Shown here: piece by piece, positions 1 through 64,000 of the stretch | Position numbering within the stretch: position 1 is the first letter of the stretch | Layout: each line of letters starts with the position of its first letter | Sequence record: NC_014636.1 | Length of the DNA: 64,000 bases | Direction: 5' to 3' (one strand) | Notes under the pieces: model-generated | The model's database searches: none | Told to the model about the DNA's origin: nothing | What the model saw: only the letters and a program-made list of their open reading frames with translations | Position numbers and translations under genes: made by a program

Positions 1-204
1 GCAGGTACATCCTAATCGCTTTCCATGTAGAGATAACAGCATTTCTTTTGTAATGTTACCAGATCTGATTTCATTACGCAAGTGATTTTTGAACTTTTCG
101 ATATTTTCAGCTCGACTACCATCTTTGTGTGGGTTTCCCCAGATTGTACCGCGCTGGATGTCGATATCGAAATCCGTTTTATACTTGTTCACCACATAGC
201 ACAT
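1..204 (-). CDS. DUF4326-like protein, N-terminal part (runs off the window edge)
   Basis: Not in the ORF track. Manual translation from ATG at 204 gives MCYVVNKYKTDFDIDIQRGTIWGNPHKDGSRAENIEKF...LHGKRLGCTC, with the RG..WGNP and GK.LGC.C motifs typical of DUF4326. Confidence 0.7.
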   Translation of the reverse strand, partial: MCYVVNKYKTDFDIDIQRGTIWGNPHKDGSRAENIEKFKNHLRNEIRSGNITKEMLLSLHGKRLGCTC

Positions 205-676
205 AGATTGCTTTCTCCATGAGATTTTCAGTTAGCCCATAACGCGCAGGACACACGTGGCGATCTTCCATCTCTTTATACTGAGAAAACAATTGGATGT
301 CGTCGAGCACAACAAAGTTTGTAATACCGTTTTCTTTTATGTGGCGAATCACCGATTCTACTCGAAGATGTCCACCACCTGTGTAATCTATCACATCCGC
401 GATTTCGATGTCAAGAAAATTAGCAATCTTTTGTGTTCTCATATCGTCGCCGACACGGAACCAAGAGCTAATCCCAACGACTTTCGCGTTAGTCTCGCAA
501 ATGATTCGGTGCAGTCGTTCAAGCATCGGGATATAAACCCAATCAACTTTACCATACAACCGAATCACTCGTTTGTCCATATTGATTAGCGTATCTAGCT
601 CGGAGTATGAGTTCAATACGCCATCGATGTCAAGATAAATTACACTGCCATAGGAGCTTTGATCGCTGAGTGGCAT
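179..676 (-). CDS. HAD-superfamily phosphatase-like protein (HAD_SAK_2 type)
   Basis: YLDIDGVLN (DxDGV motif I), ISSW, and FVVLDD C-terminal acidic motif. Confidence 0.75.
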   Translation of the reverse strand: MPLSDQSSYGSVIYLDIDGVLNSYSELDTLINMDKRVIRLYGKVDWVYIPMLERLHRIICETNAKVVGISSWFRVGDDMRTQKIANFLDIEIADVIDYTGGGHLRVESVIRHIKENGITNFVVLDDIQLFSQYKEMEDRHVCPARYGLTENLMEKAIYVLCGEQV

Positions 677-1473
677 TTGTAATCCTCTAGTTGAATATCA
701 TCCACTGAGAGATTACACGCTTCTTCCAGAGTTGTAAAGTCTTTTTTGAACACCAGTTTTGGCAGTTCGTAAGGCTCACGGCTCAGTTGTTCGCGCACTT
801 GTTCAAAGTGGTTGTTATACACGTGGACATCATCCAACATGCCTGTTAGCAAACCCGCTTTGTAGCCAGTGATCTTTGCAACGATTTCAAGCAGTAAACC
901 ATAACTAGCGATATTAAACGCCAATCCAAGGAAGGTGTCAACACTTCGCTGATACCAAGTCAAATTCAGACGTCCAGCTTTCACACTGAATCGGAACAGA
1001 ACGTGACACGGCGGCAGTGCCATATGAGGCAAGTCAACCGGATTCCAAGCACTGACGATATTACGACGACATTCTGGATTAGTCTTAATTCGTTCGATTG
1101 CTTTAGCGAGTTGATCGACCCCGTTAAAATCGCGCCATTGCTTGCCATAAACAGGACCAAGCTCACCGTCGGTATAACCCAGTGCTACCCCTTGATTATT
1201 GAAATTATCGTCCCAAATCGTTTTGGTAGATGATCCAACACCATAGGTCATAGTGCGCAGAGTTTCAACGTTAGTGAATCCGTTCATGAACCACAACAGT
1301 TCACCGCGAACGGCTTTCCATGCGAGTGTCTTAGTTGTGGTAGCAGGGAACCCGTCTGCCATATCAAACTGAATCATGCGACCGACAACAGAACGAGTAC
1401 CAACACCCGTTCTGTCCATTTCGTCAACGCCATGAGTCAGGATATCTTGCATTAAATCCTGATAGTTCTTCAT
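640..1473 (-). CDS. td: Thymidylate synthase, uninterrupted
   Basis: DRTGVGT, ELLWF, GPVYGKQWR, ALPPCH catalytic Cys, YQRSVDTFLGLAFN. Confidence 0.98.
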   Translation of the reverse strand: MKNYQDLMQDILTHGVDEMDRTGVGTRSVVGRMIQFDMADGFPATTTKTLAWKAVRGELLWFMNGFTNVETLRTMTYGVGSSTKTIWDDNFNNQGVALGYTDGELGPVYGKQWRDFNGVDQLAKAIERIKTNPECRRNIVSAWNPVDLPHMALPPCHVLFRFSVKAGRLNLTWYQRSVDTFLGLAFNIASYGLLLEIVAKITGYKAGLLTGMLDDVHVYNNHFEQVREQLSREPYELPKLVFKKDFTTLEEACNLSVDDIQLEDYKCHSAIKAPMAV

Positions 1474-1769
1474 AGCAGCAGAATACCACCTTCGCTACGT
1501 GAGCCACCAGACTCGCCAGCACCCTTGATTACATCAAGTTGTTTGCGCAGTTCGATGATTGCACTTTGCAATTCGGTGATACAGGTTTCGTGCATCTTGA
1601 ACACGTCAGACGCTTCCTGCAAACGCTGATTAATGACCTTGATGGTCTCACTTTGACTTTCGATCTTATCGCTCATATTCTCGAACAGATAAAAGAACAG
1701 CGCGTTTAGTTCTTCCTGAGTCATATTCTCAGGATCTTTTTCCATTAGCTCTTGAATGTTTACAGCCAC
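1470..1769 (-). CDS. Hypothetical coiled-coil protein
   Basis: 99-aa ORF with heptad pattern, overlapping its neighbours in the same operon. Confidence 0.6.
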   Translation of the reverse strand: MAVNIQELMEKDPENMTQEELNALFFYLFENMSDKIESQSETIKVINQRLQEASDVFKMHETCITELQSAIIELRKQLDVIKGAGESGGSRSEGGILLL

Positions 1770-2212
1770 TCAGAAATATCCTCTACAAGTTCGGCCATTA
1801 CATAACGACCGTATTTTTCTAAAATGAAATCGAATTCAACAACCATTTCTTTCGCATCGATAACGGTAATCGTATTTTCAAGAATACCTTTCATCAGCTT
1901 TGGAAATGAGTTTGTACCAATCTGGATTTTATAATCTCTACCATTAGCCAGGATACTACCATCGATGTAATAAGCTGACCCGTTATAGTTCGAGAGAATG
2001 CGACCAATCTTGATTTGAGCACGGTATACAAAATGCCCGTTCTTGGTCGGCTTAGGCTCTTTACCATATGACCCGTTACAATATGATTCTCCGGTCTGCG
2101 GGACTCCATCATATTCAGTCACAAACCAACGTCTTTGTTTGGCATCCTTGCGAATGCCATGAACCTTGATTGCGGGATTGATTTTATCAGCGTCGTCTGA
2201 ACTAATAAACAT
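1760..2212 (-). CDS. Hypothetical protein (possible paralogue of 2213-2698)
   Basis: 150-aa ORF in the frd-td operon; C-terminal IQIG...EFDFILEKYG resembles its neighbour. Confidence 0.65.
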   Translation of the reverse strand: MFISSDDADKINPAIKVHGIRKDAKQRRWFVTEYDGVPQTGESYCNGSYGKEPKPTKNGHFVYRAQIKIGRILSNYNGSAYYIDGSILANGRDYKIQIGTNSFPKLMKGILENTITVIDAKEMVVEFDFILEKYGRYVMAELVEDISEWL

Positions 2213-2698
2213 TTAAACGCTCTCCAGAGGAATAATATCACCGAAATACGGCTCGATGTAAGCGTTTTCGCCTTTCTTCTCAACAGTAAATGTCAGCTCA
2301 AATTCACCGCTCGCGTTTCCCACCAAAGTTTGATCTGCCAGACGCTTCATGATTTCTAGAGTACCAGTCGCACCCGTCTCAATCTCAAAACCAGATGCAG
2401 TTTTCAGACCGATTTGGAATCCACTTTGACCACGATATACATCAGCAACAGTCACAACAGTTTTGAAAACGTAGTGAGCAGAACGATCGGTAGCCGCTGG
2501 ACGGTATTTCAACCAGCCATAGTAACCAGTCATCAGTTGACCATTATGAGCAATCATGATCGCCCAGTTGCGCTTTTTCTTGTAGTCGGATCGATACCCC
2601 AGAACTTTAATGCACGGATCCAGAGCATTCAGAGATTGGCAGTTGCCCATCAACATTTGAAACGTGGGCTTTTGGGAAAGATCGTAGTTATACGACAT
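2213..2698 (-). CDS. Hypothetical protein (possible paralogue of 1760-2212)
   Basis: 161-aa ORF with GAGGA SD; C-terminal IETG...ELTFTVEKKG. Confidence 0.65.
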   Translation of the reverse strand: MSYNYDLSQKPTFQMLMGNCQSLNALDPCIKVLGYRSDYKKKRNWAIMIAHNGQLMTGYYGWLKYRPAATDRSAHYVFKTVVTVADVYRGQSGFQIGLKTASGFEIETGATGTLEIMKRLADQTLVGNASGEFELTFTVEKKGENAYIEPYFGDIIPLESV

Positions 2699-3212
2699 TT
2701 TTATTCCTCATTAGTTTATAAGCAATGGCAACGTCTTCTAGATATGTCATATCATACACCCAGAAATCGGTCATCAGTTTATTTGTGAATTCTTCATCCG
2801 CTCTAACGTCGCATTCGAATTCATCATCATTGAGGATCACAGTATGCGCCACTTCGTCGCATTTGTCAATCGCTTCCTTCAACACAGTCATACCGCCAAT
2901 AACACATATGTTGTCATAAGTGTTTCTAAGCTCGTCCAACGCTTGGCAAACATCACCATGCATGAACATATCGGGTCTGTCTCCGTTCTTCGCTATCACG
3001 CGGTTGGTGTCGTTTTGCGAGCTAATCACCACGTTAGTTCTGTTCTTTAATGCAGACGGCAGACTCATGAATGTTTTAGCACCCATTACAAGACATGCAC
3101 CAGCGGTAGTCTTCATGAAATGCTTCATATCTTCTTTGCAGTGACCCCAAGGAAGTTCTCCCTTGTTACCGAACTCACCATTCTTACCAGTTGCAAACAC
3201 AGCTTTGATCAT
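2688..3212 (-). CDS. frd: Dihydrofolate reductase
   Basis: GEFGNKGELPW, EDMKHF, VMGAKTFMSLP, LKNRTNVVIS, VIGG motifs. Confidence 0.95.
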   Translation of the reverse strand: MIKAVFATGKNGEFGNKGELPWGHCKEDMKHFMKTTAGACLVMGAKTFMSLPSALKNRTNVVISSQNDTNRVIAKNGDRPDMFMHGDVCQALDELRNTYDNICVIGGMTVLKEAIDKCDEVAHTVILNDDEFECDVRADEEFTNKLMTDFWVYDMTYLEDVAIAYKLMRNKNVV

Positions 3213-3231
3213 TGTTTTCTCCTTGTCTCAC

Positions 3232-3260
3232 TAATAAAAAAGGCTCCCGAAGGAGCCTTT
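3232..3260 (-). terminator. Intrinsic terminator after gene 32
   Basis: GGCTCC-TTCG-GGAGCC stem with UUCG loop followed by a T-run on the minus strand. Confidence 0.85.
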
Positions 3261-3266
3261 GTTTGA

Positions 3267-4172
3267 TTAGATTTCGTCCAGCAGGCTGTCGAGTTCAGCA
3301 TCCAGACCTACGGTGCTTGGAGTGAACGGAACATCGTCGTCGGCAGTTTTTTCTGCCGGAGTCTGCGGCTCGTCGAACTGTTGCATTTGACGCTCAAAAT
3401 CATCGGTAGCACGACCAGCGGAACGCTTCTCGGCACCCATGATGCGATTAAACGCAGTGCTCAGATCTTCGAAAGACTTGAATTTGTCTTTGGCGACCAG
3501 ACTCATGATGTCGTGCATTTGTTCGAACAGTTGAGCTTGATAAGCTTCATCTTCGATGTTCGGCAGTTGAGAAACTTTACCGAATGCGGAATCATCATAG
3601 TTGTTGTTGCCGCCAACTTTCTTGATCTTGATAGTGAAGTTCTTACCTTCGAACGGGCAAGTAACGTCGCACGGCTCTTCGCCAAGATCGGTGTTAACGT
3701 CTACCTCGGCTTGAATCTTGTCCATGATCTTCTTACCGAAGCGGAACTTGAATACTTTGCCTTCGTTTTCCGGATTAGCCGGATCTTTGATAACGAGAAT
3801 GTTAGCCCAGAAAGCGACTTTACGAGTTACGCCAGAAGCGTACATAGCTTTCTTGTCTGCTTCGTTGTTGTAATCCCAGTTCTGTTCTTTGATCCACTGA
3901 CAAGCAGGGCAAGAATCATAATCACCGTGGGTACTGGAGCAGTTCTCGATATACCACTTGCCATTGCGTTGGAAGCCGTGATTTACGAGCTTAACGAAAG
4001 TGGTTGCATCGTCACCTTTAGCAGGCAGGAAGCGGATAACAGCGGCGCCGTTGCCTTGCTTGTCTTGTACCAGTTTCCACTCAGCGCCATCAGATTCAAA
4101 ACCTTTCTTAGCGGAGAAAGAAGCCAGTTGCTGTTGCAGTTGGGACGGGTCACGACGTTTGAAAATAGACAT
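3267..4172 (-). CDS. 32: Single-stranded DNA-binding protein gp32
   Basis: MSIFKRRDPSQL N-terminus, AVIRFLP, HGF..NGKWYIENC, Zn ligands C-H-C-C, acidic tail. Confidence 0.97.
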   Translation of the reverse strand: MSIFKRRDPSQLQQQLASFSAKKGFESDGAEWKLVQDKQGNGAAVIRFLPAKGDDATTFVKLVNHGFQRNGKWYIENCSSTHGDYDSCPACQWIKEQNWDYNNEADKKAMYASGVTRKVAFWANILVIKDPANPENEGKVFKFRFGKKIMDKIQAEVDVNTDLGEEPCDVTCPFEGKNFTIKIKKVGGNNNYDDSAFGKVSQLPNIEDEAYQAQLFEQMHDIMSLVAKDKFKSFEDLSTAFNRIMGAEKRSAGRATDDFERQMQQFDEPQTPAEKTADDDVPFTPSTVGLDAELDSLLDEI

Positions 4173-4193
4173 TACAGTTTTTCCTTATACAGT

Positions 4194-4844
4194 TTAAGAC
4201 AGTTTATTTTGATTTGCGATTTCAATAAAGCAGGCTTTCGCTTGCTCTTTATTTATACGTGTCAGCATACGATATGCCTTAATTCGAGAAGCATATCCAT
4301 TTGCCCACACATGGTCATCAAGTTTATCATAACTATCGACGAAATTAAACAAAGCATCGAGAATTATCATTGTTTCATAACTGATTGTACCAGTTTGAAC
4401 GAACTTGAATATCCATGGTTGCCCATTAGTTGAATATATTAGTTCCTTGAACTTCATATTCTTCTTACGGGCGAAATAGAACATTTGTTCCACTTCTTCT
4501 TTAAAAACTGTGCTCATTTGCTCATAGCGTCCAAGCGCAGTTCTATAAAAAGTTACGGCATCAGCGTTGGCTATATCACCACCCCATGCGTCAGGGTTCG
4601 CTGCAAAGTTCACAGTCATAATAGCAGCGAGTTCACCGAGAGTAAACTTTGTGGCTAATCTTTCGAATATAGCACGACTGCGATGTTTGACGAAACTTTG
4701 TTCGGTTGCCCGAATAGGTGTCCACTGATATTTCACGATGTCATATTTACCGGCAAAGTGATTTTTCAGCGTCAGAAATAGACGATATACACTAATACCA
4801 TTGACAGTCATTTTCGGCTTGGGTGGTAATATAAGTTCGATCAT
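4194..4844 (-). CDS. 59: Helicase loader gp59
   Basis: NGISVYRLFLTLKNHFAGKYDIVKY, ISYETMIILD; T4 synteny 33-59-32. Confidence 0.93.
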   Translation of the reverse strand: MIELILPPKPKMTVNGISVYRLFLTLKNHFAGKYDIVKYQWTPIRATEQSFVKHRSRAIFERLATKFTLGELAAIMTVNFAANPDAWGGDIANADAVTFYRTALGRYEQMSTVFKEEVEQMFYFARKKNMKFKELIYSTNGQPWIFKFVQTGTISYETMIILDALFNFVDSYDKLDDHVWANGYASRIKAYRMLTRINKEQAKACFIEIANQNKLS

Positions 4845-5083
4845 GCGCCCAGAAAATCAAGAGTAGCATTATTATCAGGTTTAATTGTCCTGTTTTCGAT
4901 GCCTTCTTGCTCCATTTTGTCTTTAAGTGCTGGATAAATTAAACGAGGAATATCCATCGGCTCAATATCCAACTCTTCCGCGACTTCAAGACAAGATTCG
5001 ATTAAAGAGAGACCCAGATCCCTGGATCTCGCTTCGACCATCAAGCTGAAATCGATCTTGCTAATTTCAGTCTTCTTTTCCAT
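4841..5083 (-). CDS. 33: Late transcription co-activator gp33
   Basis: 80 aa, LIESCLEVAEELDIE..DIPRLI.PALKDK..EG..NR pattern; synteny. Confidence 0.85.
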   Translation of the reverse strand: MEKKTEISKIDFSLMVEARSRDLGLSLIESCLEVAEELDIEPMDIPRLIYPALKDKMEQEGIENRTIKPDNNATLDFLGA

Positions 5084-5370
5084 TACTTGCTCGGGAAAGT
5101 AGCGTCATACAGCTCAAAAATGCCTTCTGCCTCAGCTTCTGCCTGGTCACGCTCGCGCTTATGACGAATCTTGAGCAGCTTGCCAAAGTCTTTACCTTCA
5201 ACGCCCATTTCTTCTTTAGCCCGAGTCTTGATCTCTTTGATCATTTCTTGGAAGCTCGCGATCTGGGTCAGATGGCCTTCTGCTTCATCGATCAGTGCTG
5301 CCAGACTCTCGGCATGAACGTTTACGTTGAATTCTACTTTGGCTTTCTTTTGCTTCTTTTCGTTGGTCAT
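5083..5370 (-). CDS. dsbA: Double-stranded DNA-binding protein DsbA
   Basis: IKEIKTRAKEEMGVEGKDFGKLLKIRHK; synteny rnh-dsbA-33. Confidence 0.9.
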   Translation of the reverse strand: MTNEKKQKKAKVEFNVNVHAESLAALIDEAEGHLTQIASFQEMIKEIKTRAKEEMGVEGKDFGKLLKIRHKRERDQAEAEAEGIFELYDATFPSK

Positions 5371-5406
5371 TTTCAGTTTCTCTTTGTTTAACAGAAGTTT
5401 ATATTA

Positions 5407-6327
5407 TCAAAAATCGTTAGCACTGTCTAGCAATTTTTTGATGGCTTTTTTCACAAAGTACGGATAGATTTTGCTACGACCCGGCACTTTGATTGTTTCA
5501 AATTCATTGATGATTGCGCTTCGGATGTGATCGGGAATCATTTCGAAGTCAACCAATTCACGGTTTTCATTGTATCTTACTAACTCGTCGCCAGTAAACA
5601 ATGTTGCCGGATCTTTAGTTTCAAACGCTTGTGCCAACAGCTTGGAGCTGATTGACTTCTGACGCTCGCCATCAAGCTTCGTGTAGATGAAATCCGAACG
5701 AGACTTAATATTAGCAACGCCATCACCAGTATCGCCTTTAATGATCTTAGTGATCAAAGATTGACGCCATGTGCCTTCTTTGGGCTTGACCCATTTCTTC
5801 TGGCCTGGACTCCACTGCTTGACGTTTTTATAACGTTGCGTTTGAGTCATATCACCATCTGATGAAACAACAAGCACAGGTGCATCTGGACATTTTTCGT
5901 CCAAATACTTACACAGCACACCGATGATATCATCTGCCTCGGTATGAGGAAGAATCAATGTCTTATACGGCATGTTGTCGCGAATCTCGTATGCAACGGT
6001 TTTCAGTGAATCAAAGATAGATTCCCAGTCCCATTCGGATTCTTTGCGATCACGCTCGCGGTGCTTTTTGTAGAAATAATATTTCTGACGTCGCCAGTAT
6101 CCACCATCGGCGCTATTATCTACCGCGATAATGATATTCGGATACTCGCGCTTGCGATTCAGAACGTTGTATTTCAGAGACGAAAGGATCAGATGTCGCA
6201 CCAGATTGGTGTCGATCTTATCAGTCGGCTCATAAGTTTGTAAGATTGTTGCAATAGCGATCTGACTAAAGTCAAAGATGCAGTATCCTTGGCTTTCCTC
6301 TTCGCCTAGCATTGATGATAAATCCAT
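5407..6327 (-). CDS. rnh: RNase H / 5'-3' flap exonuclease
   Basis: IFDFSQI, YWRRQKY..YKK.R, EADDIIGVL, SSDGD..Q, KGDTGDGVANI. Confidence 0.97.
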   Translation of the reverse strand: MDLSSMLGEEESQGYCIFDFSQIAIATILQTYEPTDKIDTNLVRHLILSSLKYNVLNRKREYPNIIIAVDNSADGGYWRRQKYYFYKKHRERDRKESEWDWESIFDSLKTVAYEIRDNMPYKTLILPHTEADDIIGVLCKYLDEKCPDAPVLVVSSDGDMTQTQRYKNVKQWSPGQKKWVKPKEGTWRQSLITKIIKGDTGDGVANIKSRSDFIYTKLDGERQKSISSKLLAQAFETKDPATLFTGDELVRYNENRELVDFEMIPDHIRSAIINEFETIKVPGRSKIYPYFVKKAIKKLLDSANDF

Positions 6328-6367
6328 GGGACTCCTCTAATCGTCTGAACTTCGACGGGGTTAAGTT

Positions 6368-6374
6368 CTAAATA
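6368..6374 (+). promoter_or_regulatory. Putative gp55-dependent late promoter (CTAAATA) for gene 34
   Basis: Variant of T4 TATAAATA about 30 nt upstream of the gene 34 ATG, at the switch to plus-strand late genes. Confidence 0.65.
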
Positions 6375-6404
6375 ACAGCATAACATACACAAAAGAGGTA
6401 CGCA

Positions 6405-9400
6405 ATGGCTTTACAACCGCTACGCGCTACGGCAGGATTGGATGCTGCCGGACATCGCGCTATTAACTTCGGCTACCCTGATAAAACTAAAGGCGGGGAC
6501 GGCGTTAACGTTGATTTCTTCACCTACGAAAACACCATTCAGCCACATAGCCCAAGCAGAACATATCCAAAGGACTTTGCTGTAACATATAACGACCGCA
6601 TCTATATTAGCGAAGTCGAAATTACAGCACCGGAGCCTTTCAATCTTAACAAATGGAAAGCGACTCGCGTTGACCCATCATGGCGAGTAGTTACATCGAC
6701 TGCTAACTTGCAGGGTAACGTTCGTCAAGGTGAATACATTCTATCTCAGATTGTAGGCGCAAACTCAGTATACACTATGCCGTTCGATGCTGCAAACAAT
6801 ATTCCAGCAGCGGGCGATACCGTAGTTATCAAAGACAACGGATTCGCTACCCACGATTATGAAATCGTAGTAAACGGCAACGGCAAAAAAATCAACAATC
6901 AGGCAACACATCGCATCACACTATCTGGATCTACCACTGTATTCATTTACAATGGTACCGAGTGGGTTGCTCAGTTGTGGGCACAGGGAGATTCTAATCG
7001 AACTTATGTTAGTTCGACAAGCTATATTCCCGGTGAAAACTTCTTCCGTGCTAAGGTTGGCGATCATCTTGTCCGCGAAACTCAATACGGCGGTGGCATT
7101 CGTATTCGTCTTCCTCGTTATGCAAACCATGGCGATACCATTGTAACATACGATTTGGATAGATTGAATCCACTTACTAAAACTGAGTTTTTCGTTTACC
7201 CAAACAGTAACCATAAGATTCTAGTTGGCGTAGGCGAAACACCAGTTGACAGTGCCAAGTTTGATAGCACCGGTTGGGGTTATTTCGTGTTTGACGCGAG
7301 AATTAACCAGTGGCGCGTTTTTGATGCAGACACCAAAGCTCGTTGGAACATGATTGAATCCAATTATACAGCTATTCTTGGTGAAAAACTAGCGGTACAC
7401 GCTGCAAATGCAACAGATACAATCACCGTAACGTTTCCTCAAGAAGCATCCAACGGCGATAGCTTTATCATCGATACAAGTTATATGGTACAAGGTTCTA
7501 AGATCACAGTCAAGATCCCGGACGCACAAGCTAACGATTATATCGTTCCAGACGAAAATGCACTTGGTACTCCATATGTTAGTAAGTATCGCGACATTGT
7601 TAAAGACCTGACTAAGTTTACAACAAAGACAGAGACTTTCACAATCGACGGTCGTTCCCATCAATGGGAATTCACTTACTTCCGAAATGCACTGGGAACT
7701 GGTCTTGATGTTTGGGTTTTGATCTCCAACACACCAATGCCATTCAGAGTTGATCGCAATGATACATCATTTGTTGGTCTAGCGGCAATCGCTACACAAG
7801 TAGAAGTAAACAAAAACAAAGAGCAAATTACAACTGGTCAAAATCGTGATTGCGAAGCATTTGTAACACCAGAAACCCTGAGTAACAAAGTCGCCACACA
7901 GACTAACCGTGGTATCGCTCGATTGGCAACTGATGCTGAATCAAAAGCAACAAGCGGTACAACCGAAGCTTGGAACAGTGTAATCATGACTCCGGAAAGA
8001 GTCAACAACAGATTGGCAACTGAGACCATGCGTGGTGTTTTGACTGTAGCAACACAAGCACAAGCTAACGCAATGAGTGGCACCGGTGAAATGTGGGCAC
8101 AGACTGCAATCACTCCAAAAGTGCTGGATGGTCGCAAGTCAACCGAGACACAAACCGGTATTACTTACCAAGTTATTCAGGCTGGCGCAAAACAAGCAGA
8201 GCGTGGTACTAAAGGTGTAGGTGTTCATGATTTCGACGAGCATTACCGTTATGTAACACCAAAAGTTTTGTTCGAGAAGGTCGCTACCGAAACTTCTCAA
8301 GGTATGGGATTCGTCGCTACTCAACCAGAAACTGACGCTGGCACAGATAACCATGTTAATGGTCCGTTGCTCGTTACTGCTAAGACTCTGCAAGGACGTC
8401 AAGCTACGACAGCACTAACCGGTTTGTCAAGAGCTGTTACCGATGCGGAAATGAGTTCAAATACTCCTCCAACTGGCGATAACATTCATGTTACACCGGA
8501 TGCGATTGTTAAGCGTACTGCAAACGAAACCCGCTGGGGTCTAGCAGAAACGGCAACACAGGCAGAAGTCGATGCTGGCACTTTGCATGATCGTTGGTTT
8601 GTAACTCCAAAAACATTCGGAGTATGGTTGAATGGTACACGGTTAACAGTTGATGTGTCAAGCGGTTTAACCACTGCTGGTACAATCTGGGCAGGACAGA
8701 GTTTTAATATCGTAGAATCAACCGAAACACAACGCGGAACATTGCGTACTGCAACACAAGCAGAAACAAACACAATGATTAATCCGCTTGATAACGTGAT
8801 GATTACGCCTAAGAAATTGAACGACAGAAAAGCAAGTGAAACCCTGACTGGTATTATTGAGATCGCGACTAAGGCAGAATCCGACGCTGGCACAGATGCA
8901 ACTCGCGCAATGACTCCAATTCGTGTTCTTGATTCTATGCGCACAAGCGCGAACCACAGAATGAATGAATCTCGTTATGGCGTTGGTATGATGTGTGTTC
9001 TGGCAAATGATGCAAGCGCGAATACAGTGTGGCAAGGTGATGATATTCAAGGATCAACTCGCCCAGTTGGTCAATATGCAACGGATAATATCGTTGTTAG
9101 TCCACGAGCACTGAATACCGCATTAGCTCATTATTTGCCCCTTCTAGGTGTTGCCGAAAGTTCACGTTCTATGGATACAGCAGACGGCACAAGAGTTAAA
9201 GCCGATGATTGGATTCGTCGTACAGTTGCACAGACTATTACCGGTGGTATGAAGTTTACCGAATCTCCAGTTATTGAACGTGCAAGCGTTGTTAGACTTG
9301 ATATGATTGCAACTGGTGGCAAACAAGATACCGCAATTATGTTCAGAAACAGCACCAATAAAAATTGGTGGGCAAACGGCGTTCATGTTATTGACGGTGC

Positions 9401-10118
9401 TTATCAGGTCAGCACTATTACCGATGATGTATTCGACGCGAAAATGAGTATTTTCAGAACAGGCGATGTTCAGTTCTATAGAAACGTTTCAAACGGTGGA
9501 CAAGATCCTACCGCTGATAATCATTTGGCACGTTGGAGATATAACGAAGATCGTTATGTTCGCAAGACTGGAAACGTCACTGAGACTATTACCGGATTGA
9601 AAACATTCCAGAATGATACAACATTCAGTGCTGGTAACGGCAATGCGTTCAGTATTAAAGTTGGCGGTGCAATTGCATTAACTGGTTTGTATGCTGGAAC
9701 TGATGGTGCTCTTAACATCGGTTCAAACAAAATCGCATTGAACATTAGACCGAATGGGTATACAGACCCAACAAACCAGACACGATTCCATCCTGATGGT
9801 ATTGTTGAGGCATCCAGTCAAGTTAGAACTAAAGCAACCGCACCGGTCGCAGCTAACGATTTAACCCGCAAGGATTACGTCGATAACTTGATTGATGATG
9901 TTACTAAGTCTGCCGATAGTCGTGTAAATAAGAAAGGTGACAACATGACTGGCGAATTGATTATTACATCCCCACAAGCTATTACTGCAAATGGTGATGT
10001 GACAATCAAGGAACTGCTAACAGTTAAGCGTCTGAGAATTGAAGTCGGTAACGGTGAGTTCTTGGAAATTAGACCTAACGCAGTAACCAGATCTGTTGAT
10101 TTTATTTGGATTAGTTAA
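6405..10118 (+). CDS. 34: Long tail fibre proximal subunit gp34
   Basis: 1237 aa; FRATAGLDAAG-like N-terminus; many ATQAE..G....TPK repeats; divergent from rnh as in T4. Confidence 0.93.
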   Translation: MALQPLRATAGLDAAGHRAINFGYPDKTKGGDGVNVDFFTYENTIQPHSPSRTYPKDFAVTYNDRIYISEVEITAPEPFNLNKWKATRVDPSWRVVTSTANLQGNVRQGEYILSQIVGANSVYTMPFDAANNIPAAGDTVVIKDNGFATHDYEIVVNGNGKKINNQATHRITLSGSTTVFIYNGTEWVAQLWAQGDSNRTYVSSTSYIPGENFFRAKVGDHLVRETQYGGGIRIRLPRYANHGDTIVTYDLDRLNPLTKTEFFVYPNSNHKILVGVGETPVDSAKFDSTGWGYFVFDARINQWRVFDADTKARWNMIESNYTAILGEKLAVHAANATDTITVTFPQEASNGDSFIIDTSYMVQGSKITVKIPDAQANDYIVPDENALGTPYVSKYRDIVKDLTKFTTKTETFTIDGRSHQWEFTYFRNALGTGLDVWVLISNTPMPFRVDRNDTSFVGLAAIATQVEVNKNKEQITTGQNRDCEAFVTPETLSNKVATQTNRGIARLATDAESKATSGTTEAWNSVIMTPERVNNRLATETMRGVLTVATQAQANAMSGTGEMWAQTAITPKVLDGRKSTETQTGITYQVIQAGAKQAERGTKGVGVHDFDEHYRYVTPKVLFEKVATETSQGMGFVATQPETDAGTDNHVNGPLLVTAKTLQGRQATTALTGLSRAVTDAEMSSNTPPTGDNIHVTPDAIVKRTANETRWGLAETATQAEVDAGTLHDRWFVTPKTFGVWLNGTRLTVDVSSGLTTAGTIWAGQSFNIVESTETQRGTLRTATQAETNTMINPLDNVMITPKKLNDRKASETLTGIIEIATKAESDAGTDATRAMTPIRVLDSMRTSANHRMNESRYGVGMMCVLANDASANTVWQGDDIQGSTRPVGQYATDNIVVSPRALNTALAHYLPLLGVAESSRSMDTADGTRVKADDWIRRTVAQTITGGMKFTESPVIERASVVRLDMIATGGKQDTAIMFRNSTNKNWWANGVHVIDGAYQVSTITDDVFDAKMSIFRTGDVQFYRNVSNGGQDPTADNHLARWRYNEDRYVRKTGNVTETITGLKTFQNDTTFSAGNGNAFSIKVGGAIALTGLYAGTDGALNIGSNKIALNIRPNGYTDPTNQTRFHPDGIVEASSQVRTKATAPVAANDLTRKDYVDNLIDDVTKSADSRVNKKGDNMTGELIITSPQAITANGDVTIKELLTVKRLRIEVGNGEFLEIRPNAVTRSVDFIWIS

Positions 10119-10128
10119 CGGAGGCCAA

Positions 10129-13100
10129 ATGGCTGAATTAGTTATTGCCCGTGTTACAGAACAGGGTATTCAAGCTCGCGATCTGTCAGAAACATTTTCT
10201 GGCGATAACGAGTTAGTTATTAAGGGTCAACAAGGCAACGCAGGAGGTGAATGCGTTGCCACCTTAAACGGAATCAGCCTTAGCCCTTCTCAAACGAAGG
10301 GCTTAAACTGCATTCATTTGACCGAAGATTTTAAAGCAACCGGTATGGCATTTGACTTTTCAATTGCCGCGGATACAGATAGATTTACAAACTGGGTTAA
10401 TAGTTTGTCTACTGGTATTATTCTTCTAATGAGTCACACAGAAAACGTGACTAATGACAAGCTTAATACATATTTCGATCAAATTGGTTCTGTTGGTTGG
10501 AAGTATTATTGGAATCCAGCAAAAGGAACAAATAGAAGTTCTTACGTTGCTATTATTGATTGTCCACTGAAAAAGATCATGACTGAACAATTCATGGGTC
10601 ATGGTAAAACAACTATGCAAGCCCAGCTTTGTATTGTATTTGATACATTCGCTGATATTGGTGTTACCGGTTACGGTGATATGATTGCGTGGGAAGAAAA
10701 CGAAGTAATATCATCCACTGCTGGATATGCAGTTGTTAAAATCATCGATAAGCCATTATCTGAGTTGAATATCAAAGTCGGCGAATATATCGAAATGAAT
10801 GCGGAAGTGTTTCACGAACAAAAAGCAATTACAGATAAAACTGGTTGCGCTCTTATTATGCAGTTCTGGAATGGAAATACATATATTTCTGGTATGCACA
10901 TTAAGCCAACTGCGGTAGATGTTTGGACGCCGGGTTCAAATATGTCTAGGGTTCCGACAAACTGCAATCGAATTGAGTTGTCATTATATCGATATCCTAG
11001 TGTGCCAACAAGCACAGCAGCTATTGGTATGCGCGACGTAATGGTAAAGCTTAGAAAGCCGGAAGTTAATAAGTCTAGATCACATGGAACAGTTGGACAA
11101 TGGGGCTTTATTACTTCTACCGCCAATGAAGGCGATGCGGAAGCGTCTTTCGTTGCTAGTTCTAAGGTAGGCGATCTAGTATCTCAATCATACGAAGAAC
11201 TAGATCAAGAATGGTTGCCACAATTCGATCAAACTGGATATTTCGATATACCAGACTGGATTCCGGGTTCTAAATTCGAAGTTAGTCAAACTATCTCTTA
11301 TGACTATCCAGATATTACCGATACGTGGATGCGTTCTGGTATGGGTGGAACTACCGACGGAACGGAGAATAGAAATCTAAAAGTTGGTATTAGAACAGTT
11401 CATCATGATAGAGGAGAAGGACACTTCTTTAGTTATGGAGGATTTGGATACGATTTTGATGCTAGAATCGAATATGGTAAATCATACACATATAAGATTG
11501 AGGTTGACGGCTCAAATGTTAAGTTCTATCTGGATGGTGTAGAAGTTCAATCTGGAATCGCTACAGCTCCGTTTAAACAAATAACTCATTTTGCAGTCGG
11601 AGCAGATAAGCGAGGAAACGTTTATATGCATAAACTCCGCGGATCTGTCCATGAACTAAACATGATTGACAAAACTCGCCTGAATGGAACAAATGATCGC
11701 TTTTATAATTTCGTTAGACCCGGTCAACTAGATGATAAACGAACAGTTCCTGGCAAATCACGCTATAGCGGCAAAGAATATTTTGCTACCAACATTTCTC
11801 CTGATAATAGTGCAAATGCTCTTTATTGTGGACCTGGATCTAAACTTGTTCCCGGTGGTCTATGTGACGAAAGTAAAGATGTTTTCGTGACGATTTTAGA
11901 CGCCGGCGGAAACACATTGCTTCCTGGATTGGAACTCAATAAACGATATTCTTGCGTTGTTCGTGAGATCGCTAGTCCAAGAGCAGATTGGGTACAAAGC
12001 TCAAGTCAATATTCTATCAGAAATCCACTCGATGTTAATAATGGAGCGTGGATAGCAGAAGCCGACGGTAAAAACGTTAACACAATGAAGTTTAAGATTG
12101 AGTGTGTTATTAGTCCGAAGATTAACGGCAAAGTGACTAACGTTGATTGGATTGATATTAATAAGCAAATCGCTCCATTGAATGGCGTAGATCAATATTC
12201 AGATATTCAGCCTTGGAATGGTCCCGGTGAGTTTCAAATCAAATTCAATTCTCGTTCTGGTAAAGGATATATTCTTGAAGGTAGAACATTAACTGAAACT
12301 ATCAATCAGTTTGGTGGAATTTACATTGCAACAACTGGAATATTAACTGCATACGGAAATTATGTGATTTCTACTGTAAACGGAACTCCATTCACTGCCG
12401 GAATGCAAGTTCTTGCAAATACGGATTACGTTCTTAGTGGATATATCAAGTCGGGTAGTAGAGTTGTTCGGGTTGGTGCAAGATATAATAACACCGAGTT
12501 TTTCGATGGATATATCTGGGACTTCTCACTTGATGGAAAGGGTAAAGATGATCGTTATTACAAAAATTATAACATGAGTCGATATGATGCCTATAACAAC
12601 TATGTCAAGGACGAACTGGCAAAAGCAGATGTAATCGCAAGCAAAACTTACGTTTCAGATCTGAGTTTGTTTAGCACTGCCGTTAGACAAAATGAAAAGT
12701 CGTATAAGTTCAATACCGCAACGACTCCTAGTGGAGGCACTCTGAAATTTAGTGCACCAAAGGGTTCTATTGTTCGAATTGATTTTGACATCGAAGGAGA
12801 AACTCGGATTGAGTTGAGATATTCACCGGCACAAAGTGGTAGTGCTCCATTGATCAAATCTCTTCCTGCTGGAAGATGCAAAGGGTCAGTTGCTTATAAA
12901 ATCACGGACGAAGCTCCTGGCGTCTATATAAGAACGGTTGCACCTAAGCTCAATGAGGTAGTCAAGATTCATAAGCTAAACGTCTCCAGAGTTTACACCG
13001 ACGTTATTATCGAGAATTCTAGTGGAAGTGAATATAAACTAGAAGATCGAGAGACTCCGATCATGAAAACTGTGAATCGAACTAAGTGGATTCCTGATTA

Positions 13101-14046
13101 CAGAACTGGATATCTTCATATTCAAAACGCTTGGAAGCCAGATCCTAAAGATTGGGCAATTCGTGTTAAGTGTAAAGCTGGTGCTCTAAAAGACGATATC
13201 AATCCTATTTTGAGCGGGCCAGTCTATGATACCAGCACGATTTGCGTTGACCAATATCGAAGTGTTAGCTCAGTTCGTGTGTTCTCCTATAATGCGGCCA
13301 AGCAGCTCAATACAGGAATAACAATCGACGCTGGTGCTAAAGTGGGTGACGAGCTTGATATATTTGTGCGTGTTGTTGGTAACACAGTCACGATAACAGT
13401 AAATGGAAAAACTGCTACCGGGGCTTGGAATCCAGATGGTACAGAAAGTATAAATTTGATCGGCGCAAGGGCTGGAGGATATAGATTCAACAATGATATC
13501 ACGCTTGTTGAGTTGATTGACAGTAGCACTAAGTTGTGCAATAGCCGTCGTTATGATCTATCACAATATTCAACCGTTAAACCAGTTGATACTTTCATAG
13601 AAAACGAGTTGGGCGCAATCAAATATATTAGAATTGGTGAGATTGACGCAACAAACAAGATCTATGGATGGGATATAACTAAAGGCGAAGAAAATCAGAT
13701 TGGCAGAATGAAAGACTCACATTATATCGACGGTGTTCAAATGGATCTTTTTACTACTATAAATACAAGTGGTTATAGTGCTTACTTGCACTTTGTTGGC
13801 GATAAAAGACCATATAACGCAATCGATGTTGAGCTGTATCAAATCGACGATAATAATAACGAGCAGTATATCGGAACGTTTACTGCAATTCAGGCAATCA
13901 ACGCAACTGGATATGGAATTCCAGAAAACGCTGTTGTCACTTCTTGGTTCAGTGGATTGAACACTAACAAGAAAGTTATTTTCCGTCCCCGTGGAGCAGG
14001 ATCGCAACTAGCTTTAGCAGATGCGAAACCGTGGGTGGCAATCTAA
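10129..14046 (+). CDS. 35: Long tail fibre hinge gp35, greatly extended with beta-sandwich/LamG-like domains
   Basis: Follows gene 34; ATG at 10129 with GGAGG SD; about 1305 aa versus about 370 for T4 gp35; three repeats ending in ..GA....F.G.I...L.D....R.Y. Confidence 0.75.
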   Translation: MAELVIARVTEQGIQARDLSETFSGDNELVIKGQQGNAGGECVATLNGISLSPSQTKGLNCIHLTEDFKATGMAFDFSIAADTDRFTNWVNSLSTGIILLMSHTENVTNDKLNTYFDQIGSVGWKYYWNPAKGTNRSSYVAIIDCPLKKIMTEQFMGHGKTTMQAQLCIVFDTFADIGVTGYGDMIAWEENEVISSTAGYAVVKIIDKPLSELNIKVGEYIEMNAEVFHEQKAITDKTGCALIMQFWNGNTYISGMHIKPTAVDVWTPGSNMSRVPTNCNRIELSLYRYPSVPTSTAAIGMRDVMVKLRKPEVNKSRSHGTVGQWGFITSTANEGDAEASFVASSKVGDLVSQSYEELDQEWLPQFDQTGYFDIPDWIPGSKFEVSQTISYDYPDITDTWMRSGMGGTTDGTENRNLKVGIRTVHHDRGEGHFFSYGGFGYDFDARIEYGKSYTYKIEVDGSNVKFYLDGVEVQSGIATAPFKQITHFAVGADKRGNVYMHKLRGSVHELNMIDKTRLNGTNDRFYNFVRPGQLDDKRTVPGKSRYSGKEYFATNISPDNSANALYCGPGSKLVPGGLCDESKDVFVTILDAGGNTLLPGLELNKRYSCVVREIASPRADWVQSSSQYSIRNPLDVNNGAWIAEADGKNVNTMKFKIECVISPKINGKVTNVDWIDINKQIAPLNGVDQYSDIQPWNGPGEFQIKFNSRSGKGYILEGRTLTETINQFGGIYIATTGILTAYGNYVISTVNGTPFTAGMQVLANTDYVLSGYIKSGSRVVRVGARYNNTEFFDGYIWDFSLDGKGKDDRYYKNYNMSRYDAYNNYVKDELAKADVIASKTYVSDLSLFSTAVRQNEKSYKFNTATTPSGGTLKFSAPKGSIVRIDFDIEGETRIELRYSPAQSGSAPLIKSLPAGRCKGSVAYKITDEAPGVYIRTVAPKLNEVVKIHKLNVSRVYTDVIIENSSGSEYKLEDRETPIMKTVNRTKWIPDYRTGYLHIQNAWKPDPKDWAIRVKCKAGALKDDINPILSGPVYDTSTICVDQYRSVSSVRVFSYNAAKQLNTGITIDAGAKVGDELDIFVRVVGNTVTITVNGKTATGAWNPDGTESINLIGARAGGYRFNNDITLVELIDSSTKLCNSRRYDLSQYSTVKPVDTFIENELGAIKYIRIGEIDATNKIYGWDITKGEENQIGRMKDSHYIDGVQMDLFTTINTSGYSAYLHFVGDKRPYNAIDVELYQIDDNNNEQYIGTFTAIQAINATGYGIPENAVVTSWFSGLNTNKKVIFRPRGAGSQLALADAKPWVAI

Positions 14047-14089
14047 TCGTACCTACCCGGTACCCTTAACCGTAACAATTACGGTTTTT

Positions 14090-14116
14090 GCCCCAACTTA
14101 GGTTGGGGCTTTTTTT
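14090..14116 (+). terminator. Intrinsic terminator after gene 35
   Basis: GCCCCAAC-TTAG-GTTGGGGC followed by a T7 run. Confidence 0.85.
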
Positions 14117-14126
14117 ATTCCAATCT

Positions 14127-14134
14127 CATAAATA
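14127..14134 (+). promoter_or_regulatory. Putative late promoter (CATAAATA) for distal fibre 1
   Basis: ATAAATA core about 25 nt upstream of ATG 14160, directly after the terminator. Confidence 0.6.
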
Positions 14135-14159
14135 ATGAAAACTAACATGAGGATTAGAA

Positions 14160-17100
14160 ATGGCAGATCTTAAATTAGGGTCTCAGATTGGTGGAAATCT
14201 AATCTGGCATCAAGGAATTCTGGAATTAAATCCTGTTGACGATAAACTATATTATCAAGATCAGGAAATGATGACAACTAGAGGCAATCAAACTCTACTG
14301 GGTGCAATTAAATTCGGTACTCCGAATGATATGTACGATATTGAAAGTATGAGTGATGGGGCAGGCGGAATTAAGCGTTATCTACGTAAGTTTAGATCTG
14401 GTGCTACATCTACTATTTGGCACGAAACTATTACCGATCGTTTATACACAATTTCAACCGGTGTTACTGATACCGCTCCACAATTCACGTTGAATAACGG
14501 TGATAGTGCGACGTTTCAATATCCAGTATTAACTAACAGTCCACAATCTGGATTGGGGAATGCATTAGCAAGAAAAGATTATGTTGACTCTATTGATGCG
14601 AAAAACGTTGCTAAAGCAGGCGACACGATGTCCGGGGATTTACTTTTTAACTCAACAGCAAGAAAAATTCGAGTTAACGAGATTGCTAGTATTACATCTG
14701 GATGGGATGCAGCTGGTAATTCTACCTTTTTCAAATTGGGTGCTTATGATGTATCAAAGGGTGGCGACTTACTCGAAATAAGAGCAGCTGGTGCTGGAGT
14801 TGGAAACAGAACATCTGGATTCGATGTCAGAACAACAAAGAACATTTCAAATACACCGCTTTATGTTGGCGACAACATGGTTTATCATCCGGGAAATAAA
14901 CCTACTCCGGGCGATATCAATGCATACACAAAATCCGAAGTAGATGAAAAACATTGGATTCGAGTAAAAGACGAACGTGCCGCAATGATTGCGCCAAACG
15001 TATTACCAAAGAGTACAATGGCAGCTTATTTCACAAATCAAAGCGACGTTAGTTCTAGCTGGGTTTCTGGATTCACTGTGAATGGCTGGGATAGCACCTA
15101 CGCAGCTTGGTCATTGTTTGCTGGTTCACGTTCAGACGTCGATCAAAATCAGTTATGGTTTAAGCATGGTCGTTCCTCATGGCTTCCTAGCTCAAGAATC
15201 TATCACGAACAAGATAAACCAACAAACGACGAACTAAATCTGGTATCTCGCGCTGGCGATAGCATGACCGGTGTTTTGAACATGAAAGTTACTGATAGTA
15301 TGGGATTTGGAAAGTATTCTATCAGAATGAACAACGGTTCTATTGGTGGATTAAATCAACTGGTATTCGGAGATCCATCCGATACTACATCAGAAGGTAT
15401 TGCTTGGCCGAAGACCGGCAAAAATGATAGCGCGACAACAAACGCAGAATACGATTTGTTGTGGGCACTTGATGGTGATTTAAAGTTCAATAATAAGAGT
15501 ACATACGGCGAGTGGAATAAACCAACAAACGAAGATCTAAATCTTGTTTCCAGATCTGGGGATTGGATGAATGGTAAACTGGAAATTAGAAATGCTGAAT
15601 TTGAAGTAAAACATAATAACGTTAGACGTGTTATTACTCGTCTTGGTGTGCAAAATGATGCCAAACCATTCATGGTGTTGATTTGTCCAAAATACGTAGG
15701 CAAAGCATTACCGAAACGCGGGTTTGTTGGTCGTGTTACTTTCGAACGTGGAGCAACCACTTCAACTCTACAATCACAGTATGTTGACATTTCTGCTGTT
15801 ACTGCATACACGGCAACCGATGCGCAGATTCATTATGCTAGTTACTATGCTAATGTCAAACTTGTTTATCACACTCACACAGACGGTATCGAATATCTGG
15901 CATTGTATCGTAACATTCAAAGTTCTGCTACTGTGTTCATAGACGGATATTTGTATGGTTCCGAAGAAATGATTGTTATTTCGGATGCAACTGGATTAAC
16001 TGTCACTGATGTTTCAACCAGAGAAAGAATCTATAGTTCTGGTAATAAACCAACAAACGAGGATCTAAATCTGGTATCTCGCGCTGGCGACACAATTACC
16101 GGGGATCTTGTGGTTAGTGGAAAAATTACGGTATCTAAAGTATTACTATCTGGCGCACAAGGGACAGAAGAAAACGCATTAACTCGTAAGGATTACGTAG
16201 ATACTAAAGTAGGTACCGCAGTTCAATCGGTAACAGCTACCGGCGCAGTCAAGAGCACTGGCGGTATTAATCCAGTAATCAGCTTGGTAAATGCAACAAC
16301 AACAGAAGATGGCGCAATGTCTGCTGCTGATAAAGCCAAGTTGAATGGACTTCCTGCTGCTGCTGTGAATAAGACTGGCGATTCAATGACTGGTAGTTTG
16401 ACTTTCACAAATGATAGTCAACTTGTCTGGAGTAGAAACACCGATTGGGCTAAGATTGGATTTAAAAACGATTCCGACTCGGATGCTGATAGTTATATGT
16501 GGTTCGAAACTGGAGATAACGGAAACGAATATTTCAAGTTTAGAGTTAAACCTACTGGTTCTACTACATCGGAAGATGTGTTTTTAATAAAAAGAAACGA
16601 AACGAGATCCAACGGTAGATTTTTTGTAGATCCATCAATATCAGGTAGTGATTTAATTACGTTGATTGGGACACCCAATCCAACCGGAACTAATGCTCGT
16701 GGTATAAGTGGATATGAATCAACAGGCACAACTCGTGAATGGGGTGTAGGTGCATATTCAGAAAATGGTGTGATTTTGTATTCCTATTTGGGATTCGGAG
16801 AAACTCCATGGAATAATGGAGTTAAAATATACGCAGATAAAGTAGTTTCTCCAACCTCGTTCAATGCTCCTGATTTTATTCAGACAACACCGCAAAGTAG
16901 TGTAGCTGGTGCGAGTACAAGAAAGGATTATGTTGATACTCAAATTGCGGCAATAGACGCGAAAAATGTTTCTAAAGCTGGCGATACTATGACTGGCGAA
17001 TTGACTATGCCTAAGGTTAAAAGTGCGTTAAACTTGTTGGACAAAGCCAGTATTAGGTTTGCAGATCTGACTAACACTTGGTTCCATATATATTCAGAAG

Positions 17101-18101
17101 GAAATCAGTTTAAGATCAGTCAAGGAACTACTGCACAAACAAACGTATTTGCAATAAACAGCAACGGTGATATGGATATTGCGGGTTCGACTATTTCTAA
17201 GTATTTTAGAACTGATGAACTAGGAGGAACTAATACAGTAGCTCCATTTGCGAGTAAATCCAGTGGTGGTTCTTATGCCGCGATGTATACTAGATATGCT
17301 CCATTCCATACTGATGTTGTGCAAACTGGATCATCTTATGCTCCTAATGCTTCAATCAGATATACACATAACGGCACATACGCTGGTATGTATTCGACTG
17401 GTGTTTTGTGTGAGAGTGCAGGAACTCCTGGTAAATATACTATTCATCACATTAACCAATCTGCTGGTTCATCCAAAGTTTGGAGCTTTGATGGTAGTAC
17501 AGGTAGATTTACTGCTGATGGTCCTATTAGTTGTACCAATATTGATGTAAATGACGTTATTAGCGGAGAAAATTTACATCTTACTGGAAATATTAGACTG
17601 AACAATAGTGCTCCTACTATTACCATGCAAGATACCGATCACATGGGCGCATTCTTGCACACAAATAGTAATAACTTCTATGTGTTGAGATCTCCGACTG
17701 CGAATAACGGAAACTTCGATAGTGGTCCAGGTGGTGTTCATCCAATGACATTAAACTTGTCAACTGGCGATGCACAATTTAGCCGCAACGGTAGCTTTAA
17801 CGATGTTCAGATTAGATCTGATATTAGACTGAAATCTAACTTCGAACCAATCTTGAATGCTGTTGATAAAGTTTGCACATTGAGCGGTAAGACATTTGAT
17901 AAAGTTGGATGCGACAAACGAGAAGCTGGTATTATTGCTCAAGATCTTGAGAAAGTATTGCCAGAAGCGATTGGTAGTTTTAAAAATACTGCTGGTGAAG
18001 AGTATCTGACTGTTTCTAACTCTGGTGTTAATGCACTATTGGTAGAAGCTATCAAAGAACTTAAAGCCGAAATCGAAGAACTTAAATCTAAACTTAACTA
18101 A
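14160..18101 (+). CDS. Distal long tail fibre 1 (gp36-gp37 fusion-like) with C-terminal peptidase S74 intramolecular chaperone
   Basis: N-terminus MADLKLGSQIGGNLIWHQG matches the T4 gp36 start pattern; RKDYVD and AGD.MTG fibre repeats; C-terminal SDIRLK...REAGIIAQDLEKVLPEA plus coiled coil. Confidence 0.85.
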   Translation: MADLKLGSQIGGNLIWHQGILELNPVDDKLYYQDQEMMTTRGNQTLLGAIKFGTPNDMYDIESMSDGAGGIKRYLRKFRSGATSTIWHETITDRLYTISTGVTDTAPQFTLNNGDSATFQYPVLTNSPQSGLGNALARKDYVDSIDAKNVAKAGDTMSGDLLFNSTARKIRVNEIASITSGWDAAGNSTFFKLGAYDVSKGGDLLEIRAAGAGVGNRTSGFDVRTTKNISNTPLYVGDNMVYHPGNKPTPGDINAYTKSEVDEKHWIRVKDERAAMIAPNVLPKSTMAAYFTNQSDVSSSWVSGFTVNGWDSTYAAWSLFAGSRSDVDQNQLWFKHGRSSWLPSSRIYHEQDKPTNDELNLVSRAGDSMTGVLNMKVTDSMGFGKYSIRMNNGSIGGLNQLVFGDPSDTTSEGIAWPKTGKNDSATTNAEYDLLWALDGDLKFNNKSTYGEWNKPTNEDLNLVSRSGDWMNGKLEIRNAEFEVKHNNVRRVITRLGVQNDAKPFMVLICPKYVGKALPKRGFVGRVTFERGATTSTLQSQYVDISAVTAYTATDAQIHYASYYANVKLVYHTHTDGIEYLALYRNIQSSATVFIDGYLYGSEEMIVISDATGLTVTDVSTRERIYSSGNKPTNEDLNLVSRAGDTITGDLVVSGKITVSKVLLSGAQGTEENALTRKDYVDTKVGTAVQSVTATGAVKSTGGINPVISLVNATTTEDGAMSAADKAKLNGLPAAAVNKTGDSMTGSLTFTNDSQLVWSRNTDWAKIGFKNDSDSDADSYMWFETGDNGNEYFKFRVKPTGSTTSEDVFLIKRNETRSNGRFFVDPSISGSDLITLIGTPNPTGTNARGISGYESTGTTREWGVGAYSENGVILYSYLGFGETPWNNGVKIYADKVVSPTSFNAPDFIQTTPQSSVAGASTRKDYVDTQIAAIDAKNVSKAGDTMTGELTMPKVKSALNLLDKASIRFADLTNTWFHIYSEGNQFKISQGTTAQTNVFAINSNGDMDIAGSTISKYFRTDELGGTNTVAPFASKSSGGSYAAMYTRYAPFHTDVVQTGSSYAPNASIRYTHNGTYAGMYSTGVLCESAGTPGKYTIHHINQSAGSSKVWSFDGSTGRFTADGPISCTNIDVNDVISGENLHLTGNIRLNNSAPTITMQDTDHMGAFLHTNSNNFYVLRSPTANNGNFDSGPGGVHPMTLNLSTGDAQFSRNGSFNDVQIRSDIRLKSNFEPILNAVDKVCTLSGKTFDKVGCDKREAGIIAQDLEKVLPEAIGSFKNTAGEEYLTVSNSGVNALLVEAIKELKAEIEELKSKLN

Positions 18102-18134
18102 GGAGGACGGGGAGAAATCCCCGTTTAAATTATG
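18101..18134 (+). promoter_or_regulatory. Hairpin-bridged ribosome-binding site of the gp38-like gene
   Basis: AGGAGG (18101-18106), then ACGGGGA-GAAA-TCCCCGT stem (18107-18124), 7 nt, and ATG 18132; same design as T4 gene 38. Confidence 0.75.
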
Positions 18135-18572
18135 GTAGCATTACCGTTTTGGCTTAGCACGGCCAATACAGAATTAAGAGCCAATGGATGGGCTAGCAAC
18201 ATGAGAACACAAGCGGGTTTGCCTGCTGCTGGATTTATGAGTCAGTTGGTAAATAAAACCGCGATCAGTTTGATTGCTGCACCAAGTAGAACTAGCTCAA
18301 TGCCAGTTTATTTCTCATACGTAGGTGGAAAAGTTATTATGGAAGTTCCAACATATAACTTGAAACAAGAGATTATACTCGGCATGCCATATGTAAATAT
18401 TACATGGACTGGTCCAGTAGAAGCACAGGGATATCATGGTGGATGGCAGAGAATGGATGCTGGAATGATTAAAATGGTGAAAACAGTTCAAGCGACGACA
18501 GAATTTGTTATTACGTTTTCTAGCTCACCAGATGGAACAACATCAAGACATCAGTGGACGTTTAAAAACTAA
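18132..18572 (+). CDS. 38: Short gp38-like fibre-tip adhesin
   Basis: N-terminal FWLSTA..E...GWASNMRTQAGLPAAGFMSQLVNK resembles the Trp-containing gp37-attachment domain of T2-type gp38; position after the S74 fibre. Confidence 0.6.
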   Translation: MVALPFWLSTANTELRANGWASNMRTQAGLPAAGFMSQLVNKTAISLIAAPSRTSSMPVYFSYVGGKVIMEVPTYNLKQEIILGMPYVNITWTGPVEAQGYHGGWQRMDAGMIKMVKTVQATTEFVITFSSSPDGTTSRHQWTFKN

Positions 18573-18593
18573 GGCACCTTCGGGTGCCTTTTT
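18572..18593 (+). terminator. Intrinsic terminator after the gp38-like gene
   Basis: AGGCACC-TTCG-GGTGCCT plus T-run. Confidence 0.85.
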
Positions 18594-18594
18594 G

Positions 18595-18601
18595 CTAAAT
18601 A
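18595..18601 (+). promoter_or_regulatory. Putative late promoter (CTAAATA) for distal fibre 2
   Basis: Immediately after the terminator, 27 nt before ATG 18628, which has a GAGGAG SD. Confidence 0.65.
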
Positions 18602-18627
18602 CTGCTATAAACTGAGAGGAGTCTATA

Positions 18628-21600
18628 ATGGCAGACCTTAAATTAGGATCACAAATCGGAGGTAATCTGATTTGGCACCAGGGCATTCTTGAGCTAAACC
18701 CTCTTGATGATAGCCTGTTTTATAAAGAATTCGATGTGATCACCTCAAAGGGCGGTCAGACAATTAATGGCGGTATTAATCTAAAAGGCGATATCGTTAC
18801 AACTGGAAAAGTTATTGCAGTCGGCAATGATGTGGGTTGGGGACAAGCACCAAACGCAGCATTCAACATGGACAAAGATAACACAGCTGGTGCTCACTGG
18901 CTTATTGCAAGTCGTAAAGCAGATGGAACCCCGCGCTCTGGTATTCAAGTTCTTACAAACGATGTTGGCGAAGTTAGAATTTACACAAACAAAAACGCTA
19001 ACTATGTCGGATTCCGAGATGGCCAAGTTTTTATCCCTGCAACGACGCCATCGGCAGCGTCTCACGCAGCTCGGAAAGATTATGTAGATCGTGAAGTTGA
19101 TAAAGCGATGCAGTTCGCAGAAACAACTACCGATAAACTCACTGCTGATCTGGCTACCGCAAATACCAAGATTGATACCCTTGATGCACAGAATGTAAAG
19201 ATTACTGGCGCTCAATCAATCGCTGGAACAAAGACATTTACCGACCCCGTTGTTTTGGAAGATCAGCCAACTGCTGATACTCATGCAGCAAACAAGAAAT
19301 ACGTCGATACCAAAGTCGGTACTGCGGTCCAAGGCATTGCGACTACTGCACCATTGACTACTACTGGAGGCGTCAATCCAACGCTGGCCATCACGGCTGC
19401 TTCGCGCACTGCTTCCGGTTCTATGAGTGCTCAAGACAAAGTTAAACTAGACGATCTTCCAGCCGACGCTTTGAGCCGTTCTGGTGGTAACATGAAGAAC
19501 GGTGGATATATCAACATCGAAGGTGTTGGTGGATTGCGTTCATTGTATAACAGCAAGACATATTCTATTATGCGAGATCATAATAACGGCAACGTTACTT
19601 TAGGCGCTGCTAGTGGTGATCTGTATTTGGGATATAATACAACTGCCGAAGAATATACAACAAAAAACGTTGTATTGCATCAAGCAATGAAATGGAATGC
19701 GGGTAATGGACGAGTTCTGGTTGATACAGATGGATTTATTCCATGGGCTTCTATCAAAGATAAAGTTGGTCTAGAAGGTAAGACTAAGAATATCAGGGGT
19801 CCAATCAACTTTGACGAATACGAGTCAACCGGTTTTTATAACTTGTATTTGGCACGTGCAACTGGATCAGTTAATCCTCCTCCATTGGATTACGGTACAA
19901 TGTTTGTTATTGGCTCAGATAAAGACGCTAATACCTTCGTGACTCAAATCGCGACAGATAGAACACAAGGCTCCACATACATCAGAACTAGAAATGATGG
20001 TACAATGGCTTGGACACCTTGGGTAAAACAAATCGATGAACGTGGCGGAGATGTTGATAAACTAAAAGTGAATCAAGATCTAGTAGTAGGAAACGGAATC
20101 GAAGTAGCGGCAACATCCGTCGTTCATACTGTAAAAGCATTAGGAAATACAGCGGATGCTAAACCTTCTCTAATTCTTCTTGCGAAGCGTTCTAGTTCTA
20201 CTCCTATTGAGAAAAATGGATTTATAGGAAAAATTATTTTCAATCGCGGTGCTACTACCTCTAATTTGCAAAGTGATTATGCAGAAGTTGCAGTATATAG
20301 CGGATATACCGAACAGTATGCAAGGATCCATTATCTATCCGGCGCAAAAACATCTGGCACAAAACTGGTATATCATACATACAACGGCGTTGAATATATT
20401 GCGCTGTATCGTTCCGCAATTAGTATGGCACATGTTGTAGTTGATGGACTTAGATATGGAGCACATCCGATACTTATTCCAGACGCAACCGGATTGACAG
20501 TTACCGACATTAGTGTCAGAGAAGAGATTCTTAGTCTTCATAATCTACCGACAAATGATGATTTAAATCTAGTGTCTCGCGCTGGTGATGCTATGACAGG
20601 AACACTGACTGCTGCTAAAATCAAAAACTCAATTATGGTGAATGATAAAGGTAGTATTAGTTTCCAAGATGCGGCAGATACAAGATTCCATTTGGCATCA
20701 GAATCAAACTCTCTTACTTTGAGTCACGGCAACGAAGGACAAAACGCTCTTGTTTCTTTCCTTGGTGATGGATCTATTAACGCAACTGGACCAGTTGTAG
20801 CAACTGCATTCAGATCTTCTGGTGATTATGGTTTCGTTCGTTCGACTAATAGCACTCAAGGTATGTTTGTTGGTGCAGACGGTAGAACTATTATCGGTGG
20901 CGGAGCTGGTGCAACAGGAACAATCCATTTGCGTCCTCAAGGCATAGGAACAACAACAGTTGAAACTATTATCGCGAATGATGGTACTATTACACTGGGC
21001 AAACAGGGAACGGCTGCTGGACATCTAGTTAATAAGGCATATGTTGACGCAGTAGACGCGAAGAACGTTGCGAAAGCCGGCGATTCAATGACTGGTGCAT
21101 TAAACAACACCAAAGCGTTTGTCTCGAATGATTATATCATGGTAGACAAGAACTCCAAGAAGTTGGCATTGGAAATTGATTCCGGTACATCTAAGATTCC
21201 TTATATTAGCGTCGATGCTACTTATAGAGCATTAGAATTTTTGCCTAATAGAAGGGTACTGGCAACACATGGATATGAAGTCGGAGGAACTAATTCCACT
21301 TCCGAATATTTCTTTACTCCATTATCTGGAGTATCAACTGATTGGGCAAGAGGATTTACTGCTATTGAGACCGATGGTTCAAGAAAAGCGGCATTTGGAT
21401 TCCACGGAAAGCCAACCGGAGAAATTGATTTCATTTATCTTGGAGTTGGTGCTGCTCCTTGGAATGCCAACGCAGGTATTCAAATCAACGCTAACAATCA
21501 GATGTTGATGAAAGATGGACAATCCGGCGCTGCTACATTCGGCGCGGGCGCGAGTGCTTTGTTTATCAATAATACATCAAACGCTTGGTTCCATATTAAC

Positions 21601-22623
21601 AGACAAACCGGAAAAGGATTTGAAGGACTTGCTATTTCCGATGGCGTTGCTCCCAGTGAAACTAACCCAATCGCTGTATTTGAAGCTAGTAAAATACTAT
21701 TGCGTAGACCAACATATGTGTATGGTAATGGTCAATTCCAGATTAACACAGGCGGTAATCCAGTATTAGAATTTCATGTTCCTGGAAAACACGCTCGTAT
21801 TGTATGGCTTGATAATACAACAGGCGATTTGAACTTTGGTCAGTCGAATGGTTCATTTGGTGAAGCGAAACGATACATGCAAATGCGAGCAGAGGGAACC
21901 GGATTGACTATGTATGGAACTAACTGGGCAGCCGGTGGTTCACACGCATATGCAGATCAATGGGCAAGAGAAGCTCCTATTCAAATTGATTTTGGAGCCG
22001 TGGCTGGTTCGTCTGATTATTATCAAATCGTGAAGGGACGTTCCGTTGTTTCGGGTGTTGGATATACAACTGACGTTGAACTTGGAGTATTGCGTTCTGG
22101 CAACGTTTGGGGTCAAGGTATTATTCGGGTTGGTTCCGGTGAAAGTGGTACTAAAGGAACAATGGGAATTTATACTTTTGATATCAGTGGTAACTTTAGA
22201 TCTCCGGGTGGAGTATACGGAGGAACTGGAGTATATGATTCTGGTGACCGCGTATATTCTGTAAATAACCCGCCGCCGTCAAACACGCACACACACAATA
22301 ATATCAGAGCTACTAGCGCAGTCACGATATTTGATGGGGATGTTGGTGGAGGAAACTTCGCATTAACTCGTCCATGGACAGACTTTGACATGATAATGTT
22401 TGTTGTTGGCTGGGATGATATGGGATTAGTTAGTCCGAAAACATTCACTAGATATGATCTAGAATATCTACAAGCAATTGGTTGGAACTACGATATTTCT
22501 GGTGGTTCGGGTGGATTAGGTTGGGGCGGAAGATTCTCTGCTGATAACCGGACATTCGTTACCGCTTGGGAAAATGGTAGAGTTCGAAAAGTTGTCGGAT
22601 ATAATCTGAGAACCGTTAACTAA
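18628..22623 (+). CDS. Distal long tail fibre 2 (second gp36-gp37 fusion-like), no S74 chaperone
   Basis: First 25 residues identical to fibre 1 (MADLKLGSQIGGNLIWHQGILELNP); gp37-like YADQWAREAP...SDYYQIVKG segment; different C-terminal tip. Confidence 0.85.
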   Translation: MADLKLGSQIGGNLIWHQGILELNPLDDSLFYKEFDVITSKGGQTINGGINLKGDIVTTGKVIAVGNDVGWGQAPNAAFNMDKDNTAGAHWLIASRKADGTPRSGIQVLTNDVGEVRIYTNKNANYVGFRDGQVFIPATTPSAASHAARKDYVDREVDKAMQFAETTTDKLTADLATANTKIDTLDAQNVKITGAQSIAGTKTFTDPVVLEDQPTADTHAANKKYVDTKVGTAVQGIATTAPLTTTGGVNPTLAITAASRTASGSMSAQDKVKLDDLPADALSRSGGNMKNGGYINIEGVGGLRSLYNSKTYSIMRDHNNGNVTLGAASGDLYLGYNTTAEEYTTKNVVLHQAMKWNAGNGRVLVDTDGFIPWASIKDKVGLEGKTKNIRGPINFDEYESTGFYNLYLARATGSVNPPPLDYGTMFVIGSDKDANTFVTQIATDRTQGSTYIRTRNDGTMAWTPWVKQIDERGGDVDKLKVNQDLVVGNGIEVAATSVVHTVKALGNTADAKPSLILLAKRSSSTPIEKNGFIGKIIFNRGATTSNLQSDYAEVAVYSGYTEQYARIHYLSGAKTSGTKLVYHTYNGVEYIALYRSAISMAHVVVDGLRYGAHPILIPDATGLTVTDISVREEILSLHNLPTNDDLNLVSRAGDAMTGTLTAAKIKNSIMVNDKGSISFQDAADTRFHLASESNSLTLSHGNEGQNALVSFLGDGSINATGPVVATAFRSSGDYGFVRSTNSTQGMFVGADGRTIIGGGAGATGTIHLRPQGIGTTTVETIIANDGTITLGKQGTAAGHLVNKAYVDAVDAKNVAKAGDSMTGALNNTKAFVSNDYIMVDKNSKKLALEIDSGTSKIPYISVDATYRALEFLPNRRVLATHGYEVGGTNSTSEYFFTPLSGVSTDWARGFTAIETDGSRKAAFGFHGKPTGEIDFIYLGVGAAPWNANAGIQINANNQMLMKDGQSGAATFGAGASALFINNTSNAWFHINRQTGKGFEGLAISDGVAPSETNPIAVFEASKILLRRPTYVYGNGQFQINTGGNPVLEFHVPGKHARIVWLDNTTGDLNFGQSNGSFGEAKRYMQMRAEGTGLTMYGTNWAAGGSHAYADQWAREAPIQIDFGAVAGSSDYYQIVKGRSVVSGVGYTTDVELGVLRSGNVWGQGIIRVGSGESGTKGTMGIYTFDISGNFRSPGGVYGGTGVYDSGDRVYSVNNPPPSNTHTHNNIRATSAVTIFDGDVGGGNFALTRPWTDFDMIMFVVGWDDMGLVSPKTFTRYDLEYLQAIGWNYDISGGSGGLGWGGRFSADNRTFVTAWENGRVRKVVGYNLRTVN

Positions 22624-22626
22624 ATA
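22620..22626 (+). promoter_or_regulatory. Putative late promoter (CTAAATA) for the lysis cassette
   Basis: Overlaps the fibre 2 stop codon, upstream of 22672. Confidence 0.45.
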
Positions 22627-22632
22627 ATAAAC

Positions 22633-22659
22633 TAAGGGGCTTCGGCCCCTTTTATTTTT
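22633..22659 (+). terminator. Intrinsic terminator after distal fibre 2
   Basis: AAGGGGC-TTCG-GCCCCTT plus T-rich tail. Confidence 0.8.
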
Positions 22660-22671
22660 AAAGGAGATAAA

Positions 22672-23199
22672 ATGAAAGTTATTTTAAGAATGCTACAGCA
22701 TATTGTTTTGCTGCCTATTCACTTATTCATGTGCCTAACGTGCTGGATCTTATCACCAGTGCTTCCTTTGTTTGCGATAAATAAAGAGACGCTACCAAAC
22801 TGGTTGAGCTGGTATCAAACTCCAGACGCTCCACTAGATGGCGATAGCGGTCACGTAGAACGTTGCCAAGGATATCCTCGTTATATTCAACGAGTATTAT
22901 GGCTAATTCGAAATCCGGCATATGGATTTGCTTGGTCTGTTCTTGCATATCAGCCAAAGAGTCCAAAATTTAAATGGCGAGGATCTCTTGGATATACTAA
23001 AGGAGACGAAGCCAAGTTTGGCTGGTATTTCATCACTCAAGAATGCGGACATTTCCAATTCAGTATGAGATATCCGAGTGTATTTGGGAAACAGTTCAGA
23101 TTTAGATTTGGATGGAAAATGATTGGGATTGCTGCTGCTGGGACATGGCGTGAACGGAAGAAATTTGTTTTCACATTGAATCCACTTGACGGAGGCTAA
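22672..23199 (+). CDS. Conserved Trp-rich phage protein with hydrophobic N-terminus, function unknown
   Basis: AAGGAG SD; LPNWLSWYQTPDAPLDGD and WLIRNPAYGF motifs recur in lysis/tail-adjacent phage proteins. Confidence 0.7.
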   Translation: MKVILRMLQHIVLLPIHLFMCLTCWILSPVLPLFAINKETLPNWLSWYQTPDAPLDGDSGHVERCQGYPRYIQRVLWLIRNPAYGFAWSVLAYQPKSPKFKWRGSLGYTKGDEAKFGWYFITQECGHFQFSMRYPSVFGKQFRFRFGWKMIGIAAAGTWRERKKFVFTLNPLDGG

Positions 23200-23697
23200 A
23201 TGCTTGCACAAATGCTAAAGCAAGATGAAGGTTATAAAGAGACTGTATATTGGGACACAGAAGGATATCCCACTATCGGAATCGGACACCTCATCATGCG
23301 TAAAAGAACAAAAGATATGGGAGAGATTAATCGCGAATTAAGTTCCCATGTTGGAAGAAATATTAAAGACGGTAAGATCAGTGCAAACGAAGTATTGGCT
23401 TTGTTTGAACGAGACATGGACGTTGTTAGACGTTCAATCGCGAATTATGCCGCATTGTCCGGTGTATACGACACTTTAGACACGGTGCGCAAGAATGCCA
23501 TTGAGAACATGGTATTTCAAATGGGGGCGCTTGGTGTGTCGAAATTCCCTAGTATGCTAAGAGCACTTCGAAACAAGGATTGGAACGAAGCATATCGCCA
23601 AGCACTCAACAGTGCATGGGCAAAACAAACGCCAAATCGCGCCAATCGCGTGGCCAGCGTTTTGAAGCTCGGCAGCTATGCTCCCTATGGCTTCTAA
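23200..23697 (+). CDS. e: T4-type lysozyme (endolysin)
   Basis: DEGYKETVYWDTEGYPTIGIGH (catalytic E-D-T), NMVFQMG..GVSKF..ML, WAKQTPNRANRV. Confidence 0.95.
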   Translation: MLAQMLKQDEGYKETVYWDTEGYPTIGIGHLIMRKRTKDMGEINRELSSHVGRNIKDGKISANEVLALFERDMDVVRRSIANYAALSGVYDTLDTVRKNAIENMVFQMGALGVSKFPSMLRALRNKDWNEAYRQALNSAWAKQTPNRANRVASVLKLGSYAPYGF

Positions 23698-24025
23698 TCA
23701 GGAATCTCGGATATTCTCGTTGGGAGAGTGGTCAACGCTTCTTAGTGTTATCGTTATTGTTACGGTAGCTGCGGCAGGTGCGATGACTGCGATCTATCGT
23801 TTAGGACAGATAGAATCGGCACAGGAGAAAATGGAAAGTCGAATTGTGTCAATCGAAAATCGAGTAAACGAAATGAATACCGTAGATAGTAATCAAGATA
23901 CCAAGATTGAATATCTACAGAAGCAACAAGAGAAGACAAACGAAATAACGGAAAAGATGAATGATACCCTGAATAACTTGAATGTGAGTATAAACAAGTT
24001 GCAGGTAGCCATTGATCGGAAGTAA
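23678..24025 (+). CDS. Single-TM, coiled-coil membrane protein; candidate holin or inner spanin-like lysis protein
   Basis: One hydrophobic helix (LLSVIVIVTVAAAGAMTAIY) followed by about 70 aa of heptad coiled coil; overlaps the endolysin end; start codon uncertain. Confidence 0.55.
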   Translation: MLPMASNQESRIFSLGEWSTLLSVIVIVTVAAAGAMTAIYRLGQIESAQEKMESRIVSIENRVNEMNTVDSNQDTKIEYLQKQQEKTNEITEKMNDTLNNLNVSINKLQVAIDRK

Positions 24026-24027
24026 AC

Positions 24028-24059
24028 AAAAGGGAGCCCTCGGGCTCCCTTTCTTTTTA
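24028..24059. terminator. Bidirectional terminator between the late block and asiA
   Basis: AAAGGGAGCC-CTCG-GGCTCCCTTT flanked by A and T runs between convergent genes. Confidence 0.85.
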
Positions 24060-24350
24060 TGCAAAGTCAACGTGACCGCGTGGTCCCATCATTGCATTCA
24101 ACATTTCATAGTGTTCTTGCGCGGAGAACTCAGTCAGCACTTCGGCTCGTTCTTCATCAGTGAGTCTACCGACCATTTGTCTAAAACTCATTTTGGTGAA
24201 CTCAAGCCCACGTACAGTTCGGAATCCAGCTTCATTCAGAAAATCGATAAGATTTTGCTGGGTATCCAATATTTCGCCTTCAACTTCCAGTTTGATTAGA
24301 AGTGAGACAGTCGCGATGATATCTTTAACAAGTTCCAATTTGGCGTTCAT
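24057..24350 (-). CDS. asiA: Anti-sigma70 factor AsiA
   Basis: LELVKDIIATVSLLIK...LIDFLNEAG...SFRQMVGRLTDEER aligns by eye with T4 AsiA; syntenic. Confidence 0.85.
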   Translation of the reverse strand: MNAKLELVKDIIATVSLLIKLEVEGEILDTQQNLIDFLNEAGFRTVRGLEFTKMSFRQMVGRLTDEERAEVLTEFSAQEHYEMLNAMMGPRGHVDFA

Positions 24351-24607
24351 ACTACATAGCCTATTTCGCGCAGGGTAATCGCCTCATTTTCGAGTGCGTT
24401 ACCTCTAAATCTAATTTGGTGTCCGTCATTTAGCACGATTAGGCTTGACGTAACACGGTTATGAATATCCCGAGTTAAGGTTACGTCAACCTCTGACATC
24501 TGATATTTTTCCAGGTCGATTTGAATCGACGTCTTAACTTCTTGTTCTTGCCAATCGGGTGGCAAACCCTCACAGATCTTTCCTGTGACTAAAGTCATGA
24601 GCGGCAC
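24347..24607 (-). CDS. Hypothetical protein
   Basis: 86-aa ORF overlapping the asiA start (ATGA). Confidence 0.55.
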   Translation of the reverse strand: MPLMTLVTGKICEGLPPDWQEQEVKTSIQIDLEKYQMSEVDVTLTRDIHNRVTSSLIVLNDGHQIRFRGNALENEAITLREIGYVV

Positions 24608-24887
24608 GGGTCAGTTTCTCCACAATGTCGTCCATGGTAACCAGTTGAATGCCGTCTGCTTGTTTGAATGCAATATCACCGTCGTTTTCCATATGACGGA
24701 ACATAGCGTTCACACTGTCAAACAGTCGAAACTTTGTGGAGTATCGATCCTTGATACTCATTAACATACCGAACTGGTCGAGTTCGAAAATGCCATCTGA
24801 GATTGTAATCGCGTCGAGCGGTAATGCGTGATTATCAGAGTCAACGGCAAACACATGGTTACCACGAAACAGAAAATAACGTTTCAT
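24570..24887 (-). CDS. Hypothetical protein
   Basis: 105-aa ORF with GAGG SD. Confidence 0.6.
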   Translation of the reverse strand: MKRYFLFRGNHVFAVDSDNHALPLDAITISDGIFELDQFGMLMSIKDRYSTKFRLFDSVNAMFRHMENDGDIAFKQADGIQLVTMDDIVEKLTRAAHDFSHRKDL

Positions 24888-24913
24888 TTTGTATACCTCA
24901 AACCAGAATTGAA

Positions 24914-25039
24914 TTAGTAGTCGATTTTGCCTTTGTGCTTCATCTTGCGAGCACCGGCGTTTTTGCTTTGCTTCTTGCGATCAACCATGACAACGGCATT
25001 GTTGAATTCGCGAGCATGTTTGGCAACAAAGTTTTGCAT
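24914..25039 (-). CDS. Small basic phage protein (41 aa)
   Basis: Not in the track; GAGG SD; MQNFVAKHAREFNNAVVMVDRKKQSKNAGARKMKHKGKIDY, N.VAK..FN...DRKK pattern seen in small myophage proteins. Confidence 0.7.
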   Translation of the reverse strand: MQNFVAKHAREFNNAVVMVDRKKQSKNAGARKMKHKGKIDY

Positions 25040-25048
25040 TTCTTTACC

Positions 25049-25483
25049 TCAGTCAATGAATACAAGTATGGTAGCGACAATCACAAAGAAAGTCAACAGT
25101 TGAATATTTAGTTGACGTTCGATTTTCTTTCGCTCGTCTTTGCTGAGACGATCAAACTTTTCAGCGGCAAAATCTGCGATCTCAGTTGCACCATTACCAG
25201 ACTTGCGGCAGAGGTAATCGAAGATCAGAATATGCTTGAACTTGTTGCCTACCGTCTGAATTCTGTTTGCTTCGATTGTATATGTCTTGACATACGCACC
25301 GAACATAAACATCGAACCCCAGATTTTCAGACCAAGTACCCATTCTGTAGGTTCACCCAGCAACATTGCGAAGACGTTAGCGGCGACAATCAATATGCCG
25401 AGTAAACCAAACACGCGGCATAGAGAATGCCACTCGACTTGCTCTTGCTTCATTGCGCGATTGAGTCGAGTGGCAAGCATCAT
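25049..25483 (-). CDS. Hypothetical membrane protein
   Basis: Three hydrophobic segments. Confidence 0.65.
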   Translation of the reverse strand: MMLATRLNRAMKQEQVEWHSLCRVFGLLGILIVAANVFAMLLGEPTEWVLGLKIWGSMFMFGAYVKTYTIEANRIQTVGNKFKHILIFDYLCRKSGNGATEIADFAAEKFDRLSKDERKKIERQLNIQLLTFFVIVATILVFID

Positions 25484-25755
25484 TTCAGCAGTTCCTCGAA
25501 CTTCTGTGCGATACGACCGGCGCGTTCCGCATCTTGACGCTTGTTGGCTTGACGCTTTTGGATAACGGCGATGTCTTTGTCCAGTTGCTCTACTTGTGCA
25601 ATATCATCGGCTTGACGCTCTTTCAGCTCGGTAACAGTTTGTTCCAGTTGCTCAACAATTGCAGTCAGCGGACGAGGACCGATAGTCAGTTCAGCATCAC
25701 CTGCGAATTCACGAACACGGCGTTGTGCAGCTTGCCAGAATGAAAAAATACTCAT
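25480..25755 (-). CDS. Hypothetical coiled-coil protein
   Basis: 91 aa, heptad-rich, ATGA overlap with gene 52. Confidence 0.65.
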   Translation of the reverse strand: MSIFSFWQAAQRRVREFAGDAELTIGPRPLTAIVEQLEQTVTELKERQADDIAQVEQLDKDIAVIQKRQANKRQDAERAGRIAQKFEELLK

Positions 25756-27068
25756 TTCAAAAATTCCTTGATGTCAGATTGGTATTGCTTCTTGGGAGAA
25801 GTGTTCTTCCAGAAGTCGTTTTCTTTGGTCAACTCGGTGACTTGCTTTTCTAGCTTAGTCAATTCGTCTTCCGTCATGTGGTACAAGTTCATTTGCACCA
25901 GTTGTTCGGCATAGTCTTTCAGACTATCGAAAGCTTGAATCTGTTCGATTACTTGCTTGCGAGTCTGTTTATGGAACTTGATCTTCTCGTCTAGCACAAG
26001 CTTGATAAACTCTACCTTAGCTTGAGCATATCCAAGTTTCTCAGTCGTTGCTACAATAGCATTATCGATTCGCTTTTGCAAGATGCCGAAGCGATAATTC
26101 ACGAAATCAACAATCAGATCAGAAGCTTTTTCGTATGGCTTCAAATCGCCGTTTTGATCGATTACGCGAATGTATTGTGACACATTCTGAGCCAGTTTGA
26201 AAGTCTTAATGATGTTTTCGTGACTGGTATCGAAATCACGCTTTAGCGTGATCTTGAAACAGAACTCACGATCATCCATTTTGGACTCGTCATAGCCAAC
26301 AATCTTGTCGGTCTCTACCAGCTTATCCAGTAAAGTCACATACTTAACGCGATCATATTTTACTGGAATCTCGCTGATTGTCAACTTAGTTTTACCGCTA
26401 AGTTCATAACAGCCTTCCAGTGTCCAAGCTTGATTCTTATCGACAACAGGAGTGATTTTACCATAGAACAGCGGGAACTGAATCTGTGGTTCATCGCACT
26501 TACCAGTTTTAAGAACTTGCTCAACACACTTAGCAACACTCACCAAGCTATGTGGCAGAATCTTGGTAGCAAATCCAGTTGCAATACCGCTAACACCGTT
26601 CAGCAGAACAGTTGGCAGAATCGGCAGATAGTAGCGTGGGAGTTCAGAACCATCAGCGGTAGACTCTTCCAGCAGCTCCATATCTTTGAACATACTATCG
26701 AATTGATCGTGCTTGGTACAGAAGATATAACGCGCTGCCGCACCTTCTTGCACAGCTCGGGAACCGAAGTTACCTTGACCCTGAATAATAGGGAAGTTGT
26801 TGTTCCAAGTAGAAGCCATCAAACATGCGGCATCCATGGCAGCAACTTCGCCGTGGTTGTAACCATACTCAGAGATCACACCAGCGATTGCGGCATTCTT
26901 TTTGAAAGACTTGCCAGCATTCTTCAACACGCTATAAAGAATATAACGTTGTACCGGTTTTAGACCGTCTACCATGCTTGGCAGAGCGCGTTCCTCAATG
27001 GTATACATCGCAAATTCTTTTGCTTCGTTATTGACTAGACTAGATATTCCACGTTTAGTTACTTGCAT
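25752..27068 (-). CDS. 52: DNA topoisomerase II medium subunit gp52
   Basis: RALPSMVDGLKPVQR, YNHGE, GNFGSR, AAARYI catalytic Tyr, LNGVSGIATG. Confidence 0.97.
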   Translation of the reverse strand: MQVTKRGISSLVNNEAKEFAMYTIEERALPSMVDGLKPVQRYILYSVLKNAGKSFKKNAAIAGVISEYGYNHGEVAAMDAACLMASTWNNNFPIIQGQGNFGSRAVQEGAAARYIFCTKHDQFDSMFKDMELLEESTADGSELPRYYLPILPTVLLNGVSGIATGFATKILPHSLVSVAKCVEQVLKTGKCDEPQIQFPLFYGKITPVVDKNQAWTLEGCYELSGKTKLTISEIPVKYDRVKYVTLLDKLVETDKIVGYDESKMDDREFCFKITLKRDFDTSHENIIKTFKLAQNVSQYIRVIDQNGDLKPYEKASDLIVDFVNYRFGILQKRIDNAIVATTEKLGYAQAKVEFIKLVLDEKIKFHKQTRKQVIEQIQAFDSLKDYAEQLVQMNLYHMTEDELTKLEKQVTELTKENDFWKNTSPKKQYQSDIKEFLK

Positions 27069-27096
27069 TCTTTACCTCTTTTCAAACAGTCAGGAT

Positions 27097-27124
27097 ATTA
27101 TACACGGCTGTTTGAAGATGTCAA
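27097..27124 (-). promoter_or_regulatory. Sigma70-type early promoter for gene 52
   Basis: TTGACA-16 nt-TATAAT; a 9-bp inverted repeat (27081-27089 / 27108-27116) encloses the -10. Confidence 0.8.
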
Positions 27125-27126
27125 CA

Positions 27127-27633
27127 TCAGGATTTCAGACGACCAATAAAGTCATATTTGGTGCGAAGCTCGGTGATCATAGCGATACCGTTGTTTTTCG
27201 CGCTGTATTCTTCGATACCAAGCAGGTCGCGCATTTGTGCGTAGGACACGAAGAACACTTGATGTTTTGCTTCTACCTCACGCCAAGCTTTTACGATACT
27301 GGCATCGGTGAAGATTTCGGTAGATCGCTTGCACAAGTAATCGCCCAATGCTTTGTTTTGCTCGGTACGCGGATTATTCAAGCGACGCAGAACTTCCTTA
27401 AAGCCAGTTTTGCGTTTCTGAATACCGACGTGGTTTACGCTAACGATATCGCGCAGGCGAGCGTCATTAGTCGGGAAAGTAGCGATCAGATAGAAACCAG
27501 GAGTAGTCAGATCGTGATTCACAGGTACCCGAGCAATTTGGCCAGGAGTAAACTCCAGAATGCCAGTTTTGTTAGGGAACAGAGTACCGATATACAGTGC
27601 GTTTCCCATAAGGAGATTAGTATTCAATTTCAT
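27127..27633 (-). CDS. ndd: Nucleoid disruption protein Ndd
   Basis: A..IGT, L..PGFY, HVGIQKRKTGFKEVL (T4 YVGNQRSKQGFSAVL from memory), VFFV..AQMRDL; syntenic between 52 and rIIB. Confidence 0.75.
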   Translation of the reverse strand: MKLNTNLLMGNALYIGTLFPNKTGILEFTPGQIARVPVNHDLTTPGFYLIATFPTNDARLRDIVSVNHVGIQKRKTGFKEVLRRLNNPRTEQNKALGDYLCKRSTEIFTDASIVKAWREVEAKHQVFFVSYAQMRDLLGIEEYSAKNNGIAMITELRTKYDFIGRLKS

Positions 27634-27660
27634 TTCATTACCTCATTAAGTAGAGATCGA

Positions 27661-27689
27661 ATTATTACACACTAGCTAACGTGTGTCAA
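27661..27689 (-). promoter_or_regulatory. Sigma70-type early promoter for ndd
   Basis: TTGACA-16 nt-TAATAAT; spacer contains an ACACAC/GTGTGT inverted repeat. Confidence 0.65.
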
Positions 27690-27737
27690 CACTGCGGCAT
27701 AGCCGCTAATTGTTACTATGTAACAAAAAGAGAAAAT

Positions 27738-27810
27738 AAAATCTCTTATATATCTTATATGAGAATTTACTTTGTCTTTTCGTTAGAAATCAATATGTTA
27801 GCTTCGCAGT
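27738..27810. repeat. Conserved non-coding element, copy 1
   Basis: About 70 bp, roughly 75% identical by eye to 53159-53229. Confidence 0.8.
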
Positions 27811-27864
27811 CGCTGGCGCGACATTTGGAGTTTAATTATTATACTATCTATTCACCAAATCGAT

Positions 27865-27925
27865 TTGGAGCGATTCCTTATCTAATTGATATCATCGCAT
27901 AGACTATCGCTAGGAATCGCTCCAA
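27865..27925. repeat. Perfect 14-bp inverted repeat in the ndd upstream intergenic region
   Basis: TTGGAGCGATTCCT (27865-27878) / AGGAATCGCTCCAA (27912-27925), 33-nt loop. Confidence 0.85.
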
Positions 27926-27935
27926 TGTCTTCCTA

Positions 27936-28157
27936 TTAACAGGAGAAAGTCATATGATCATAACAGTATTGAATGATCTCTTGTTGACGTTTGTTATCCC
28001 AATAGAAGAAATCCTTATCGGTACCTCTGATTGAATCCGCCAGTTCCGTTGGCAAGTTGTTGAACAACGCTTGACCAAAACGGTATTGGTCGCTTGTCTC
28101 GCAAATGCTCTTGCGGATAAGATCATACATCTGCGGTACAGTGAGTTTCATTGTCAT
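27936..28157 (-). CDS. Hypothetical protein
   Basis: GGAG SD before ATG 28157; R.GQA.FN.L motif seen in small myophage proteins. Confidence 0.65.
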   Translation of the reverse strand: MTMKLTVPQMYDLIRKSICETSDQYRFGQALFNNLPTELADSIRGTDKDFFYWDNKRQQEIIQYCYDHMTFSC

Positions 28158-28158
28158 A

Positions 28159-28725
28159 TCAGTTGCTCCAGTCATAGTCAACGCCCAGAAAGTCGAATAC
28201 TTCTACCAGTTCGGCTTTCACGGTACGAGCACAGTTGGCGTGCTTCATTTGTTTGATTGTCGGTGGTGTCAGATGCGCTACCGCGTTTCCGAAAGCTTCG
28301 ATACGCGAGTGGGTCGCATCCATTGCCGAACGTTGCATGTCATACAGTGCTTCCTCAGAAACACGGCACATATACAGGTGGCAATGCATACCACTTTCAG
28401 GAATCTTGTGTGTGCAAAGATGCAGCAGATGATCTGGATTCGGAGTGTATCCAATTTCTTCTTTGCATTCGCGCACCGCAGCTTCGATCAGGCTTTCGCC
28501 TTCATCTACCATACCACCCGGGAAGCCGAAACGAGAATCCCAACGAACATTCAGAAGGATTTTGTGTGCCCAAACGTGCTTCTTGTCTTCTGGGAAAGTC
28601 GGGTCGGTTGTATTGATATATGGCTGCACTTTGTCACAGTAGAAGCAGACAAACGCAGCATCCGATTTGCCACGTGCACCGCTTTCTACTTCAATGCAAT
28701 CGACAAACGATTTAAATGATTTCAT
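28159..28725 (-). CDS. Nudix hydrolase, NUDT16/X29-like
   Basis: Nudix box [23 protein letters not shown] preceded by [14 protein letters not shown], compare NUDT16 [16 protein letters not shown]. Confidence 0.85.
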   Translation of the reverse strand: [188 protein letters not shown]

Positions 28726-28754
28726 TTTGTTTACTCTCTTTGGTTGATGTGCTC

Positions 28755-28782
28755 AGTATACTGGTTCAGAATCACAAGTCAA
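28755..28782 (-). promoter_or_regulatory. Sigma70-type early promoter for the Nudix gene
   Basis: TTGACT-16 nt-TATACT with an upstream A-tract. Confidence 0.7.
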
Positions 28783-28794
28783 CACTTTTTAAAA

Positions 28795-28822
28795 TAAAAA
28801 AGCCACCCGAAGGTGGCTTTTG
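28795..28822 (-). terminator. Intrinsic terminator after rIIB
   Basis: AGCCACC-TTCG-GGTGGCT plus T-run on the minus strand. Confidence 0.85.
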
Positions 28823-28826
28823 ATGA

Positions 28827-30125
28827 TTAGTGCTTACCAAACTCTTTGGTAATGTCTTTCAGAACCTTGAACTCACAGCAACGCATTTTTGCGCCCTTGT
28901 AGTCTTTCGGAACTGCTACTACATGCTGAGGATCAACTTGTACCAGCAGAATACGACCTTGACCACCGTGATAGTTCGGGATGTAGTGTCGAGCTGCTAC
29001 GTGGAGACCGGCAGAACAAGTTGCGTCGGAGCTGTCACACTTAGCACGATCCAGTTTAACCGTTTCACCTACTTTGTTTGAAAGCTTACCGGTATAAAAG
29101 TCTTTATAATCGGTAGTGCAACGACGATAAGCATGGACGAAACCGTCGGTGGTGATTTCGATGTCGTTGTGCTCAAGGAAGTCAAACAGGCCTTCGATTG
29201 CTTTCTTGTTCGGATTCAGCAGCAGTTTTTCGAGAAACGCTACCAGGTGACCGAACGGCTTACCATCGTGCATGTTGCTGATGATACGCTTTACAACAGA
29301 ACCACCAATTTCCAGACCCTTATAAGTAACAACATCATTTTCTACCTTGAGTTGACCTTTAGCATAAGAGCTAACACCCTTAGCAACGTTGATCAGACCC
29401 AGAGCTTTCAGAACATCACCAGCGATACACAGATCCAGAGCTTTGCGGAACTGTTCGTGACTGCTATCGGCAGTGTAAGTCTTACCGTCTGCCATGATGT
29501 TGATGAACTTGGTAGACGCGAACCACTTGAGTTCTTTCGGAGTCTCAACCGGTGCAACAGCCGGAGAACCAGGACGACGGGCTTTTACGCCTTTACGCTT
29601 GAGAACTTCACCAACAGTGCTTTCAGAGCAACCAACCAGGGATGCGACAGTCTTTTGGGACTTGTACTCACCGGTGGTATAGAGTTCGACGATTTTTGCG
29701 TCTCGCTCGTCAGCTCGTTTGTCTGCTTCGTGAAATCGAGCGCCCAGATGGGTGTCCTCTTTCTTCGGTACAACCGGAGCGGCTTTCGGAGCAACAACAG
29801 CAGGTTTAGCAACTGGTGCGGCTTTAGTTGCCGGAGCTACGTTACCACGAATTGCTTCGATGATCTTGCGAGCTTCGGATTCTTTGATATTCAGACGCTT
29901 GGCCAGAACAGTGCGACCCAGTTTGCCTTCCAGAATCTCTTTGCGCATAGCTTCGGTAACACCGTTGCTCGGCTGTTTTGCCTTAGCCAGTCGATCTTCT
30001 TCTTTTACGAGTTCGATCATTTTACGAGCTGCGGATTCGCCGATGTTCAGTTCGCGAGCCAGTACGCCACGACCCAGAGTGCCAGCCAGAATACGTGCTT
30101 TTTGTTGTTCAGTCAGTTTAGCCAT
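28827..30125 (-). CDS. rIIB: rIIB protein with repeated N-terminal HTH modules
   Basis: W.AS.KFINI, DSSH..F, GKPFGHLVAFLEKLLLNP, FLEHNDIEIT.DG..AYR, CSAGLHV, K.RCCEFKV. Confidence 0.95.
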   Translation of the reverse strand: MAKLTEQQKARILAGTLGRGVLARELNIGESAARKMIELVKEEDRLAKAKQPSNGVTEAMRKEILEGKLGRTVLAKRLNIKESEARKIIEAIRGNVAPATKAAPVAKPAVVAPKAAPVVPKKEDTHLGARFHEADKRADERDAKIVELYTTGEYKSQKTVASLVGCSESTVGEVLKRKGVKARRPGSPAVAPVETPKELKWFASTKFINIMADGKTYTADSSHEQFRKALDLCIAGDVLKALGLINVAKGVSSYAKGQLKVENDVVTYKGLEIGGSVVKRIISNMHDGKPFGHLVAFLEKLLLNPNKKAIEGLFDFLEHNDIEITTDGFVHAYRRCTTDYKDFYTGKLSNKVGETVKLDRAKCDSSDATCSAGLHVAARHYIPNYHGGQGRILLVQVDPQHVVAVPKDYKGAKMRCCEFKVLKDITKEFGKH

Positions 30126-30204
30126 TTTACAGTTTCCTTTTCTTGTCAGGTTTGATTAGTTTAACGCTTTTGATTCTCATAATAAACATTATCTCCTTCT
30201 CATA

Positions 30205-30243
30205 ACGTGCGGTCATTATCTCATATGAATGACCGCACGTCAA
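30205..30243 (-). promoter_or_regulatory. rIIB promoter embedded in a 13-bp perfect inverted repeat
   Basis: TTGACG-17 nt-GATAAT; arms ACGTGCGGTCATT 30205-30217 / 30228-30240. Confidence 0.7.
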
Positions 30244-30246
30244 TAT

Positions 30247-32445
30247 TTATTTTACAGCAACTTGAACAATGTTTGTCGCAGTTGCATCTGGGATACTATA
30301 TACGGAGTTGGTATAAGCGACGATCAGAGGGTTATTCTTCTCGAACTCTTTTACCTTAACGTATGCGATATCATACGCTTTTCTTTCCAGTTCTGCAATA
30401 GCATCATGCAGACTTTTGCCGTTTGTCAGCTTGAGATCTGACATAGAATTCCGAGCACGACGCAAGAAATTACCGATCTCACTCACTTTGCCGTTATTAC
30501 AGATCTGATCTACCAGCGGCTTGGTGATAACGTTGCTTTCGAGACGACCAACCCAACGTTCCATGACTTGCACACCAAAGTGGGTTTCGTCAACGGCATC
30601 GGCATGTTTCAGAACATCAAACTGGATAATATCCTGAGATACCTGAGTGATATTCTTGTTCTTCCATGCACGTTGGAAGTGCGTAGGCTTGAACATATAA
30701 ACGGTTTTCTTCTCTACAGCAGCCCATTGAGAAATCAGCTCAGAGCTATACAGATTCACGCTCTTCCAATCGCCAAACTTCTCTTTGGTCTTACCGGATT
30801 TCAGAGTCTCGATGGTAATTGTCGGAGTAACATGACGCGGATTGCTCCACTCATAGCCCATCCAATAACAATCTTTCAGCTCGTCGATGTCTTCCACGTA
30901 CATCTGTTTTTCTTTGTAGATGCCATTTTCGTACACGACCACGTTAGTGGCTTTACCGGTACGCTTCTTGACTTCTACCAGACCCTTGTCCTTCATTTCT
31001 TTCAGAACATCGGCGCGAACTTTGGACAGAGTGACAATCATTTTGTCCTTCATCCGAGTCGGCCAGTATCCCAGGTAATGAATCAAGTTTTCTTTGTACG
31101 CATCACCGATTGTACCACGTGATGGGTCTTTCTTGTCGATTGGCGTAGTGTTGGCTACGTCAAACACCAGTGCACCTTCGACTCGGAACTTGTTCAGACG
31201 ATGCAGAGCCATCATAACTTCGCCAGCTCCGGATTTCAAGTCGTTAATGATTACACGCTTGAAATTGGCATCAAATCCAACCATGTTGCTGGTATAGCGG
31301 ATCTTGTTTTTGCGAACAGTGACACCAACGCTTGCATTCTGCAAATACACTTCCGTGTTCGGACGGGTATAGCTATTGAAATGCGCTTTCCACTGTTGGA
31401 TAGTCTTGCCGTGGAACACACGATTTTCGATCATTCGGCGCCATACGTCATGCGGCAGTCTGCCGTTGATTGACTTATACAGCTCGAATATGTCATTGGA
31501 CTTATCAAAAATCTTGTCAATTTCCACATCATGAACTTTGTTCAGAATCTTGATTCGCTTGTCAATAGAAGCGATGGTATCAGGGTCCAAACTCAGTTCT
31601 TCGCGGCTCGGAGTCATATCAAGTTCACCGATTTCGAAGCGAACGTAATAAGACTTGTCTTTAGCAAACAGCCCGATCATGGTGTTGTTCCAGTATTCGC
31701 TCGGGATTGGGTAAACTACACCACCCATAACAGCGAACACACCGTTACCATGTTGTGAGCGAGTATTCCAGCCACCTTCTACCTTACAGATACCATCGGC
31801 ATCGAAATCCAGGTAGTTGATTGTGATCGACTTACCAACGAAACGAGGACGATATTTCTCGAAAGAGCAGAATACGCGGGCGGCTTCTTGTTCCCAAGTG
31901 TTCATGTCATTACTAACAGGTACGGTAACTTCAACACCAGTCGGCTCGTTGCTTTCTTCTTCGAACATTTTCATGATGTTCGGCTCGCCGTTCTTCATGA
32001 ATGCGCTGTAAATGCGCTTGAATCCGCCGTGCCAGGAAGTCACTGTGAACGTATCGGTATACGCAAACGGAGACTTACAACCAAGACCGAAACCACCGAT
32101 TTCATCGTTACTGTTCGACTTGGTACTTGCAAAATAAGTGCAGTACAGCCCGGTAACATCTTCCTCACTCAGACCAATACCGTAATCACGGACGCTGAAT
32201 TGTTGGTTCAGTACACTCGGCAGAGTAACGTCGAAAGTAGTCTTAACATCTACCCCAGTGCGAGCCAGAGCGATATGACCGTCTACCGCGTTGCAACACA
32301 GTTCACGAATGATGGCGCGTTGCTTGTACTTATACAGAGAACTGGACAGAATCTTGAATGCTTTTGCACTAGCCAGAATTTTGAATCCAGAACTCATGTC
32401 CGCGGCGCTGCCGTAGATCTCGGTTTGTTCCTGATGAATTTTCAT
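30247..32445 (-). CDS. rIIA: rIIA protein (GHKL ATPase N-terminal domain)
   Basis: AFKILSSSLY..K.RAIIRELCCNAVD, RDYGIGLS, IGGFGLGCKSPFAYTD. Confidence 0.96.
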   Translation of the reverse strand: MKIHQEQTEIYGSAADMSSGFKILASAKAFKILSSSLYKYKQRAIIRELCCNAVDGHIALARTGVDVKTTFDVTLPSVLNQQFSVRDYGIGLSEEDVTGLYCTYFASTKSNSNDEIGGFGLGCKSPFAYTDTFTVTSWHGGFKRIYSAFMKNGEPNIMKMFEEESNEPTGVEVTVPVSNDMNTWEQEAARVFCSFEKYRPRFVGKSITINYLDFDADGICKVEGGWNTRSQHGNGVFAVMGGVVYPIPSEYWNNTMIGLFAKDKSYYVRFEIGELDMTPSREELSLDPDTIASIDKRIKILNKVHDVEIDKIFDKSNDIFELYKSINGRLPHDVWRRMIENRVFHGKTIQQWKAHFNSYTRPNTEVYLQNASVGVTVRKNKIRYTSNMVGFDANFKRVIINDLKSGAGEVMMALHRLNKFRVEGALVFDVANTTPIDKKDPSRGTIGDAYKENLIHYLGYWPTRMKDKMIVTLSKVRADVLKEMKDKGLVEVKKRTGKATNVVVYENGIYKEKQMYVEDIDELKDCYWMGYEWSNPRHVTPTITIETLKSGKTKEKFGDWKSVNLYSSELISQWAAVEKKTVYMFKPTHFQRAWKNKNITQVSQDIIQFDVLKHADAVDETHFGVQVMERWVGRLESNVITKPLVDQICNNGKVSEIGNFLRRARNSMSDLKLTNGKSLHDAIAELERKAYDIAYVKVKEFEKNNPLIVAYTNSVYSIPDATATNIVQVAVK

Positions 32446-32494
32446 TTACATATCTCATGGTTGGCATTATATATTCCTCACATACGTTACAATA

Positions 32495-32528
32495 ACTGGA
32501 TAATACACGATGATTATCCAGTAGTCAA
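32495..32528 (-). promoter_or_regulatory. rIIA promoter embedded in a 10-bp perfect inverted repeat
   Basis: TTGACT-17 nt-TATTAT; arms ACTGGATAAT 32495-32504 / ATTATCCAGT 32513-32522. Confidence 0.7.
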
Positions 32529-32535
32529 TTACTTT

Positions 32536-32847
32536 TTACAGGTATTCGTCGAACCAGCGTTCACCAAGCTCTTCCAGATCGACATCATAGCCGAAGATCA
32601 GACGAAGATTGGCAGTTTTATGTGTGATTTCTTTGGTTTCTACCAGAGATTCGCGCAACTTCTTGATCTCATTCTTGACGGAAGACAGAACCAGGATGTT
32701 GTTTTCCTTGCAATGCTCTTCCCATTCTCCGAACTTCATATCGAAGAACTTGATAAACTTCTCACGAAGAAAAGTCATCTTGCCGATCTTGATACACGGT
32801 GTGATCTTCTTACCGATGTCTCCCAGATTCTTGGTCATGCTGTTCAT
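32536..32847 (-). CDS. Hypothetical protein
   Basis: 103-aa ORF contiguous with the CYTH gene. Confidence 0.55.
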   Translation of the reverse strand: MNSMTKNLGDIGKKITPCIKIGKMTFLREKFIKFFDMKFGEWEEHCKENNILVLSSVKNEIKKLRESLVETKEITHKTANLRLIFGYDVDLEELGERWFDEYL

Positions 32848-32849
32848 TA

Positions 32850-33320
32850 TTAAACCTTCTGTTTGATAGCGTTTTTAGCCATTCGACGATTAGCGTATTT
32901 CTTATCGCCGGTCACTTCTTTGCCGATCCAGTTGGGAAGAGGCAGAATTTCTTCTTTCTCATGGTTCAACTCGATTTCCGCAACTTGGAGTCCAGTATAC
33001 GGGTAAGAGCTAAAGGTGTCAAGCTCAATTTTATGTTTTCCGTGCTGATAAACATCGCGAATCTTTTCGAGGATGCCAGCGGGATTAGCATAGCGACGGG
33101 CGAACTCATAGACGAACTTGGGGATACGGGTCTCCAGTTCAATCTTGCTCATGCCTTTGCCGATCTTCATGTTCCAGTAATAAGACGTCAAACCCTCAAC
33201 TTGCTTGCGGAATCGCAGCTTGCCGAAGTAAAACTGAGTGATTGCAATACGACGAATCGGAATGTCATCGATGATCACATGCTCATTTCTCAGGAACTTA
33301 CGTTCAATTTCGAGTAACAT
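32850..33320 (-). CDS. CYTH / triphosphate tunnel metalloenzyme
   Basis: True start MLLEIERKFL (ExExK) at 33320 with GGAG SD; EKIR, IELD.F, AEIEL, WIGKEVTGD..Y. Confidence 0.88.
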   Translation of the reverse strand: MLLEIERKFLRNEHVIIDDIPIRRIAITQFYFGKLRFRKQVEGLTSYYWNMKIGKGMSKIELETRIPKFVYEFARRYANPAGILEKIRDVYQHGKHKIELDTFSSYPYTGLQVAEIELNHEKEEILPLPNWIGKEVTGDKKYANRRMAKNAIKQKV

Positions 33321-33369
33321 ATTTCTCTCCTTTGTAAAGCATACAATATACGCTTTAAAAAGGAGGGTG

Positions 33370-35214
33370 TCAACCCTCCTCCTCAATTTCTGCATCAAAA
33401 TCTTCACCGAAACCAAGCCATGTTTTACGCTTGCTTTCATCATCACCGAACAACATTTCCAGCATAGCGGGAGTGTCTTCGTCGATAACGATCTGTTCCA
33501 ACACAAGATTTTCGATACACTGCTTGTATTCGCAGTTTTTACCTTCGGTAGTCAGTGTGCCAAGACCCTTAATGTGTCGATGTGTCCACTTGCTATCGAA
33601 TTTCTTAGAACGGAACTCTTCGCGTGAATAGCTCCAATCAGTTTTCTTACCGTTGGTACTGATATACTCAGGTGTCCTAACGATATGAATACGACCTTGC
33701 TCGAACCAATGTGGCCAATACTTGTAGAAGAATGCAATAGCCAGCATAGCGATTGAACCCTTACCGTCTTGGTCCGCGTCGGTCATGATTGCGATGTTTG
33801 TATAAGCCGGAGCTTCTTTCGACCGAAGATCAACGTTAAGAATACCAAGCAGATCTGAAATCTCCTTGTTCTTCAACACTTCATGATCAGCTAAGTTCCA
33901 AACGTTCAGCATCTTACCACGCAACGGATAGCCGCCTTGTGACTCTTCGTTACGGAATCGAATGAAAGGACCGATAGCTGAATCCCCTTCTGCCAGGAAC
34001 AAAGTTGTCTTGGTTCGACCCAGTCCAGACGCTTTAACGTGCTTGGCAACGTTGGCAGCTTTCGCTTTCTTCTGTGCTTTGGTAGCCGCTGCTTTATCGG
34101 CAGCTTCTTTCTTCGCAAGTGCAGACGCGATAATCGGATCAATAACTTCCGGTGTTTTCAGAATCTTGCGAGCCAATCCCTTGTAATCCAAGTTCATGTG
34201 ATCGCGAATCTGTGCCCACGGGGAGCTTAACCGCTCTTTTGTCTGACCATCATACTTCGGCGCTACCAGATTACGAATAAACAAGCCAATAATCAAGCAT
34301 TCTTTAATTCGAGCTTTGTTAATTTCGATCTTGTGCTGACGCTTGATCATCGGGATCAGTTCTTCGCTCAGACTATCAAGCACACCATAAACGTGATTGC
34401 CGCCTTGCTTAGTATGAACACCGTTAACAAAACTCAGTTGTCTGTATTCTTCCGATGTGCCAAAGAACACACTAACATTGTCATCATTGTGACAAACAAC
34501 ATCGCCGAATTGTGCCGCAAACTTCTGGAATTTGCTATCGACTTTCTTGCCGTTATACTTGAATGTAACTTGTGGGAAGTTCACTGCCAGCGTGATTAGA
34601 CGCGACTTGATCACTTGCTCAAAGTCTTCATCAAGATTGAATACGCCGAATCTGGTGAAGTCTGGGACGAAGGTAACAACCGTGCCCTTGAACTTACCTT
34701 TCTTCACGGAATAGCTTACTTCATCCGCGTTGTTTGTGCAACTTACAGTAACAACAGTTTCGCCATTACCAGTTTCGCCAATAAAGCTATCGGAGAAGAA
34801 GTTAGTCAGCGCAGAGCCGACACCGTTTTTACCGATTGTCTTTCGATCTGCGGAGAAGTTTGAGCCGGCGCGAGCGCGAGTCCAAGCAGCTAGTGGCAAC
34901 GGAACTTCTAACCCCTCGGGTGTGACTACCGTGCCTTGTGGCAGACCACGACCGTTATCTTTCACCGACACTTTATTATCGGCAACAGTGATTTCAATCA
35001 CGTTTGCATGTTCGAAATTGGTACGAATCGCTTCATCCACGCTGTTATCGATAACTTCGTCGGTGATTTTTACCAGACCAGGAACATACGTTAGTGGTTG
35101 AAATTTACCATCGATTAGTACATCGTGTGTTTCCGTCGATACTGATCCCACATACATATCGGTGTTAATAAGGCAGTGTTCTTTGTCGGATAAAACTTTA
35201 AACTCTTGGGACAT
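33370..35214 (-). CDS. 39: DNA topoisomerase II large subunit (gp39 and gp60 fused, no bypass)
   Basis: EVIDNSVDEA, DNGRGLP, GKNGVGS, LAEGDSA, YPLRGK, MTDADQDG, KGLG in one frame; start MSQEFKV at 35214. Confidence 0.96.
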   Translation of the reverse strand: MSQEFKVLSDKEHCLINTDMYVGSVSTETHDVLIDGKFQPLTYVPGLVKITDEVIDNSVDEAIRTNFEHANVIEITVADNKVSVKDNGRGLPQGTVVTPEGLEVPLPLAAWTRARAGSNFSADRKTIGKNGVGSALTNFFSDSFIGETGNGETVVTVSCTNNADEVSYSVKKGKFKGTVVTFVPDFTRFGVFNLDEDFEQVIKSRLITLAVNFPQVTFKYNGKKVDSKFQKFAAQFGDVVCHNDDNVSVFFGTSEEYRQLSFVNGVHTKQGGNHVYGVLDSLSEELIPMIKRQHKIEINKARIKECLIIGLFIRNLVAPKYDGQTKERLSSPWAQIRDHMNLDYKGLARKILKTPEVIDPIIASALAKKEAADKAAATKAQKKAKAANVAKHVKASGLGRTKTTLFLAEGDSAIGPFIRFRNEESQGGYPLRGKMLNVWNLADHEVLKNKEISDLLGILNVDLRSKEAPAYTNIAIMTDADQDGKGSIAMLAIAFFYKYWPHWFEQGRIHIVRTPEYISTNGKKTDWSYSREEFRSKKFDSKWTHRHIKGLGTLTTEGKNCEYKQCIENLVLEQIVIDEDTPAMLEMLFGDDESKRKTWLGFGEDFDAEIEEEG

Positions 35215-35278
35215 ATTACCTCTTTCTATGGGGAGCTGTTTAGACTCCCCATTATACACAAAAACGACTTACTATAAA

Positions 35279-35773
35279 CTAACTAACGATCTGTTTGTGC
35301 CACTTTTCGTTCTTTTCAACGATAGACTGGCTTACCAGATTAATCACTGTTCTAGCCGTGCTTTCGTTGGCAGGCATGCCTTTTTGCTGAACAAGATGCA
35401 TATAAACGACATCGAGACCAGCAATGATCAGATCTGCGAACTCTGCATGGAGCGGTTCAGGATGTTGCTTTTTCGGCTTGTTGATCACCGTAGACATTTC
35501 GCCCAGTTCTTCGGTACATTTGCCTAGCACTTCATGAACCGTACGCTCTTTGGCAATCAAACTATTTCGCAGAACATCACAGAATGCTGTGGTAAGAGAA
35601 TGCTTTGGAACTTGTCGAGCTGCATTCCAGCCCATAACCCAAGTAGTCCAACAAGCGCCACGTACCATAAACTGCTGGTCATCAGTCAGATTGTACCAAT
35701 CGTATGCTTTCTGGAATGCAAGTTCGCATTCCATACGATCCACAACTTGAACAACGTTAATATTGTCGAGCAT
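35279..35773 (-). CDS. Protein with C-terminal MazG-like all-alpha NTP pyrophosphohydrolase domain
   Basis: KCTEELGEM...AEFADLII (EExxE...ExxD). Confidence 0.65.
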   Translation of the reverse strand: MLDNINVVQVVDRMECELAFQKAYDWYNLTDDQQFMVRGACWTTWVMGWNAARQVPKHSLTTAFCDVLRNSLIAKERTVHEVLGKCTEELGEMSTVINKPKKQHPEPLHAEFADLIIAGLDVVYMHLVQQKGMPANESTARTVINLVSQSIVEKNEKWHKQIVS

Positions 35774-35988
35774 TATTTCGCCTTGACTTGTTCGTAAAAA
35801 CCACGGGCGCGTTTGTAGCTGTCAATGATGCCATCAACGCGAGATTCGATGTCGATTTCTTTCGGAACACGCAGATCCATGATTGCACGGAAAATAGTGT
35901 CGCGGCTGCTATCGATAAGACGGTATACAGTCTTGTCCAGGGTGTCGATTTGTTTCTGTTCGAACTCGGTAAAAATCTTTTCTTCCAT
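35773..35988 (-). CDS. Hypothetical protein
   Basis: 71-aa ORF, stop/start overlaps on both sides. Confidence 0.6.
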   Translation of the reverse strand: MEEKIFTEFEQKQIDTLDKTVYRLIDSSRDTIFRAIMDLRVPKEIDIESRVDGIIDSYKRARGFYEQVKAK

Positions 35989-36164
35989 TACTCTTCGCCT
36001 TCTTCGTAATCGGTACCAGCGTCAGTCACGATTCGGACTGCCAACTGCTTACCGTCTTTGTTGTAAATTGCGGTAGTCATTTCTCCGAAGCCATACGAAG
36101 TGCGCTCAAAAGCACCTTCTACAGTGGCCAGGATTTCGTTGTAACGCACTTCGTTGATTTGCAT
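35988..36164 (-). CDS. Hypothetical protein (58 aa)
   Basis: Not in the track; GAGG SD; MQINEVRYNEILATVEGAFERTSYGFGEMTTAIYNKDGKQLAVRIVTDAGTDYEEGEE; TAATG overlap with the next gene. Confidence 0.7.
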   Translation of the reverse strand: MQINEVRYNEILATVEGAFERTSYGFGEMTTAIYNKDGKQLAVRIVTDAGTDYEEGEE

Positions 36165-36175
36165 TTTTAGCCTCT

Positions 36176-36183
36176 TATAAATA
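36176..36183 (+). promoter_or_regulatory. Canonical T4 late promoter TATAAATA for the HNH endonuclease
   Basis: Exact consensus 36 nt upstream of ATG 36219. Confidence 0.75.
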
Positions 36184-36218
36184 GATGTATCATAAACCTA
36201 GATCAGGATGTCTTTCAC

Positions 36219-36962
36219 ATGAATTATAAAATGATATACGAAAAACTCACTTCCGTCAACACAGAATCAGATAAATTTGAAGTTCATCACATAATTCCTC
36301 GGTGCATGGGAGGAACAAATGATCCTGTAAATCTCGTTAGATTAACGTATCGCCAACATTACATAGCACACAAACTCTTAACCAAGATTTACCCGGATAA
36401 CAATAAGCTTGAAATCGCATTCAAACTCATGGTATTCAAAAATTCACATAAGTATTATAACTCTAGAGACTTTGAGAATGCAAGAGTTTTGCAATCAACG
36501 CATATGAGAAATAATAATCCTATGAAATCATTCGAGACTAAGGATAAAATGCGACAAACTATGATTGATAAGTATAAAGCTGGATGGACTCCCAGAGTTG
36601 GTAAATCGCACAGTGAACAAGCCAAAGCTAATATATCCACTGGAAGATCTGGCAAACTGTGCGGCGAAGAAAATCCGAATTATGGTAAACAGCTCAGTGA
36701 AGAAACTAAACTGAAAATATCCAAATCCAGAATCGCAAATTCAGAGTTATACAAAAAGCCAAGAACCGAAGAAGTTAAGCGTAAGATATCCGAATCGTGT
36801 CGCAACAGGGTGATTTCCGATGAAACTAAACGAAAGATTTCTGAATATAAACTAAACTTACCACCTGTCACTTGTCCTCATTGTAATAAGACTATGAAAC
36901 AGGGACCTGGTGCTGTTCGTTGGCATTTTGATAATTGTAAACTATCCCCTAAGAATAGATAA
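36219..36962 (+). mobile_element. Free-standing HNH homing endonuclease gene with NUMOD3 repeats (mob-like)
   Basis: HHIIPRCMGGTNDPVNLVRLTYRQHYIAH; four S/T-EExKxKIS repeats; CPHC..HFDNC; opposite strand to all neighbours. Confidence 0.9.
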
Positions 36963-37622
36963 CGGATCAACATCATCGGAGGATGGAATTTCTTGCAAAC
37001 CCCAGGCATAGCGTTTTGAGTAGATCAGCATCAATATATCCTTAGCGGCATCATGAATACTATCATGTTTCACGAATCCGTCAAGCGTTCCTTTCGGTAA
37101 CGGGCAGATTGTTTGCATTCTAGTACCTAGATTTTGTTCAATCGCGGTGCGAATATCGCGCTGGCGAGAGAAGTTAACTGGCTGATCAAAGATCGTGTCG
37201 TCATTCCCAGTGAACTGAGATAACATATCCTCGAATATGGTAAAGTCAAAGCTATTGCCACGACACCATGCCAGCGATTTCCAGTAATCAACTTTGAACT
37301 CCGGCTTGCGGATAAAGTCGAAAAACTGTTGGATTCCGTCTTCGATTGTAACATCGTGTTCAGACGGTTTCAAGTTCTTTTTCGCTTCTGGTGATTGATT
37401 TTTCCACCAGTCGATTGTTGATTTCAGTTTATGACGATTTGACTGTGATTTCAAGTCAAATTTGATTTTTATGCCGCGAGACACCAAATCTTTAAAGCTA
37501 GGAGGATTCATTACATCCTCCCGATACACGATAACGGCTAAATCAATAGCCGTTGCGTTCGCTTTGTTGCTCAGAGTCTCCATGTCGATGATATAATCAT
37601 CATACTCTGGGACTTGTATCAT
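36942..37622 (-). CDS. dexA: Exonuclease A (DEDD 3'-5' exonuclease)
   Basis: IIDMET, TIDWWKNQSPEA, WCRGNSFDF, RDIRT, HDSIHDAAKD. Confidence 0.92.
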   Translation of the reverse strand: MIQVPEYDDYIIDMETLSNKANATAIDLAVIVYREDVMNPPSFKDLVSRGIKIKFDLKSQSNRHKLKSTIDWWKNQSPEAKKNLKPSEHDVTIEDGIQQFFDFIRKPEFKVDYWKSLAWCRGNSFDFTIFEDMLSQFTGNDDTIFDQPVNFSRQRDIRTAIEQNLGTRMQTICPLPKGTLDGFVKHDSIHDAAKDILMLIYSKRYAWGLQEIPSSDDVDPLSILRG

Positions 37623-38113
37623 TTGACGCCGGAACTCCCGAGACCACCTTCGCCGCGTTCAGAAACGGTTTCGAACTCGTCTACCCGCTTGAAAGTGAAT
37701 CCTTTCACGTACAGATGGAATACCATTTGAACAACACGGTCACCAGGCTCGATAGTAAGATCACCAGTGCCTTCGTTGCGCAGCTTGATCATGATCTCGC
37801 CTTGATAGTCAGCATCAATAACACCAGCAGTATTAGCCAGTCGGACATAGTGCTTGAAGCCCAGACCGGAGCGAGGCAGAATGCAGCCATACACACCAAC
37901 ATCCAGGAACACTTGAGCGAGATCAAGAGCGGCAATGTTCATTTTCAGACCACTCGGGATAACAACGTCCTCGCCCGGTTTCAGGGTAACAGCTTCGCTA
38001 ATTGCAGCTCGCAGATCTACGCCGGCGGCGTCTTTGGACTTGAACTCAGGCAGTTCCCACTTGTAATGTGGCAGTACGATTACAGGAATATCTCTCATTA
38101 AATTTTTCTCCAT
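37619..38113 (-). CDS. dut: Trimeric dUTPase
   Basis: AGVDL, PRSGLG, GVIDADYQGEI, GDRVVQ, RGEGGLGSSG. Confidence 0.95.
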   Translation of the reverse strand: MEKNLMRDIPVIVLPHYKWELPEFKSKDAAGVDLRAAISEAVTLKPGEDVVIPSGLKMNIAALDLAQVFLDVGVYGCILPRSGLGFKHYVRLANTAGVIDADYQGEIMIKLRNEGTGDLTIEPGDRVVQMVFHLYVKGFTFKRVDEFETVSERGEGGLGSSGVK

Positions 38114-39129
38114 TCGGAAAGTCTACGTTTAGCACTAAGTCCAGATACCGTATTCTGTTTGAGATACGTTTCGATTTGTTGAACAGTCGCGCCTTCATCT
38201 TTGATCATATCATTGATGTCCTTCGAGTGGAATGGACAATCTAACCATACGACCACCTTTTCACCAGCGTCTATAAGCTTCTCCAGACGCTCTACCGTCT
38301 CTTTGCTTCGCGGCTCGTTGTCTAACACCCACACACGCTTACCTTTGAATGGAGCGTCTGCCAAGTGCATAGAACCACCGACGATTGCCAAAGAGTTCGG
38401 AATAAATGTGCTGTCTATTGGACCTTCGAAGTACCAGACAGTCTTTGTTCCGTCAACGCGCTCAAGTCCATAAACTTTGTTCGCATCGTCGGACGGCTTC
38501 ACAGTCAGATACCGCTGATTTTTGTCAACGTTTCCCAATGCTCGACCTTGAATACAGCTCACCGTACCGTCAGCATTATAGATGGGAATTACCAATCGGT
38601 ATTCTTTCTCGATATGCTTGTAAGTATCGGGTTTTATGTGATTGCTCAGACCTTTCCAGTTGTCGGTGAAGTAGAACAGTTTCAAGTTCTCTTTCGGGAT
38701 ACAGCGATGAAGCATGTATTTTACAACTGGATGCGCTTCTGGCAGTTCAGATAGTCTAACACAAAACGGCAGTTCGGAAACAATTTTTTGCTCTTTTTTC
38801 TCAAGTTTCGCACCGAGGTCTAGCTTGACTTCTGACCGTTTTGGCTTGCTGTCCTTATACTTCTCTTTGATATACTCGCGGTATAGTTCTTCATGATACA
38901 GTTGGAGATATAGAGAAAACGGAAGCTGTTTGCCGCAGTTGAAGCAGCCATAGAAAACTTGTCCGTCGCGTTCGTAAAACCATCCGCGAGACTTGTATTT
39001 GTCTTTTTGTGAGTCGCCACAAATGTGACAACGGAAGTTATACTTGATTTCATGCGCACGGCTGTGATCCGAAAACATCGGCAACACAAACGCTATTTGA
39101 TGCGCCATTTGTCGTTGAATGTAAAGCAT
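38098..39129 (-). CDS. 61: DNA primase gp61
   Basis: RCHICGDSQKD..K.RGWFY, CFNC, EGPIDS, DNEPR, KDINDM; likely start MLYIQ at 39129. Confidence 0.96.
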   Translation of the reverse strand: MLYIQRQMAHQIAFVLPMFSDHSRAHEIKYNFRCHICGDSQKDKYKSRGWFYERDGQVFYGCFNCGKQLPFSLYLQLYHEELYREYIKEKYKDSKPKRSEVKLDLGAKLEKKEQKIVSELPFCVRLSELPEAHPVVKYMLHRCIPKENLKLFYFTDNWKGLSNHIKPDTYKHIEKEYRLVIPIYNADGTVSCIQGRALGNVDKNQRYLTVKPSDDANKVYGLERVDGTKTVWYFEGPIDSTFIPNSLAIVGGSMHLADAPFKGKRVWVLDNEPRSKETVERLEKLIDAGEKVVVWLDCPFHSKDINDMIKDEGATVQQIETYLKQNTVSGLSAKRRLSEWRKI

Positions 39130-39173
39130 AAACTCTCCAAATAAAAATGCCCTCTTATGAGGGCATGATATCA

Positions 39174-39644
39174 TTAGTATTCTTTCTTTTCAACTTTTTT
39201 CTTGCCCATATTCGATGGACCTTTCGATGTAACGCTACCGCTTTTCTCGCCGGTAGCAATCGCAGTTGCATCCCCGCCAGAGTCGCCAGAAATCATTTCG
39301 ATCAAAGTATGCAGATCGCTAGACTCTTCGCACTCCGTCAACGGCATACGACTCATGTCCGGTTCACCATATTCACTGATGATCGCGTTCCATCCCATCT
39401 TAACTGCCAGAGCTGATGTACCGAATCCACCACTGAATTTCTGAATAGTCTGCTTCAAACTTCTTACCATACTATGGAATTTGGTATAATGCGACTTTTC
39501 TTTCGGGGTTTCGGGACGACGGATCACGTTGCCTTGATCATCGATAATGCCTAGCTTGAATGCCTCCCACTTGCGAAATGATTTCCCAAGCAGTGTAGCA
39601 AGGCGATAGGCATACACAGCATCCATAACTGTTTTTGCACTCAT
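39174..39644 (-). CDS. 61.1: Conserved T4-like protein gp61.1
   Basis: YAYRL..LL.K.F..WEAFKLGIID..G.V...P.T..EK..YT.FH..VR.LK. Confidence 0.8.
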   Translation of the reverse strand: MSAKTVMDAVYAYRLATLLGKSFRKWEAFKLGIIDDQGNVIRRPETPKEKSHYTKFHSMVRSLKQTIQKFSGGFGTSALAVKMGWNAIISEYGEPDMSRMPLTECEESSDLHTLIEMISGDSGGDATAIATGEKSGSVTSKGPSNMGKKKVEKKEY

Positions 39645-39664
39645 TTAACACCTCCTAAACAAAT

Positions 39665-39671
39665 TATTTAG
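39665..39671 (-). promoter_or_regulatory. Possible late promoter (CTAAATA) for 61.1
   Basis: In the 31-nt gap between gene 41 and 61.1, before an AGGAGG SD; the 7-mer alone is weak evidence. Confidence 0.4.
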
Positions 39672-39675
39672 GGGA

Positions 39676-41130
39676 TTAGATCCCCCAATCGACCGCATCA
39701 TCAATCGTTGCGTCAGCAAGCTTGTCCATCTTGTTGCGTGTGCTCAAGTCTTTGGCTTTCGCCACGTTCTCCTTGTGCGCTTCGTTCATACGCGAGCTTG
39801 CATCATTCAGATTACCACCAAAGTTGCCCTCTGGTTCTGTCCAACGTTGTTTACCTTTGTTAACACATAGGTTAAATCTGGTAAACTTGTTTTTGTCACC
39901 ATAACGCGATTTGATTTGTTTAAAGAGTTGTTGATTGATTTCTGCCAACTCTTCGGTTTCCATCGCTGCCAACATAAAGTCACAAGTCGCGGGAAGACCA
40001 GCAGATTCAGCAACATCCGACATATTGATATCAGAGCTATCCCAGCCACCACGAGTAGTCTGTGCCGCAGACCAAACAACCACATCATGCTCGATAGCAA
40101 AGCCTCGAAGTTCTTCGGCAATCGCTTTCACCATGGTGTAACTGTTCTCAGAATATGCAGTCATTCGCTTAGACGCCATGATCCCAAGATAGTCAACAAT
40201 CACGATATCAGGCTTGAAACCCTTCTTGATCTGCAAGTCAGACATCAAATTGTCTAAGTGGTTGCAGTTCGCAGCACCGGTAGGGAACTGTTTAACAACG
40301 AGCTTGCCACAGTTCTTCTGCTTGAGTCCAGCGAATCGACGCATAAAATCGGTCTCAGAGATAAGACCATCGTCAATATCGTCCAGTGTGACATCCAGCA
40401 AGTTAGCATCGATACGCTTACCGCATACTTCTTCGCCCATTTCCATAGACACATACAGCACATTGTAACCCTGTAACAGGTACTCACATGCCAAATGACA
40501 CAGACCCAGCGATTTACCGACGTTAACACCTGCCAGAATGATGTTCAGCGTTCGACGCTCTACACCGCCCTTGGTGATAGTGTTCAGAATCTTTGTGATA
40601 AACGGAATCTTTTTCGATTTAGTCTTGTAAGACTGAAACCGGGATTCAACGTCATCAAAGTAATCATGACCGATTGCCAAGTTAAATGCAACAGCAAGCG
40701 CGTTTTTCATCAAGTCAGGAATAGCGCCGATGTCCTTGATCTTGCGGTCTCGTTCGTCCAGCGGCTTCGCGTGATTTTCTTGAATCAAGATTGCTTCGGA
40801 CAATGCATTATGCATCGCTCGTTCTTGGCAATACTTCTCGGTTTCAGCAAGCAGCCAACCGAGATCTTCCGGTACACCAACAAGTTCGCCGATACCAGAA
40901 TAGGCTTCATCAAACTCAACCTGAGAAATCCCTGTACGCTTCTCCAGCGCGATTGCCAGCGCGTTGTGAGTCGGGATTGTCTTATACTCAGTATAATGCT
41001 TTTGAATCAGTTCGAAGATTAAACGAATTGGTCCTCTCGGAAAATACTCCCGCTTTATGAACGGGAAGACTTGCCGAAAGTATTCCTCAGAAACGAGGAG
41101 ATTCGTGAGAATAGATTGTTCGATTGACAT
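39676..41130 (-). CDS. 41: Replicative helicase gp41
   Basis: AGVNVGKSLGLC, SMEM.EE, IVDYLGI, AEELRG, DVAESAGLP.TCD, KSRYGD. Confidence 0.97.
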   Translation of the reverse strand: MSIEQSILTNLLVSEEYFRQVFPFIKREYFPRGPIRLIFELIQKHYTEYKTIPTHNALAIALEKRTGISQVEFDEAYSGIGELVGVPEDLGWLLAETEKYCQERAMHNALSEAILIQENHAKPLDERDRKIKDIGAIPDLMKNALAVAFNLAIGHDYFDDVESRFQSYKTKSKKIPFITKILNTITKGGVERRTLNIILAGVNVGKSLGLCHLACEYLLQGYNVLYVSMEMGEEVCGKRIDANLLDVTLDDIDDGLISETDFMRRFAGLKQKNCGKLVVKQFPTGAANCNHLDNLMSDLQIKKGFKPDIVIVDYLGIMASKRMTAYSENSYTMVKAIAEELRGFAIEHDVVVWSAAQTTRGGWDSSDINMSDVAESAGLPATCDFMLAAMETEELAEINQQLFKQIKSRYGDKNKFTRFNLCVNKGKQRWTEPEGNFGGNLNDASSRMNEAHKENVAKAKDLSTRNKMDKLADATIDDAVDWGI

Positions 41131-41372
41131 TCATTGCCTTCTGTGATTTGCGCTTGTAAAGCGGCTTTAACGTGTTTGAATAATTCATCTTTCATGATCT
41201 CTTTCTCAGTATGGGGAGTGGACCAGTCCATGTAAACTTGTCCGTTAACAAAACTTACATCGTGAATATACGCGATGAAGGGCTTGCCGTCAACTAGAAT
41301 AACAAGCTCTTGTTTGATATCTTTTAATGCTTCGTCTAGTACGTCTCTGTAATTTCGCTCTTTGGCTTCCAT
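41055..41372 (-). CDS. 40: Head vertex assembly chaperone gp40
   Basis: IKQELVI...FIAYI..V.F..G.V.MD...EL..HV; directly upstream of 41 as in T4; overlaps 41 by 76 nt. Confidence 0.75.
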   Translation of the reverse strand: MEAKERNYRDVLDEALKDIKQELVILVDGKPFIAYIHDVSFVNGQVYMDWSTPHTEKEIMKDELFKHVKAALQAQITEGNECQSNNLFSRISSFLRNTFGKSSRS

Positions 41373-42079
41373 TGACGTCTCCGTTTACTTTGCCATTTCC
41401 AACTTTTCTGAACGGCTCGATCAGCTCGATCCCACCAAGCTTCGGTAATCTCATACGAATCAATGATAGAACTACGACGAATCGGCGGCTCAGGAATGTC
41501 GTACCAGTTTCCGGGTCCAGCTTCATAGTTGCCTTCGTACCACTCTTCGCGATACAAATCCCATTCGTATTCATTGACTTCCAGATCTTGGCGACGCTGA
41601 CTTTCCATAAAGCGTTGTGCAATTCGAATTGCACCGCGTGGCTTGCGATAGCCGTACACGCTCTTACGAGACCCACGATCACGGGCGTTCCAGCTCATAC
41701 AGCTCGGTGCCTTGCGTTTGGCCTGCTTATGATAGACTTGCATTGCCATATTGGGATCAATAACTCGACCACCATCGTCGGTAATGATGCCAGCACAGGT
41801 AGCAAATCCAACAAACAGATCAAACCAACCCCAACTGTCTTTAGTCTTTTTGTTCGCGATGTATGTCAGACGATATCCGTTATGAACGTAAAATCCGTTT
41901 TTCTCGATGCCTTCTTTGATCTCATGGCGATACTTGCCATAAGTTCCGATGTGCAGAAAAGTACCGAATCGTTTAAGATGATACGTTTCCCAGTTTTCGA
42001 TCACGTCGATCAACTTAGCACGTTTGAACGTGCCATTGGCCAGATCGATGTTGTATTCTTTGTGCAGATCGATTTTCAT
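41336..42079 (-). CDS. Hypothetical protein inserted between uvsX and 40
   Basis: 247 aa, GGAG SD; Trp/Arg-rich C-terminus KSWKWQSKRRRQW. Confidence 0.7.
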   Translation of the reverse strand: MKIDLHKEYNIDLANGTFKRAKLIDVIENWETYHLKRFGTFLHIGTYGKYRHEIKEGIEKNGFYVHNGYRLTYIANKKTKDSWGWFDLFVGFATCAGIITDDGGRVIDPNMAMQVYHKQAKRKAPSCMSWNARDRGSRKSVYGYRKPRGAIRIAQRFMESQRRQDLEVNEYEWDLYREEWYEGNYEAGPGNWYDIPEPPIRRSSIIDSYEITEAWWDRADRAVQKSWKWQSKRRRQWKPKSEITETY

Positions 42080-42131
42080 AAATCTCTCCTTGATTAGATA
42101 GGAATAGATTATCAGAGTCCAACATAAAAGT

Positions 42132-42156
42132 AAAGAGGGCCGAAGCCCTCTTTTTA
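42132..42156 (-). terminator. Terminator after uvsX
   Basis: AAGAGGGC-TTCG-GCCCTCTT hairpin directly after the uvsX stop. Confidence 0.75.
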
Positions 42157-43386
42157 ATCTAGATTTTCGAACAGCTCGTCGGCATCATCGGAACTAACGT
42201 CGATGTCTTCAAGTTGATCGATTTCTTCTTGTTTGTCTTCCATCTTGCGACCCATATTAACAGGCAAATCAGATTCCCCGTTAAACAGATCATCAACTTC
42301 ATCAAACACTTCATCTTTGACGCTAACAGCTTTCAGCTTGTATGCATCGGAACAAGCGCGTTTGAATGGCTCATGACTGAACAGCGGCTTCCAGAATTCC
42401 AAGCAACTTGTATCAGCACGACGCCACTTGCGATCTTCCTCAATCAACTCACCGGTTTCCTCGTCGAGGAAAGCACGACTGAACCAACCGTTAGACGGTT
42501 TAACGACGAATCCGACATCGAGCGCAATGTCAAGCATACCGGAGTAAGTGTTAATACCACCTTGGAAAGTCACCTCAAGCGGCAGCTTGGATTGTTCGCG
42601 AACGAAACGAGACTTTTCCATGTTCAAGATGAAGTTATAACCAAGCAGTTCTTTACCGTCTTTCTCTTGTTGACGACCGATAATGATTACGGTGTCGGCA
42701 GAGTAAGTGATACCAGTACCACCAGAAACGACTTTCTTGGAATACATTTCTTGAGTGTCATAGGTATGAGCAACCATGATCGCCGGAATGTCCAAGAATG
42801 TCAAATACGGAGTCATGATTCGGGTCAGAGACTTGATTTGTTTTGCTCGGGTCATATCGCTAACCGATTTTTCGTCGATAGCGTCGTCCACTTCTTTCTT
42901 AGAAGCAGCGTTACCGATAGAGTCAACGAAAACGATCACACGCTCGCCGCGCTCAATTGCTTCCAGTTTCTTAACAATGTCGAATTTGAGTTCTTCAATG
43001 TTTTTGAACGGACAATGAATTACGCGAGAAATGTCAACGCCTTGTGACTGGAAATAACCAGGAGTAGAACCGAATTCGTTGTCAAAGAACAGACAAACGG
43101 CATCGGGATATTTTCGCATATAAGCAGCAACGAATACCAGAGACAGGTTAGATTTAAAGTGCTTAGACGGACCAGCCAGAACAGTCAGACCAGGAGCCAA
43201 ACCACCGTCAAGTTCGCCACTCATTGCCAAGTTAAGCAACGGTACACGAGTTCTAATACTGTCTTTGTCGTTGAAGAATTTACTATCTACCAGAACGGAA
43301 CTCATGCCGTTAGAAGATGCGCTAGTGAGTTTGCCAATCAAACCACTCAGATTACTTTTGCTACCAGTTTTAATGCCTTTTGCCAT
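42154..43386 (-). CDS. uvsX: RecA-like recombinase UvsX
   Basis: LAGPSKHFKS Walker A, FDNEFG, DSIGN, SGGTG..YSAD. Confidence 0.97.
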   Translation of the reverse strand: MAKGIKTGSKSNLSGLIGKLTSASSNGMSSVLVDSKFFNDKDSIRTRVPLLNLAMSGELDGGLAPGLTVLAGPSKHFKSNLSLVFVAAYMRKYPDAVCLFFDNEFGSTPGYFQSQGVDISRVIHCPFKNIEELKFDIVKKLEAIERGERVIVFVDSIGNAASKKEVDDAIDEKSVSDMTRAKQIKSLTRIMTPYLTFLDIPAIMVAHTYDTQEMYSKKVVSGGTGITYSADTVIIIGRQQEKDGKELLGYNFILNMEKSRFVREQSKLPLEVTFQGGINTYSGMLDIALDVGFVVKPSNGWFSRAFLDEETGELIEEDRKWRRADTSCLEFWKPLFSHEPFKRACSDAYKLKAVSVKDEVFDEVDDLFNGESDLPVNMGRKMEDKQEEIDQLEDIDVSSDDADELFENLD

Positions 43387-43496
43387 TTTACAGTTTTATC
43401 CTTTAGTTACGATTTAAGTCATAACGAAGCAGGATTTATTTTTCACCTCACAAAGTTATGGGGCTATTATCGCATAGCCCCAGAAGCGGATAAACA

Positions 43497-46256
43497 TCAG
43501 AAGTCGAAAAGATCCATCAAGCTGGCTTTCTTCTCAGTCTCCCATCCGATTGCGTTACAGATATTCTCCAACGGTTTCAAATAGTGCTTCTGATACATGC
43601 CCATATAATCCATGTATTTGTCAAGATCGAGATTGAAATCATCAGGAATCTTTTCACCACTCGGGAATGCCAAGATTGGTGATTGAATGTGATTCGGCTC
43701 TCTCAGATAAACAATCTGGATTTTCTCACCACTTCGAATCATATCGCAATTCAGACGCTCGGCAGTCTTGTTGTACGCAAGCGCACCCTTGATATGTCCA
43801 GGACATCCTTTCAGCGGGACCCAGTTGTGATGATTCTTTTCTATGTTGTTCGCACTAGACACGCTCGCAAGTTCGCGATAATCGCGCTTTGGATACTCGG
43901 CCTTCACTTCCGCAACATAGTCTTGTAGGGCAGCTTCACCTTTAGTAAGGATTAGCTTGATACTCTTCTCAAGCGATTTGCCAGCAAATACTGGCGTGCT
44001 AGAACGTTGAGTTTCGATGCCCATAATTTTCAGCTTCGGAACAACGTTGCCGTGTTCGTCAAGCTTACGTTTACCTTCTGAGTCCCACACGTTAGCGGCA
44101 TAACGCTTCTTAGCAGTCCAGAAAGCAGTATCAGCGATGATCTCTCGGTCCATGAACAACTTATGATCGAAGCAGTTCACATACTCAGCCAGTTCTCGAT
44201 AGCTCTGGTCGATATACGGCTCGCATTTCTCTTTAGCGAACTTAGACAGAAAATCTACCCAGCGAATTGTCTCGATGTCACCGACTTGAATGCCTTTCTT
44301 AGCAGCCATCAGATTAACGAAACGTTCAAAGGTAAGATAGATTGAGTCGGTATCACCATACACAACATAATCAACGTTTTCAGTCTGGCACAGCGCGTTC
44401 ATGTATTCGTTCATCTTCCGCATGATCCAGCGAATCGCAAACTGACCACTCATGGTAATAGCTTCTGCGTTTCGAACGTCATAATAACGGAAGTGCTCGT
44501 TACCCAATGCACCATAAAGTGAGTTGATCAGTACCTTACGAGCTTGCTGGTTTACGTTCTCCAGCTTTTCCATAAAGCGGCAGTAATCAACGACGCCGTT
44601 TAGTGATTCGTTACTATAGCCCAACAGATCATCTTTGAACTGTTCGAGTGCTGCACCTTTCATTGACAGATCGATTGTCTTTGGATCAAAGAATGCTGGT
44701 TTGTCAGCTTCTCCGTTTTCTTTGCGACCAATCAAAATATCGTATGCAACGGTAGCGATTTTGTCCGCGGTAAATTCTGCGTTCTTCGCTGCTTTACGTT
44801 GCAGGAACACTTTCTCGATTTCAGTCGGGATAATACCACGCTTCTCGCGAGTGTATCGCATCCCATTTGCCGCGAACGAATGACCATTGTGTGGCACTTG
44901 CATCTTCTTATCGACAAGTCCGGTACCAAATACATCTGGTACCATGCGATCTTTCACAAAGATAGAAGGCATTTCAAACTGGTCAATAATAGTCTCGGGA
45001 CTAATATTCCAACCCATGATAATGTGCGGATACAGTGATGTCAAGTCGAAACTCAGAATCCAGCGGTAGAATGCGGTCACCGGGTCTTTGACATATGCGC
45101 CCGCGTACTTCTTCTTGGAAGTGCGCTTGTTCTCTGGTACGACGATTCCTTGAACATGCAGACTGTTATGGATAATCGCGTCCCAAGTCTTCAATGGACT
45201 AAATGTGTTGTTATAGTTGATCTTTGCGTAATAACTTACACTAAGAATCAGATGGAACAACGACAAACGAGCATCGAGCTTGACCAACAAATCAACGTCT
45301 CGAATCAAGTAATCAATATAAGCTTGTGGATTTTTCTGACTGAAAGCCAAATAGGTCTTTTCTGTCAGTTCCATTTTTCTCATACCGAGTTCAACTTGGC
45401 CGATATAATCCAACTTATATGATGGTCGAGTCTTGAACGTGAATTTCTTATAAGCTGCCATGTAATCGACACATGCAATGCCGAGCAATTCATAAGTTAC
45501 GATCTCTTCGTCTTCTTCTTCGTCGGAATCTTTGTCCTTGAAAATAGTACGCTCGATGATCTGATCCCAGGGACTCAGCTTGTTAGCATATACGTCGCCA
45601 AGAACTTTGCGATATCGATTAACGATGTACCGCAAGTCGAACATTTCAGAGTTCCAACCAGAGAAAACATCAGGAGTATGATCGCGGAAGAATTTCAGAT
45701 ATTTGACCAACAGTTCCTTTTCACTGGAACAGAACACATATTCAACTCGGTCAAGCAGGTCACACGGCAAACCCTTGTGATCTTTGTCGAGCATCGACTT
45801 AGATACATCCCACGGACGAGTTGTGAACAGGTAATACTTTTTGCGTCTGGTGCTATAGTGACAGATCCCATCAATCTCCCAATCGCAAATATGCGGCTCA
45901 GGGAACGGGCCATCAGTCGGCACCTCGATATCCACAAATGCGATGTCGATCTGTTCATAGTTGAACGAAACAGGACCGCTATATGTATGATAAAGATATT
46001 GCAGAACGAAATCATCCATACCCAAAGGCTCTCGGTTGATATCGCGCATATCCTTCATCCACTTGCGACAATCGCTAATCGTGTTGAACTCGACCGCAGT
46101 TGCTCGCTTGCCGTAGATATCTTTCATTTCGCCTTGCGGGCTATGCTTATACATCGTTGGACCAAAGGTCACTTTACGACTGCGACTAACACCCGCATCG
46201 TCGATGTATCTTTCCAGAACGGTATTGCCTTGAATAGCTATGTTGGTGTAAAACAA
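43497..46256 (-). CDS. 43: B-family DNA polymerase gp43, single 919-aa chain, TTG start
   Basis: DIEV exonuclease, FDLTSLYP, KVLINSLYGALGN, YGDTDS, KKRYA. Confidence 0.98.
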   Translation of the reverse strand: MFYTNIAIQGNTVLERYIDDAGVSRSRKVTFGPTMYKHSPQGEMKDIYGKRATAVEFNTISDCRKWMKDMRDINREPLGMDDFVLQYLYHTYSGPVSFNYEQIDIAFVDIEVPTDGPFPEPHICDWEIDGICHYSTRRKKYYLFTTRPWDVSKSMLDKDHKGLPCDLLDRVEYVFCSSEKELLVKYLKFFRDHTPDVFSGWNSEMFDLRYIVNRYRKVLGDVYANKLSPWDQIIERTIFKDKDSDEEEDEEIVTYELLGIACVDYMAAYKKFTFKTRPSYKLDYIGQVELGMRKMELTEKTYLAFSQKNPQAYIDYLIRDVDLLVKLDARLSLFHLILSVSYYAKINYNNTFSPLKTWDAIIHNSLHVQGIVVPENKRTSKKKYAGAYVKDPVTAFYRWILSFDLTSLYPHIIMGWNISPETIIDQFEMPSIFVKDRMVPDVFGTGLVDKKMQVPHNGHSFAANGMRYTREKRGIIPTEIEKVFLQRKAAKNAEFTADKIATVAYDILIGRKENGEADKPAFFDPKTIDLSMKGAALEQFKDDLLGYSNESLNGVVDYCRFMEKLENVNQQARKVLINSLYGALGNEHFRYYDVRNAEAITMSGQFAIRWIMRKMNEYMNALCQTENVDYVVYGDTDSIYLTFERFVNLMAAKKGIQVGDIETIRWVDFLSKFAKEKCEPYIDQSYRELAEYVNCFDHKLFMDREIIADTAFWTAKKRYAANVWDSEGKRKLDEHGNVVPKLKIMGIETQRSSTPVFAGKSLEKSIKLILTKGEAALQDYVAEVKAEYPKRDYRELASVSSANNIEKNHHNWVPLKGCPGHIKGALAYNKTAERLNCDMIRSGEKIQIVYLREPNHIQSPILAFPSGEKIPDDFNLDLDKYMDYMGMYQKHYLKPLENICNAIGWETEKKASLMDLFDF

Positions 46257-46275
46257 ACTTCTTACCTCTTGTCAG

Positions 46276-46295
46276 TGCGCCTTTCAGGGGTCGCA
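46276..46295 (-). promoter_or_regulatory. Candidate gp43 translational operator hairpin
   Basis: TGCG-ACCCCTGAAAGG-CGCA stem-loop 7 nt upstream of the GAGG SD; T4 gp43 represses its own translation through such a hairpin. Confidence 0.4.
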
Positions 46296-46341
46296 TCTTG
46301 AGTAAAACATCCATAATATGCCTCTCACAAATTGAAAGCTG

Positions 46342-46380
46342 ATTATAGATGTGCCCTCGGTTGTTGTCAACTAAGGGCAC
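46342..46380 (-). promoter_or_regulatory. Gene 43 promoter with the -35 inside a 7-bp inverted repeat
   Basis: TTGACA-17 nt-TATAAT; GTGCCCT 46351-46357 / AGGGCAC 46374-46380. Confidence 0.8.
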
Positions 46381-46387
46381 AGAAGAA

Positions 46388-46756
46388 TTACATACCGAAC
46401 TTATACTTGTGAATCAGTGTCCAGTTGTGCTTGTCTTTGTGAGAGATAACTCGGAAGAAGTTATTGCCAGGGGCAACTTGATCACTGACGATTTCACACA
46501 TATTCCATTCTTGCAACAGAGTAGCGATGTCGTTACGACGGTCGATATCTTCTTGACCGATCTCTACCTGACGGCCATCGAGTTGGAGCAGTTCCTTGAA
46601 GTGAACGATGTAATACTTGCCTTGCTTTTGCAGAATGTGGCAGCTTTGATACAGCTTCTTTGCCACGTTGTTAGCGATACCGATACGGGTCAGAGTCTCG
46701 CGGATTTTCAGAAAATCATCATCAGTTTTCAGTTTAATTTGCAGCATCATTTTCAA
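46388..46756 (-). CDS. regA: Translational repressor RegA
   Basis: DDFLKIRETLTRIGIAN, LYQSCHILQKQGKYYIVHFKE. Confidence 0.97.
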   Translation of the reverse strand: MKMMLQIKLKTDDDFLKIRETLTRIGIANNVAKKLYQSCHILQKQGKYYIVHFKELLQLDGRQVEIGQEDIDRRNDIATLLQEWNMCEIVSDQVAPGNNFFRVISHKDKHNWTLIHKYKFGM

Positions 46757-46762
46757 TATTCC

Positions 46763-47344
46763 TTACCATGAACGAATTGCGCGTTGAATCTTTTCACGCT
46801 CAGTTTTTGTTGGGATCATAGTCAAGCACGGTGCGTTGACATCAATTACAGTCGGAGAAAACATTTTCTTTAGCCGACCGATTTGTTCTTCCGTAAAGCC
46901 CGCGATGTATTCACGCGCTCTCGAAATGGAAACTTCGTAATACTCAGAAACAAGATATTCGAATGCACGAAGTTCCCAGTCGCCAGTTATCTTGGCGAAT
47001 TTTACCTTTGGTAGACTGCATTGTCGGATCGTGAAATACATATAATCATAATGCATTTGATCTGAAATAAAGCCTTCCATACTGTTAAGCTCGGAAGCAT
47101 AACCACTCATTGTAACGTGCTGTGATAGCGCGTTATTGATCATATGTTGATCGTAATCGCTGAAACGTTCAACAGTGCCGTGGCCTAGCTTCTTGGTAAC
47201 GTTATCGATAATCACGAACAAGCTTTGCTCGGCAGGAACTTTAAACTGCTTGCTCAATTCTTTAACAGCGTCCCAATCTCTGGAACGCCATGCGATTTCG
47301 TGTTCGTTTAGATCTTCTTCATCAAGAAACGCGGCTAAGCTCAT
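46763..47344 (-). CDS. 62: Clamp loader small subunit gp62
   Basis: EHEIAWRSRDWD, MINNALSQH, MHYDY; synteny 44-62-regA. Confidence 0.92.
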   Translation of the reverse strand: MSLAAFLDEEDLNEHEIAWRSRDWDAVKELSKQFKVPAEQSLFVIIDNVTKKLGHGTVERFSDYDQHMINNALSQHVTMSGYASELNSMEGFISDQMHYDYMYFTIRQCSLPKVKFAKITGDWELRAFEYLVSEYYEVSISRAREYIAGFTEEQIGRLKKMFSPTVIDVNAPCLTMIPTKTEREKIQRAIRSW

Positions 47345-48313
47345 TTACTTCCACTCCATTTCCATGCTCAAATCAGCAAGCAGATCGAACAGATGGATTT
47401 CCATATTCGGGATATCGTTCGCGAACTTCTGATTTTCAGCGATATATTTGATCATCATGCGAATACTTGTCGGCTTGATTTCCAAGAACAGACGTTCATA
47501 CAGCTTTGTGATAAAGCTATCATAATCGACGGTAAACTTCGGAACAAGTGCGCGAATATCACCAAGCTTTTTATTCTTGAGCATGGTAACAACGTCATTC
47601 ATGTCCTCGACTGCTTGAGTCGCTTTAGTCAAAACGCCTTCATCGATCTTACCAGATTTTGCATAACTATCTAAGGTTGTGATTGTACCGCGAACATCAG
47701 GAAAATTCTGTTTAACCAATGCGGCGATAGCTTTACGAGATTCTACAACAACGCCTTCCATTTCGCAAATCTTTTCGCATCGAACGATCATTTCTTTCAT
47801 CATTCGAATTTTGTCATTTGCAGTCGGATTACCGAACTCAACTTGACGGAATCGAGATTTCAGAGGAGCCGGAATCGCTTCAACGTTGTTACATGTCATG
47901 ATCACAGAGCAGTTAGAGCTAAACGCTTCCATCCAAGAACGGAGTTCTTCATGAACAGCTTTCATACCCTTGTTATCACCTTCGTCGATGATGATAACTT
48001 TGCCACCCGGCTTGCTTGTCATGGTAGAAGCGAAGTTGGTCAGATCATTACGCAAATCGTCAATGCGCAGTTTGCCACCGGAGATAAACATAACTTCGGC
48101 GTCGATCTCGTTACACAGAACACGTGCCATGGTAGTTTTACCAGTGCCCGGACTCTTGGAGAAGAGGAGAATATGAGGAATTCGACCACTCGCAACAATG
48201 CCACGAAAACGTTCGGCATCAGCGTCTGGAAGAATACATTCGGAGATAAGTGCGGGACGATATTTTTGTTCCCACATGAATTCTTTTGGATCAGATACAG
48301 TTACAACAGTCAT
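47345..48313 (-). CDS. 44: Clamp loader large subunit gp44
   Basis: WEQKYRP, SPGTGKTT, IIDEGD, SRF; likely start MTVV at 48313. Confidence 0.96.
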   Translation of the reverse strand: MTVVTVSDPKEFMWEQKYRPALISECILPDADAERFRGIVASGRIPHILLFSKSPGTGKTTMARVLCNEIDAEVMFISGGKLRIDDLRNDLTNFASTMTSKPGGKVIIIDEGDNKGMKAVHEELRSWMEAFSSNCSVIMTCNNVEAIPAPLKSRFRQVEFGNPTANDKIRMMKEMIVRCEKICEMEGVVVESRKAIAALVKQNFPDVRGTITTLDSYAKSGKIDEGVLTKATQAVEDMNDVVTMLKNKKLGDIRALVPKFTVDYDSFITKLYERLFLEIKPTSIRMMIKYIAENQKFANDIPNMEIHLFDLLADLSMEMEWK

Positions 48314-48358
48314 TTTATGTCTCTCAGTGCATGGGTAAAACAGTTTAGAATATCTTGT

Positions 48359-48396
48359 ATTATAAACTATTCTAAGTGGGGAGGTCAAGCCTCCCC
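48359..48396 (-). promoter_or_regulatory. Gene 44 promoter with the -35 inside a GC-rich hairpin
   Basis: TTGACC-18 nt-TATAAT; GGGGAGG...CCTCCCC inverted repeat right after the gene 45 stop. Confidence 0.55.
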
Positions 48397-48404
48397 GAAC
48401 TCAT

Positions 48405-49079
48405 TTAAACAGCGTATTTGGACTTGGCGTCGAGTGCAATCACGTAATTGGAAGTGCCTTCGAAACGAATTGCGCCTTCTTTAGCGATCATCACTTTGTA
48501 TTTGCCATCGATCATCTTGAGATTACCGATAGACACGATAAAATCAAAGTTAGCATCGGCACCTTCGTAGTCGTCAGCAATAGCAATCTCGAAGGTGTTG
48601 CTGTTGGTCTCGCCACCAGTCAGTCGAGCCAGGATCTTGCGACCGTCGTTGACAAAGTGCAGATCTACCAGGGACATAGTAGAAGCAGACTTGCCGATTT
48701 GCTTAATCTGGTCTTCGGTCAGTTCGAACACAACAGAAGCAGTCGGGAAAGTGATTGCTTTCTTCGGATGGGTAATGGTACCCGCTTCTGCCATCTTGAT
48801 TTTAGCCATCGCACGACCACCGGAAGCATTTTTCACGACGATATATTCACCATCTTCGGTAACTTGTGCAGGCAGACCCACCATCATTGCGACACCCAGA
48901 AACTCGCCCAGACTGTAGATTCGCAGCTCGCTATCAATCTGATCCTTGATGGTGCTTTCAGCATACAGAACGTTATTCACGCTCTTGGTGTTGATGAAAG
49001 TACCCGGTTTCAGAACAACGGACGGGTTGATTTTTGCGAAGTTGGACAGGATTTCTACGGTTTCTTTACTCAGTTGCAT
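48405..49079 (-). CDS. 45: Sliding clamp gp45
   Basis: MQLSKETVEILSNFAKINPSVVLKPG..I.T; F..GN.KM..G.Y. Confidence 0.95.
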   Translation of the reverse strand: MQLSKETVEILSNFAKINPSVVLKPGTFINTKSVNNVLYAESTIKDQIDSELRIYSLGEFLGVAMMVGLPAQVTEDGEYIVVKNASGGRAMAKIKMAEAGTITHPKKAITFPTASVVFELTEDQIKQIGKSASTMSLVDLHFVNDGRKILARLTGGETNSNTFEIAIADDYEGADANFDFIVSIGNLKMIDGKYKVMIAKEGAIRFEGTSNYVIALDAKSKYAV

Positions 49080-49111
49080 TTTAATTCCTCAGTTCATTAC
49101 AGGTCTTTAGT

Positions 49112-49396
49112 TTAAGCGGCTTTCCACTCGGAGTAAACAACGGCAGCGGCATCAGCGAAAAACTCGGTGAAATCACGCTTGCAGTTCAGATTCTCTTTGC
49201 GGAAGTTTTCGGACAGACGCATAGCGTTATCGATTACGTCCTGGTCAAATTCTTTATACAGATCAAAACGAACATCACGCTCCAGACATTGCAGACGATC
49301 ACGATCAGCTTGGCTCATGAGTGCAGTCCAAGACTTGCGGGCCAGGTTCTGATAGAAGTAAGCAGCGGAGGCAGTTTTCAGAGTCACGTCGGTCAT
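49112..49396 (-). CDS. rpbA: RNA polymerase-binding protein RpbA-like
   Basis: Position between 45.2 and 45; RKSW..LMS and Y...D.DV..... pattern; weak similarity only. Confidence 0.55.
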   Translation of the reverse strand: MTDVTLKTASAAYFYQNLARKSWTALMSQADRDRLQCLERDVRFDLYKEFDQDVIDNAMRLSENFRKENLNCKRDFTEFFADAAAVVYSEWKAA

Positions 49397-49550
49397 TTTG
49401 TAAATCCTATTAAGTATGTAAGATATCGTTTCAATCCGAGACACAAACGCTTGTTGTCTCTAGTGTTGGTCATTATACACTGCTTTAGCCATAAGTAAAG
49501 AACTATTATCAAAATGATTGGCGAAAGCAGTGTGAGGATTATTCGGTCAG

Positions 49551-49727
49551 TCATTCTTTCCAAGCTATCCAATAAGGATCGAAATTGTTGATGATCCTAG
49601 TTAGACGTTCTTCTCCGAATGTGGCTACCAGTTGTTGATAGGTAGTCTTGACTTCATGCTCCATTTGCTTGTTTGATAGTATCCAGAATTCCACATCTAG
49701 ATACACATCGGCTATGTTTTCGAACAT
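49551..49727 (-). CDS. 45.2: gp45.2-like conserved hypothetical protein
   Basis: F...ADVYLDVEFW; syntenic between 46 and rpbA. Confidence 0.55.
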   Translation of the reverse strand: MFENIADVYLDVEFWILSNKQMEHEVKTTYQQLVATFGEERLTRIINNFDPYWIAWKE

Positions 49728-49728
49728 T

Positions 49729-52038
49729 TTAAACCATCGTAGTAAAGCGACCTTGCTTTTGCATACGAATGTGGCGATCAAAGCTGTCGTCCATCGCGTC
49801 TTTGCGGTGTGAGATAACGATGATATTGGACTTCATGTCATTGAGCATTTTGTTAATGCCTACAATGCCAGCTTCATCACAACTACCGTCGAACACTTCA
49901 TCCATGCAAAGCAAGTTGATATTAACACCACTGATCATACTGCTAACGTCACGCCATGTAAACAACAAACTGAGATTAATTCGCGCTTTCTCACCTTCTG
50001 AGAAGGAAGCATAACAGAACTCCTCACGACCTCTTGACTTGATTGATTCATTGAATCCTTCGTCCAACGCGAACACATAGTCGGCGCCCAACGATTTCAA
50101 GTAGTCGTTGATTTTCTTGTTGAAAACTGGAATATACCGTTTGACAATATGGGCCTTTACGCCGTTGTCTTTCAACATATCAGCTACAATTGAACGTCTG
50201 TGCAACTCAAGAACAATGTCGGCTATGCCAGACTTGATCTCTTCGATGCGACTTTCAATCTCTTCAAGCTTGGAAGTATCATACTCGGTAGCGTTCAACT
50301 CGTCAATCTGTTTTTTCAAATCTTTTGCACGATTTGCCGCTTCTTCATACGTTTCCATGTTGGTCTTGACATTCATAGCCAACATTTCAAGATTAGCACG
50401 ATGTGCCGCTAGTGTCGAGCTGAAATTTGATTTCAGTTCAGCGATCTTGGCATCCCGTTCGTCTCCAATGCTATCAATCCGACGTTGGAGTGCGTCCTTA
50501 GCTTTCTCGTATGTAGTCTCGATGTGTCGTTTCTTTTCGTATAGACCGTTAAGGCGCTCGTTATACGACACTTTCTGGCGCTCATGATTGAGCGTCATTT
50601 CCGAGATCTGCTTGTCTATGAATGCAATCGCCGCGTGGTGATTTTCACTCAAATTCCGACATTGTTGCGCATATCTCGCGGTAGCTCGCTCATACTCCCG
50701 TTCGGCTTCTCGATTCTGTTCAATGATCTGATTATACGCCGCAAGTTCTCGCTTATAGTTCAGCTCATAGGAAGTTAACCGAGATGTTTCATCAGAGATA
50801 ACAGCCAGCTCGGCTTCCAGTTTCTCGATGTCAGAATCAAGTTCCTCGATGCTATGATCTGCATGAGACGAACAATCAGTACCGCAAGTAGGACACGCGC
50901 CACCTTTCTCGAAGAACTTTTTACGTTCTTGAAGTGCAGATATTTTACCGCGAATATCCCAAGCAGTATTGTCCAACTTGAACTTCTCGTTGGTATAATC
51001 AACTGCAACCGGCTCGGCGACGTCTTGAATAACAAGTTCATCAGGAATAGGCACCAGTGCAGTTGCAGCGCGAAGATCGTCCTCAGTTGGCTTAGATTTC
51101 TCCAGCTCACCGACATCGTGATCCAAAGCACAATCGAACGGTTGATCCATTTGGAGACAAGCAATATCCGAATTGATATCCGCGATGTCGTTGTTTCGCT
51201 GCTCACTCAGAGTCGCAAGTTGTTCAATAAGAGCCTGCGGCTGATATTTCGCAATTATTTCTCGTTCGGCAGTTTCGTCATACACGGGTTCAACTGCGTT
51301 GTCAATCTTCTCCTGATTTATATTCGCCAAATCTTTCGATGTTTTAGCGCGATCAATATCAGAACGGAAATTAGTCACCAAAACGTTGACAAGCATCCCG
51401 GTTTGTTTCTTCTGTGCTTCGATAGCAGATTCAGCAGTTGCGCGTTCGCTTTCGGCAGAGGCAAGCATGGCTTTATTTTGATCCTGTTGCCCTTTCAGCT
51501 CTTTGATCAAAGCTTTGTTTTGCTTATCCATTTCGCCGATAACAGAGACATCAAGCAGATCCTCAACGAGTTCGCGACGCTTACCAGCAGGCAGTTCCAT
51601 GAATGGCTTATAGCCAGCCGTGCCAAGAACGATGATCTGTTTAAAGCTGTCGTAACTGATACCCAGTAATTTCTCTTCGAAATATGCTTGGTACTCGGTC
51701 GCGCTCGCAACTTCTTTCAGTTCTTCACCGTTCTTAGTGATTTTCAACACATTAGGCTTGATGCCTCGAACGATGTGGAACTTGTCTTTACCGACTGAAA
51801 TCTCACCCTCAACGTGCAGTCCCTTTTTGTTGTGACTGTTTACAAGTAAGGGCTTAGGGACATCGCGAAACGCTTTGCCATAAAGCATGAATGTAATCGC
51901 TTCGATGAAGGTAGATTTACCAGCACCGTTAGTACCTGTTACCAGTGTTTTCTTGTGATGATCGAGTTCGATGCGGATGGGCTTTGCGCCCACCGACATA
52001 ATATTTTTGTACTCGACCCAGTGGAATAAAATGTCCAT
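49729..52038 (-). CDS. 46: Rad50/SbcC-like recombination endonuclease subunit gp46, long form
   Basis: GTNGAGKST, CPTC zinc hook, FSEGEKARI, DEVFD. Confidence 0.96.
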   Translation of the reverse strand: MDILFHWVEYKNIMSVGAKPIRIELDHHKKTLVTGTNGAGKSTFIEAITFMLYGKAFRDVPKPLLVNSHNKKGLHVEGEISVGKDKFHIVRGIKPNVLKITKNGEELKEVASATEYQAYFEEKLLGISYDSFKQIIVLGTAGYKPFMELPAGKRRELVEDLLDVSVIGEMDKQNKALIKELKGQQDQNKAMLASAESERATAESAIEAQKKQTGMLVNVLVTNFRSDIDRAKTSKDLANINQEKIDNAVEPVYDETAEREIIAKYQPQALIEQLATLSEQRNNDIADINSDIACLQMDQPFDCALDHDVGELEKSKPTEDDLRAATALVPIPDELVIQDVAEPVAVDYTNEKFKLDNTAWDIRGKISALQERKKFFEKGGACPTCGTDCSSHADHSIEELDSDIEKLEAELAVISDETSRLTSYELNYKRELAAYNQIIEQNREAEREYERATARYAQQCRNLSENHHAAIAFIDKQISEMTLNHERQKVSYNERLNGLYEKKRHIETTYEKAKDALQRRIDSIGDERDAKIAELKSNFSSTLAAHRANLEMLAMNVKTNMETYEEAANRAKDLKKQIDELNATEYDTSKLEEIESRIEEIKSGIADIVLELHRRSIVADMLKDNGVKAHIVKRYIPVFNKKINDYLKSLGADYVFALDEGFNESIKSRGREEFCYASFSEGEKARINLSLLFTWRDVSSMISGVNINLLCMDEVFDGSCDEAGIVGINKMLNDMKSNIIVISHRKDAMDDSFDRHIRMQKQGRFTTMV

Positions 52039-53066
52039 TATTCTCCTTTGCTATGAACAGCATTGGCATAAAGTTCTTGAATGTAGCGATCAACGGCTTT
52101 CTTGTCGTCTTCATCTACAGCCAACCCCTGGATGTAATCTTTCATTTGCTCAATTACTTTCTTCGTCTCGGTGATGTCTTCAACATCAGACGCAAAAGTA
52201 TACATCTGCTTCGGTCGGAACTCAAAGCATATATTCTCCAATTGAGCCATAACAGCGTCCAACTTATCGTCGAACTCATAGATCACCAATTCTACGACCT
52301 TGTCCTTGCATTTGTCAATAGCTTTGATGTCGAAATCTTTGCGATAATCAACTCGAATATGCCACATGTCGGGATTCGCGACAAACTCAATTGTCTTTGT
52401 ATCTGTGTCGAACACCCAGAAGCCACGAATCTCATTACTGTCACCCATAGTCAGAGTGTACGGAGTGCCGAGATAATGGATGTTTGCTTTCTTACTGGAA
52501 GTATGATAGTGACCGCTATATACTTGCTTGTAGCGATTCAGGAACTCCATACTCTCGCCAGTTGACGGAATGCCCTTGTAGAACTCAAACCCATCAAGTT
52601 CCCAGTGTCCAACGCAATAGTCAGAGTTTGTTTCGGCCGCATATTTTTCAATGGCAGCCTCGTTTTCGTCACACTTCCACGGAAACAGATCCCACAAAGT
52701 ATCAGCGAAACCGATTGTTGTGGGCGTTTCGATAACGTGAAATTTTTCAATACCATGAAACACTTCGTTAACACTGTTTGGACTGATTTTATCCTTAACG
52801 TGCATATCGTGGTTGCCCACAATGACATAGATGTCATCGAATGCATCTTGATAGATGGGAGTCAGTTGCTCACGCTGAAATTTCAACGTCTCTTGGCTTA
52901 GACCAGAACGAACGTCGAACCAGTCACCAGTTTGAATCATGTGTCGGATACCATGCTGCTTTGCATAGTTACACAGAAAGATAGATCCACGCAAGATCGC
53001 GTTTGTCATATAAGCACTGTCTTTCTGGGTCCCGACGTGCTTATCACCTTCAATGATAATCTTCAT
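52038..53066 (-). CDS. 47: Mre11/SbcD-like recombination endonuclease subunit gp47
   Basis: GDKH.G, QTGDWFD, GNHD, GHWE, SGHYH, GTPY..T..D; start MKII at 53066 with AAGGA SD. Confidence 0.96.
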   Translation of the reverse strand: MKIIIEGDKHVGTQKDSAYMTNAILRGSIFLCNYAKQHGIRHMIQTGDWFDVRSGLSQETLKFQREQLTPIYQDAFDDIYVIVGNHDMHVKDKISPNSVNEVFHGIEKFHVIETPTTIGFADTLWDLFPWKCDENEAAIEKYAAETNSDYCVGHWELDGFEFYKGIPSTGESMEFLNRYKQVYSGHYHTSSKKANIHYLGTPYTLTMGDSNEIRGFWVFDTDTKTIEFVANPDMWHIRVDYRKDFDIKAIDKCKDKVVELVIYEFDDKLDAVMAQLENICFEFRPKQMYTFASDVEDITETKKVIEQMKDYIQGLAVDEDDKKAVDRYIQELYANAVHSKGE

Positions 53067-53094
53067 ATCGTTTCCTTTGTTGAATGATATCGAC

Positions 53095-53124
53095 ATACTA
53101 CACGATCAAAAACGGTTTGTAAAC
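53095..53124 (-). promoter_or_regulatory. T4-early-type promoter for gene 47
   Basis: GTTTAC-18 nt-TAGTAT with GTG before the -10. Confidence 0.55.
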
Positions 53125-53126
53125 TG

Positions 53127-53237
53127 GTGCTTGCACTTCGAGCGTAGCGAGATAAAACAAAATCTCTTATAGATCTTAATGACAATCTATTTTATCTTCT
53201 TGTTATAAATCAGCGACTTACGTCGCAGTGCAAGCAC
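53127..53237. repeat. Conserved non-coding element, copy 2 (53159-53229), bracketed by an 11-bp inverted repeat
   Basis: GTGCTTGCACT 53127-53137 / AGTGCAAGCAC 53227-53237; core similar to 27738-27810. Confidence 0.8.
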
Positions 53238-53248
53238 TATCACAAATG

Positions 53249-53271
53249 AAAAAGGCTCCCGAAGGAGCCTT
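53249..53271 (-). terminator. Intrinsic terminator after the disrupted fibre gene
   Basis: GGCTCC-TTCG-GGAGCC plus T-run; same stem as the gene 32 terminator. Confidence 0.85.
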
Positions 53272-53275
53272 GTTA

Positions 53276-56227
53276 TTAAGCAAGTTCTAATCTATGTGGT
53301 AGATATTGCACAATAGGTGAGCCGCTAAGACATATGTTATTGGATTGTGTTGCTGTTCCTGTGCCAATAAATGAAGTAGCACTATAAACTGGAATGACAC
53401 CACCACCTCCGGGAAATGCCCAAGCTGAACCGTTCCAAAACGCAAGTCCAACCATTAATGATGGTATTTCTCTTTGTGCGGAAGTATCCCAATATTTCAT
53501 AGGACATACTGTGATCCAATGAATGTTATTTGCGTTGTCTCTACCTAAGCAAAGCTTAAAGTATTCGGTTGCACTTCCGGTTGGTGCTGGGGTTGTTCCC
53601 GATCCGGAAGTTAATGTTGGGTCAACGTCTGATAATGCCATACCGTTAATAGCGTTTCCGCCAAATCTACCCGCATTCATCATAGCTGGAACTGTGTTCA
53701 TAACTCGACCAGCTTCACCCAACAGACCATCGAATGTATTATCGTTGTCTATTGTGCCGCACAGATATGTATTAAATTTCTGATACAAATACCATGCTCT
53801 AGCCTGTTTCTCTGCCGCTGATTCACCAACTTTAAGAGCCACTGCCATTGAGGACAAATCGCCTATAAACGTCGCAAAATACCAGTCTGTTAGATGTTTA
53901 CTAACATCATAATTAGGGTTAATAACGTCGCGAGTCCAATAGTTCTTTGGATCATTCGGACTAACCACTATTTCTGATGTAGTTACTTTGGAGCTACCCA
54001 ACTGTTTGACAATCGCATAACTAGAACCAAGTGATGGGTCATCCGCATAAATTGTATGACTACCACCAGTATCGTATGTTACTCTAACTTTTACGTCCAT
54101 ATCAACGGAAGGGGTAATAACAGTTCTTGCTATGTTTTGTGGTGCAAAGTTTTCGGTTGATGGTGCAGCAACTTTAGCACCAATTGTTCCTGATAATCTG
54201 ACGTTATTGACATCATGCCAAGCATATGCAAAACGACCAGAACCGCCTATATTAGTGAATACATCGGCCAATAGTTCATATGTTTTATTTGCTTTTAAGC
54301 GGAATACTCCGTTGTTATTAACTACTTCGCCAATAGAAACTACATTTGAGTTAAATGGCAGATCGTATTGTGTACTTGTACCAGCACCAGTTAAATTAGT
54401 TGAAAGTTTTGCCATCAAATAATCGACTCGATCACCCTGTAAAATAACAGTGTTTCTAGCGTCGATGATTTCATCGCCTGAAATTTCTTCAACTAGAATA
54501 TAACTATCACCAGCATCACTTGTTGTATCCAATCCGCCACGAATGTTATGCGAATTACCGGCATAGATACAACGCATTTGAATGTCGGTTTGTACTGTTG
54601 TGTCAATAAACACAATACCAGTTCCGTTAGGCCCATAACCAGATGTACCAGTTGAGTTACCCTGCCAATGCGATGCATATGATTGGTTGGGTTGCCACGA
54701 TGCGGTTGTTACGTTAAAAATACCGTATCTAACCCAGTTACCGGATGTAACACTAGCGGGTTCCATCTTGAACGTAATTTTATACGTGCGTTTTTCTCTG
54801 AGTGTTATTGTGGCTCCATTACGAGTAATGTTATCACCAACAACTTTATTTGTGGTATCCAACGACCATACGCTATTTGTAGTCATACCGGTTTGTTCTG
54901 AGTTTCTTGTTGCCAACATCATTGAACGTTGTGTTGTAGAACCACCCGCAGTTGTCTTTAATTTTTCCAATACAAATTGGTAGCGTCATATTCATACACA
55001 TTTTTCGAAACTGTGGTTGTAAATGTCTGAGCATTTGTCGGCGATGTCGGGAACGTAATTGTTTCCTTGATACCATCAAATTGCGCATAGCTATTATCAT
55101 TGCGATGTAACATCATCAGTTTTAATTCTGTGTCGTAATATTCTTTTGGTGCATTAACTGGCTTGACATAAGAATTTGTTTGACGGCCCGATTTATTCAT
55201 CAATGTCGTTGTTGTGTCATTAATGCGTACCCATTCTTGTCCGGCGTTGAAAATACTACCAGGACTAACTGCTTTTATACATACCCACACGTTTTCGGAT
55301 AGACCGTAAATTACCAACGATCCGGTCGCATACGCCTTTGAGATTTCAAATCCATGAATAACAGTATCGTCGGTCTTTGTCATGTAATCGATTAAAGCAT
55401 AAGCGGGGTGCCGCCAATAAACGGAATCCAAATCGAACGATCTAATTTGATTGGAGTTGCTGCATTCAATGATTGTGTTGTATTTGAAACACACATATAC
55501 AATGTCATGTCACTGTCTGTTAATGGCAATTACATCGGCGAAATTATAATTTGTGTTAGTTGCAGGAACGACACCACGCCATACTGGTTGATATCTACCA
55601 GCATTAATAACTGGTCTGAATGTAGCTGTGTTTCCTGAACCCCACGCAAACGGAGTACCAGCGACAATAGCGGCATTCGCTTGTGCAATGATACCAGCAT
55701 AGCTTACGATTGCATTTGCATCATACGACAGTGCGGTACTATAGCTGGGCGCCTGCTTGAATCCAGTGAGCTTGGTGAAGTAATTCAGTTCGGAGATTGC
55801 TTTACCTGTGTTCGCGATAGATGCGCGATATAGGTCAGTTCTGTAATAGAACAAGTCTCCTTTTGCGATCACTTTATCCAAGAACGGGTTATATTCGTCC
55901 CAATCTGGTATGTTAGGCACCTGTGTTGCAGTTGTCAATTCGTGCCAATGTGTTGCCAATACTCCAATAACGAATGGAGTATTCGCTGGCATGTCTCCAT
56001 TCGCACGATACAGCTTACTGTCGCGATAGCACAAATCGTCTTTGCGCCAAGAACGTGCCTGTTCCCAATCAGGCACGTTGGCAGTCAATGCTGCTTCTGG
56101 AATTTTCCCATTACTATCAGCAACAATGATATTTGTTGCTGATGCGTCTACCCAGCTTCCGTCGTTCCATACTTTTTGGAACATTCGTTTTGGATGGTTG
56201 CGTTACTAACGCAAGTCTTTCTGCCAT
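53276..56227 (-). pseudogene. Disrupted late gene for a ~983-aa carbohydrate-binding fibre or decoration protein (track ORFs 55510-56184, 54958-55494, 53276-54970)
   Basis: In-frame TGA at 55510-55512 inside a repeat module; A5 frameshift at 54962-54966; probable A5 frameshift at 56173-56177; CBM5/12-like and C1q/TNF-like repeats. Confidence 0.7.
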
Positions 56228-56257
56228 TATAAAATCATCTTATTATAATTCTGTTTA

Positions 56258-56264
56258 TATTTAG
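56258..56264 (-). promoter_or_regulatory. Putative late promoter (CTAAATA) for the disrupted fibre gene
   Basis: 31 nt upstream of ATG 56227, directly after a terminator; same layout as the fibre 1 and fibre 2 genes. Confidence 0.55.
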
Positions 56265-56267
56265 AAA

Positions 56268-56295
56268 ACAAAAAGGGAGCCGATGGCTCCCTTTA
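56268..56295 (-). terminator. Terminator after a-gt.4
   Basis: AAAGGGAGCC-ATC-GGCTCCCTTT plus T-run. Confidence 0.75.
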
Positions 56296-56296
56296 T

Positions 56297-56686
56297 TTAG
56301 ACAGAACACACTGGAATCAGAGCGCCTTTGGATTCTTCACCAGACGTCGCTGGCTCGATTTTGTTTACTTGCTTATACGCTTCCACGACTAGCTCGTCGT
56401 AACGTTGTTTGGAGCTCATCCACAAGCTCTCCAGAACGTCTTTGTCCAGCACACTTTGCATAGTGATTTTGCGCAGCTTGGAGATAGCGTAGATGTAACC
56501 ATCTTTGTTACATACATGCAGACATTCTTCCGCGTGTTGTTTGAGGCGATCAATCTCTCTGGCATTCTTAGCAAGATGTTTTTTAGCGCGTTTCTCTGCT
56601 AGTTCGCGGAGAACTTTTTCCTGGCGCTCTTTGATTTCAGTTTCAATTTCATCATGCACTTCGGCACTAATAGGTTGTTCAGTCAT
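56297..56686 (-). CDS. a-gt.4: Conserved T4-like protein a-gt.4
   Basis: A.K.L.KN.REI.RLK.HAE......K..YIYAI.KLR; syntenic downstream of 55. Confidence 0.75.
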   Translation of the reverse strand: MTEQPISAEVHDEIETEIKERQEKVLRELAEKRAKKHLAKNAREIDRLKQHAEECLHVCNKDGYIYAISKLRKITMQSVLDKDVLESLWMSSKQRYDELVVEAYKQVNKIEPATSGEESKGALIPVCSV

Positions 56687-56930
56687 TTTGTTTCCATGTA
56701 AAGTTGTAATAAGAGTCGGCCACAATGCCAGTTCTAATAATTTCTTGCTTTAATTTGCCATGCTTTACGCTTATGACGTCAGATCGAATAGAAAGAGGAT
56801 CAATAATCACCGGGATTCCAGATTCGAGTAGTTTTATTTTGAGCATATAGCTAATTAGATCGGCTTCGAAATTACATTCGGCATAATTTTCGGCAACGTT
56901 AATTTGTACGTTGATATTATTCTGTATCAT
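56679..56930 (-). CDS. a-gt.5: a-gt.5-like protein
   Basis: IPVIIDPLS motif; directly downstream of gene 55; GAGG SD. Confidence 0.5.
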   Translation of the reverse strand: MIQNNINVQINVAENYAECNFEADLISYMLKIKLLESGIPVIIDPLSIRSDVISVKHGKLKQEIIRTGIVADSYYNFTWKQND

Positions 56931-57441
56931 CTTCGTCATCCTCAAGGAATGACAGTCCGACTGGTTGCTTTGGCTTTTTGGCTTTAGTCTTTTTCAAATT
57001 AGCCTCAAAGTCATTCGCTTTCGTCATCATGTCATTGTAGAATGCGAGATCGACAAGTTTTGCCATATCTTCGTCTTCCGCGTCATGAACGTGTTCCAAA
57101 AAGTATTTGTACTTTGCTGCTTCTTCTTTCTTGGAGTGTCTAATGCGGGCAATGAATGCGCGGGCGCAGATCATCGTGATATAAGCATGAGGATTTGTGT
57201 AGCGGTCGGTGTCAAAGTTCTTGCAATATTTCAAGCAAGTTTCAACTGCATCGCCAACCATGAGTTCTTTCCAGGTGTCTGTGTAGCGACTAAATCGCCA
57301 GTAATTGGTGAACCCGTTCGCGATTTTCATTATTGCGGACCCAATACTATTGGGCATTGGATGATTTGGATTTTCTTTTAAGTGATCTTTCCAAGATTTG
57401 AATTCTTGATAAAGCCACTCGTTATCGACATAATTTGCCAT
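56917..57441 (-). CDS. 55: Late sigma factor gp55
   Basis: NYVDN..LY, IG.AIMKIA.G.....FSRY...WKE.M.GD, FD..RY.NPHAYIT. Confidence 0.96.
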   Translation of the reverse strand: MANYVDNEWLYQEFKSWKDHLKENPNHPMPNSIGSAIMKIANGFTNYWRFSRYTDTWKELMVGDAVETCLKYCKNFDTDRYTNPHAYITMICARAFIARIRHSKKEEAAKYKYFLEHVHDAEDEDMAKLVDLAFYNDMMTKANDFEANLKKTKAKKPKQPVGLSFLEDDEDDTE

Positions 57442-57496
57442 AGAGTAATACTTCCCTTGTTTGTTGACAAGAGAAGTATACTATGATTTATATGAT

Positions 57497-58939
57497 CTAT
57501 AAACTTCTTGACTTATTAATCCACTCGGAAACAAGCTTAACGTGTTCCGGTTGAATCGCATCTAGTTTATAATCCAGCGTTCTGCACCAGCGATAGAATT
57601 TACCTTGTTCCGCTTTGGTAAAATCAAAGAGATTGGCAAACGTCACTCGCTTTTTTCTTGGTGCGGTTTCTTGTTTTCTCTCTTTACGAGCCGGACCAGA
57701 TACCATATGAGAAGTGTCAATTTTAGACTCCAATAAGTATCTCGACTTGAGATATTCAGCGGCGCGAAGATCTGGCACCAATAGACTGACTTTCCACGTC
57801 GAATGCTGATTTCGAATATCAGTTCGCAAGCATAGCTGGAACACGGGTTCAAGATATTTCGACACAAGAAACGCATCGATCAACTTGTTTGCGTCCATTT
57901 TATGACATTCGGACAGACATTTCAACAACTCTATTTGCCACGGCATTGGGTTATAGCTGAATAGCGCGACCGCAGTCGTATGGCTCATATAGTTGTTTAG
58001 ACCATGTGGATTATATGCCACTCGGTGTCCAACTTTCAACGCAGCTCGGTAGCTGTTTGTCGTGTAGATAAAGGGAGTCATTCCAACTAGATCATAGACT
58101 GTATCTTTGACTTTGTTGTAAACACTTTCTCCGTCAACGTCTTTATCAGCAGAATAACGCGACCAGATCCCGTTGTAAAGTGGAATAATCTCGACTCGAC
58201 TTGAATTTGGATACTGAATGAAATCCAGCTTCTTCATCAGTGGGCTAGTCTTGAAACTCCAACCGCAAAACTCTTTGAGAATTACGCCAGTAAACGTCTC
58301 TCGGAAGTTCGCACATGCTATGGTAATTCGATCAAAAACATGCCACTTTTGTGTTGTGCTGTCGTCGATGAAATATACCACATTGTCTTTTAGAATAACA
58401 GGAATGCCTTGCAAAAGCGATCTCGCTAGTGAGAAAACAGAAGATGAAACAACGTCATGACCATATAGACCATCTGTTGCAATCTTGTTTAAGTTTTCTC
58501 TACACTCTTCCTTGAGTGACATCTTTCCTTCATCAATATTACAGAACTTGCCGATGAAGTCAAGGTTATCCGTAAATTTTAGCTGATTGAGTTGTACCAA
58601 ATCTGGTACTTCATCAATATACAGCTCATAGCCTTTCATGTCATCATAATCAGGATACGCAAGCAATGCGGCATGAGTTATGAACAGAACACGGTTTTTA
58701 CCAATCGATTCGCTGATAACATCGCTAACGCTTTTACTTCGGCTAACATGATCTGAATCAATGATAATGCTATCATTTTCGCCTGTTATGTTGTTGTAAA
58801 AGTCATAACTTTGTTGTGACAACTGACAACTGATTGACGCAATGATACAAGGCTTTTTGTTCTTTCTAACGTGAGTCAAGATCGCTTTCGTTTTACCGGC
58901 AGCAGGTACAGCTTGTAAGATCTCGACGTTAGATGCCAT
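57497..58939 (-). CDS. SF2-like helicase/ATPase of unknown role
   Basis: AVPAAGKT (Walker A-like), FITHAAL, YIDEVP (Walker B), ACANF, QLCLRTDIR. Confidence 0.6.
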   Translation of the reverse strand: MASNVEILQAVPAAGKTKAILTHVRKNKKPCIIASISCQLSQQSYDFYNNITGENDSIIIDSDHVSRSKSVSDVISESIGKNRVLFITHAALLAYPDYDDMKGYELYIDEVPDLVQLNQLKFTDNLDFIGKFCNIDEGKMSLKEECRENLNKIATDGLYGHDVVSSSVFSLARSLLQGIPVILKDNVVYFIDDSTTQKWHVFDRITIACANFRETFTGVILKEFCGWSFKTSPLMKKLDFIQYPNSSRVEIIPLYNGIWSRYSADKDVDGESVYNKVKDTVYDLVGMTPFIYTTNSYRAALKVGHRVAYNPHGLNNYMSHTTAVALFSYNPMPWQIELLKCLSECHKMDANKLIDAFLVSKYLEPVFQLCLRTDIRNQHSTWKVSLLVPDLRAAEYLKSRYLLESKIDTSHMVSGPARKERKQETAPRKKRVTFANLFDFTKAEQGKFYRWCRTLDYKLDAIQPEHVKLVSEWINKSRSL

Positions 58940-59177
58940 TATCCACACCAAATGCGATTGCACCGTATTCTTTCAGAATGAAAGCTACCAGATGTTCGCG
59001 CAGTGCAAATTTAAACCACTTTTGATCTTCGAACTGAGCAACAACGGCAGAATGCATCCACTCGACTTGTTCATCCAACCATTTTGGATCGCAAGCAAGA
59101 CCGGTCTTCTTCCGAGTCTCAACTGCTTCAACGATTCGTGAATTGCAGATGTTGCCAAAAATTACAGCAGTATTCAT
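58929..59177 (-). CDS. Hypothetical protein
   Basis: 82-aa ORF with GAGG SD. Confidence 0.6.
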   Translation of the reverse strand: MNTAVIFGNICNSRIVEAVETRKKTGLACDPKWLDEQVEWMHSAVVAQFEDQKWFKFALREHLVAFILKEYGAIAFGVDNGI

Positions 59178-59254
59178 TTTTTAATCACCTCTTGTCTTGG
59201 TATAAGCATATTCTTGCATAACCAAAATGTTTAGTCAACAAAAAAGGTTCTGAC

Positions 59255-59761
59255 TTACGCCAGAACCTTGTTCCAATACTTATAGTTCATCTTTCTAGCT
59301 GTCTTGTAGCACTCAGCTGGATGCAACGGATGCTTATGCAAACGTTTAGCTGACTTTACCACTCTAGCGTAGCCGTCTGAATGAATGTAGATCAGCCCTG
59401 CCCACTCAGGAACTTCATCTGGCTTGATAAGTTGATCGGGCACTGCATACCAGAAATAATTGGACATATGTCCCATTTCTAGGGCTTCTCGTTTTGTAAA
59501 TCTAACAAACTTGTGAGTACGATAATTTATCGGCTTGTCAAGTTTGATTGATACTCTAACACTCTTTTTCGCGTCAACTTTAAAATCGGCACGACTCACT
59601 TTGATTTCGATTTCATCGCAGAGTCCACTGGGTCTGAGACCGAATAAATCTGCCTCATTATCATACATTGTGTAGCAGTTAGGCACAAGTATATCGTACC
59701 GCTTTTGAAACTCTGGAGTCTTCGCTATTGCTCGCTGAACATCAGCTTCCGTCATTTTCAT
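59255..59761 (-). CDS. PD-(D/E)xK nuclease, MmcB-like
   Basis: EADL....SG..DEIEIKVSRADF..D and VPEWAGLIY. Confidence 0.7.
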   Translation of the reverse strand: MKMTEADVQRAIAKTPEFQKRYDILVPNCYTMYDNEADLFGLRPSGLCDEIEIKVSRADFKVDAKKSVRVSIKLDKPINYRTHKFVRFTKREALEMGHMSNYFWYAVPDQLIKPDEVPEWAGLIYIHSDGYARVVKSAKRLHKHPLHPAECYKTARKMNYKYWNKVLA

Positions 59762-60045
59762 AATTCACCGGCCTCATATTTTTCTTTGAATGTCTGGTAT
59801 CCACCTATCCACTTATCGTCAACGAAGATCTGTGGATATTGGCGAGGCCTAGTGTCTTTATTCGCTCTAGTCTTGCATTCGTCGATGCGCTCAATGTCAT
59901 AACGAAAGCCCATCGGACTTTCGTCTTTAATTAGCACAGGGATAAACTCATAATCAAATGAATATGACTTGCAGAAATCAACGGCAGCAATACAACCGGG
60001 ACACTTGAACAACTCTTCCGGTATGCCGTAGATTTCTATTTTCAT
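59758..60045 (-). CDS. nrdH: Glutaredoxin NrdH
   Basis: KIEIYGIPE...CPGC, YPQIF, IGGY. Confidence 0.8.
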   Translation of the reverse strand: MKIEIYGIPEELFKCPGCIAAVDFCKSYSFDYEFIPVLIKDESPMGFRYDIERIDECKTRANKDTRPRQYPQIFVDDKWIGGYQTFKEKYEAGEL

Positions 60046-60314
60046 GCGTTTTCGTTAACCCAAGCCTTGAGTTCTTCGAATCCACCAATATATTGACCGT
60101 CAATGAATGCTTGTGGCATAGAAGTGACAACGACGCCGTGTTCCTTAGCGCGACGGGTCAGATCTGCTTTATTTACTTTGTGTTCTTCTGTCTTGCTGAT
60201 TTTAGCGATAGGCAGAAAAACATAATCTACCATACGGGTATCAAGCAGACGCTTGGCATTCAGGCATGGTTTGCATTCGAGTTCATTTGGATCAAATCCG
60301 TACAGCTCAATCAT
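60042..60314 (-). CDS. nrdC: Glutaredoxin/thioredoxin NrdC
   Basis: YGFD....CKPC.NAKRLL, MPQAF.DG.YIGGF. Confidence 0.8.
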   Translation of the reverse strand: MIELYGFDPNELECKPCLNAKRLLDTRMVDYVFLPIAKISKTEEHKVNKADLTRRAKEHGVVVTSMPQAFIDGQYIGGFEELKAWVNENA

Positions 60315-60323
60315 TTTTATTCC

Positions 60324-60701
60324 TTACATCGTTTGTGTGAATGTCCTGGAAACGATATCCAGTTGTTGTTCTCTTGTCAGAGAATTAAATCTAACAGCAT
60401 AGCCTGAAATGCGAACAACGATATTCGGATATAGTTCCGGTTGTTCCATCGCAAGCAATAGCTGATCTCGGCTCAATACATTAACATTGAGGTGGAATCC
60501 GCTATTTTGCATGACTTCGATTTCAACATCACGGAATGCGTTATTCGCGATCTCCGTTTTAATTGATTCGTATTTCACGCTTCCATTTTTAAATACTTCA
60601 TCTTCCCCATAACCAGGAGCACAAATAACCCTAACGGCTTCTTCGGTCATAAGAAAAATACCGCCTTTCAGACGGCCACTTAATACTTGTATTGCGTTCA
60701 T
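60324..60701 (-). CDS. grcA: Autonomous glycyl radical cofactor GrcA (T4 vs.6-like)
   Basis: HLNVNVL...L..A...PE.YP...VRISGYAVRFNSLT.EQQ.D...RTF. Confidence 0.93.
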   Translation of the reverse strand: MNAIQVLSGRLKGGIFLMTEEAVRVICAPGYGEDEVFKNGSVKYESIKTEIANNAFRDVEIEVMQNSGFHLNVNVLSRDQLLLAMEQPELYPNIVVRISGYAVRFNSLTREQQLDIVSRTFTQTM

Positions 60702-61177
60702 AGTTTCTCGATATAAATGATTCGTTGATTGGCAGAGCCTCTGAATTTAAGATCAACATCTTTCAATTCTTCCACGAATTTACCATCAACGAGTACGTCA
60801 ATCAGTGAGGTAACTATAACATGTTTTCTCGATTCAAGTAAACATTCCTCGCGAGTATATCCAGTCCATAGCCAGACAGTTTTATCTGGAAACTCAGCAC
60901 GAAACCATTCTAGAAATGAAATCAGAGCGTCTAGATTGCGCTCATAGAACGGATCACCACCAAGCAGTGAGATACCATCACGTTTGATTCTACTATCGCG
61001 CATATCGCGTTCCACGAGTTTTCGCAGTTGAATTTCTTCTTCTGTCTTACCTTCCCACTTCCATGTGTGCTTGCTGAAACATCCTTTACATTGGTGACTG
61101 CATCCAGCAAGCCAAATGCTAGAACGAACACCGGTTCCGTTTAATACGTCTAGTGACTTGTAATCCATTATTTTCAT
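60698..61177 (-). CDS. nrdG: Anaerobic ribonucleotide reductase activase (radical SAM)
   Basis: NGTGVR, CSHQCKGC, LGGDPF, DGKF, FRGSANQRII; start MKIMDY at 61177. Confidence 0.95.
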   Translation of the reverse strand: MKIMDYKSLDVLNGTGVRSSIWLAGCSHQCKGCFSKHTWKWEGKTEEEIQLRKLVERDMRDSRIKRDGISLLGGDPFYERNLDALISFLEWFRAEFPDKTVWLWTGYTREECLLESRKHVIVTSLIDVLVDGKFVEELKDVDLKFRGSANQRIIYIEKL

Positions 61178-61191
61178 ATTAGCTCCAAAGT

Positions 61192-61213
61192 TAAAAGGGC
61201 CCGAAGGCCCTTT
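61192..61213 (-). terminator. Hairpin/terminator between nrdD and nrdG
   Basis: AAAGGGCC-TTCG-GGCCCTTT(T). Confidence 0.65.
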
Positions 61214-61214
61214 A

Positions 61215-63326
61215 TTACATATGTTTGACACGACGCTGGACTTCGTCCTGTTTGCCGACGTTAAATGCGCGAGATCCAGGGTTACCCAAATACCCACAGA
61301 CGCGACGAATAACGTTCATCTTACGGTCATCGTGATTGCCACACTTCGGACATTCGTATCCTTTAGAAGTAGCGGTAAACTCACCGTTAAATCCACATTC
61401 AAAACAAACATCAACTGGAGTGTTTGTTCCATAGTACGGAGTGTTCCGATAAGCATAATCCCAAACTGCTTCGAGTGCTTCCAGATTGTGTTTCATATTC
61501 GGATATTCACCGTATGAAATGAAACCACCGGTACTAAGCGGAATGAATTGCTTTTCAAAATCGATCTTGTCATACGGATTTGTGTTCATATCCACAGACA
61601 GATGGAAGCTGTTTGTGTAATAGTCTTTATCAAACACCTTGTGCTCATACAGAGCGTGATCGATCTTAGCGAAACGATAACACAGACTTTCAGATGGAGT
61701 GCCATACAGACTAAACGCCAGTCCAGTTTCTGCTTTCCACGCATTAGCCATTTCTTTCATGCGAGACAATACGTCCAGCAAGAATGCTTGTTTCTCGGCG
61801 TTTTCCATAACGTGCGATTCATCGTTGAACTTGATGATCTCAGATACTTCATGCAATCCAATATAGCCAATGCTAACAGATGCGCGACCATTTTCAAATG
61901 CTTTCATGATGTCATCATTTGGTTTCAGACGAACACCACAAGCACCTTCAACATAAAGAATCGGAGCAACGCTTGCCTTGACACCACGCAGACGATCAAC
62001 GCGAGTCAACAAAGCTTTCTTAACGATTTCCATACGCTCTTCCAGAATTTCAAAGAAGCGCATTTGATTGCCGTTTGCGTCGAGTGCGATACGCGGCAAG
62101 TTCAGAGTAACAACACCGAGATTGTTTCTGCCTTCATGAACTTCATTACCGGTTTCGTCTTCCCAGCGATGCAAGAAACTACGGCATCCCATAGGGAACT
62201 TAAAGCTACCAGTCACTTCTACCACTTTATCATAACTCAAGATGTCTGGATACATACGCTTGGCAGCGCACTCCAGTGCCATCTGTTTGATACGATACAG
62301 AGGATCAGTTGGTTTCAAGTTGTGTCCGTCTTTCAGCGCGAAAACAAGTTTCGGGAAAACGGGAGTAATACCTTCTTTGCCAAGACCTTTCATCCGAACT
62401 TTCAGAATTGCTTCCTGAATGAGTTCGGATTCCCAGCTAGTGCCTAGTCCAAACCCGAAAGTGCAGAATGGAGTTTGACCATTTGCCGAGTGCAGAGTGT
62501 TTACCTCATACTCTAGGCTTTGCATTGCATCATACACGGCTTTGCGAGTCTTTTCAATAGCGTATTGCCTTTGATCTGGAATTTTCCAATAACGCGCTTC
62601 ATCCAAATGCTTTTCATGTGTCATCTTAACATAAGGTGCCAATGCTTCGTCAATGCGATTAATTGTGTTGCCACCATAAATGTGACTTGCAACCTGTGCA
62701 ATGATTTGAGCAGTAACAGCCGCAGCGGTAGCGATGCTCTTAGGAGTTTCGATCTGTGCATTACCCATGCGGAACCCACGCTCTAACATGCCGTTGAGAT
62801 CAATCAACATGCAGTTAAACATTGGGAAGAACGGAGAGTAATCAAGATCATGGAAGTGAATAAAACCAGCTTCGTGTGCTTGCAGAACTTCGGTCGGCAG
62901 ATAGTGCTTTGCAAAGTGCTTGCTTACTATGCCCGCGACTAAATCGCGTTGTGTCGGAATAACTTTTGCATCTTTGTTTGCATTCTCATTCATGATCCCT
63001 TCGTCTTCTTGCTTCATCAGTCCGACGATTCGCTTGGTCATATCGCTGTTCATATCGCGAGCAACGTCACGATCATAGCGGTATTCGATGTAGGCGCGAG
63101 CCACAGCAGGGTAACGGGAGCGCATTAGGGTATCTTCAACAACGCGCTGGATCTCTTCAATCGTTACGGTGTTGCGTCCAATCAGCTTTCGAACTACTGC
63201 TTCCGTAGCGTGATGCGGGAATGTTGGATCGGTGATATTGATAGACTTGAGGGAGTTGGAGATTGCTGTTTCAATAAAAGACTGGTCGAAATTAACGACT
63301 CGGCCGTCTCGTTTTTGTACTTGCAT
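61215..63326 (-). CDS. nrdD: Class III anaerobic ribonucleoside-triphosphate reductase, uninterrupted
   Basis: N-terminal ATP cone, ENANKD, IHFHDLDY, PMGCRS, YYTNS, C..C...C..C Zn site, RRVCGYLG. Confidence 0.98.
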   Translation of the reverse strand: MQVQKRDGRVVNFDQSFIETAISNSLKSINITDPTFPHHATEAVVRKLIGRNTVTIEEIQRVVEDTLMRSRYPAVARAYIEYRYDRDVARDMNSDMTKRIVGLMKQEDEGIMNENANKDAKVIPTQRDLVAGIVSKHFAKHYLPTEVLQAHEAGFIHFHDLDYSPFFPMFNCMLIDLNGMLERGFRMGNAQIETPKSIATAAAVTAQIIAQVASHIYGGNTINRIDEALAPYVKMTHEKHLDEARYWKIPDQRQYAIEKTRKAVYDAMQSLEYEVNTLHSANGQTPFCTFGFGLGTSWESELIQEAILKVRMKGLGKEGITPVFPKLVFALKDGHNLKPTDPLYRIKQMALECAAKRMYPDILSYDKVVEVTGSFKFPMGCRSFLHRWEDETGNEVHEGRNNLGVVTLNLPRIALDANGNQMRFFEILEERMEIVKKALLTRVDRLRGVKASVAPILYVEGACGVRLKPNDDIMKAFENGRASVSIGYIGLHEVSEIIKFNDESHVMENAEKQAFLLDVLSRMKEMANAWKAETGLAFSLYGTPSESLCYRFAKIDHALYEHKVFDKDYYTNSFHLSVDMNTNPYDKIDFEKQFIPLSTGGFISYGEYPNMKHNLEALEAVWDYAYRNTPYYGTNTPVDVCFECGFNGEFTATSKGYECPKCGNHDDRKMNVIRRVCGYLGNPGSRAFNVGKQDEVQRRVKHM

Positions 63327-63352
63327 TTGTGTTTCCGTTGTGAGTGTGAAGG

Positions 63353-63380
63353 AAAAGAAAAACGAGTCTTTCGACTCGTT
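63353..63380 (-). terminator. Terminator upstream of nrdD
   Basis: AACGAGTC-GAAA-GACTCGTT followed by a T-rich run. Confidence 0.7.
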
Positions 63381-63413
63381 TGTATTGTACTGCTATTTAG
63401 AGTGTAGATAAAC

Positions 63414-63806
63414 TTAGCCGAACAAAGAAAGTAGCTTGGTATCTTCTGCTTTCAGATTATCCACGATTGCTTTCAGTTCAGCATAACGAATCGAGCAACG
63501 ACCACTATTCACGTTGATGCCTGCCTCTTTCAGAGCGGACAACGGGATAGATTTCAAGTTGTCGAAATAGATGTCGTTGGTGTTGACTTCTTTGCCGGTT
63601 GCAGTGCCAGAACGAATGCTGGTGATCTCTGCAAAATACGCTTTGTTCCCTTTGTCAACGATGGCGATGTACTTCATCTTGTTGACACGTTCCTCCGCAC
63701 CGATGAAGCCTTTAGCACGTTTCAGAGCAATCATTCGCTCAAAAGTCAGGCAGCCAGCAGCGTCATCTTGGTCACGGCTCGGGATTACTACGATGGTATC
63801 TTGCAT
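63414..63806 (-). CDS. Hypothetical protein
   Basis: GAGG SD before MQDTIVV at 63806; own TTGACT promoter at about 63838-63866. Confidence 0.65.
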   Translation of the reverse strand: MQDTIVVIPSRDQDDAAGCLTFERMIALKRAKGFIGAEERVNKMKYIAIVDKGNKAYFAEITSIRSGTATGKEVNTNDIYFDNLKSIPLSALKEAGINVNSGRCSIRYAELKAIVDNLKAEDTKLLSLFG

Positions 63807-63872
63807 GATTTCTTCCTCAGTTTTGTTTCGATGTAGACATATTAACAGGACAGAATCGTGAGTCAACAACTT

Positions 63873-63998
63873 TTATTTATTTTTCGGGAAACCCAGAACA
63901 CTAAAGCCAGCCGACTCACACAACTGAATAACAGATTGAACATCCTGATATTCGTTGTTTGTGCAATACGCTTGGCGATCTTCCAGAACAAGACTCAG
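63873..63998 (-). CDS. C-terminal end of a hypothetical protein entering from beyond the window
   Basis: Open frame LSLVLEDRQAYC...GFSVLGFPKNK-stop. Confidence 0.4.
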   Translation of the reverse strand: MSLVLEDRQAYCTNNEYQDVQSVIQLCESAGFSVLGFPKNK

Positions 63999-64000
63999 AT

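What the first reader, a model, noticed from the sequence alone, without database searches (positions are those of the whole stretch)
14160..22623. Two alternative distal tail fibres, each with its own gp36 docking head
Seen: two ~1,320-aa genes share 25 identical N-terminal residues of the gp36 type, and each has its own terminator/late-promoter unit. Their tips are entirely different: fibre 1 has an S74 chaperone plus a gp38-like adhesin, fibre 2 has a chaperone-less tip. Only one gp34 and one gp35 are present. Inference: both compete for the same gp35 hinge, giving virions with mixed or alternative fibres and a two-receptor host range without any invertase. A similar duplication may already be known in some large T4-like phages.
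Basis: partly seen in the sequence, partly recalled or inferred. Interest (0 to 1): 0.75.

Follow-up and report, generated by a model that had tools for sequence, protein, structure and literature searches.

The report
Two alternative distal tail fibres
Aeromonas phage phiAS5 carries two different full-length outer tail-fibre genes that start with the same strictly conserved docking peptide, so its particles probably carry two receptor-binding arms, but this gene duplication was already described for its relative Aeh1 in 2011 and its function is still untested.

Summary
The window is Aeromonas phage phiAS5 (NC_014636, bases 62001-126000). Genes 14160-18101 (fibre A, 1313 aa) and 18628-22623 (fibre B, 1331 aa) share 25 identical N-terminal residues. 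Both begin with a whole T4 gp36-like module. The genome has one gp34, one gp35 and exactly two such heads.

New here: the heads differ at 16 of about 17 synonymous sites and at no non-synonymous site, which means purifying selection on both copies and not recent gene conversion. The pair is present in all ten Aeh1-like Aeromonas phages in the collection. The tips are exchanged independently between relatives.

Fibre A ends in an S74 intramolecular chaperone. The small ORF after it has only a weak gp38-type N-terminal docking motif and a T4 gene-38-like ribosome-site hairpin; its body is an unrelated beta-sandwich. Fibre B ends in a small domain with a weak fold match to the T7 gp17 tip, and no dedicated helper gene follows it.

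Sharing one gp35 knee is plausible but unproven. The tandem duplication was reported for Aeh1 and RB43 (Trojet et al. 2011; GenBank AY266307, genes 36-37.1 and 36-37.2). Verdict: real, ordinary for its clade, already known; the function is still open.

The parts
6405..10118 (+). gp34, proximal half-fibre (1237 aa). It is the only copy in the genome.
   Evidence: phrog_972 over the full length. 34% identity to T4 gp34. One place in the phiAS5 record.
10129..14046 (+). Giant gp35 knee protein (1305 aa). Residues 1-365 are gp35-like. Residues 366-1305 are a clade-specific extension with weak ConA-like/Laminin_G hits.
   Evidence: phrog_1154 E 2e-46 on aa 5-363. T4 gp35 aa 142-372 aligns to aa 138-358. 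One place in the genome. No second gp35-like domain in the extension. Weak Pfam lectin hits below cut-off.
14070..14134 (+). Two hairpins with T-runs (14070-14089 and 14090-14116), then the late-promoter-like box CATAAATA at 14127-14134, ahead of fibre A.
   Evidence: z -4.25. Compensatory stem changes in Aeh1, avDM12 and Ah1.
14160..18101 (+). Fibre A (ORF0113, 1313 aa). It is a fusion of a gp36-like module (aa 1-161) with a long shaft, a variable tip (about aa 870-1210) and an S74 intramolecular chaperone (aa 1220-1313).
14160..14234 (+). Head of fibre A, 25 codons.
   Evidence: Identical in protein to 18628-18702. 59/75 nt identical, and only 10/25 third positions identical.
17817..18098 (+). 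S74 intramolecular chaperone domain of fibre A. The S-D-x-R-x-K motif starts at Ser1220.
   Evidence: Pfam PF13884 E 3.7e-11. Similar to the C-terminus of S16 gp37, PDB 6f45. The motif is kept in all six orthologues.
18101..18134 (+). Split ribosome-binding site of the small ORF: stop codon, GGAGGA, a GNRA-tetraloop hairpin (18109-18122), nine bases, then ATG at 18132.
   Evidence: Conserved in six phages. Folds at -15 kcal/mol. Same layout as the T4 gene 37/38 junction.
18132..18572 (+). Small ORF (146 aa; RefSeq annotates only 18201-18572). It has a weak Gp38_N-like N-terminus and a beta-sandwich body. It is the candidate tip protein of fibre A.
   Evidence: Relatives sit directly after S74-ended genes in 3 of 3 metagenome contigs.
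18573..18612 (+). Terminator hairpin (18573-18590), then the boxes CTAAATA (18595-18601) and TATAAAC (18606-18612), ahead of fibre B.
   Evidence: Stem covariation and conserved boxes in five relatives.
18628..22623 (+). Fibre B (ORF0115, 1331 aa). It has a gp36-like module (aa 1-173), a shaft, a module shared with Aeromonas chromosomal fibres (aa 1025-1192) and a small C-terminal tip domain (about aa 1226-1331).
18628..18702 (+). Head of fibre B, 25 codons.
15600..16133 (+). Internal module of fibre A (aa 481-658) shared with fibre B.
   Evidence: 44% identity over 212 aa, E 4e-43.
20098..20631 (+). Internal module of fibre B (aa 491-668) shared with fibre A.
22303..22620 (+). C-terminal tip domain of fibre B. 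It stands where the chromosomal homologues carry an S74 domain.
   Evidence: pLDDT 70-90. Weak fold matches to the T7 gp17 tip and phage K gp144 (E 0.01-0.04, prob 0.9-1.0, rmsd about 3.3 A to the T7 gp17 tip). Absent from Aeh1 fibre B.
22634..22651 (+). Terminator hairpin after fibre B.

Best explanation
phiAS5, like every Aeh1-like Aeromonas phage, encodes two paralogous complete distal half-fibres. Each fuses a gp36-like connector module to a long gp37-like shaft. Each is about as long as T4 gp36 plus gp37, and each is a late gene with its own terminator and promoter box.

Each most likely folds as a homotrimer starting from its own C-terminus. Fibre A would use its S74 intramolecular chaperone, which is cut off at Ser1220. 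The 146-aa product of 18132-18572 would then probably dock on the new end through a gp38-type N-terminal peptide and display a small beta-sandwich. Fibre B ends in a small tip domain that resembles the T7 gp17 tip and has no dedicated helper gene beside it.

Both fibres keep the same 25-residue N-terminus under extreme purifying selection. They therefore most probably plug into the same socket: the gp35-like N-terminal domain of the single knee protein, which sits on the single gp34. Each of the six long fibres of a particle would then carry either arm A or arm B. Particles would be mixtures with two receptor specificities, without any DNA inversion.

Shown: gene structure, homology, selection, synteny, independent tip exchange. 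Inferred: binding to gp35, presence of both proteins in virions, homotrimers, mixed particles, and the tip role of the small protein.
For: - Heads: identical 25-aa heads with pS 0.95 and pN 0 in phiAS5, and pN 0 in 5 of 7 phages. In Ahp1_CNU-2021 both heads carry the same three substitutions while still differing at 10 synonymous positions.
- gp36 type: the head is of the gp36 type, and both proteins align to almost all of T4 gp36.
- Copy number: exactly two heads, one gp35 and one gp34 in the genome.
- Length: mature A is 1219 aa and B is 1331 aa, against 1247 aa for T4 gp36 plus gp37.
- Transcription: terminators and promoter boxes before each gene are conserved, with compensatory stem changes.
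- Distribution: the pair is present in all ten Aeh1-like Aeromonas phages in the collection, assigned to at least three genera.
- Independent exchange: phiWae14 versus phiAS5 has fibre B 99.85% identical but fibre A only 64% identical with a different tip.
- Against heterotrimers: the shared modules are not collinear between A and B, for example A 683-735 against B 229-281.
- Small ORF: it is linked to gp38 by its N-terminus, by synteny after S74 domains and by a T4-gene-38-like split ribosome site.
- No inversion: no inverted repeats.
Against: - There is no direct evidence that either protein is in the virion, or that the head touches gp35. No solved structure with detectable similarity exists for gp35 or the head.
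- I found no proteomic or EM study of this clade.
- In PX29 the two heads differ at two residues.
- The 940-aa extension of gp35 has no known role and could provide another docking site.
- The gp38 link of the small ORF is weak (hhalign probability 66%, no Pfam hit, no fold match).
- The T7-gp17-like match of the fibre B tip is above the usual significance line (E about 0.01-0.04) and rests on a 4-sequence alignment.
- The relative expression of A and B is unknown.
Confidence: 0.55

Rival explanations
1. Branched fibres. Both arms sit on every knee at once, because the giant gp35 (1305 aa) offers two sockets or its extension holds the second arm.
For: gp35 is 3.5 times the size of T4 gp35. Its 940-aa extension is conserved at 50-80% across the clade. 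The giant gp35 and the fibre pair co-occur in all Aeh1-like loci examined.
Against: A profile search finds no second gp35-like domain in the extension. Cronobacter phage S13 (RB43-like) also has two headed fibres but a gp35 of only 501 aa. Trojet et al. state that fibre size indicates a single gp37 trimer per fibre.
Confidence: 0.12
2. Only one of the two fibres is built into particles in a given infection. The other is expressed conditionally or at a trace level, or serves as a reservoir of modules for recombination.
For: Trojet et al. 2011 raised this possibility. Separate terminators and promoter boxes would allow unequal expression. In Ah1, fibre B is annotated as two overlapping CDS (one frameshift).
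Against: Both heads and both full reading frames are kept under purifying selection across at least three genera. No regulatory switch such as an invertase or inverted repeats is present. Both promoter boxes are conserved.
Confidence: 0.15
3. One of the two fibres attaches elsewhere on the particle (baseplate, collar or the gp35 extension) through the same peptide motif, and forms a separate set of appendages.
For: Nothing in the sequence fixes the partner of the head. Many large myoviruses carry several fibre sets (general knowledge).
Against: In about 1400 T4-like records the head is the N-terminus of the gp36 connector that follows gp35. Only two places in the genome carry it, and both lie in the long-fibre module.
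Confidence: 0.08
4. Heterotrimers or end-to-end joining. A and B chains mix in one trimer, or one fibre extends the other.
For: Trojet et al. mention a random mixture of subunits as one option. The two share the head and an internal module.
Against: Module order is not collinear, and most of the length is unrelated. Trimerisation of A is driven by its own C-terminal S74 chaperone (role of such domains from established knowledge). Identical heads mean that a C-terminus able to bind one head would also bind its own, and fibre A loses its C-terminus by cleavage. Each protein already has the full length of a distal half-fibre.
Confidence: 0.04

Closest known systems
Tandem gene-37 duplication of Aeromonas phage Aeh1 (Trojet et al. 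2011, PMC3157838; GenBank NC_005260 Aeh1p335/337)
   Same: The locus is orthologous: rnh | 34, giant 35, fibre A, small ORF, fibre B, DUF7338 gene, e | asiA. The 25-aa heads are the same. Fibre A is 57% identical over aa 1-868 and fibre B 73% identical over aa 1-1217.
   Different: The tips differ: the variable region of fibre A, and the last 115 aa or so of fibre B. The paper left the function open and did not report the head selection, the gp38-type N-terminus of the small ORF or the split ribosome site.
RB43-type gp36-37.1 / gp36-37.2 pair (GenBank AY266307; Cronobacter phages S13 and LPCS28, Citrobacter phage Ci1)
   Same: Two tandem fused 36-37 genes, each with a gp36-like N-terminus, sit behind one gp34 and one gp35. 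The fibres end in S74-type C-termini.
   Different: The fibres are shorter (757-851 aa). Their heads are only 27/40 identical to each other. gp35 is 501 aa. A single canonical gp38 (Pfam Gp38_N) follows the second fibre only.
T4 distal half-fibre gp36 + gp37 + gp38
   Same: Same position between rnh/34/35 and asiA. Both phiAS5 fibres carry a gp36-like N-terminal module. The total length is similar. The stop-SD-hairpin-AUG junction before the small downstream gene is the same.
   Different: T4 has one fibre made of two separate proteins. There is no detectable similarity to T4 gp37 or T4 gp38. T4 gp37 has no S74 domain.
Salmonella phage S16 gp37-gp38 tip (PDB 6f45)
   Same: The C-terminus of fibre A is homologous to the chaperone-bearing C-terminus of S16 gp37 (E 3e-5). 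A small protein is encoded directly downstream.
   Different: The small protein here lacks the glycine-rich GP38 domain. It has no sequence or fold match to 6f45.
Alternative fibres by DNA inversion (Mu S/S', P1)
   Same: The outcome is the same: two receptor specificities from one phage. A segment of fibre A (aa 734-811) is closely similar to Mu tail fibre S (5yvq, E 2.6e-27).
   Different: There is no invertase and no inverted repeat. Both genes are complete and separately promoted, so both can be made in one cell.

Membership tests
gp36-type distal connector head (T4 gp36 N-terminus) | N-terminal sequence homologous to the N-terminus of gp36 | tested here: met
   tblastn hits the start of gp36 in 1258-1398 records, T4 included. 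phrog_1425 E 5.6e-13 for fibre A. blastp to T4 gp36: E 3e-9 for A and 3e-11 for B.
gp36-type distal connector head (T4 gp36 N-terminus) | Separate small protein (about 220 aa) joined non-covalently to a separate gp37 | tested here: not met
   Both are single chains of 1313 and 1331 aa. They are fusions, as in RB43 36-37.1/.2.
gp36-type distal connector head (T4 gp36 N-terminus) | Physical binding of the head to gp35 | not testable with these tools
   There is no solved homologue and no complex prediction tool. The only indirect support is pN = 0 and the co-varying heads in Ahp1_CNU-2021.
Tandemly duplicated distal fibre genes of Aeh1/RB43 type (Trojet et al. 2011) | Two tandem full-length distal fibre genes in the 34-35 module, each followed by a small ORF | tested here: met
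   The fibres are orthologous to the Aeh1 pair.
Fibres with a C-terminal S74 intramolecular chaperone | Peptidase_S74 domain at the C-terminus above Pfam's cut-off | tested here: met
   Fibre A: 43.6 bits against a cut-off of 22. Fibre B: no hit.
Fibres with a C-terminal S74 intramolecular chaperone | Ser...Lys cleavage motif (S-D-x-R-x-K) at the start of the domain | tested here: met
   The motif starts at Ser1220 and is kept in six orthologues. What the motif means comes from established knowledge of endosialidase-type chaperones, not from a test here.
Fibres with a C-terminal S74 intramolecular chaperone | Autocleavage and release of the domain | not testable with these tools
   This needs peptide-level analysis of virions.
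gp38 adhesin (T2/T6/S16 type; Pfam GP38 + Gp38_N) | Gp38_N docking domain at the N-terminus | tested here: inconclusive
   There is no direct Pfam hit. blastp to RB43 gp38 aa 3-60 gives E 0.001. Family profile against RB43 gp38: hhalign E 5.5e-5, probability 66%. Family member P0024 joins this N-terminus to a true GP38 domain.
gp38 adhesin (T2/T6/S16 type; Pfam GP38 + Gp38_N) | Glycine-rich GP38 receptor-binding domain | tested here: not met
   No Pfam GP38 hit. The model is a plain beta-sandwich, and its best PDB match has E 0.06 and is not 6f45.
gp38 adhesin (T2/T6/S16 type; Pfam GP38 + Gp38_N) | Gene directly downstream of the distal fibre gene whose tip it serves | tested here: met
   Family members follow S74-ended genes in 3 of 3 contigs. 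The split ribosome site is like that of T4 gene 38.
Invertible alternative-fibre cassettes (Mu Gin, P1 Cin) | Inverted repeats flanking the variable part, and a site-specific invertase | tested here: not met
   No inverted repeat of 20 nt or more in 13900-23300. No recombinase among the ORFs of the module.

The most novel reading that the evidence does not exclude
The knee of these phages is itself a multivalent hub. The giant gp35, with its conserved 940-aa lectin-like extension, would hold both distal arms at once (branched long fibres) or act as a third binding element. Each long fibre would then carry two or three specificities simultaneously, and particles would not be stochastic mixtures.
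Probability: 0.1. Interest if true: 0.7.

Novelty: already known. Interest (0 to 1): 0.33.

Why it matters
Long-tail-fibre tips set the host range of T4-like phages. A phage that makes two complete distal arms for one knee could recognise two receptors without a genetic switch. That would help explain broad host range in Aeromonas phages considered for aquaculture.

The question of what the duplicated gene 37 does has been open since 2011. This analysis narrows it. Both copies are under selection, both heads are held invariant at the protein level, and the tips evolve independently. Simple descriptive data on virion composition and fibre images would therefore settle it.

Tried and rejected
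- **Canonical T4 late promoter TATAAATA:** absent before either gene, and its count in the window is at chance level. It is replaced by a CTAAATA/ATAAATA box.
- **Sigma-70 scan:** no enrichment.
- **Small ORF, direct searches:** Pfam, NCBIfam and PDB sequence searches found nothing. The word-index search found only two relatives.
- **Small ORF, fold search:** nothing significant.
- **PDB sequence search with fibre B and gp35:** nothing.
- **Recent gene conversion as the cause of the identical heads:** rejected, because synonymous sites are saturated.
- **Second gp35-like domain in the gp35 extension:** none. The self-blast printed only the trivial match.
- **DUF7338 gene after fibre B as a dedicated chaperone:** rejected. 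Homologues occur in 596 phage records of many unrelated groups, and the gene is missing from the Ahp1_CNU-2021 locus.
- **Invertible cassette:** rejected.
- **IMG/VR scan for further loci:** returned only the isolates Aeh1, Ah1 and phiAS5.
- **Literature searches:** searches for virion proteomics or fibre studies of this clade found nothing.


Full report
**Identity of the window**

Megablast places 14000-23000 at 100% identity on Aeromonas phage phiAS5 (HM452126 / NC_014636, Straboviridae, genus Chrysonvirus). The window is bases 62001-126000 of that record.

The finding lies in the long-tail-fibre module, which has the T4 order between rnh and asiA (T4 layout):

| Gene | Coordinates | Note |
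|---|---|---|
| gp34 | 6405-10118 | proximal half-fibre |
| gp35 | 10129-14046 | knee protein |
| fibre A | 14160-18101 | 1313 aa |
| small ORF | 18132-18572 | 146 aa |
| fibre B | 18628-22623 | 1331 aa |
| DUF7338 gene | 22672-23199 | membrane protein |
| lysozyme e | 23200-23697 | |

**The observation**

The two large proteins share their first 25 residues exactly.

At the DNA level the two 75-nt stretches are only 59/75 identical, and only 10 of 25 third codon positions agree. A Nei-Gojobori count for codons 2-25 gives 16 synonymous differences on 16.8 synonymous sites (pS 0.95) and no non-synonymous difference on 55 sites. In codons 26-52, pN rises to 0.35. The identity is therefore neither chance nor recent gene conversion. 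It is very strong purifying selection on the peptide in both genes.

The head is of the gp36 type:
- A 45-aa query hits the first codons of the gene between 35 and 37 in 1258-1398 T4-like records. These include T4 at 57.6% identity over 33 aa.
- Fibre A aa 1-161 and fibre B aa 1-173 align to aa 1-186/188 of the 221-aa T4 gp36. Each protein thus starts with nearly a whole gp36 module, not only a short peptide.
- Neither shows similarity to T4 gp37.

The whole phiAS5 genome has two places with the head, one gp35 and one gp34.

**Transcription signals**

Hairpins followed by T-runs precede fibre A (14070-14089 and 14090-14116), precede fibre B (18573-18590) and follow fibre B (22634-22651). In five relatives the stems differ by compensatory changes, which supports real structures.

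The T4 consensus TATAAATA is not present there. A CTAAATA or ATAAATA box lies 25-35 nt before the start codons of gp34, fibre A and fibre B, and it is conserved in relatives. Calling it a late promoter is an inference.

**Fibre A and the small ORF**

- **S74 chaperone.** Fibre A ends in a Peptidase_S74 intramolecular chaperone (Pfam E 3.7e-11). This region is homologous to the C-terminus of Salmonella phage S16 gp37 in PDB 6f45. An S-D-x-R-x-K motif starts at Ser1220 and is kept in six orthologues. If it is cleaved as in known S74 fibres (established knowledge), the mature chain is 1219 aa.
- **Start of the small ORF.** It begins at ATG 18132, not at the annotated 18201. In six phages the junction reads stop codon, GGAGGA, a 5-bp hairpin with a GNRA loop, nine bases, ATG, then the same first codons. 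The T4 gene 37/38 junction has the same layout.
- **Similarity to gp38.**
  - The product has no Pfam, NCBIfam or PDB sequence match.
  - Its first 60 residues or so align to RB43 gp38 (E 0.001).
  - An exhaustive search found 24 relatives that share mainly the first 45 residues or so.
  - One relative, P0024, joins that N-terminus to a genuine Pfam GP38 adhesin domain.
  - The family profile matches the Gp38_N region of RB43 gp38 with hhalign E 5.5e-5 and probability 66%.
- **Synteny.** In three of three metagenome contigs examined, family members sit directly after a gene that ends in an S74 domain.
- **Fold.** The AlphaFold model has a disordered N-terminus and a confident beta-sandwich at aa 45-146. 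It has no significant PDB neighbour and no match to S16 gp38.
- **Conclusion.** The ORF is positionally equivalent to gene 38 and, weakly, related to it by its N-terminal sequence. Its body is not a gp38 adhesin domain.

**Fibre B**

- Residues 1025-1192 are 65% identical to the segment that precedes the S74 domain in Aeromonas chromosomal proteins named 'pyocin knob domain-containing S74 family peptidase'.
- In phiAS5 the S74 domain is replaced by about 140 residues. The last 105 or so fold with pLDDT 70-90.
- That domain gives weak but coherent fold matches to the T7 gp17 tip (rmsd about 3.3 A over 105 columns) and to phage K gp144 / phi812 receptor-binding proteins (overall E 0.01-0.04, probability 0.9-1.0). 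This is a hint and not a proof.
- The next gene (DUF7338, with an N-terminal hydrophobic segment) has homologues in 596 phage records of unrelated groups. It is absent from the Ahp1_CNU-2021 locus. It is therefore not a dedicated helper of this tip.
- A general chaperone encoded elsewhere was not examined.

**Comparative evidence**

- **Where the pair occurs.**
  - It is present in Aeh1, phiWae14, avDM12-TAAL, PX29, Ah1, AsFcp_1/2/4 and Ahp1_CNU-2021.
  - Outside this clade, two heads per genome occur only in RB43-like phages: Cronobacter S13 and LPCS28, and Citrobacter Ci1.
  - That is 20 of about 1400 records.
- **Conservation of the heads.**
  - In five of seven phages the paralogous heads are identical in protein while pS is 0.36-0.95.
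  - In Ahp1_CNU-2021 both heads share the same three substitutions relative to phiAS5 and still differ at 10 synonymous positions. This looks like co-evolution with a common partner.
  - In PX29 the heads differ at two residues.
  - Nucleotide trees of the heads also show old exchanges between the A and B types.
- **Independent exchange of the tips.** phiWae14 is almost identical to phiAS5 in gp34, gp35 and fibre B (99.85%). Its fibre A is only 64% identical over the first 900 aa or so, with a different tip. Aeh1 differs from phiAS5 in the last 115 aa or so of fibre B, and PX29 differs from aa 472 onward.
- **Shared modules are not collinear.** The two fibres share a roughly 200-aa internal module (44% identity) and repeat motifs, but in non-collinear order. 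This argues against mixed trimers.

**gp35**

Only aa 1-365 resemble gp35 (phrog_1154 E 2e-46; T4 gp35 C-terminus aligns to aa 358). The remaining 940 aa are conserved in the clade. They give weak ConA-like hits below cut-off and contain no second gp35-like domain. S13 has two headed fibres with a 501-aa gp35, so the giant size is not needed for the pair.

**What is known**

Trojet et al. 2011 (PMC3157838) state three things:
- RB43 and Aeh1 have duplications of gene 37, and the function is unclear.
- Fibre size indicates one gp37 trimer per fibre.

GenBank AY266307 (RB43) names the genes 36-37.1 and 36-37.2 and notes the gp36-like N-terminus of each. I found no later functional, proteomic or structural work on this clade.

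**Verdict**

The feature itself is already described for the closest relatives. The most likely mechanism (confidence 0.55) is two homotrimeric distal arms that compete for one gp35/gp34 knee and give mixed particles. The rivals are branched knees, use of only one copy, attachment elsewhere, and mixed trimers.

**Broken genes in relatives (counts only)**

- In the Ah1 record, fibre B is annotated as two overlapping CDS: one frameshift.
- In PX29 the gp35 homologue reads as two ORFs and is unannotated in RefSeq: one frameshift.
- Whether these are real or sequencing errors cannot be told.

Early in my private reasoning I twice wrote out, from memory, letters that I took to be T4 gp36 and gp37. 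None of those letters entered any tool call, script, comparison or conclusion. All T4 comparisons use record OL964735.1, which a tool returned.

Noticed in passing
window 18101-18134; T4 locus L014 9753-9787: The small ORF after fibre A starts at ATG 18132, which is 69 nt upstream of the RefSeq start. It is served by a split ribosome site: stop codon, GGAGGA, a GNRA hairpin, nine bases, then ATG. The site is conserved in six phages and has the same layout as the T4 gene 37/38 junction.
   Followed up: yes
window 11224-14046 (gp35 aa 366-1305): gp35 carries a 940-aa C-terminal extension that T4 (372 aa) and S13 (501 aa) lack. It is conserved at 50-80% in the clade, gives only weak ConA-like/Laminin_G hits and has no internal gp35 repeat. 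Its role at the knee is unknown.
   Followed up: partly
window 22672-23199: A DUF7338 protein with an N-terminal hydrophobic segment sits where T4 has holin t, between the fibre genes and asiA and next to lysozyme e. Homologues occur in 596 phage records of many groups. A published comparison says no holin was recognised in the Aeh1 cluster (PMC6669705). It could be a lysis protein.
   Followed up: partly
L003 (phiWae14) 9163-17899 versus window 14160-22623: Two nearly identical genomes differ almost only in fibre A. Fibre B is 99.85% identical, and fibre A is 64% identical with a different tip. This is a natural single-fibre swap.
   Followed up: yes
window 15218-15271, 15521-15574, 16049-16102, 20547-20600: A 54-nt motif, which encodes the KPTN-DLNLVSRAGD-type fibre repeat, occurs three times in fibre A and once in fibre B at 76-89% identity. 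It is a likely site for module shuffling.
   Followed up: partly
window 16359-16592 (fibre A aa 734-811) and 21700-22203 (fibre B aa 1025-1192): Both fibres hold segments shared with other elements. Fibre A holds a stretch closely similar to phage Mu tail fibre S (5yvq, E 2.6e-27). Fibre B holds a module 65% identical to Aeromonas chromosomal S74-type fibre proteins from prophages or tailocins.
   Followed up: partly
L005 (PX29) and L006 (Ah1): Three oddities in the relatives' records. PX29 fibre B is annotated 36 codons short of its headed start, and it is followed by a Tfa-like assembly gene that is absent in phiAS5. PX29 gp35 reads as two ORFs (one frameshift). Ah1 fibre B is annotated as two CDS (one frameshift).
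   Followed up: partly
window 23678-24025: A 115-aa ORF after lysozyme e has a hydrophobic segment and a coiled-coil-like tail. It has no family match above noise. It may be another lysis-cassette member.
   Followed up: no

Follow-up and report, generated by a model that had tools for sequence, protein, structure and literature searches.

Background

Replication of bacteriophage T4 starts from at least five origins in a 169-kb genome, which share no common motif and of which only two are understood mechanistically (PMC3016281). The oriF (uvsY) and oriG (gene 34) origins combine a promoter with a DNA-unwinding element and are primed by an R-loop, and oriE depends on an early-type promoter (PMC3016281). 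In phage Aeh1, no MotA and no middle-promoter consensus are known (PMC1524935). How T4-type phages choose their replication starts is still poorly understood. Another class of intergenic elements described in T4-type genomes, the promoter-early stem-loops (PeSLs), are found at about 50 copies per genome in hyperplastic regions. They carry strong near-consensus promoters with a 17-nt spacer, face the downstream ORF and mark indels (PMC2839356, PMC4122927).

The window analysed here is a 64,000-nt stretch (positions 62001-126000) of the genome of Aeromonas phage phiAS5. It contains members of a family of seven intergenic elements of the Aeh1-like T4-type Aeromonas phages that, judging from sequence comparison, are most likely the points at which the phage DNA opens and are candidate replication starts. 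No paper describing the element or its family was found in the literature, and it is not among the entries of the published Aeh1 promoter tables.

Copies in the window and in the genome

The sequence-only reading had described two copies of an element of about 70 bp, and both sequences sit exactly at 27738-27810 (copy A) and 53159-53229 (copy B). Their alignment shows 90% identity over a 29-nt block and another conserved run of about 45 nt. A search of the 225-kb genome aligns copy B to copy A with 83% identity over 64 nt (E = 1.6e-12), a likeness which is therefore not due to chance. The duplication is real, but the copy number in the phiAS5 genome is seven and not two; likewise, the proposed core was recovered, but the full element with its flanking hairpins extends over about 110-135 bp (Table 1). 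The bracketing inverted repeats noted earlier are present (6 nt at copy A and 11 nt at copy B), and each copy does lie directly upstream of a minus-strand sigma-70-type promoter, that of an ndd-like gene or that of gene 47. The small GAGA/TCTC stem exists in phiAS5 but is peculiar to this phage and is not kept across the family. Positions 38988-39013 of the window, which resemble a third copy, were rejected as a chance match, because nhmmer (--max) returns nothing there.

The genome search and nhmmer identify exactly seven sites in phiAS5. The search of relatives that had been suggested found the same seven syntenic sites in phiWae14, avDM12-TAAL, Aeh1, Ah1 and PX29, that is, 45 copies in six genomes of three genera. 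Neither extra nor empty sites occur in these genomes, and the only change in number concerns one site, where three phages have the element twice in tandem. All sites share a conserved core of 78 nt, which is much better kept than the intergenic DNA around it. For five of the seven, the surrounding phiAS5 and phiWae14 sequences are at least 99.4% identical, and one (copy B) lies about 50 bp or less from a mosaic boundary between these two phages. Wider searches used two IUPAC patterns (the 50-nt core; the right arm plus box). They matched only Aeh1, Ah1 and PX29 in IMG/VR and no element copy in 185,579 bacterial and archaeal species genomes, which argues against a host or satellite copy.

The sites are evenly spaced, with one per ~32 kb and a coefficient of variation (CV) of 0.25 (range 0.20-0.28). 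This evenness (P ~0.001 when compared with random positions and 1e-4 to 7e-4 with random intergenic gaps) reflects a single ancestral arrangement passed on to the six genomes and does not count as six independent observations. Every site is placed where one transcription unit has ended and before the promoter that follows. A canonical sigma-70 promoter stands beside the element at at least four phiAS5 sites, and a late-type motif at three. GC skew tracks transcription direction in this genome; only sites d and b are within 3-4 kb of a GC-skew turning point, a number not above chance.

Organization of the element

Each unit has an imperfect AT-rich palindrome of 50 bp with a conserved box located 19 nt to one side of it, and GC hairpins flank the whole. 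When the 225-kb genome is ranked in 60-bp segments from the least stable duplex upwards, the seven elements take places 1, 2, 4, 5, 6, 7 and 9. Pairing between the palindrome arms is kept in 94% of cells, against 44-62% in slid controls, and three pairs exhibit compensated double changes. Both strands fold equally well, which points to DNA rather than RNA as the level at which the structure is kept. Most of the 45 copies have a GC hairpin at a distance of 0-9 nt from the box, and the flanking mini-hairpins are of the GNA type. Many copies, though not all, have short inverted sequences at their ends (ACTGCG/CGCAGT, GCTAA/TTAGC or, in copy B, the 11-nt pair). An ATG located inside the element was considered as the start of a small peptide and discarded: it is not kept as a reading frame, which is interrupted by a stop codon in copy b and ends differently in other copies.

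The box resembles the consensus WATCAANNNNTTR of the host DNA-bending protein IHF. The fit is perfect in three of the seven phiAS5 boxes and in most copies of Aeh1, Ah1 and avDM12, and the other four phiAS5 boxes carry one mismatch. A T-rich tract precedes the box on its 5' side. The box is constant across genera and the palindrome arms vary by lineage. Since matches to the consensus are not in excess in the phiAS5 genome as a whole (13 for ~15 expected), this resemblance is suggestive only and the box is best described as a candidate IHF site.

Promoter-like hexamers are also present within the element (TTGATT, 18 nt, TAAATT or TAGATT), with 8 of 12 consensus positions. They are not called by the promoter scan, for which, in copy A, this low number of matching positions accounts. 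None of the early promoters published for Aeh1 is located within an element, and the Mot box (TGCTT near -30) is absent from the conserved core.

Table 1. Features of the two copies of the element in the window and of the adjacent signals (window coordinates)
Feature	Position	Strand	Remarks
Copy A, whole element (site d, upstream of ndd-like gene)	27691..27822	.	left 6-nt inverted repeat to right GC hairpin
Copy A, inverted repeat arms	27691-27696; 27805-27810		ACTGCG; CGCAGT
Copy A, left GC hairpin GCGGC-ATA-GCCGC	27694..27706	.	abuts -35 of ndd promoter
Copy A, AT-rich imperfect palindrome	27728..27778	.	alignment A2 columns 4-54; candidate unwinding/cruciform segment
Copy A, conserved box AATCAATATGTTAGC	27788..27802	+	perfect fit to IHF consensus WATCAANNNNTTR
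Copy A, putative internal promoter-like pair TTGATT, 18 nt, TAAATT	27764..27793	-	leftwards into palindrome
Copy A, right GC hairpin GTCGC-TGGC-GCGAC	27809..27822	.	
ndd-like gene, canonical early-type promoter TTGACA-17-AATAAT	27661..27689	-	11/12, TG ahead of -10
Copy B, whole element (site a, upstream of gene 47)	53127..53237	.	enclosed by 11-nt inverted repeat
Copy B, 11-nt inverted repeat arms	53127-53137; 53227-53237		
Copy B, AT-rich palindrome	53149..53198	.	one base shorter than other copies
Copy B, degenerate box AATCAGCGACTTACG	53208..53222	+	one mismatch to IHF consensus
Copy B, right GC hairpin GCGAC-TTAC-GTCGC	53213..53226	.	overlaps box
Intrinsic terminator of gene upstream of copy B	53252..53271	-	8-bp stem and T run
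Gene 47, canonical promoter TTTACA-17-TAGTAT	53095..53123	-	immediately past copy B in transcription direction

Copy A folds as single-stranded DNA with z = -4.95 on the plus strand and -4.43 on the minus strand, and the palindrome alone forms a hairpin of -9.3 (top strand) or -7.8 kcal/mol (bottom strand) with DNA parameters. The reverse complement of its box reads as the -35-like TTGATT. The promoter of the ndd-like gene adjoins copy A but lies outside the element itself. Four metagenome DNA runs over 25200-30700 have a depth of ~5 or less, so few reads that the absence of read-end pile-ups is uninformative. Copy B is the most diverged copy in phiAS5 and folds with z = -4.2 and -4.1; its palindrome includes an independent compensated T-A pair (alignment columns 8/50). 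In the direction of transcription it is immediately preceded by the terminator of the upstream gene.

Concerted evolution and inversion in place

The copies evolve in concert within a genome. Palindrome identity reaches 98% within Aeh1 and 94% within PX29, against 80% between orthologous sites of these two phages. This is what one would expect if a single trans-acting partner were shared by all sites, or if the sites recombined with one another. In addition, the element is flipped in place between phages at two of the seven sites (d and g/h), while the flanking genes and their canonical promoters are unchanged; it therefore does not serve the adjacent gene. At most sites the element is co-oriented with transcription; at e, d and h it runs opposite to the gene downstream of it.

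Possible functions of the element

Taken together, the results favour a genome-wide DNA-level site over a gene-specific promoter of the PeSL type, a small RNA, a peptide or a recently mobile element. Like PeSLs, the element associates a repeated intergenic stem-loop with an AT-rich tract and -35/-10-like boxes over ~100 bp conserved in T4-type genomes. It might represent a stem-loop terminator and early promoter for the downstream gene and also supply a patch of homology through which gene modules are shuffled; the GC hairpin directly upstream of the hexamers in an AT-rich intergenic context, and the mosaic boundary near copy B, agree with this. However, PeSLs number ~50 each in phi1 and RB49, clustered in hyperplastic regions (PMC2839356), and have no counterpart of the long AT palindrome, whereas the present element occupies seven even syntenic sites in free orientation. 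Its hexamers are weak with an 18-nt spacer and have no equivalent among the published Aeh1 early promoters, neighbouring genes often possess their own canonical promoter or late-type motif, three sites face away from the downstream gene and five of the seven lie in DNA nearly identical between phiAS5 and phiWae14, so that a PeSL-like role appears improbable. Just as improbable, in our view, is a MITE-, REP- or Correia-type palindromic repeat, selfish or neutral, that is homogenised by phage recombination and stays in tolerant intergenic gaps without a function for the phage. Bacterial BIME-1/RIP elements consist of REP hairpins flanking an IHF site. In BIME-1/RIP, Correia and ERIC-type repeats, GC hairpins or inverted repeats flank a central or lateral IHF consensus and the units are dispersed between genes, as in the present family; the terminal inverted repeats and hairpins, concerted evolution, in-place inversions and tandem doubling would suit such an origin, and an internal IHF-like box is described for some bacterial MITEs (PMC2229807). 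Those repeats, on the other hand, number from tens to hundreds of copies, vary in presence or absence, are not regularly spaced and are not known to carry a 50-bp AT palindrome. Here, all seven sites are filled in six genomes with non-random spacing, the core is far better kept than its surroundings, and no copy is present in the 185,579 species genomes or in other IMG/VR contigs.

The earlier suggestion of a duplicated small RNA finds no support: the Rfam 15 scan of the whole window gives no match at the gathering score, the element is inverted with respect to transcription at two of the seven sites, it lies between terminator and promoter at gene 47, and its strands fold equally. The broader view of an RNA-level element, either a small RNA or an AU-rich hairpin acting in read-through transcripts as an RNase III cut site or mRNA-end stabiliser, would account for the ~25-bp hairpin with internal mismatches available on either strand and for the intergenic, mostly co-oriented positions. 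It is nonetheless very improbable: G-U versus mismatch patterns exhibit no strand preference, orientation flips, copy B and its orthologues follow a strong terminator and precede the next promoter, and even spacing has no rationale in terms of RNA. Docking sites for an architectural or regulatory DNA-binding protein, with the palindrome arms as dimer half-sites and no part in replication, fit the data better but still seem unlikely. They might mark topological domains or topoisomerase/gyrase sites, IHF-bent insulators between units or loading sites for a tracking factor, for example the late-transcription clamp. Compensated changes preserve the dyad symmetry, and the arms are lineage-specific and uniform across the copies of one genome, as expected of sites co-evolving with a phage-encoded protein; even spacing, location between unit end and next promoter and free orientation are also consistent with docking. 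However, no candidate protein was identified, a plain binding site needs neither extreme melting propensity nor GNA-type mini-hairpins, and dozens of other unit boundaries in the genome do not carry the element.

A replication origin or protein-binding site, as put forward in the sequence-only reading, is still the best interpretation and is strengthened by the spacing, low duplex stability, IHF-consensus box and gene-independent orientation, the role itself being that of a candidate. More precisely, the seven sites may form a cis-acting DNA family that acts chromosome-wide as replication or unwinding sites of the promoter-plus-DUE type, a reading to which we give somewhat less than an even chance. 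A bending protein or RNA polymerase would bind the box, and the weak hexamers (TTGAT, 18 nt, TAGATT or TAAATT) would read into the AT-rich segment, which would open. The opened segment or an R-loop might then be the start of DNA replication; alternatively, cruciform cutting could be followed by recombination-dependent replication. Seven roughly equidistant starts would let the 225-kb genome be copied quickly. The stronger form of this model, in which equidistant origins defined by AT palindrome, IHF-type box and mini-hairpins stable in single-stranded DNA are recognised by one co-evolving trans-acting factor, possibly phage-encoded, is conceivable but doubtful. If true, this would be the first origin motif shared within the T4 superfamily. 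The element provides a precise, mutable and clonable target for studies of origin firing, DNA opening, IHF dependence and trans-factor co-evolution in large T4-type phages, several of these phages being under development against the fish pathogen Aeromonas salmonicida. Even if the sites prove not to be origins, some other chromosome-level function would still be indicated by their regular spacing and by the way in which the copies evolve in concert.

Comparison with T4 origins

The candidate sites had been proposed to be distinct from the R-loop origins of T4. Their anatomy, with promoter-like hexamers directed into an AT-rich unwinding segment, is instead closer to oriF and oriG than it is different. 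In both cases several sites occur at similar density (at least 5 per 169 kb in T4 and 7 per 225 kb here), and both are intergenic with a promoter, putative in the present element, leading into a short, easily melted AT-rich segment. However, T4 origins have no sequence motif in common and use MotA-dependent middle promoters, whereas the present sites share the 78-nt core, palindrome and IHF-like box. As T4 origins lack a common motif, a sequence-defined origin family would be unlike T4. Synteny with oriF was not observed either, uvsY (genome positions 30562-30942) being ~15 kb or more from the nearest site. The weak internal promoter (8/12, 18-nt spacer) and its absence from the published Aeh1 early promoters, the lack of a motif common to T4 origins, the lack of oriF synteny, the proximity of only two sites to GC-skew turning points and the genome-wide number of IHF consensus matches were counted against the origin reading. 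A further parallel, as an origin-associated, sequence-defined repeat that is syntenic in relatives, is the iteron cluster of T4 oriE (PMC3016281) which, unlike the single palindromic unit found here at seven loci without direct repeats, is composed of tandem 12-nt direct repeats at one locus.

Copies of the element in phiAS5 and related phages

The window (62001-126000, + strand, of the 225,268-bp phiAS5 record, NC_014636/HM452126) holds two copies of the element, copy A upstream of an ndd-like gene and copy B upstream of gene 47 (Table). Both strings on which the sequence-only reading was based lie exactly where it had placed them. The copies have in common a 29-nt block (90% identity) and, after it, a conserved stretch rich in AT; in a search of the genome the match of copy B to copy A has E = 1.6e-12. 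The inverted repeats described around them were recovered (6 nt, ACTGCG/CGCAGT, for copy A; 11 nt for copy B), as was the leftward promoter proposed next to each: both copies are located just upstream of minus-strand sigma-70-type promoters. The small GAGA/TCTC stem is also present but is specific to phiAS5; in the other phages this position pairs instead with the distant arm.

The presumed pair is however part of a larger set, as a whole-genome search gives seven copies in phiAS5. With every filter turned off, a profile search identified no additional or degenerate copies in this genome and dismissed a candidate third window copy at 38988-39013. The comparison with relatives that had been called for shows that the family is limited to Aeh1-like Aeromonas phages (phiAS5, phiWae14, avDM12-TAAL, Aeh1, Ah1, PX29 and AsFcp_1/2/4), with seven sites in each of the six fully scanned genomes, which represent three genera. 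The gp54/gp26 site carries two tandem copies in Aeh1, Ah1 and avDM12, and the six genomes contain 45 copies in total. No copy was found in IMG/VR contigs other than these phages, nor in bacteria and archaea (185,579 species, one genome each). At the sites compared, the neighbouring genes encode orthologous proteins in collinear order, and flanking sequences agree site by site between phages. Together with the constant number per genome, this indicates that the seven sites are ancestral and that none was gained or lost. The avDM12-TAAL record starts and ends with the same ~470-bp stretch, which contains element g (record ends L021 and L024); the assembly probably overlaps itself or was broken at the repeat.

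The sites are spaced much more evenly than chance (CV 0.20-0.28 in each seven-site genome; P about 0.001 against random positions). For phiAS5 this evenness also stands against random picks among 44-88 real intergenic gaps (P = 1e-4 to 7e-4), and PX29, with all seven sites, shows the same spacing. Since the six genomes are related, the spacing is a single ancestral arrangement rather than six independent tests.

Table. Positions of the element copies and neighbouring features (window coordinates unless marked genome)
Feature	Position	Strand	Remark
Element copies, phiAS5	genome ~7.8, 46.0, 89.8, 115.2, 134.4, 174.2, 204.4 kb		whole-genome search; third is copy A, fourth is copy B
Copy A (site d)	27691-27822		
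Copy B (site a)	53127-53237		
Sigma-70-type promoter, ndd-like gene	27689->27661	-	just downstream of copy A
Sigma-70-type promoter, gene 47	53123->53095	-	just downstream of copy B
13-bp inverted repeat	27865-27925		TTGGAGCGATTCC / GGAATCGCTCCAA, 35-nt spacer
Intrinsic terminators	3233-3270, 28793-28830, 53245-53282		near-identical
Segment through gene 47 and copy B	52800-53700		~84-86% identity, phiWae14 vs phiAS5
Direct repeats (examples)	15218-15271, 15521-15574, 16049-16102, 20547-20600		28-135 nt, within 8000-21500
phiAS5_ORF0008	genome 7133-7828		locus L006, outside window
CTAAATA motifs	genome ~7.9, 204.3, 174.1 kb		gp3 (L006), gp26 (L002), ORF0265 (L005), loci outside window

Element organization

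The 78-nt core shows a mean identity of 88% over 41 aligned copies. Columns 4-54 of the alignment (A2) form an AT-rich imperfect palindrome whose outer 11-bp arms and inner 4-bp stem are paired in 94% of cells; sliding the partner column lowers this to 44-62%. Three palindrome pairs have changed on both sides; a compensated pair is G-C in PX29 and C-G or A-T in Aeh1, and copy B carries an independent T-A pair at columns 8/50. The best-conserved non-palindromic block, the box ATCAAnnnGTTAGC, lies 19 nt to one side of the palindrome. In phiAS5, the box of copies d, f and b matches the IHF consensus WATCAANNNNTTR perfectly and that of the remaining four differs at one position; most Aeh1, Ah1 and avDM12 copies also match perfectly. 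The opposite strand of the box reads as a -35-like TTGAT located 18 nt from TAGATT/TAAATT. The core is flanked by GC-rich mini-hairpins, many with GNA-type loops, of which the box-side one is fixed 0-9 nt past the box and the far-side one lies at a variable distance (1-42 nt). Folded as single-stranded DNA, the whole unit gives z scores of -4.1 to -5.0 against shuffles on both strands, and the palindrome by itself gives -7 to -10 kcal/mol for each strand. Duplex stability was computed over the whole phiAS5 genome from nearest-neighbour energies in windows of 60 bp. The seven elements occupy ranks 1, 2, 4, 5, 6, 7 and 9 when positions in the 225 kb are ordered from the least stable duplex upwards, ~4 SD from the genome mean. 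phiAS5_ORF0008 is annotated as starting at an ATG in the element c palindrome, but translation more likely begins at a further ATG shortly after the element.

The palindromes show concerted evolution, with an identity of 98% among the Aeh1 copies and 94% among those of PX29, but only 80% between these two phages, whether at the same site or not. This lineage-specific resetting is weaker in the box and spacer. The element is moreover inverted in place at two orthologous sites, d (copy A) and g/h, where flanking genes and canonical downstream promoters are unaltered. At site d, phiAS5, PX29 and phiWae14 have one orientation and Aeh1, Ah1 and avDM12 the opposite; at g/h, phiAS5 and avDM12 are opposed to Aeh1, Ah1 and PX29. 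In every phage, the element that follows the spanin genes lies antisense to the local direction of transcription.

Possible functions

Promoter-early stem-loops (PeSLs) carry near-consensus promoters aimed at an ORF; a genome contains ~50 of them, concentrated in hyperplastic regions, and they mark indels (PMC2839356, PMC4122927). A PeSL-type promoter or leader for the next gene does not fit this family of seven sites: the element hexamers are weak and were not called by the promoter scan, no entry of the published Aeh1 early-promoter list falls inside an element, neighbouring genes have their own promoters, and element orientation is free. Moreover, phiAS5 and phiWae14 share at least 99.4% identity in the DNA around five of the seven sites. 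The duplicated small RNA suggested earlier, or an RNA hairpin, is unlikely: Rfam gives no match, strand bias is absent, the element inverts between phages, and copy B and its orthologues are preceded by a strong terminator and followed by the next promoter. Stops and non-conserved frames rule out a coding peptide, and perfect site conservation a recently mobile MITE.

What remains is a genome-wide, orientation-tolerant cis element operating at the DNA level. The best, if tentative, reading is a candidate replication origin or unwinding site, replication origins being the first of the roles originally proposed. The combination of a melting AT palindrome, an IHF-type box, promoter-like hexamers, edge hairpins and regular spacing resembles what replication origins typically look like. 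The hexamers read into the easily melted AT segment, which the IHF-type box adjoins, and the edges carry hairpins stable in single-stranded DNA. T4 oriF and oriG have a similar promoter plus DNA-unwinding element design (PMC3016281), a parallel that places the design closer to T4 R-loop origins, contrary to the distinction from them drawn in the sequence-only reading. The 169-kb genome of T4 contains at least five origins, of which oriE needs an early-type promoter (PMC3016281). Unlike the present family, however, T4 origins have no common motif; in addition, Aeh1-type phages, unlike T4, lack MotA (PMC1524935) and the element sites are not syntenic with uvsY. The main rival to the origin reading is a non-replicative protein-docking site. 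A variant in which cruciform cutting would seed recombination-dependent replication is inseparable from the origin reading. The literature searched holds no account of the element family.

Neighbouring features

Beside copy A, just past the ORF0126 stop, lies a 13-bp inverted repeat that is kept in Aeh1. PX29 has a different 13-bp sequence there that is still self-complementary, so that the hairpin itself seems selected, possibly as a terminator or RNA element. Three intrinsic terminators of the GGCTCC-CGAA-GGAGCC stem plus T run type are reused at different gene ends. phiWae14 is ~99% identical to phiAS5 except in the segment spanning gene 47 and copy B, and nothing in it matches phiAS5 to the right of the terminator beside copy B (boundary near 53278). 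The segment is a mosaic replacement with its edge beside copy B, and the element of phiWae14 in this place appears Aeh1-like. Direct repeats inside large late (tail-fibre-like) genes indicate repeated protein modules. Finally, the ribosome-binding sites of gp3, gp26 and ORF0265 are each preceded at ~20 nt by a CTAAATA motif, probably the late-promoter form of the Aeh1-like clade.

Follow-up and report, generated by a model that had tools for sequence, protein, structure and literature searches.

The "NudE" Nudix hydrolase of Aeromonas phage phiAS5 belongs to a phage and bacterial branch of the NUDT16 family

Introduction

The genome of the T4-like Aeromonas phage phiAS5 (NC_014636; 225 kb) carries a gene, phiAS5_ORF0127, whose product GenBank lists as "NudE nudix hydrolase" and RefSeq as "nudix hydrolase", and this locus raises the question of which Nudix subfamily the protein belongs to and what it may hydrolyse. 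The window considered here is the whole stretch of 64,000 nucleotides of this genome that was analysed. An earlier note, made from the sequence alone, had likened the protein along its whole length to eukaryotic NUDT16/X29 and had gone on to propose an early gene with its own promoter, a role in erasing host ADP-ribosylation or in removing NAD/FAD caps from RNA, and an origin by cross-domain gene transfer. The two groups of enzymes between which the locus has to be placed both have known activities: NUDT16/X29 proteins act in U8 snoRNA decapping, as (d)IDP diphosphatases, in deNADding and deFADding, and in the processing of ADPr to phosphoribose, and T4 NudE.1 hydrolyses ADPR, Ap3A, FAD, NAD and NAD-RNA.

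Results

ORF0127 is a real phage gene with an intact Nudix box (Table 1). Its neighbours in phiAS5 and in close kin are rIIB, a 73-aa ORF (ORF0126) and ndd, which together mark the rIIB-ndd early region. The hexamers of the putative promoter are found at the same places in Ah1, PX29 and Aeh1, with a diverged spacer between them, and the same four-phage alignment keeps the core of the Shine-Dalgarno-like element (AAGAGG/AAGAGA). The predicted terminator, whose hairpin is also kept in Ah1 and Aeh1, would close the upstream rIIB and set it apart from the Nudix promoter. The proposal of an early gene with its own promoter is consistent with this arrangement, in which a sigma-70-type match follows the rIIB terminator and is retained in four phages, although this is a reading of the sequence only. 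A search of sequencing runs for infection RNA-seq yielded metagenomes only. ORF0126 is probably co-transcribed with ORF0127. It matched no Pfam family, and the homologues found all follow the Nudix gene of Ah1, Aeh1 or PX29; as a candidate conserved partner of the Nudix family it was discarded, being confined to the same phage group. The RefSeq label "MazG-like" of ORF0133 was not reproduced by Pfam at E <= 1e-3.

Table 1. Features of the ORF0127 locus (positions in the window)
Feature	Position	Strand	Basis
Nudix CDS, 188 aa, ATG start (phiAS5_ORF0127)	28159..28725	-	ORF list; annotation; Pfam PF22327; profile against PDB; model and fold search
Nudix box, residues 71-93 (G71-x5-E77-x7-R85 E86-xx-E89 E90-x-G92)	28447..28515	-	Reading of the translation; all catalytic and metal-binding glutamates kept
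Putative sigma-70-type, T4 early-like promoter (-35 TTGACT, 16-nt spacer, -10 TATACT)	28755..28782	-	Consensus scan, 10/12 matches
Shine-Dalgarno-like AAGAGAG, 8 nt before the ATG	28735..28741	-	Sequence reading
Predicted intrinsic terminator (GC-rich 10-pair stem, then T run)	28798..28821	-	Terminator scan
Small downstream ORF, 73 aa (phiAS5_ORF0126)	27936..28157	-	Begins 1 nt past the Nudix stop codon; ORF list and annotation

The match of ORF0127 to the NUDT16 family is far above chance. In Pfam, the best hit is the Nudt16-like family PF22327 (E 5e-14; 53 bits for a gathering score of 27), with the NUDIX family PF00293 scoring lower (46 bits), and PF22327 is also matched by all 150 top relatives of the phage protein. 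A word-indexed protein search with ORF0127 alone returned the PX29 cluster only, so that an exhaustive search was needed: phmmer, run with the single sequence against 1.84 billion proteins, reached a nematode "U8 snoRNA-decapping enzyme" at E 3.9e-11. Against the PDB, phmmer aligned residues 54-146 of ORF0127 with residues 43-139 of human NUDT16, spanning an 11-residue block and the block HLYMCRV...IEAFG (HFYAKRL...LEVLG in the human enzyme), and the family profile carried the alignment on to the C-terminal helix (...AELVEV... versus ...EQLLEAL...); all three blocks aligned in the earlier note were thereby reproduced. A profile built from 126 relatives retrieved human NUDT16 and Xenopus X29 from the PDB at E 2e-28 (102 bits) and TIRR at 75 bits, and the best Nudix protein outside NUDT16 reached 51 bits (E 8e-13) through the Nudix box only. 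Identity to human NUDT16 and X29 is only about 20%, but the Pfam family, the R-x-D and GFP motifs and an equivalent of E136 are kept.

The AlphaFold2 model of ORF0127 (pLDDT 94.6) points in the same direction. With Foldseek, its top 39 matches in the PDB are all NUDT16, X29 or TIRR (167-194 aligned columns; TMq 0.65-0.76), the first fold outside this group appearing at 0.48, and in the ESM Atlas it matches an arthropod NUDT16 cluster with a TM of 0.81 over 172 residues (ORF0127 10-188). The predicted fold agrees with NUDT16/X29 from end to end, the elements on the N- and C-terminal sides of the Nudix core included, and the whole-length resemblance noticed earlier is thus borne out by Pfam, profile and fold alike. 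TIRR (NUDT16L1, syndesmos), a paralogue without catalytic activity whose ligands are 53BP1 and RNA, has the fold and the family in common with ORF0127 (TM 0.65-0.71); the phage protein, however, possesses all of the catalytic glutamates. ORF0127 is probably a NUDT16-like homodimer, since the dimer prediction gave an ipSAE of 0.64 (best control 0.21), a mark attained by 20 of 30 known homodimers and by 1 of 23 monomers, though model memory of solved NUDT16 structures may contribute. The predicted interface comprises residues 35-44, 58-66 and 128-164.

The metal site is intact and the NUDT16-type purine pocket is conserved in kind, as judged from the active-site residues described for NUDT16 (PMC4485890, PMC7337524, PMC6459841). 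Within the Nudix box, E86 and E90 are invariant across the 126 relatives, and R85, E89 and E77 each occur in 116-125 of them; E143, present in 124 of 126, corresponds to the extra metal ligand E136 (PMC4485890). The alignments place R61 and D63 of the motif R61-W-D63 on R50, which contacts phosphate, and D52, and G67-F68-P69 on the GFP motif, whose F57 belongs to the stretch that reads purine position 6 (PMC4485890). F25 replaces the base-stacking H24 (F in 122/124 relatives), E172 replaces Q170 (E in 106/125), T168 replaces S166 and M72 replaces F61. The swaps of His24, Gln170 and Ser166 for F25, E172 and T168 appear chemically similar, and they represent the consensus of the phage and bacterial branch.

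This branch is large. The ORF0127 family comprises 625 clusters at 50% identity, and the exhaustive phmmer search yielded at least 91 such clusters at E <= 1e-10, with 85 representatives outranking nematode NUDT16. The nearest phage and metagenomic relatives are 41-44% identical over about 165 residues and the best named eukaryote is 38% identical over about 90. The five nearest relatives that were looked up are metagenomic proteins, four of them in phage-like or ambiguous contexts, and some family members are bacterial chromosomal genes. In the maximum-likelihood tree, ORF0127 lies inside a phage/metagenomic clade of 27 rows (SH-aLRT 99); eukaryotes constitute a separate group, and the metazoan NUDT16s form a clade of their own, away from ORF0127. 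A FastTree analysis with generic Nudix outgroups was left unrooted, as the outgroups did not form a single clade. P0140 and P0126 branch near the eukaryotic clade. Isoelectric points, considered as a hint of RNA binding, were acidic in all groups and not informative. A scan of genome contigs with the profile of an 8-row alignment had also returned 80 bacterial loci; the best reach about 56 bits on the family HMM, by the Nudix box only, and the scan, dominated by the generic Nudix pattern, has little bearing on how frequent members are in bacterial genomes.

These data bear on the supposed transfer across domains. A recent capture of ORF0127 from a eukaryote would suit the description of NUDT16 as a metazoan family (PMC2566886), and a topology uniting the phiAS5 clade with eukaryotes was not rejected in an AU test (p = 0.29), which leaves room for a deep sister relation. 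Yet the number of clusters and of representatives above nematode NUDT16, the chromosomal bacterial members, the phage and metagenomic nature of the nearest relatives and the grouping of eukaryotes apart from the strongly supported ORF0127 clade all argue against it, as do Phe25 and Glu172, which fit the phage/bacterial consensus and not the metazoan His and Gln. Such a capture is extremely improbable, and the suggestion of transfer is not supported for ORF0127 itself. The protein is a member of the NUDT16 family, not an orthologue of metazoan NUDT16, and the phage and bacterial branch to which it belongs is large and has been little discussed.

The label "NudE" is a misnomer, because only the Nudix box matches T4 NudE.1. 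ORF0127 was tried as an orthologue of NudE.1 and rejected: the BLASTP match (27 bits) is confined to 40 residues about the Nudix box. T4 NudE.1 has no PF22327 match, and the family HMM gives it 27 bits and the NudE of phage CHI14 42 bits, against 208 bits for ORF0127. Synteny differs as well: nudE adjoins the lysozyme gene in T4 (where this is e) and in CHI14. In phiAS5, ORF0127 is situated between rIIB and ndd, and the lysozyme gene is followed by an ORF that is not a Nudix. When all 225 kb of the genome were scanned in six frames, no NudE.1-type gene and only one other Nudix domain came up, in the NMNAT-Nudix fusion ORF0077. The view that ORF0127 is a NudE.1 orthologue or a generic MutT-type dNTP sanitiser, for which the GenBank label and the weak BLAST match speak, is refuted by sequence, fold and synteny and is practically untenable: MutT-type structures rank far under NUDT16, and by sequence the protein clusters with NUDT16, not with MutT or T4 NudE.1, so that the earlier proposal withstands, as far as sequence goes, the refutation that the note had set for it.

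Several relatives of ORF0127 occur in the company of genes linked to NAD and ADP-ribose. In the jumbo phages RaK2 and CBB, a full-length family member (153-156 bits on the family HMM) directly follows a Sir2 gene and lies near NAMPT and a PIN/PhoH gene; CBB_121 is a fusion of Nudt16-like and cREC domains. A viral contig of 234 kb has a WGR-PARP gene 1.2 kb upstream of its family member. In the clade of ORF0127 itself, NAMPT is found 3 kb upstream of one member (P0003), NAMPT and a long Nudix gene 4-6 kb upstream of another (P0007), and an NMNAT-Nudix gene with an adjacent RlaP near a third (P0152); a fourth (P0075) is an NMNAT-like and Nudt16-like fusion. Three other contexts of this clade lacked NAD/ADP-ribose genes. 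The architecture of P0075 mimics that of NadM among the NadM/NatV-type NMNAT-Nudix ADP-ribose pyrophosphatases, whereas the Nudix domain of the phiAS5 NMNAT-Nudix protein ORF0077 is generic and not Nudt16-like. A cellular relative (P0059) fuses Ham1/ITPase to a Nudt16-like domain and is encoded between the genes for adenylosuccinate synthetase and SAICAR synthase. NAMPT or NMNAT was present in 4 of 15 family loci and in none of 75 viral generic-Nudix loci (queries drawn from other parts of phiAS5), a rough comparison given that flank lengths differ, that large phages are generally rich in such genes and that some loci are mutually related. The informative contexts come from relatives 30-41% identical to ORF0127. 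Elsewhere in its genome, phiAS5 encodes NAMPT, the NMNAT-Nudix protein, an ADP-ribosylglycohydrolase (ARH), an Alt-like ADP-ribosyltransferase, RNA ligases, PNK and RlaP, as well as a dNMP kinase.

Discussion

We tentatively favour the view that ORF0127 is a homodimeric NUDT16-family pyrophosphatase, served by an early-type promoter, that acts on NAD/ADP-ribose-type substrates and takes the place of NudE.1, a reading to which we give slightly less than an even chance. The enzyme would bind a purine nucleoside diphosphate joined to another group (NDP-X), with the base stacked on Phe25 (His24 in NUDT16), and would cut the pyrophosphate with Mg2+ or Mn2+ held by E86, E89, E90 and E143. Its substrates would be molecules of the adenine-dinucleotide or ADP-ribose type, namely free ADP-ribose and its derivatives, NAD or FAD, and NAD-capped RNA; it would most likely be an ADP-ribose/NAD-type pyrophosphatase, and possibly an NAD-RNA decapping enzyme. 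This type of substrate is suggested by the relatives that adjoin, or are fused to, NAMPT, NMNAT, Sir2, PARP and cREC, and the activities of NUDT16 on ADPR, free NAD and NAD-, FAD- and dpCoA-capped RNA are in keeping with it (PMC7337524). Expressed from an early-type promoter of its own within the rIIB-ndd region, ORF0127 would serve as a functional stand-in for the NudE.1 that phiAS5 lacks, not as its orthologue. Both are stand-alone Nudix hydrolases of T4-like phages, and because the substrates of NudE.1 and NUDT16 overlap the phage protein is likely a functional analogue, although the two belong to different Nudix subfamilies and T4 NudE.1 behaves as a monomer while ORF0127 is predicted to dimerize. 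Against such substrates stand the poor activity of human NUDT16 on ADPR (Km 837 uM, kcat 0.18 per s; PMC6459841), its preference among nucleotides for IDP and dIDP (PMC4485890), the fact that no NAD/ADP-ribose gene adjoins ORF0127 in phiAS5 or close kin, and the presence in phiAS5 of both the ORF0077 Nudix domain and an ARH. Unlike the metazoan enzymes, ORF0127 is made in a bacterium, where m7G caps and snoRNAs do not exist.

The main rival is a (d)IDP/(d)ITP (6-oxopurine) pyrophosphatase comparable to mammalian NUDT16, which would clean nucleotide pools or counter deaminase-based immunity, its targets then being the dIDP-to-dITP signal of Kongming or the ITP of RADAR and Cad1/CAAD. NUDT16 prefers IDP and dIDP by means of the backbone amide of the GFP motif, a stacking aromatic residue and residue 170 (PMC4485890), and F68, F25 and E172 are conserved in kind, the carboxylate of E172 being able to accept the N1-H of hypoxanthine or guanine. 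The same residue, however, can equally serve as hydrogen-bond acceptor for the N6 amine of adenine, the part played by Gln170 in the ADPR complex (PMC6459841). The Ham1/ITPase fusion, the dNMP kinase of phiAS5 (phage enzymes of this class set off Kongming, and the Kongming signal passes through dIDP) and the reported pairing of CAAD with a Nudix hydrolase also favour this rival; on the other side, one ITP-linked context faces at least seven linked to NAD or ADP-ribose, and no phage Nudix has been reported against Kongming, RADAR or Cad1 in the literature searched. We regard this function as unlikely, though with a chance that deserves attention. A bolder version, in which the phage NUDT16-like enzymes including ORF0127 are counter-defence hydrolases of inosine nucleotides, acting for example on the dIDP/dITP of Kongming or the ITP/dITP flood of RADAR and Cad1, is doubtful; if it is true, deaminase-based immunity would have met its first enzymatic "signal eraser", with the corollary that the IDPase activity of animal NUDT16 descends from the phage and bacterial lineage.

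Anti-defence roles directed at ADP-ribose itself have also to be weighed. Cleavage of ADP-ribose-derived immune signals (cyclic ADPR isomers, His-ADPR) or of ADPR>P would draw on the very NAD/ADP-ribose gene associations that support our preferred reading; phage Nudix, Macro and NADAR proteins have been argued to counter mainly soluble ADPr derivatives (Iyer et al., PMC9503650), and the cREC fusion suggests processing of cyclic phosphates. The Thoeris antagonists in the literature searched are nevertheless sponges or other folds and the pocket of ORF0127 is of the generic NDP-X enzyme type, and this role seems rather improbable. The reversal of host ADP-ribosylation of DNA, RNA or protein in DarT/CmdT-type defence is very unlikely. 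NUDT16 does act on ADPr attached to protein, DNA or oligonucleotides, irrespective of the linkage (PMC12879935, PMC6459841), and a "mouth" resembling Phe36'/Phe61 may exist, with Y36 at the predicted dimer interface and M72 at the position of F61. The reaction, however, leaves phosphoribose on the base or residue, which remains modified (PMC12879935, PMC6459841); genuine removal is the work of macrodomain/DarG or ARH enzymes, and an ARH is encoded elsewhere in the phiAS5 genome. With chemistry of the NUDT16 kind, which does not restore the target, ORF0127 cannot act as an eraser of ADP-ribosylation. The functional part of the earlier proposal has to be divided: a place in an NAD/ADP-ribose network is plausible in outline from the neighbours and fusions of relatives, and erasure falls away.

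Our preferred reading, an NAD/ADP-ribose-type pyrophosphatase, also touches on a published arrangement. The Sir2-Nudix-cREC-PIN layout has been proposed as a system of NAD-dependent RNA repair (Iyer et al. 2022, PMC9503650), a paper in which the term NUDT16 is absent and the Nudix is not described as NUDT16-like. The Nudix of this jumbo-phage neighbourhood belongs to the same NUDT16-like family as ORF0127, but Sir2, cREC and PIN are absent around ORF0127, and no Sir2 or cREC was seen in the annotation of phiAS5. Found beside Sir2, PARP, NAMPT, NMNAT and cREC, and once fused to ITPase, the family is a candidate for NAD-cap removal, ADP-ribose recycling or the destruction of nucleotide immune signals. 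The "NudE" proteins of Aeh1-like Aeromonas phages and the "nudE_1" products of RaK2-like jumbo phages belong to a different Nudix subfamily from the T4 enzyme, and therefore results obtained with T4 NudE.1 are not simply transferable to them. The hundreds of diverged phage and bacterial relatives also change the discussion of the origin of NUDT16 and TIRR, and they offer small, tractable models of the NUDT16 enzyme.

Family assignment

Based on the Pfam, profile and structural evidence presented here, phiAS5_ORF0127 of Aeromonas phage phiAS5 is a mislabelled additional member of a known enzyme family and no new kind of system: its resemblance to NUDT16 is homology over the full length, not chance. 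By megablast the window is phiAS5 (NC_014636; Straboviridae, Chrysonvirus), record coordinates being window coordinates + 62000. The interval 28159-28725 (minus strand) is exactly one ORF of 188 aa with an ATG start, which GenBank labels 'NudE nudix hydrolase' and RefSeq 'nudix hydrolase'; an antisense 204-aa ORF (28105-28719, plus strand) was dismissed as a shadow ORF and not a gene.

The earlier note had aligned the protein with NUDT16 and proposed a likeness to NUDT16 and Xenopus X29 along the whole length. Its alignments were correct, the same blocks being returned by phmmer against the PDB (residues 54-146 on residues 43-139 of human NUDT16), and Pfam, profile, AlphaFold2/Foldseek and ESM Atlas results confirm the likeness throughout. 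The Pfam family PF22327 'Nudt16-like' scores 53 bits (gathering score 27) versus 46 bits for the generic NUDIX family, and is present in all 150 best phmmer matches. Exhaustive phmmer searching of 1.84 billion representatives returned 625 proteins with E <= 1e-3, of which 91 reached E <= 1e-10; one of these is a Plectus nematode 'U8 snoRNA-decapping enzyme' (E 3.9e-11). A profile of 126 relatives matches human NUDT16 and X29 at ~102 bits (E 2e-28; profile positions 52-186), the NUDT16 paralogue TIRR at 75 bits and the top unrelated Nudix protein at 51 bits, the last in the Nudix box only; among 5.8 billion proteins it found an arthropod NUDT16 at E 8e-32. The AlphaFold2 model has a pLDDT of 94.6 and a pTM of 0.90, and the 39 top Foldseek matches in the PDB are all NUDT16, X29 or TIRR (167-194 aligned columns, TMq 0.65-0.76, then 0.48). 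In the ESM Atlas, an arthropod NUDT16 cluster is matched over residues 10-188 with a TM of 0.81.

A relationship to NudE.1, the gene e.1 Nudix hydrolase of T4, was rejected: the shared stretch comprises only 40 residues around the Nudix box, at 27 bits in the pairwise comparison, and T4 NudE.1 has no Nudt16-like Pfam match. With the family HMM, phiAS5_ORF0127 scores 208 bits, and full-length matches are also given by the homologues in phages RaK2 (153 bits), CBB (156 bits) and Aeromonas phage LAh_9 (119 bits), whereas T4 NudE.1 (27 bits) and the NudE of Serratia phage CHI14 (42 bits) match in the box only. The nudE genes of T4 and CHI14 lie next to the lysozyme gene, unlike the phiAS5 gene. 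HMM scores, Pfam and gene position thus agree with the earlier grouping with NUDT16 rather than NudE.1. Since scanning all six frames of the complete genome of phiAS5 showed a single other Nudix domain, the one within the NMNAT-Nudix fusion ORF0077, the Aeh1-like phages have no NudE.1-type gene and carry a NUDT16-type gene in its place. Genes of the NudE.1 type were counted in 1262 phage records, mostly of enterobacterial T4-like phages, and their displacement in the Aeh1-like phages is of interest.

Relatives and phylogeny

Only Aeh1-like Aeromonas phages have close copies (88-100% identity), and the next relatives are 30-44% identical. Phage-like contexts surround P0004 (small same-strand ORF arrays on 117-kb contigs) and P0151, P0012 and P0007 (phage-genome-like), and locus L098 lies on a viral contig of 234 kb (IMGVR_UViG_3300029258_003221). 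Other relatives are cellular: P0169, from an Obscuribacterales MAG, has housekeeping gene neighbours, P0102 adjoins grpE and a Clp-type ATPase gene, and P0059 is a Ham1/ITPase + Nudt16-like fusion of 391 aa (L015:6001-7176, MAG GCA_964451885.1) encoded between purA (adenylosuccinate synthetase) and purC (SAICAR synthase). This fusion is the prokaryotic equivalent, in one polypeptide, of the mammalian ITPA and NUDT16 pair. The NUDT16 family, described only in metazoans and not found in yeast or plants in a 2008 survey (PMC2566886), has radiated widely in phages and bacteria. Its phage homologues are already auto-labelled in databases (UniRef 'U8 snoRNA-decapping enzyme'), and no paper discussing them was found in the literature searched; this unnoticed breadth is of interest.

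In a maximum-likelihood tree of 88 members, phiAS5, Aeh1 and PX29 group with P0003 (SH-aLRT 98), and a 27-row clade (SH-aLRT 99) unites this group with P0004, P0007 and P0075; the named eukaryotic proteins form a separate 12-row group across the midpoint. A recent eukaryotic acquisition was rejected on this placement in a phage/metagenomic clade apart from the eukaryotes, and the earlier proposal of a candidate for cross-domain transfer found no support for this gene. Forcing the phiAS5 clade together with the eukaryotes costs 19.7 log-likelihood units and is not rejected by the AU test (p = 0.29), so that deep order, root and direction of transfer cannot be claimed.

Active site and dimer

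No residue of the Nudix box is missing (G71, E77, R85, E86, E89, E90, G92). Residues defined as functional in NUDT16 (PMC4485890, PMC7337524, PMC6459841) were mapped through profile-to-NUDT16, arthropod-to-X29 and joint alignments.

Correspondence of functional NUDT16 residues in phiAS5_ORF0127
NUDT16	Role	phiAS5
His24	base stacking	F25
Arg50	phosphate contact	R61
Asp52	conserved	D63
Gly-Phe57-Pro	purine position 6 reading	G67-F68-P69
Phe61	active-site 'mouth'	M72
Glu136	metal ligand	E143
Ile164	packing against base	A166
Ser166	base/ribose contact	T168
Gln170	base contact	E172

Among the 126 relatives, position 25 is Phe in 122/124, and Arg61, Phe68 and Glu143 recur in 125, 109 and 124, respectively; at position 172, 106 have Glu and 9 have Gln. 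The pocket is therefore that of NUDT16 with two systematic swaps, His->Phe and Gln->Glu, which, as judged from the alignments, mark the phage and bacterial branch of the family. Glu172 could act as hydrogen-bond acceptor from the N1-H of hypoxanthine or guanine, and could equally accept from the adenine N6 amine, like Gln170 in the ADPR complex; because both base types could be accepted, this residue does not decide the substrate.

A homodimer is predicted (ipSAE 0.64 vs 0.21 for the best control; the benchmark mark was reached by 20/30 known homodimers and 1/23 monomers), with residues 35-44, 58-66 and 128-164 as the putative interface. NUDT16 is a dimer in which Phe36 of the partner subunit completes the active-site 'mouth' (PMC6459841). 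The nearly invariant Tyr36 falls within the predicted interface and might, tentatively, correspond to Phe36.

Locus and expression signals

The gene lies in a T4-type early region with the order rIIA, rIIB, phiAS5_ORF0127, a 73-aa ORF, ndd-like and topoisomerase gp52.

Features around the Nudix gene (window coordinates)
Feature	Position	Strand	Remarks
rIIB end	28827	-	
Terminator 3' of rIIB	28821-28798	-	strong hairpin + T run
Putative promoter of Nudix gene	28782-28755	-	TTGACT-16 nt-TATACT; 10/12 matches
Shine-Dalgarno AAGAGAG			between promoter and ATG of Nudix gene
phiAS5_ORF0126	27936-28157	-	73 aa; start 1 nt past Nudix stop codon

In an alignment of phiAS5 with phages Ah1, PX29 and Aeh1, the promoter hexamers are conserved in position with a divergent spacer, and the terminator is conserved in 3/4 phages. 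The promoter of its own that the earlier note had assigned to the gene is supported, at the sequence level, by sigma-70-type hexamers after the rIIB terminator, kept in place in related phages; the arrangement fits an early promoter of the host-polymerase type, a timing that we infer, no transcriptome of an infection having turned up in the sequencing runs searched. ORF0126 is probably co-transcribed with the Nudix gene; it matches no Pfam family, its homologues are confined to the Aeh1-like group, where they occur only 3' of the Nudix gene (Ah1, Aeh1, PX29), and its product is a possible co-expressed partner of the Nudix protein. No terminator was predicted between ORF0126 and the promoter (27661-27689, minus strand) upstream of the ndd-like gene (27127-27633, minus strand); the latter promoter is near-consensus (TTGACA, 17-nt spacer, TG-AATAAT with extended -10; 11/12 matches).

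Gene context and function

By its sequence, phiAS5_ORF0127 would be an intact NUDT16-type NDP-X pyrophosphatase, and direct evidence reaches only so far; the substrate reading is drawn from the genes that surround members of the family. The Nudt16-like gene of RaK2 and CBB-type jumbo phages comes immediately after a Sir2 gene, with NAMPT and a PIN/PhoH gene close by, and in CBB_121 (L176:2992-3891) the domain is fused to a cREC domain; in RaK2 (L174:2258-3549) the gene is annotated 'nudE_1'. This Sir2-Nudix-cREC-PIN neighbourhood has been proposed as NAD-dependent RNA-end repair, in which the Nudix enzyme would process ADPR>P (Iyer et al. 2022, PMC9503650). On the L098 contig, a full-length Nudt16-like gene is preceded, 1.2 kb upstream, by the gene for a 550-aa protein with WGR and PARP catalytic domains (1083-2735, plus strand). 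Within the phiAS5 clade, NAMPT lies 3 kb upstream of P0003, P0007 is preceded at 4-6 kb by NAMPT and a long Nudix gene, and an NMNAT-Nudix gene lies 5 kb upstream of P0152, to which RlaP is adjacent; in P0075 an NMNAT-like domain is fused to a Nudt16-like one, in imitation of the NadM architecture. NAMPT or NMNAT occurs in 4/15 family loci vs 0/75 viral loci with generic Nudix genes, a rough control with queries from distant parts of phiAS5 and unequal flank lengths. This recurrent linkage to NAD/ADP-ribose genes, plus one to inosine-nucleotide genes, is of interest. phiAS5 itself carries a rich NAD/ADP-ribose tool kit with NARP2-like salvage, encoding NAMPT, NMNAT-Nudix, an ADP-ribosylglycohydrolase (ARH), an Alt-like ADP-ribosyltransferase, RNA ligases, PNK and RlaP, none of which adjoins phiAS5_ORF0127. 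In record coordinates, NAMPT lies at 163859-165301, the ADP-ribosylglycohydrolase at 174220-175119, the Alt-like enzyme at 33374-35317 and the NMNAT-Nudix fusion, annotated 'cytidyltransferase', at 51549-52601 (L185:1549-2601, minus strand).

NUDT16 acts on ADPR, NAD and NAD-, FAD- and dpCoA-capped RNA (PMC7337524) and T4 NudE.1 on ADPR, Ap3A, FAD, NAD and NAD-RNA, so that the reported substrates largely overlap. Because of this overlap, the gene context, the NAD/ADP-ribose genes of phiAS5 and the status of phiAS5_ORF0127 as the phage's only stand-alone Nudix, we tentatively favour, at somewhat less than an even chance, an early pyrophosphatase that would act on ADP-ribose and adenine dinucleotides, possibly also decap NAD-RNA, and be a functional analogue of NudE.1. 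The main rival, a (d)IDP/(d)ITP hydrolase, seems to us doubtful; it would accord with the conserved NUDT16 pocket, with (d)IDP/(d)ITP as the best nucleotide substrates of NUDT16 (PMC4485890), with the ITPase fusion of the cellular P0059 in its purine-synthesis neighbourhood, and with the phiAS5 dNMP kinase, which would set off Kongming, a system whose signal, dITP, arises via dIDP. Were it true, the family would act enzymatically against deaminase-based immunity.

A third possibility, that the enzyme degrades immune signals derived from ADPR, appears improbable. The erasure of host DarT/CmdT ADP-ribosylation that the earlier note had envisaged is unlikely: phosphoribose stays attached to the target after NUDT16 cleavage (PMC12879935, PMC6459841), and phiAS5 has a separate ARH for true reversal. 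The observation in that note stands, and of its interpretation the family assignment was retained and the eraser role was not.

Elsewhere in the window, ORF0133 (35279-35773, minus strand) is a 'MazG-like pyrophosphatase' in RefSeq, yet has no Pfam match at E <= 1e-3. A homing-endonuclease gene (36219-36962, plus strand) separates dexA from the MazG-like/small-ORF block; the early region into which it is inserted is otherwise on the minus strand. Four consecutive very large ORFs (1237, 1316, 1313 and 1331 aa), annotated as tail-fibre subunits, occupy 6405-22623 on the plus strand.
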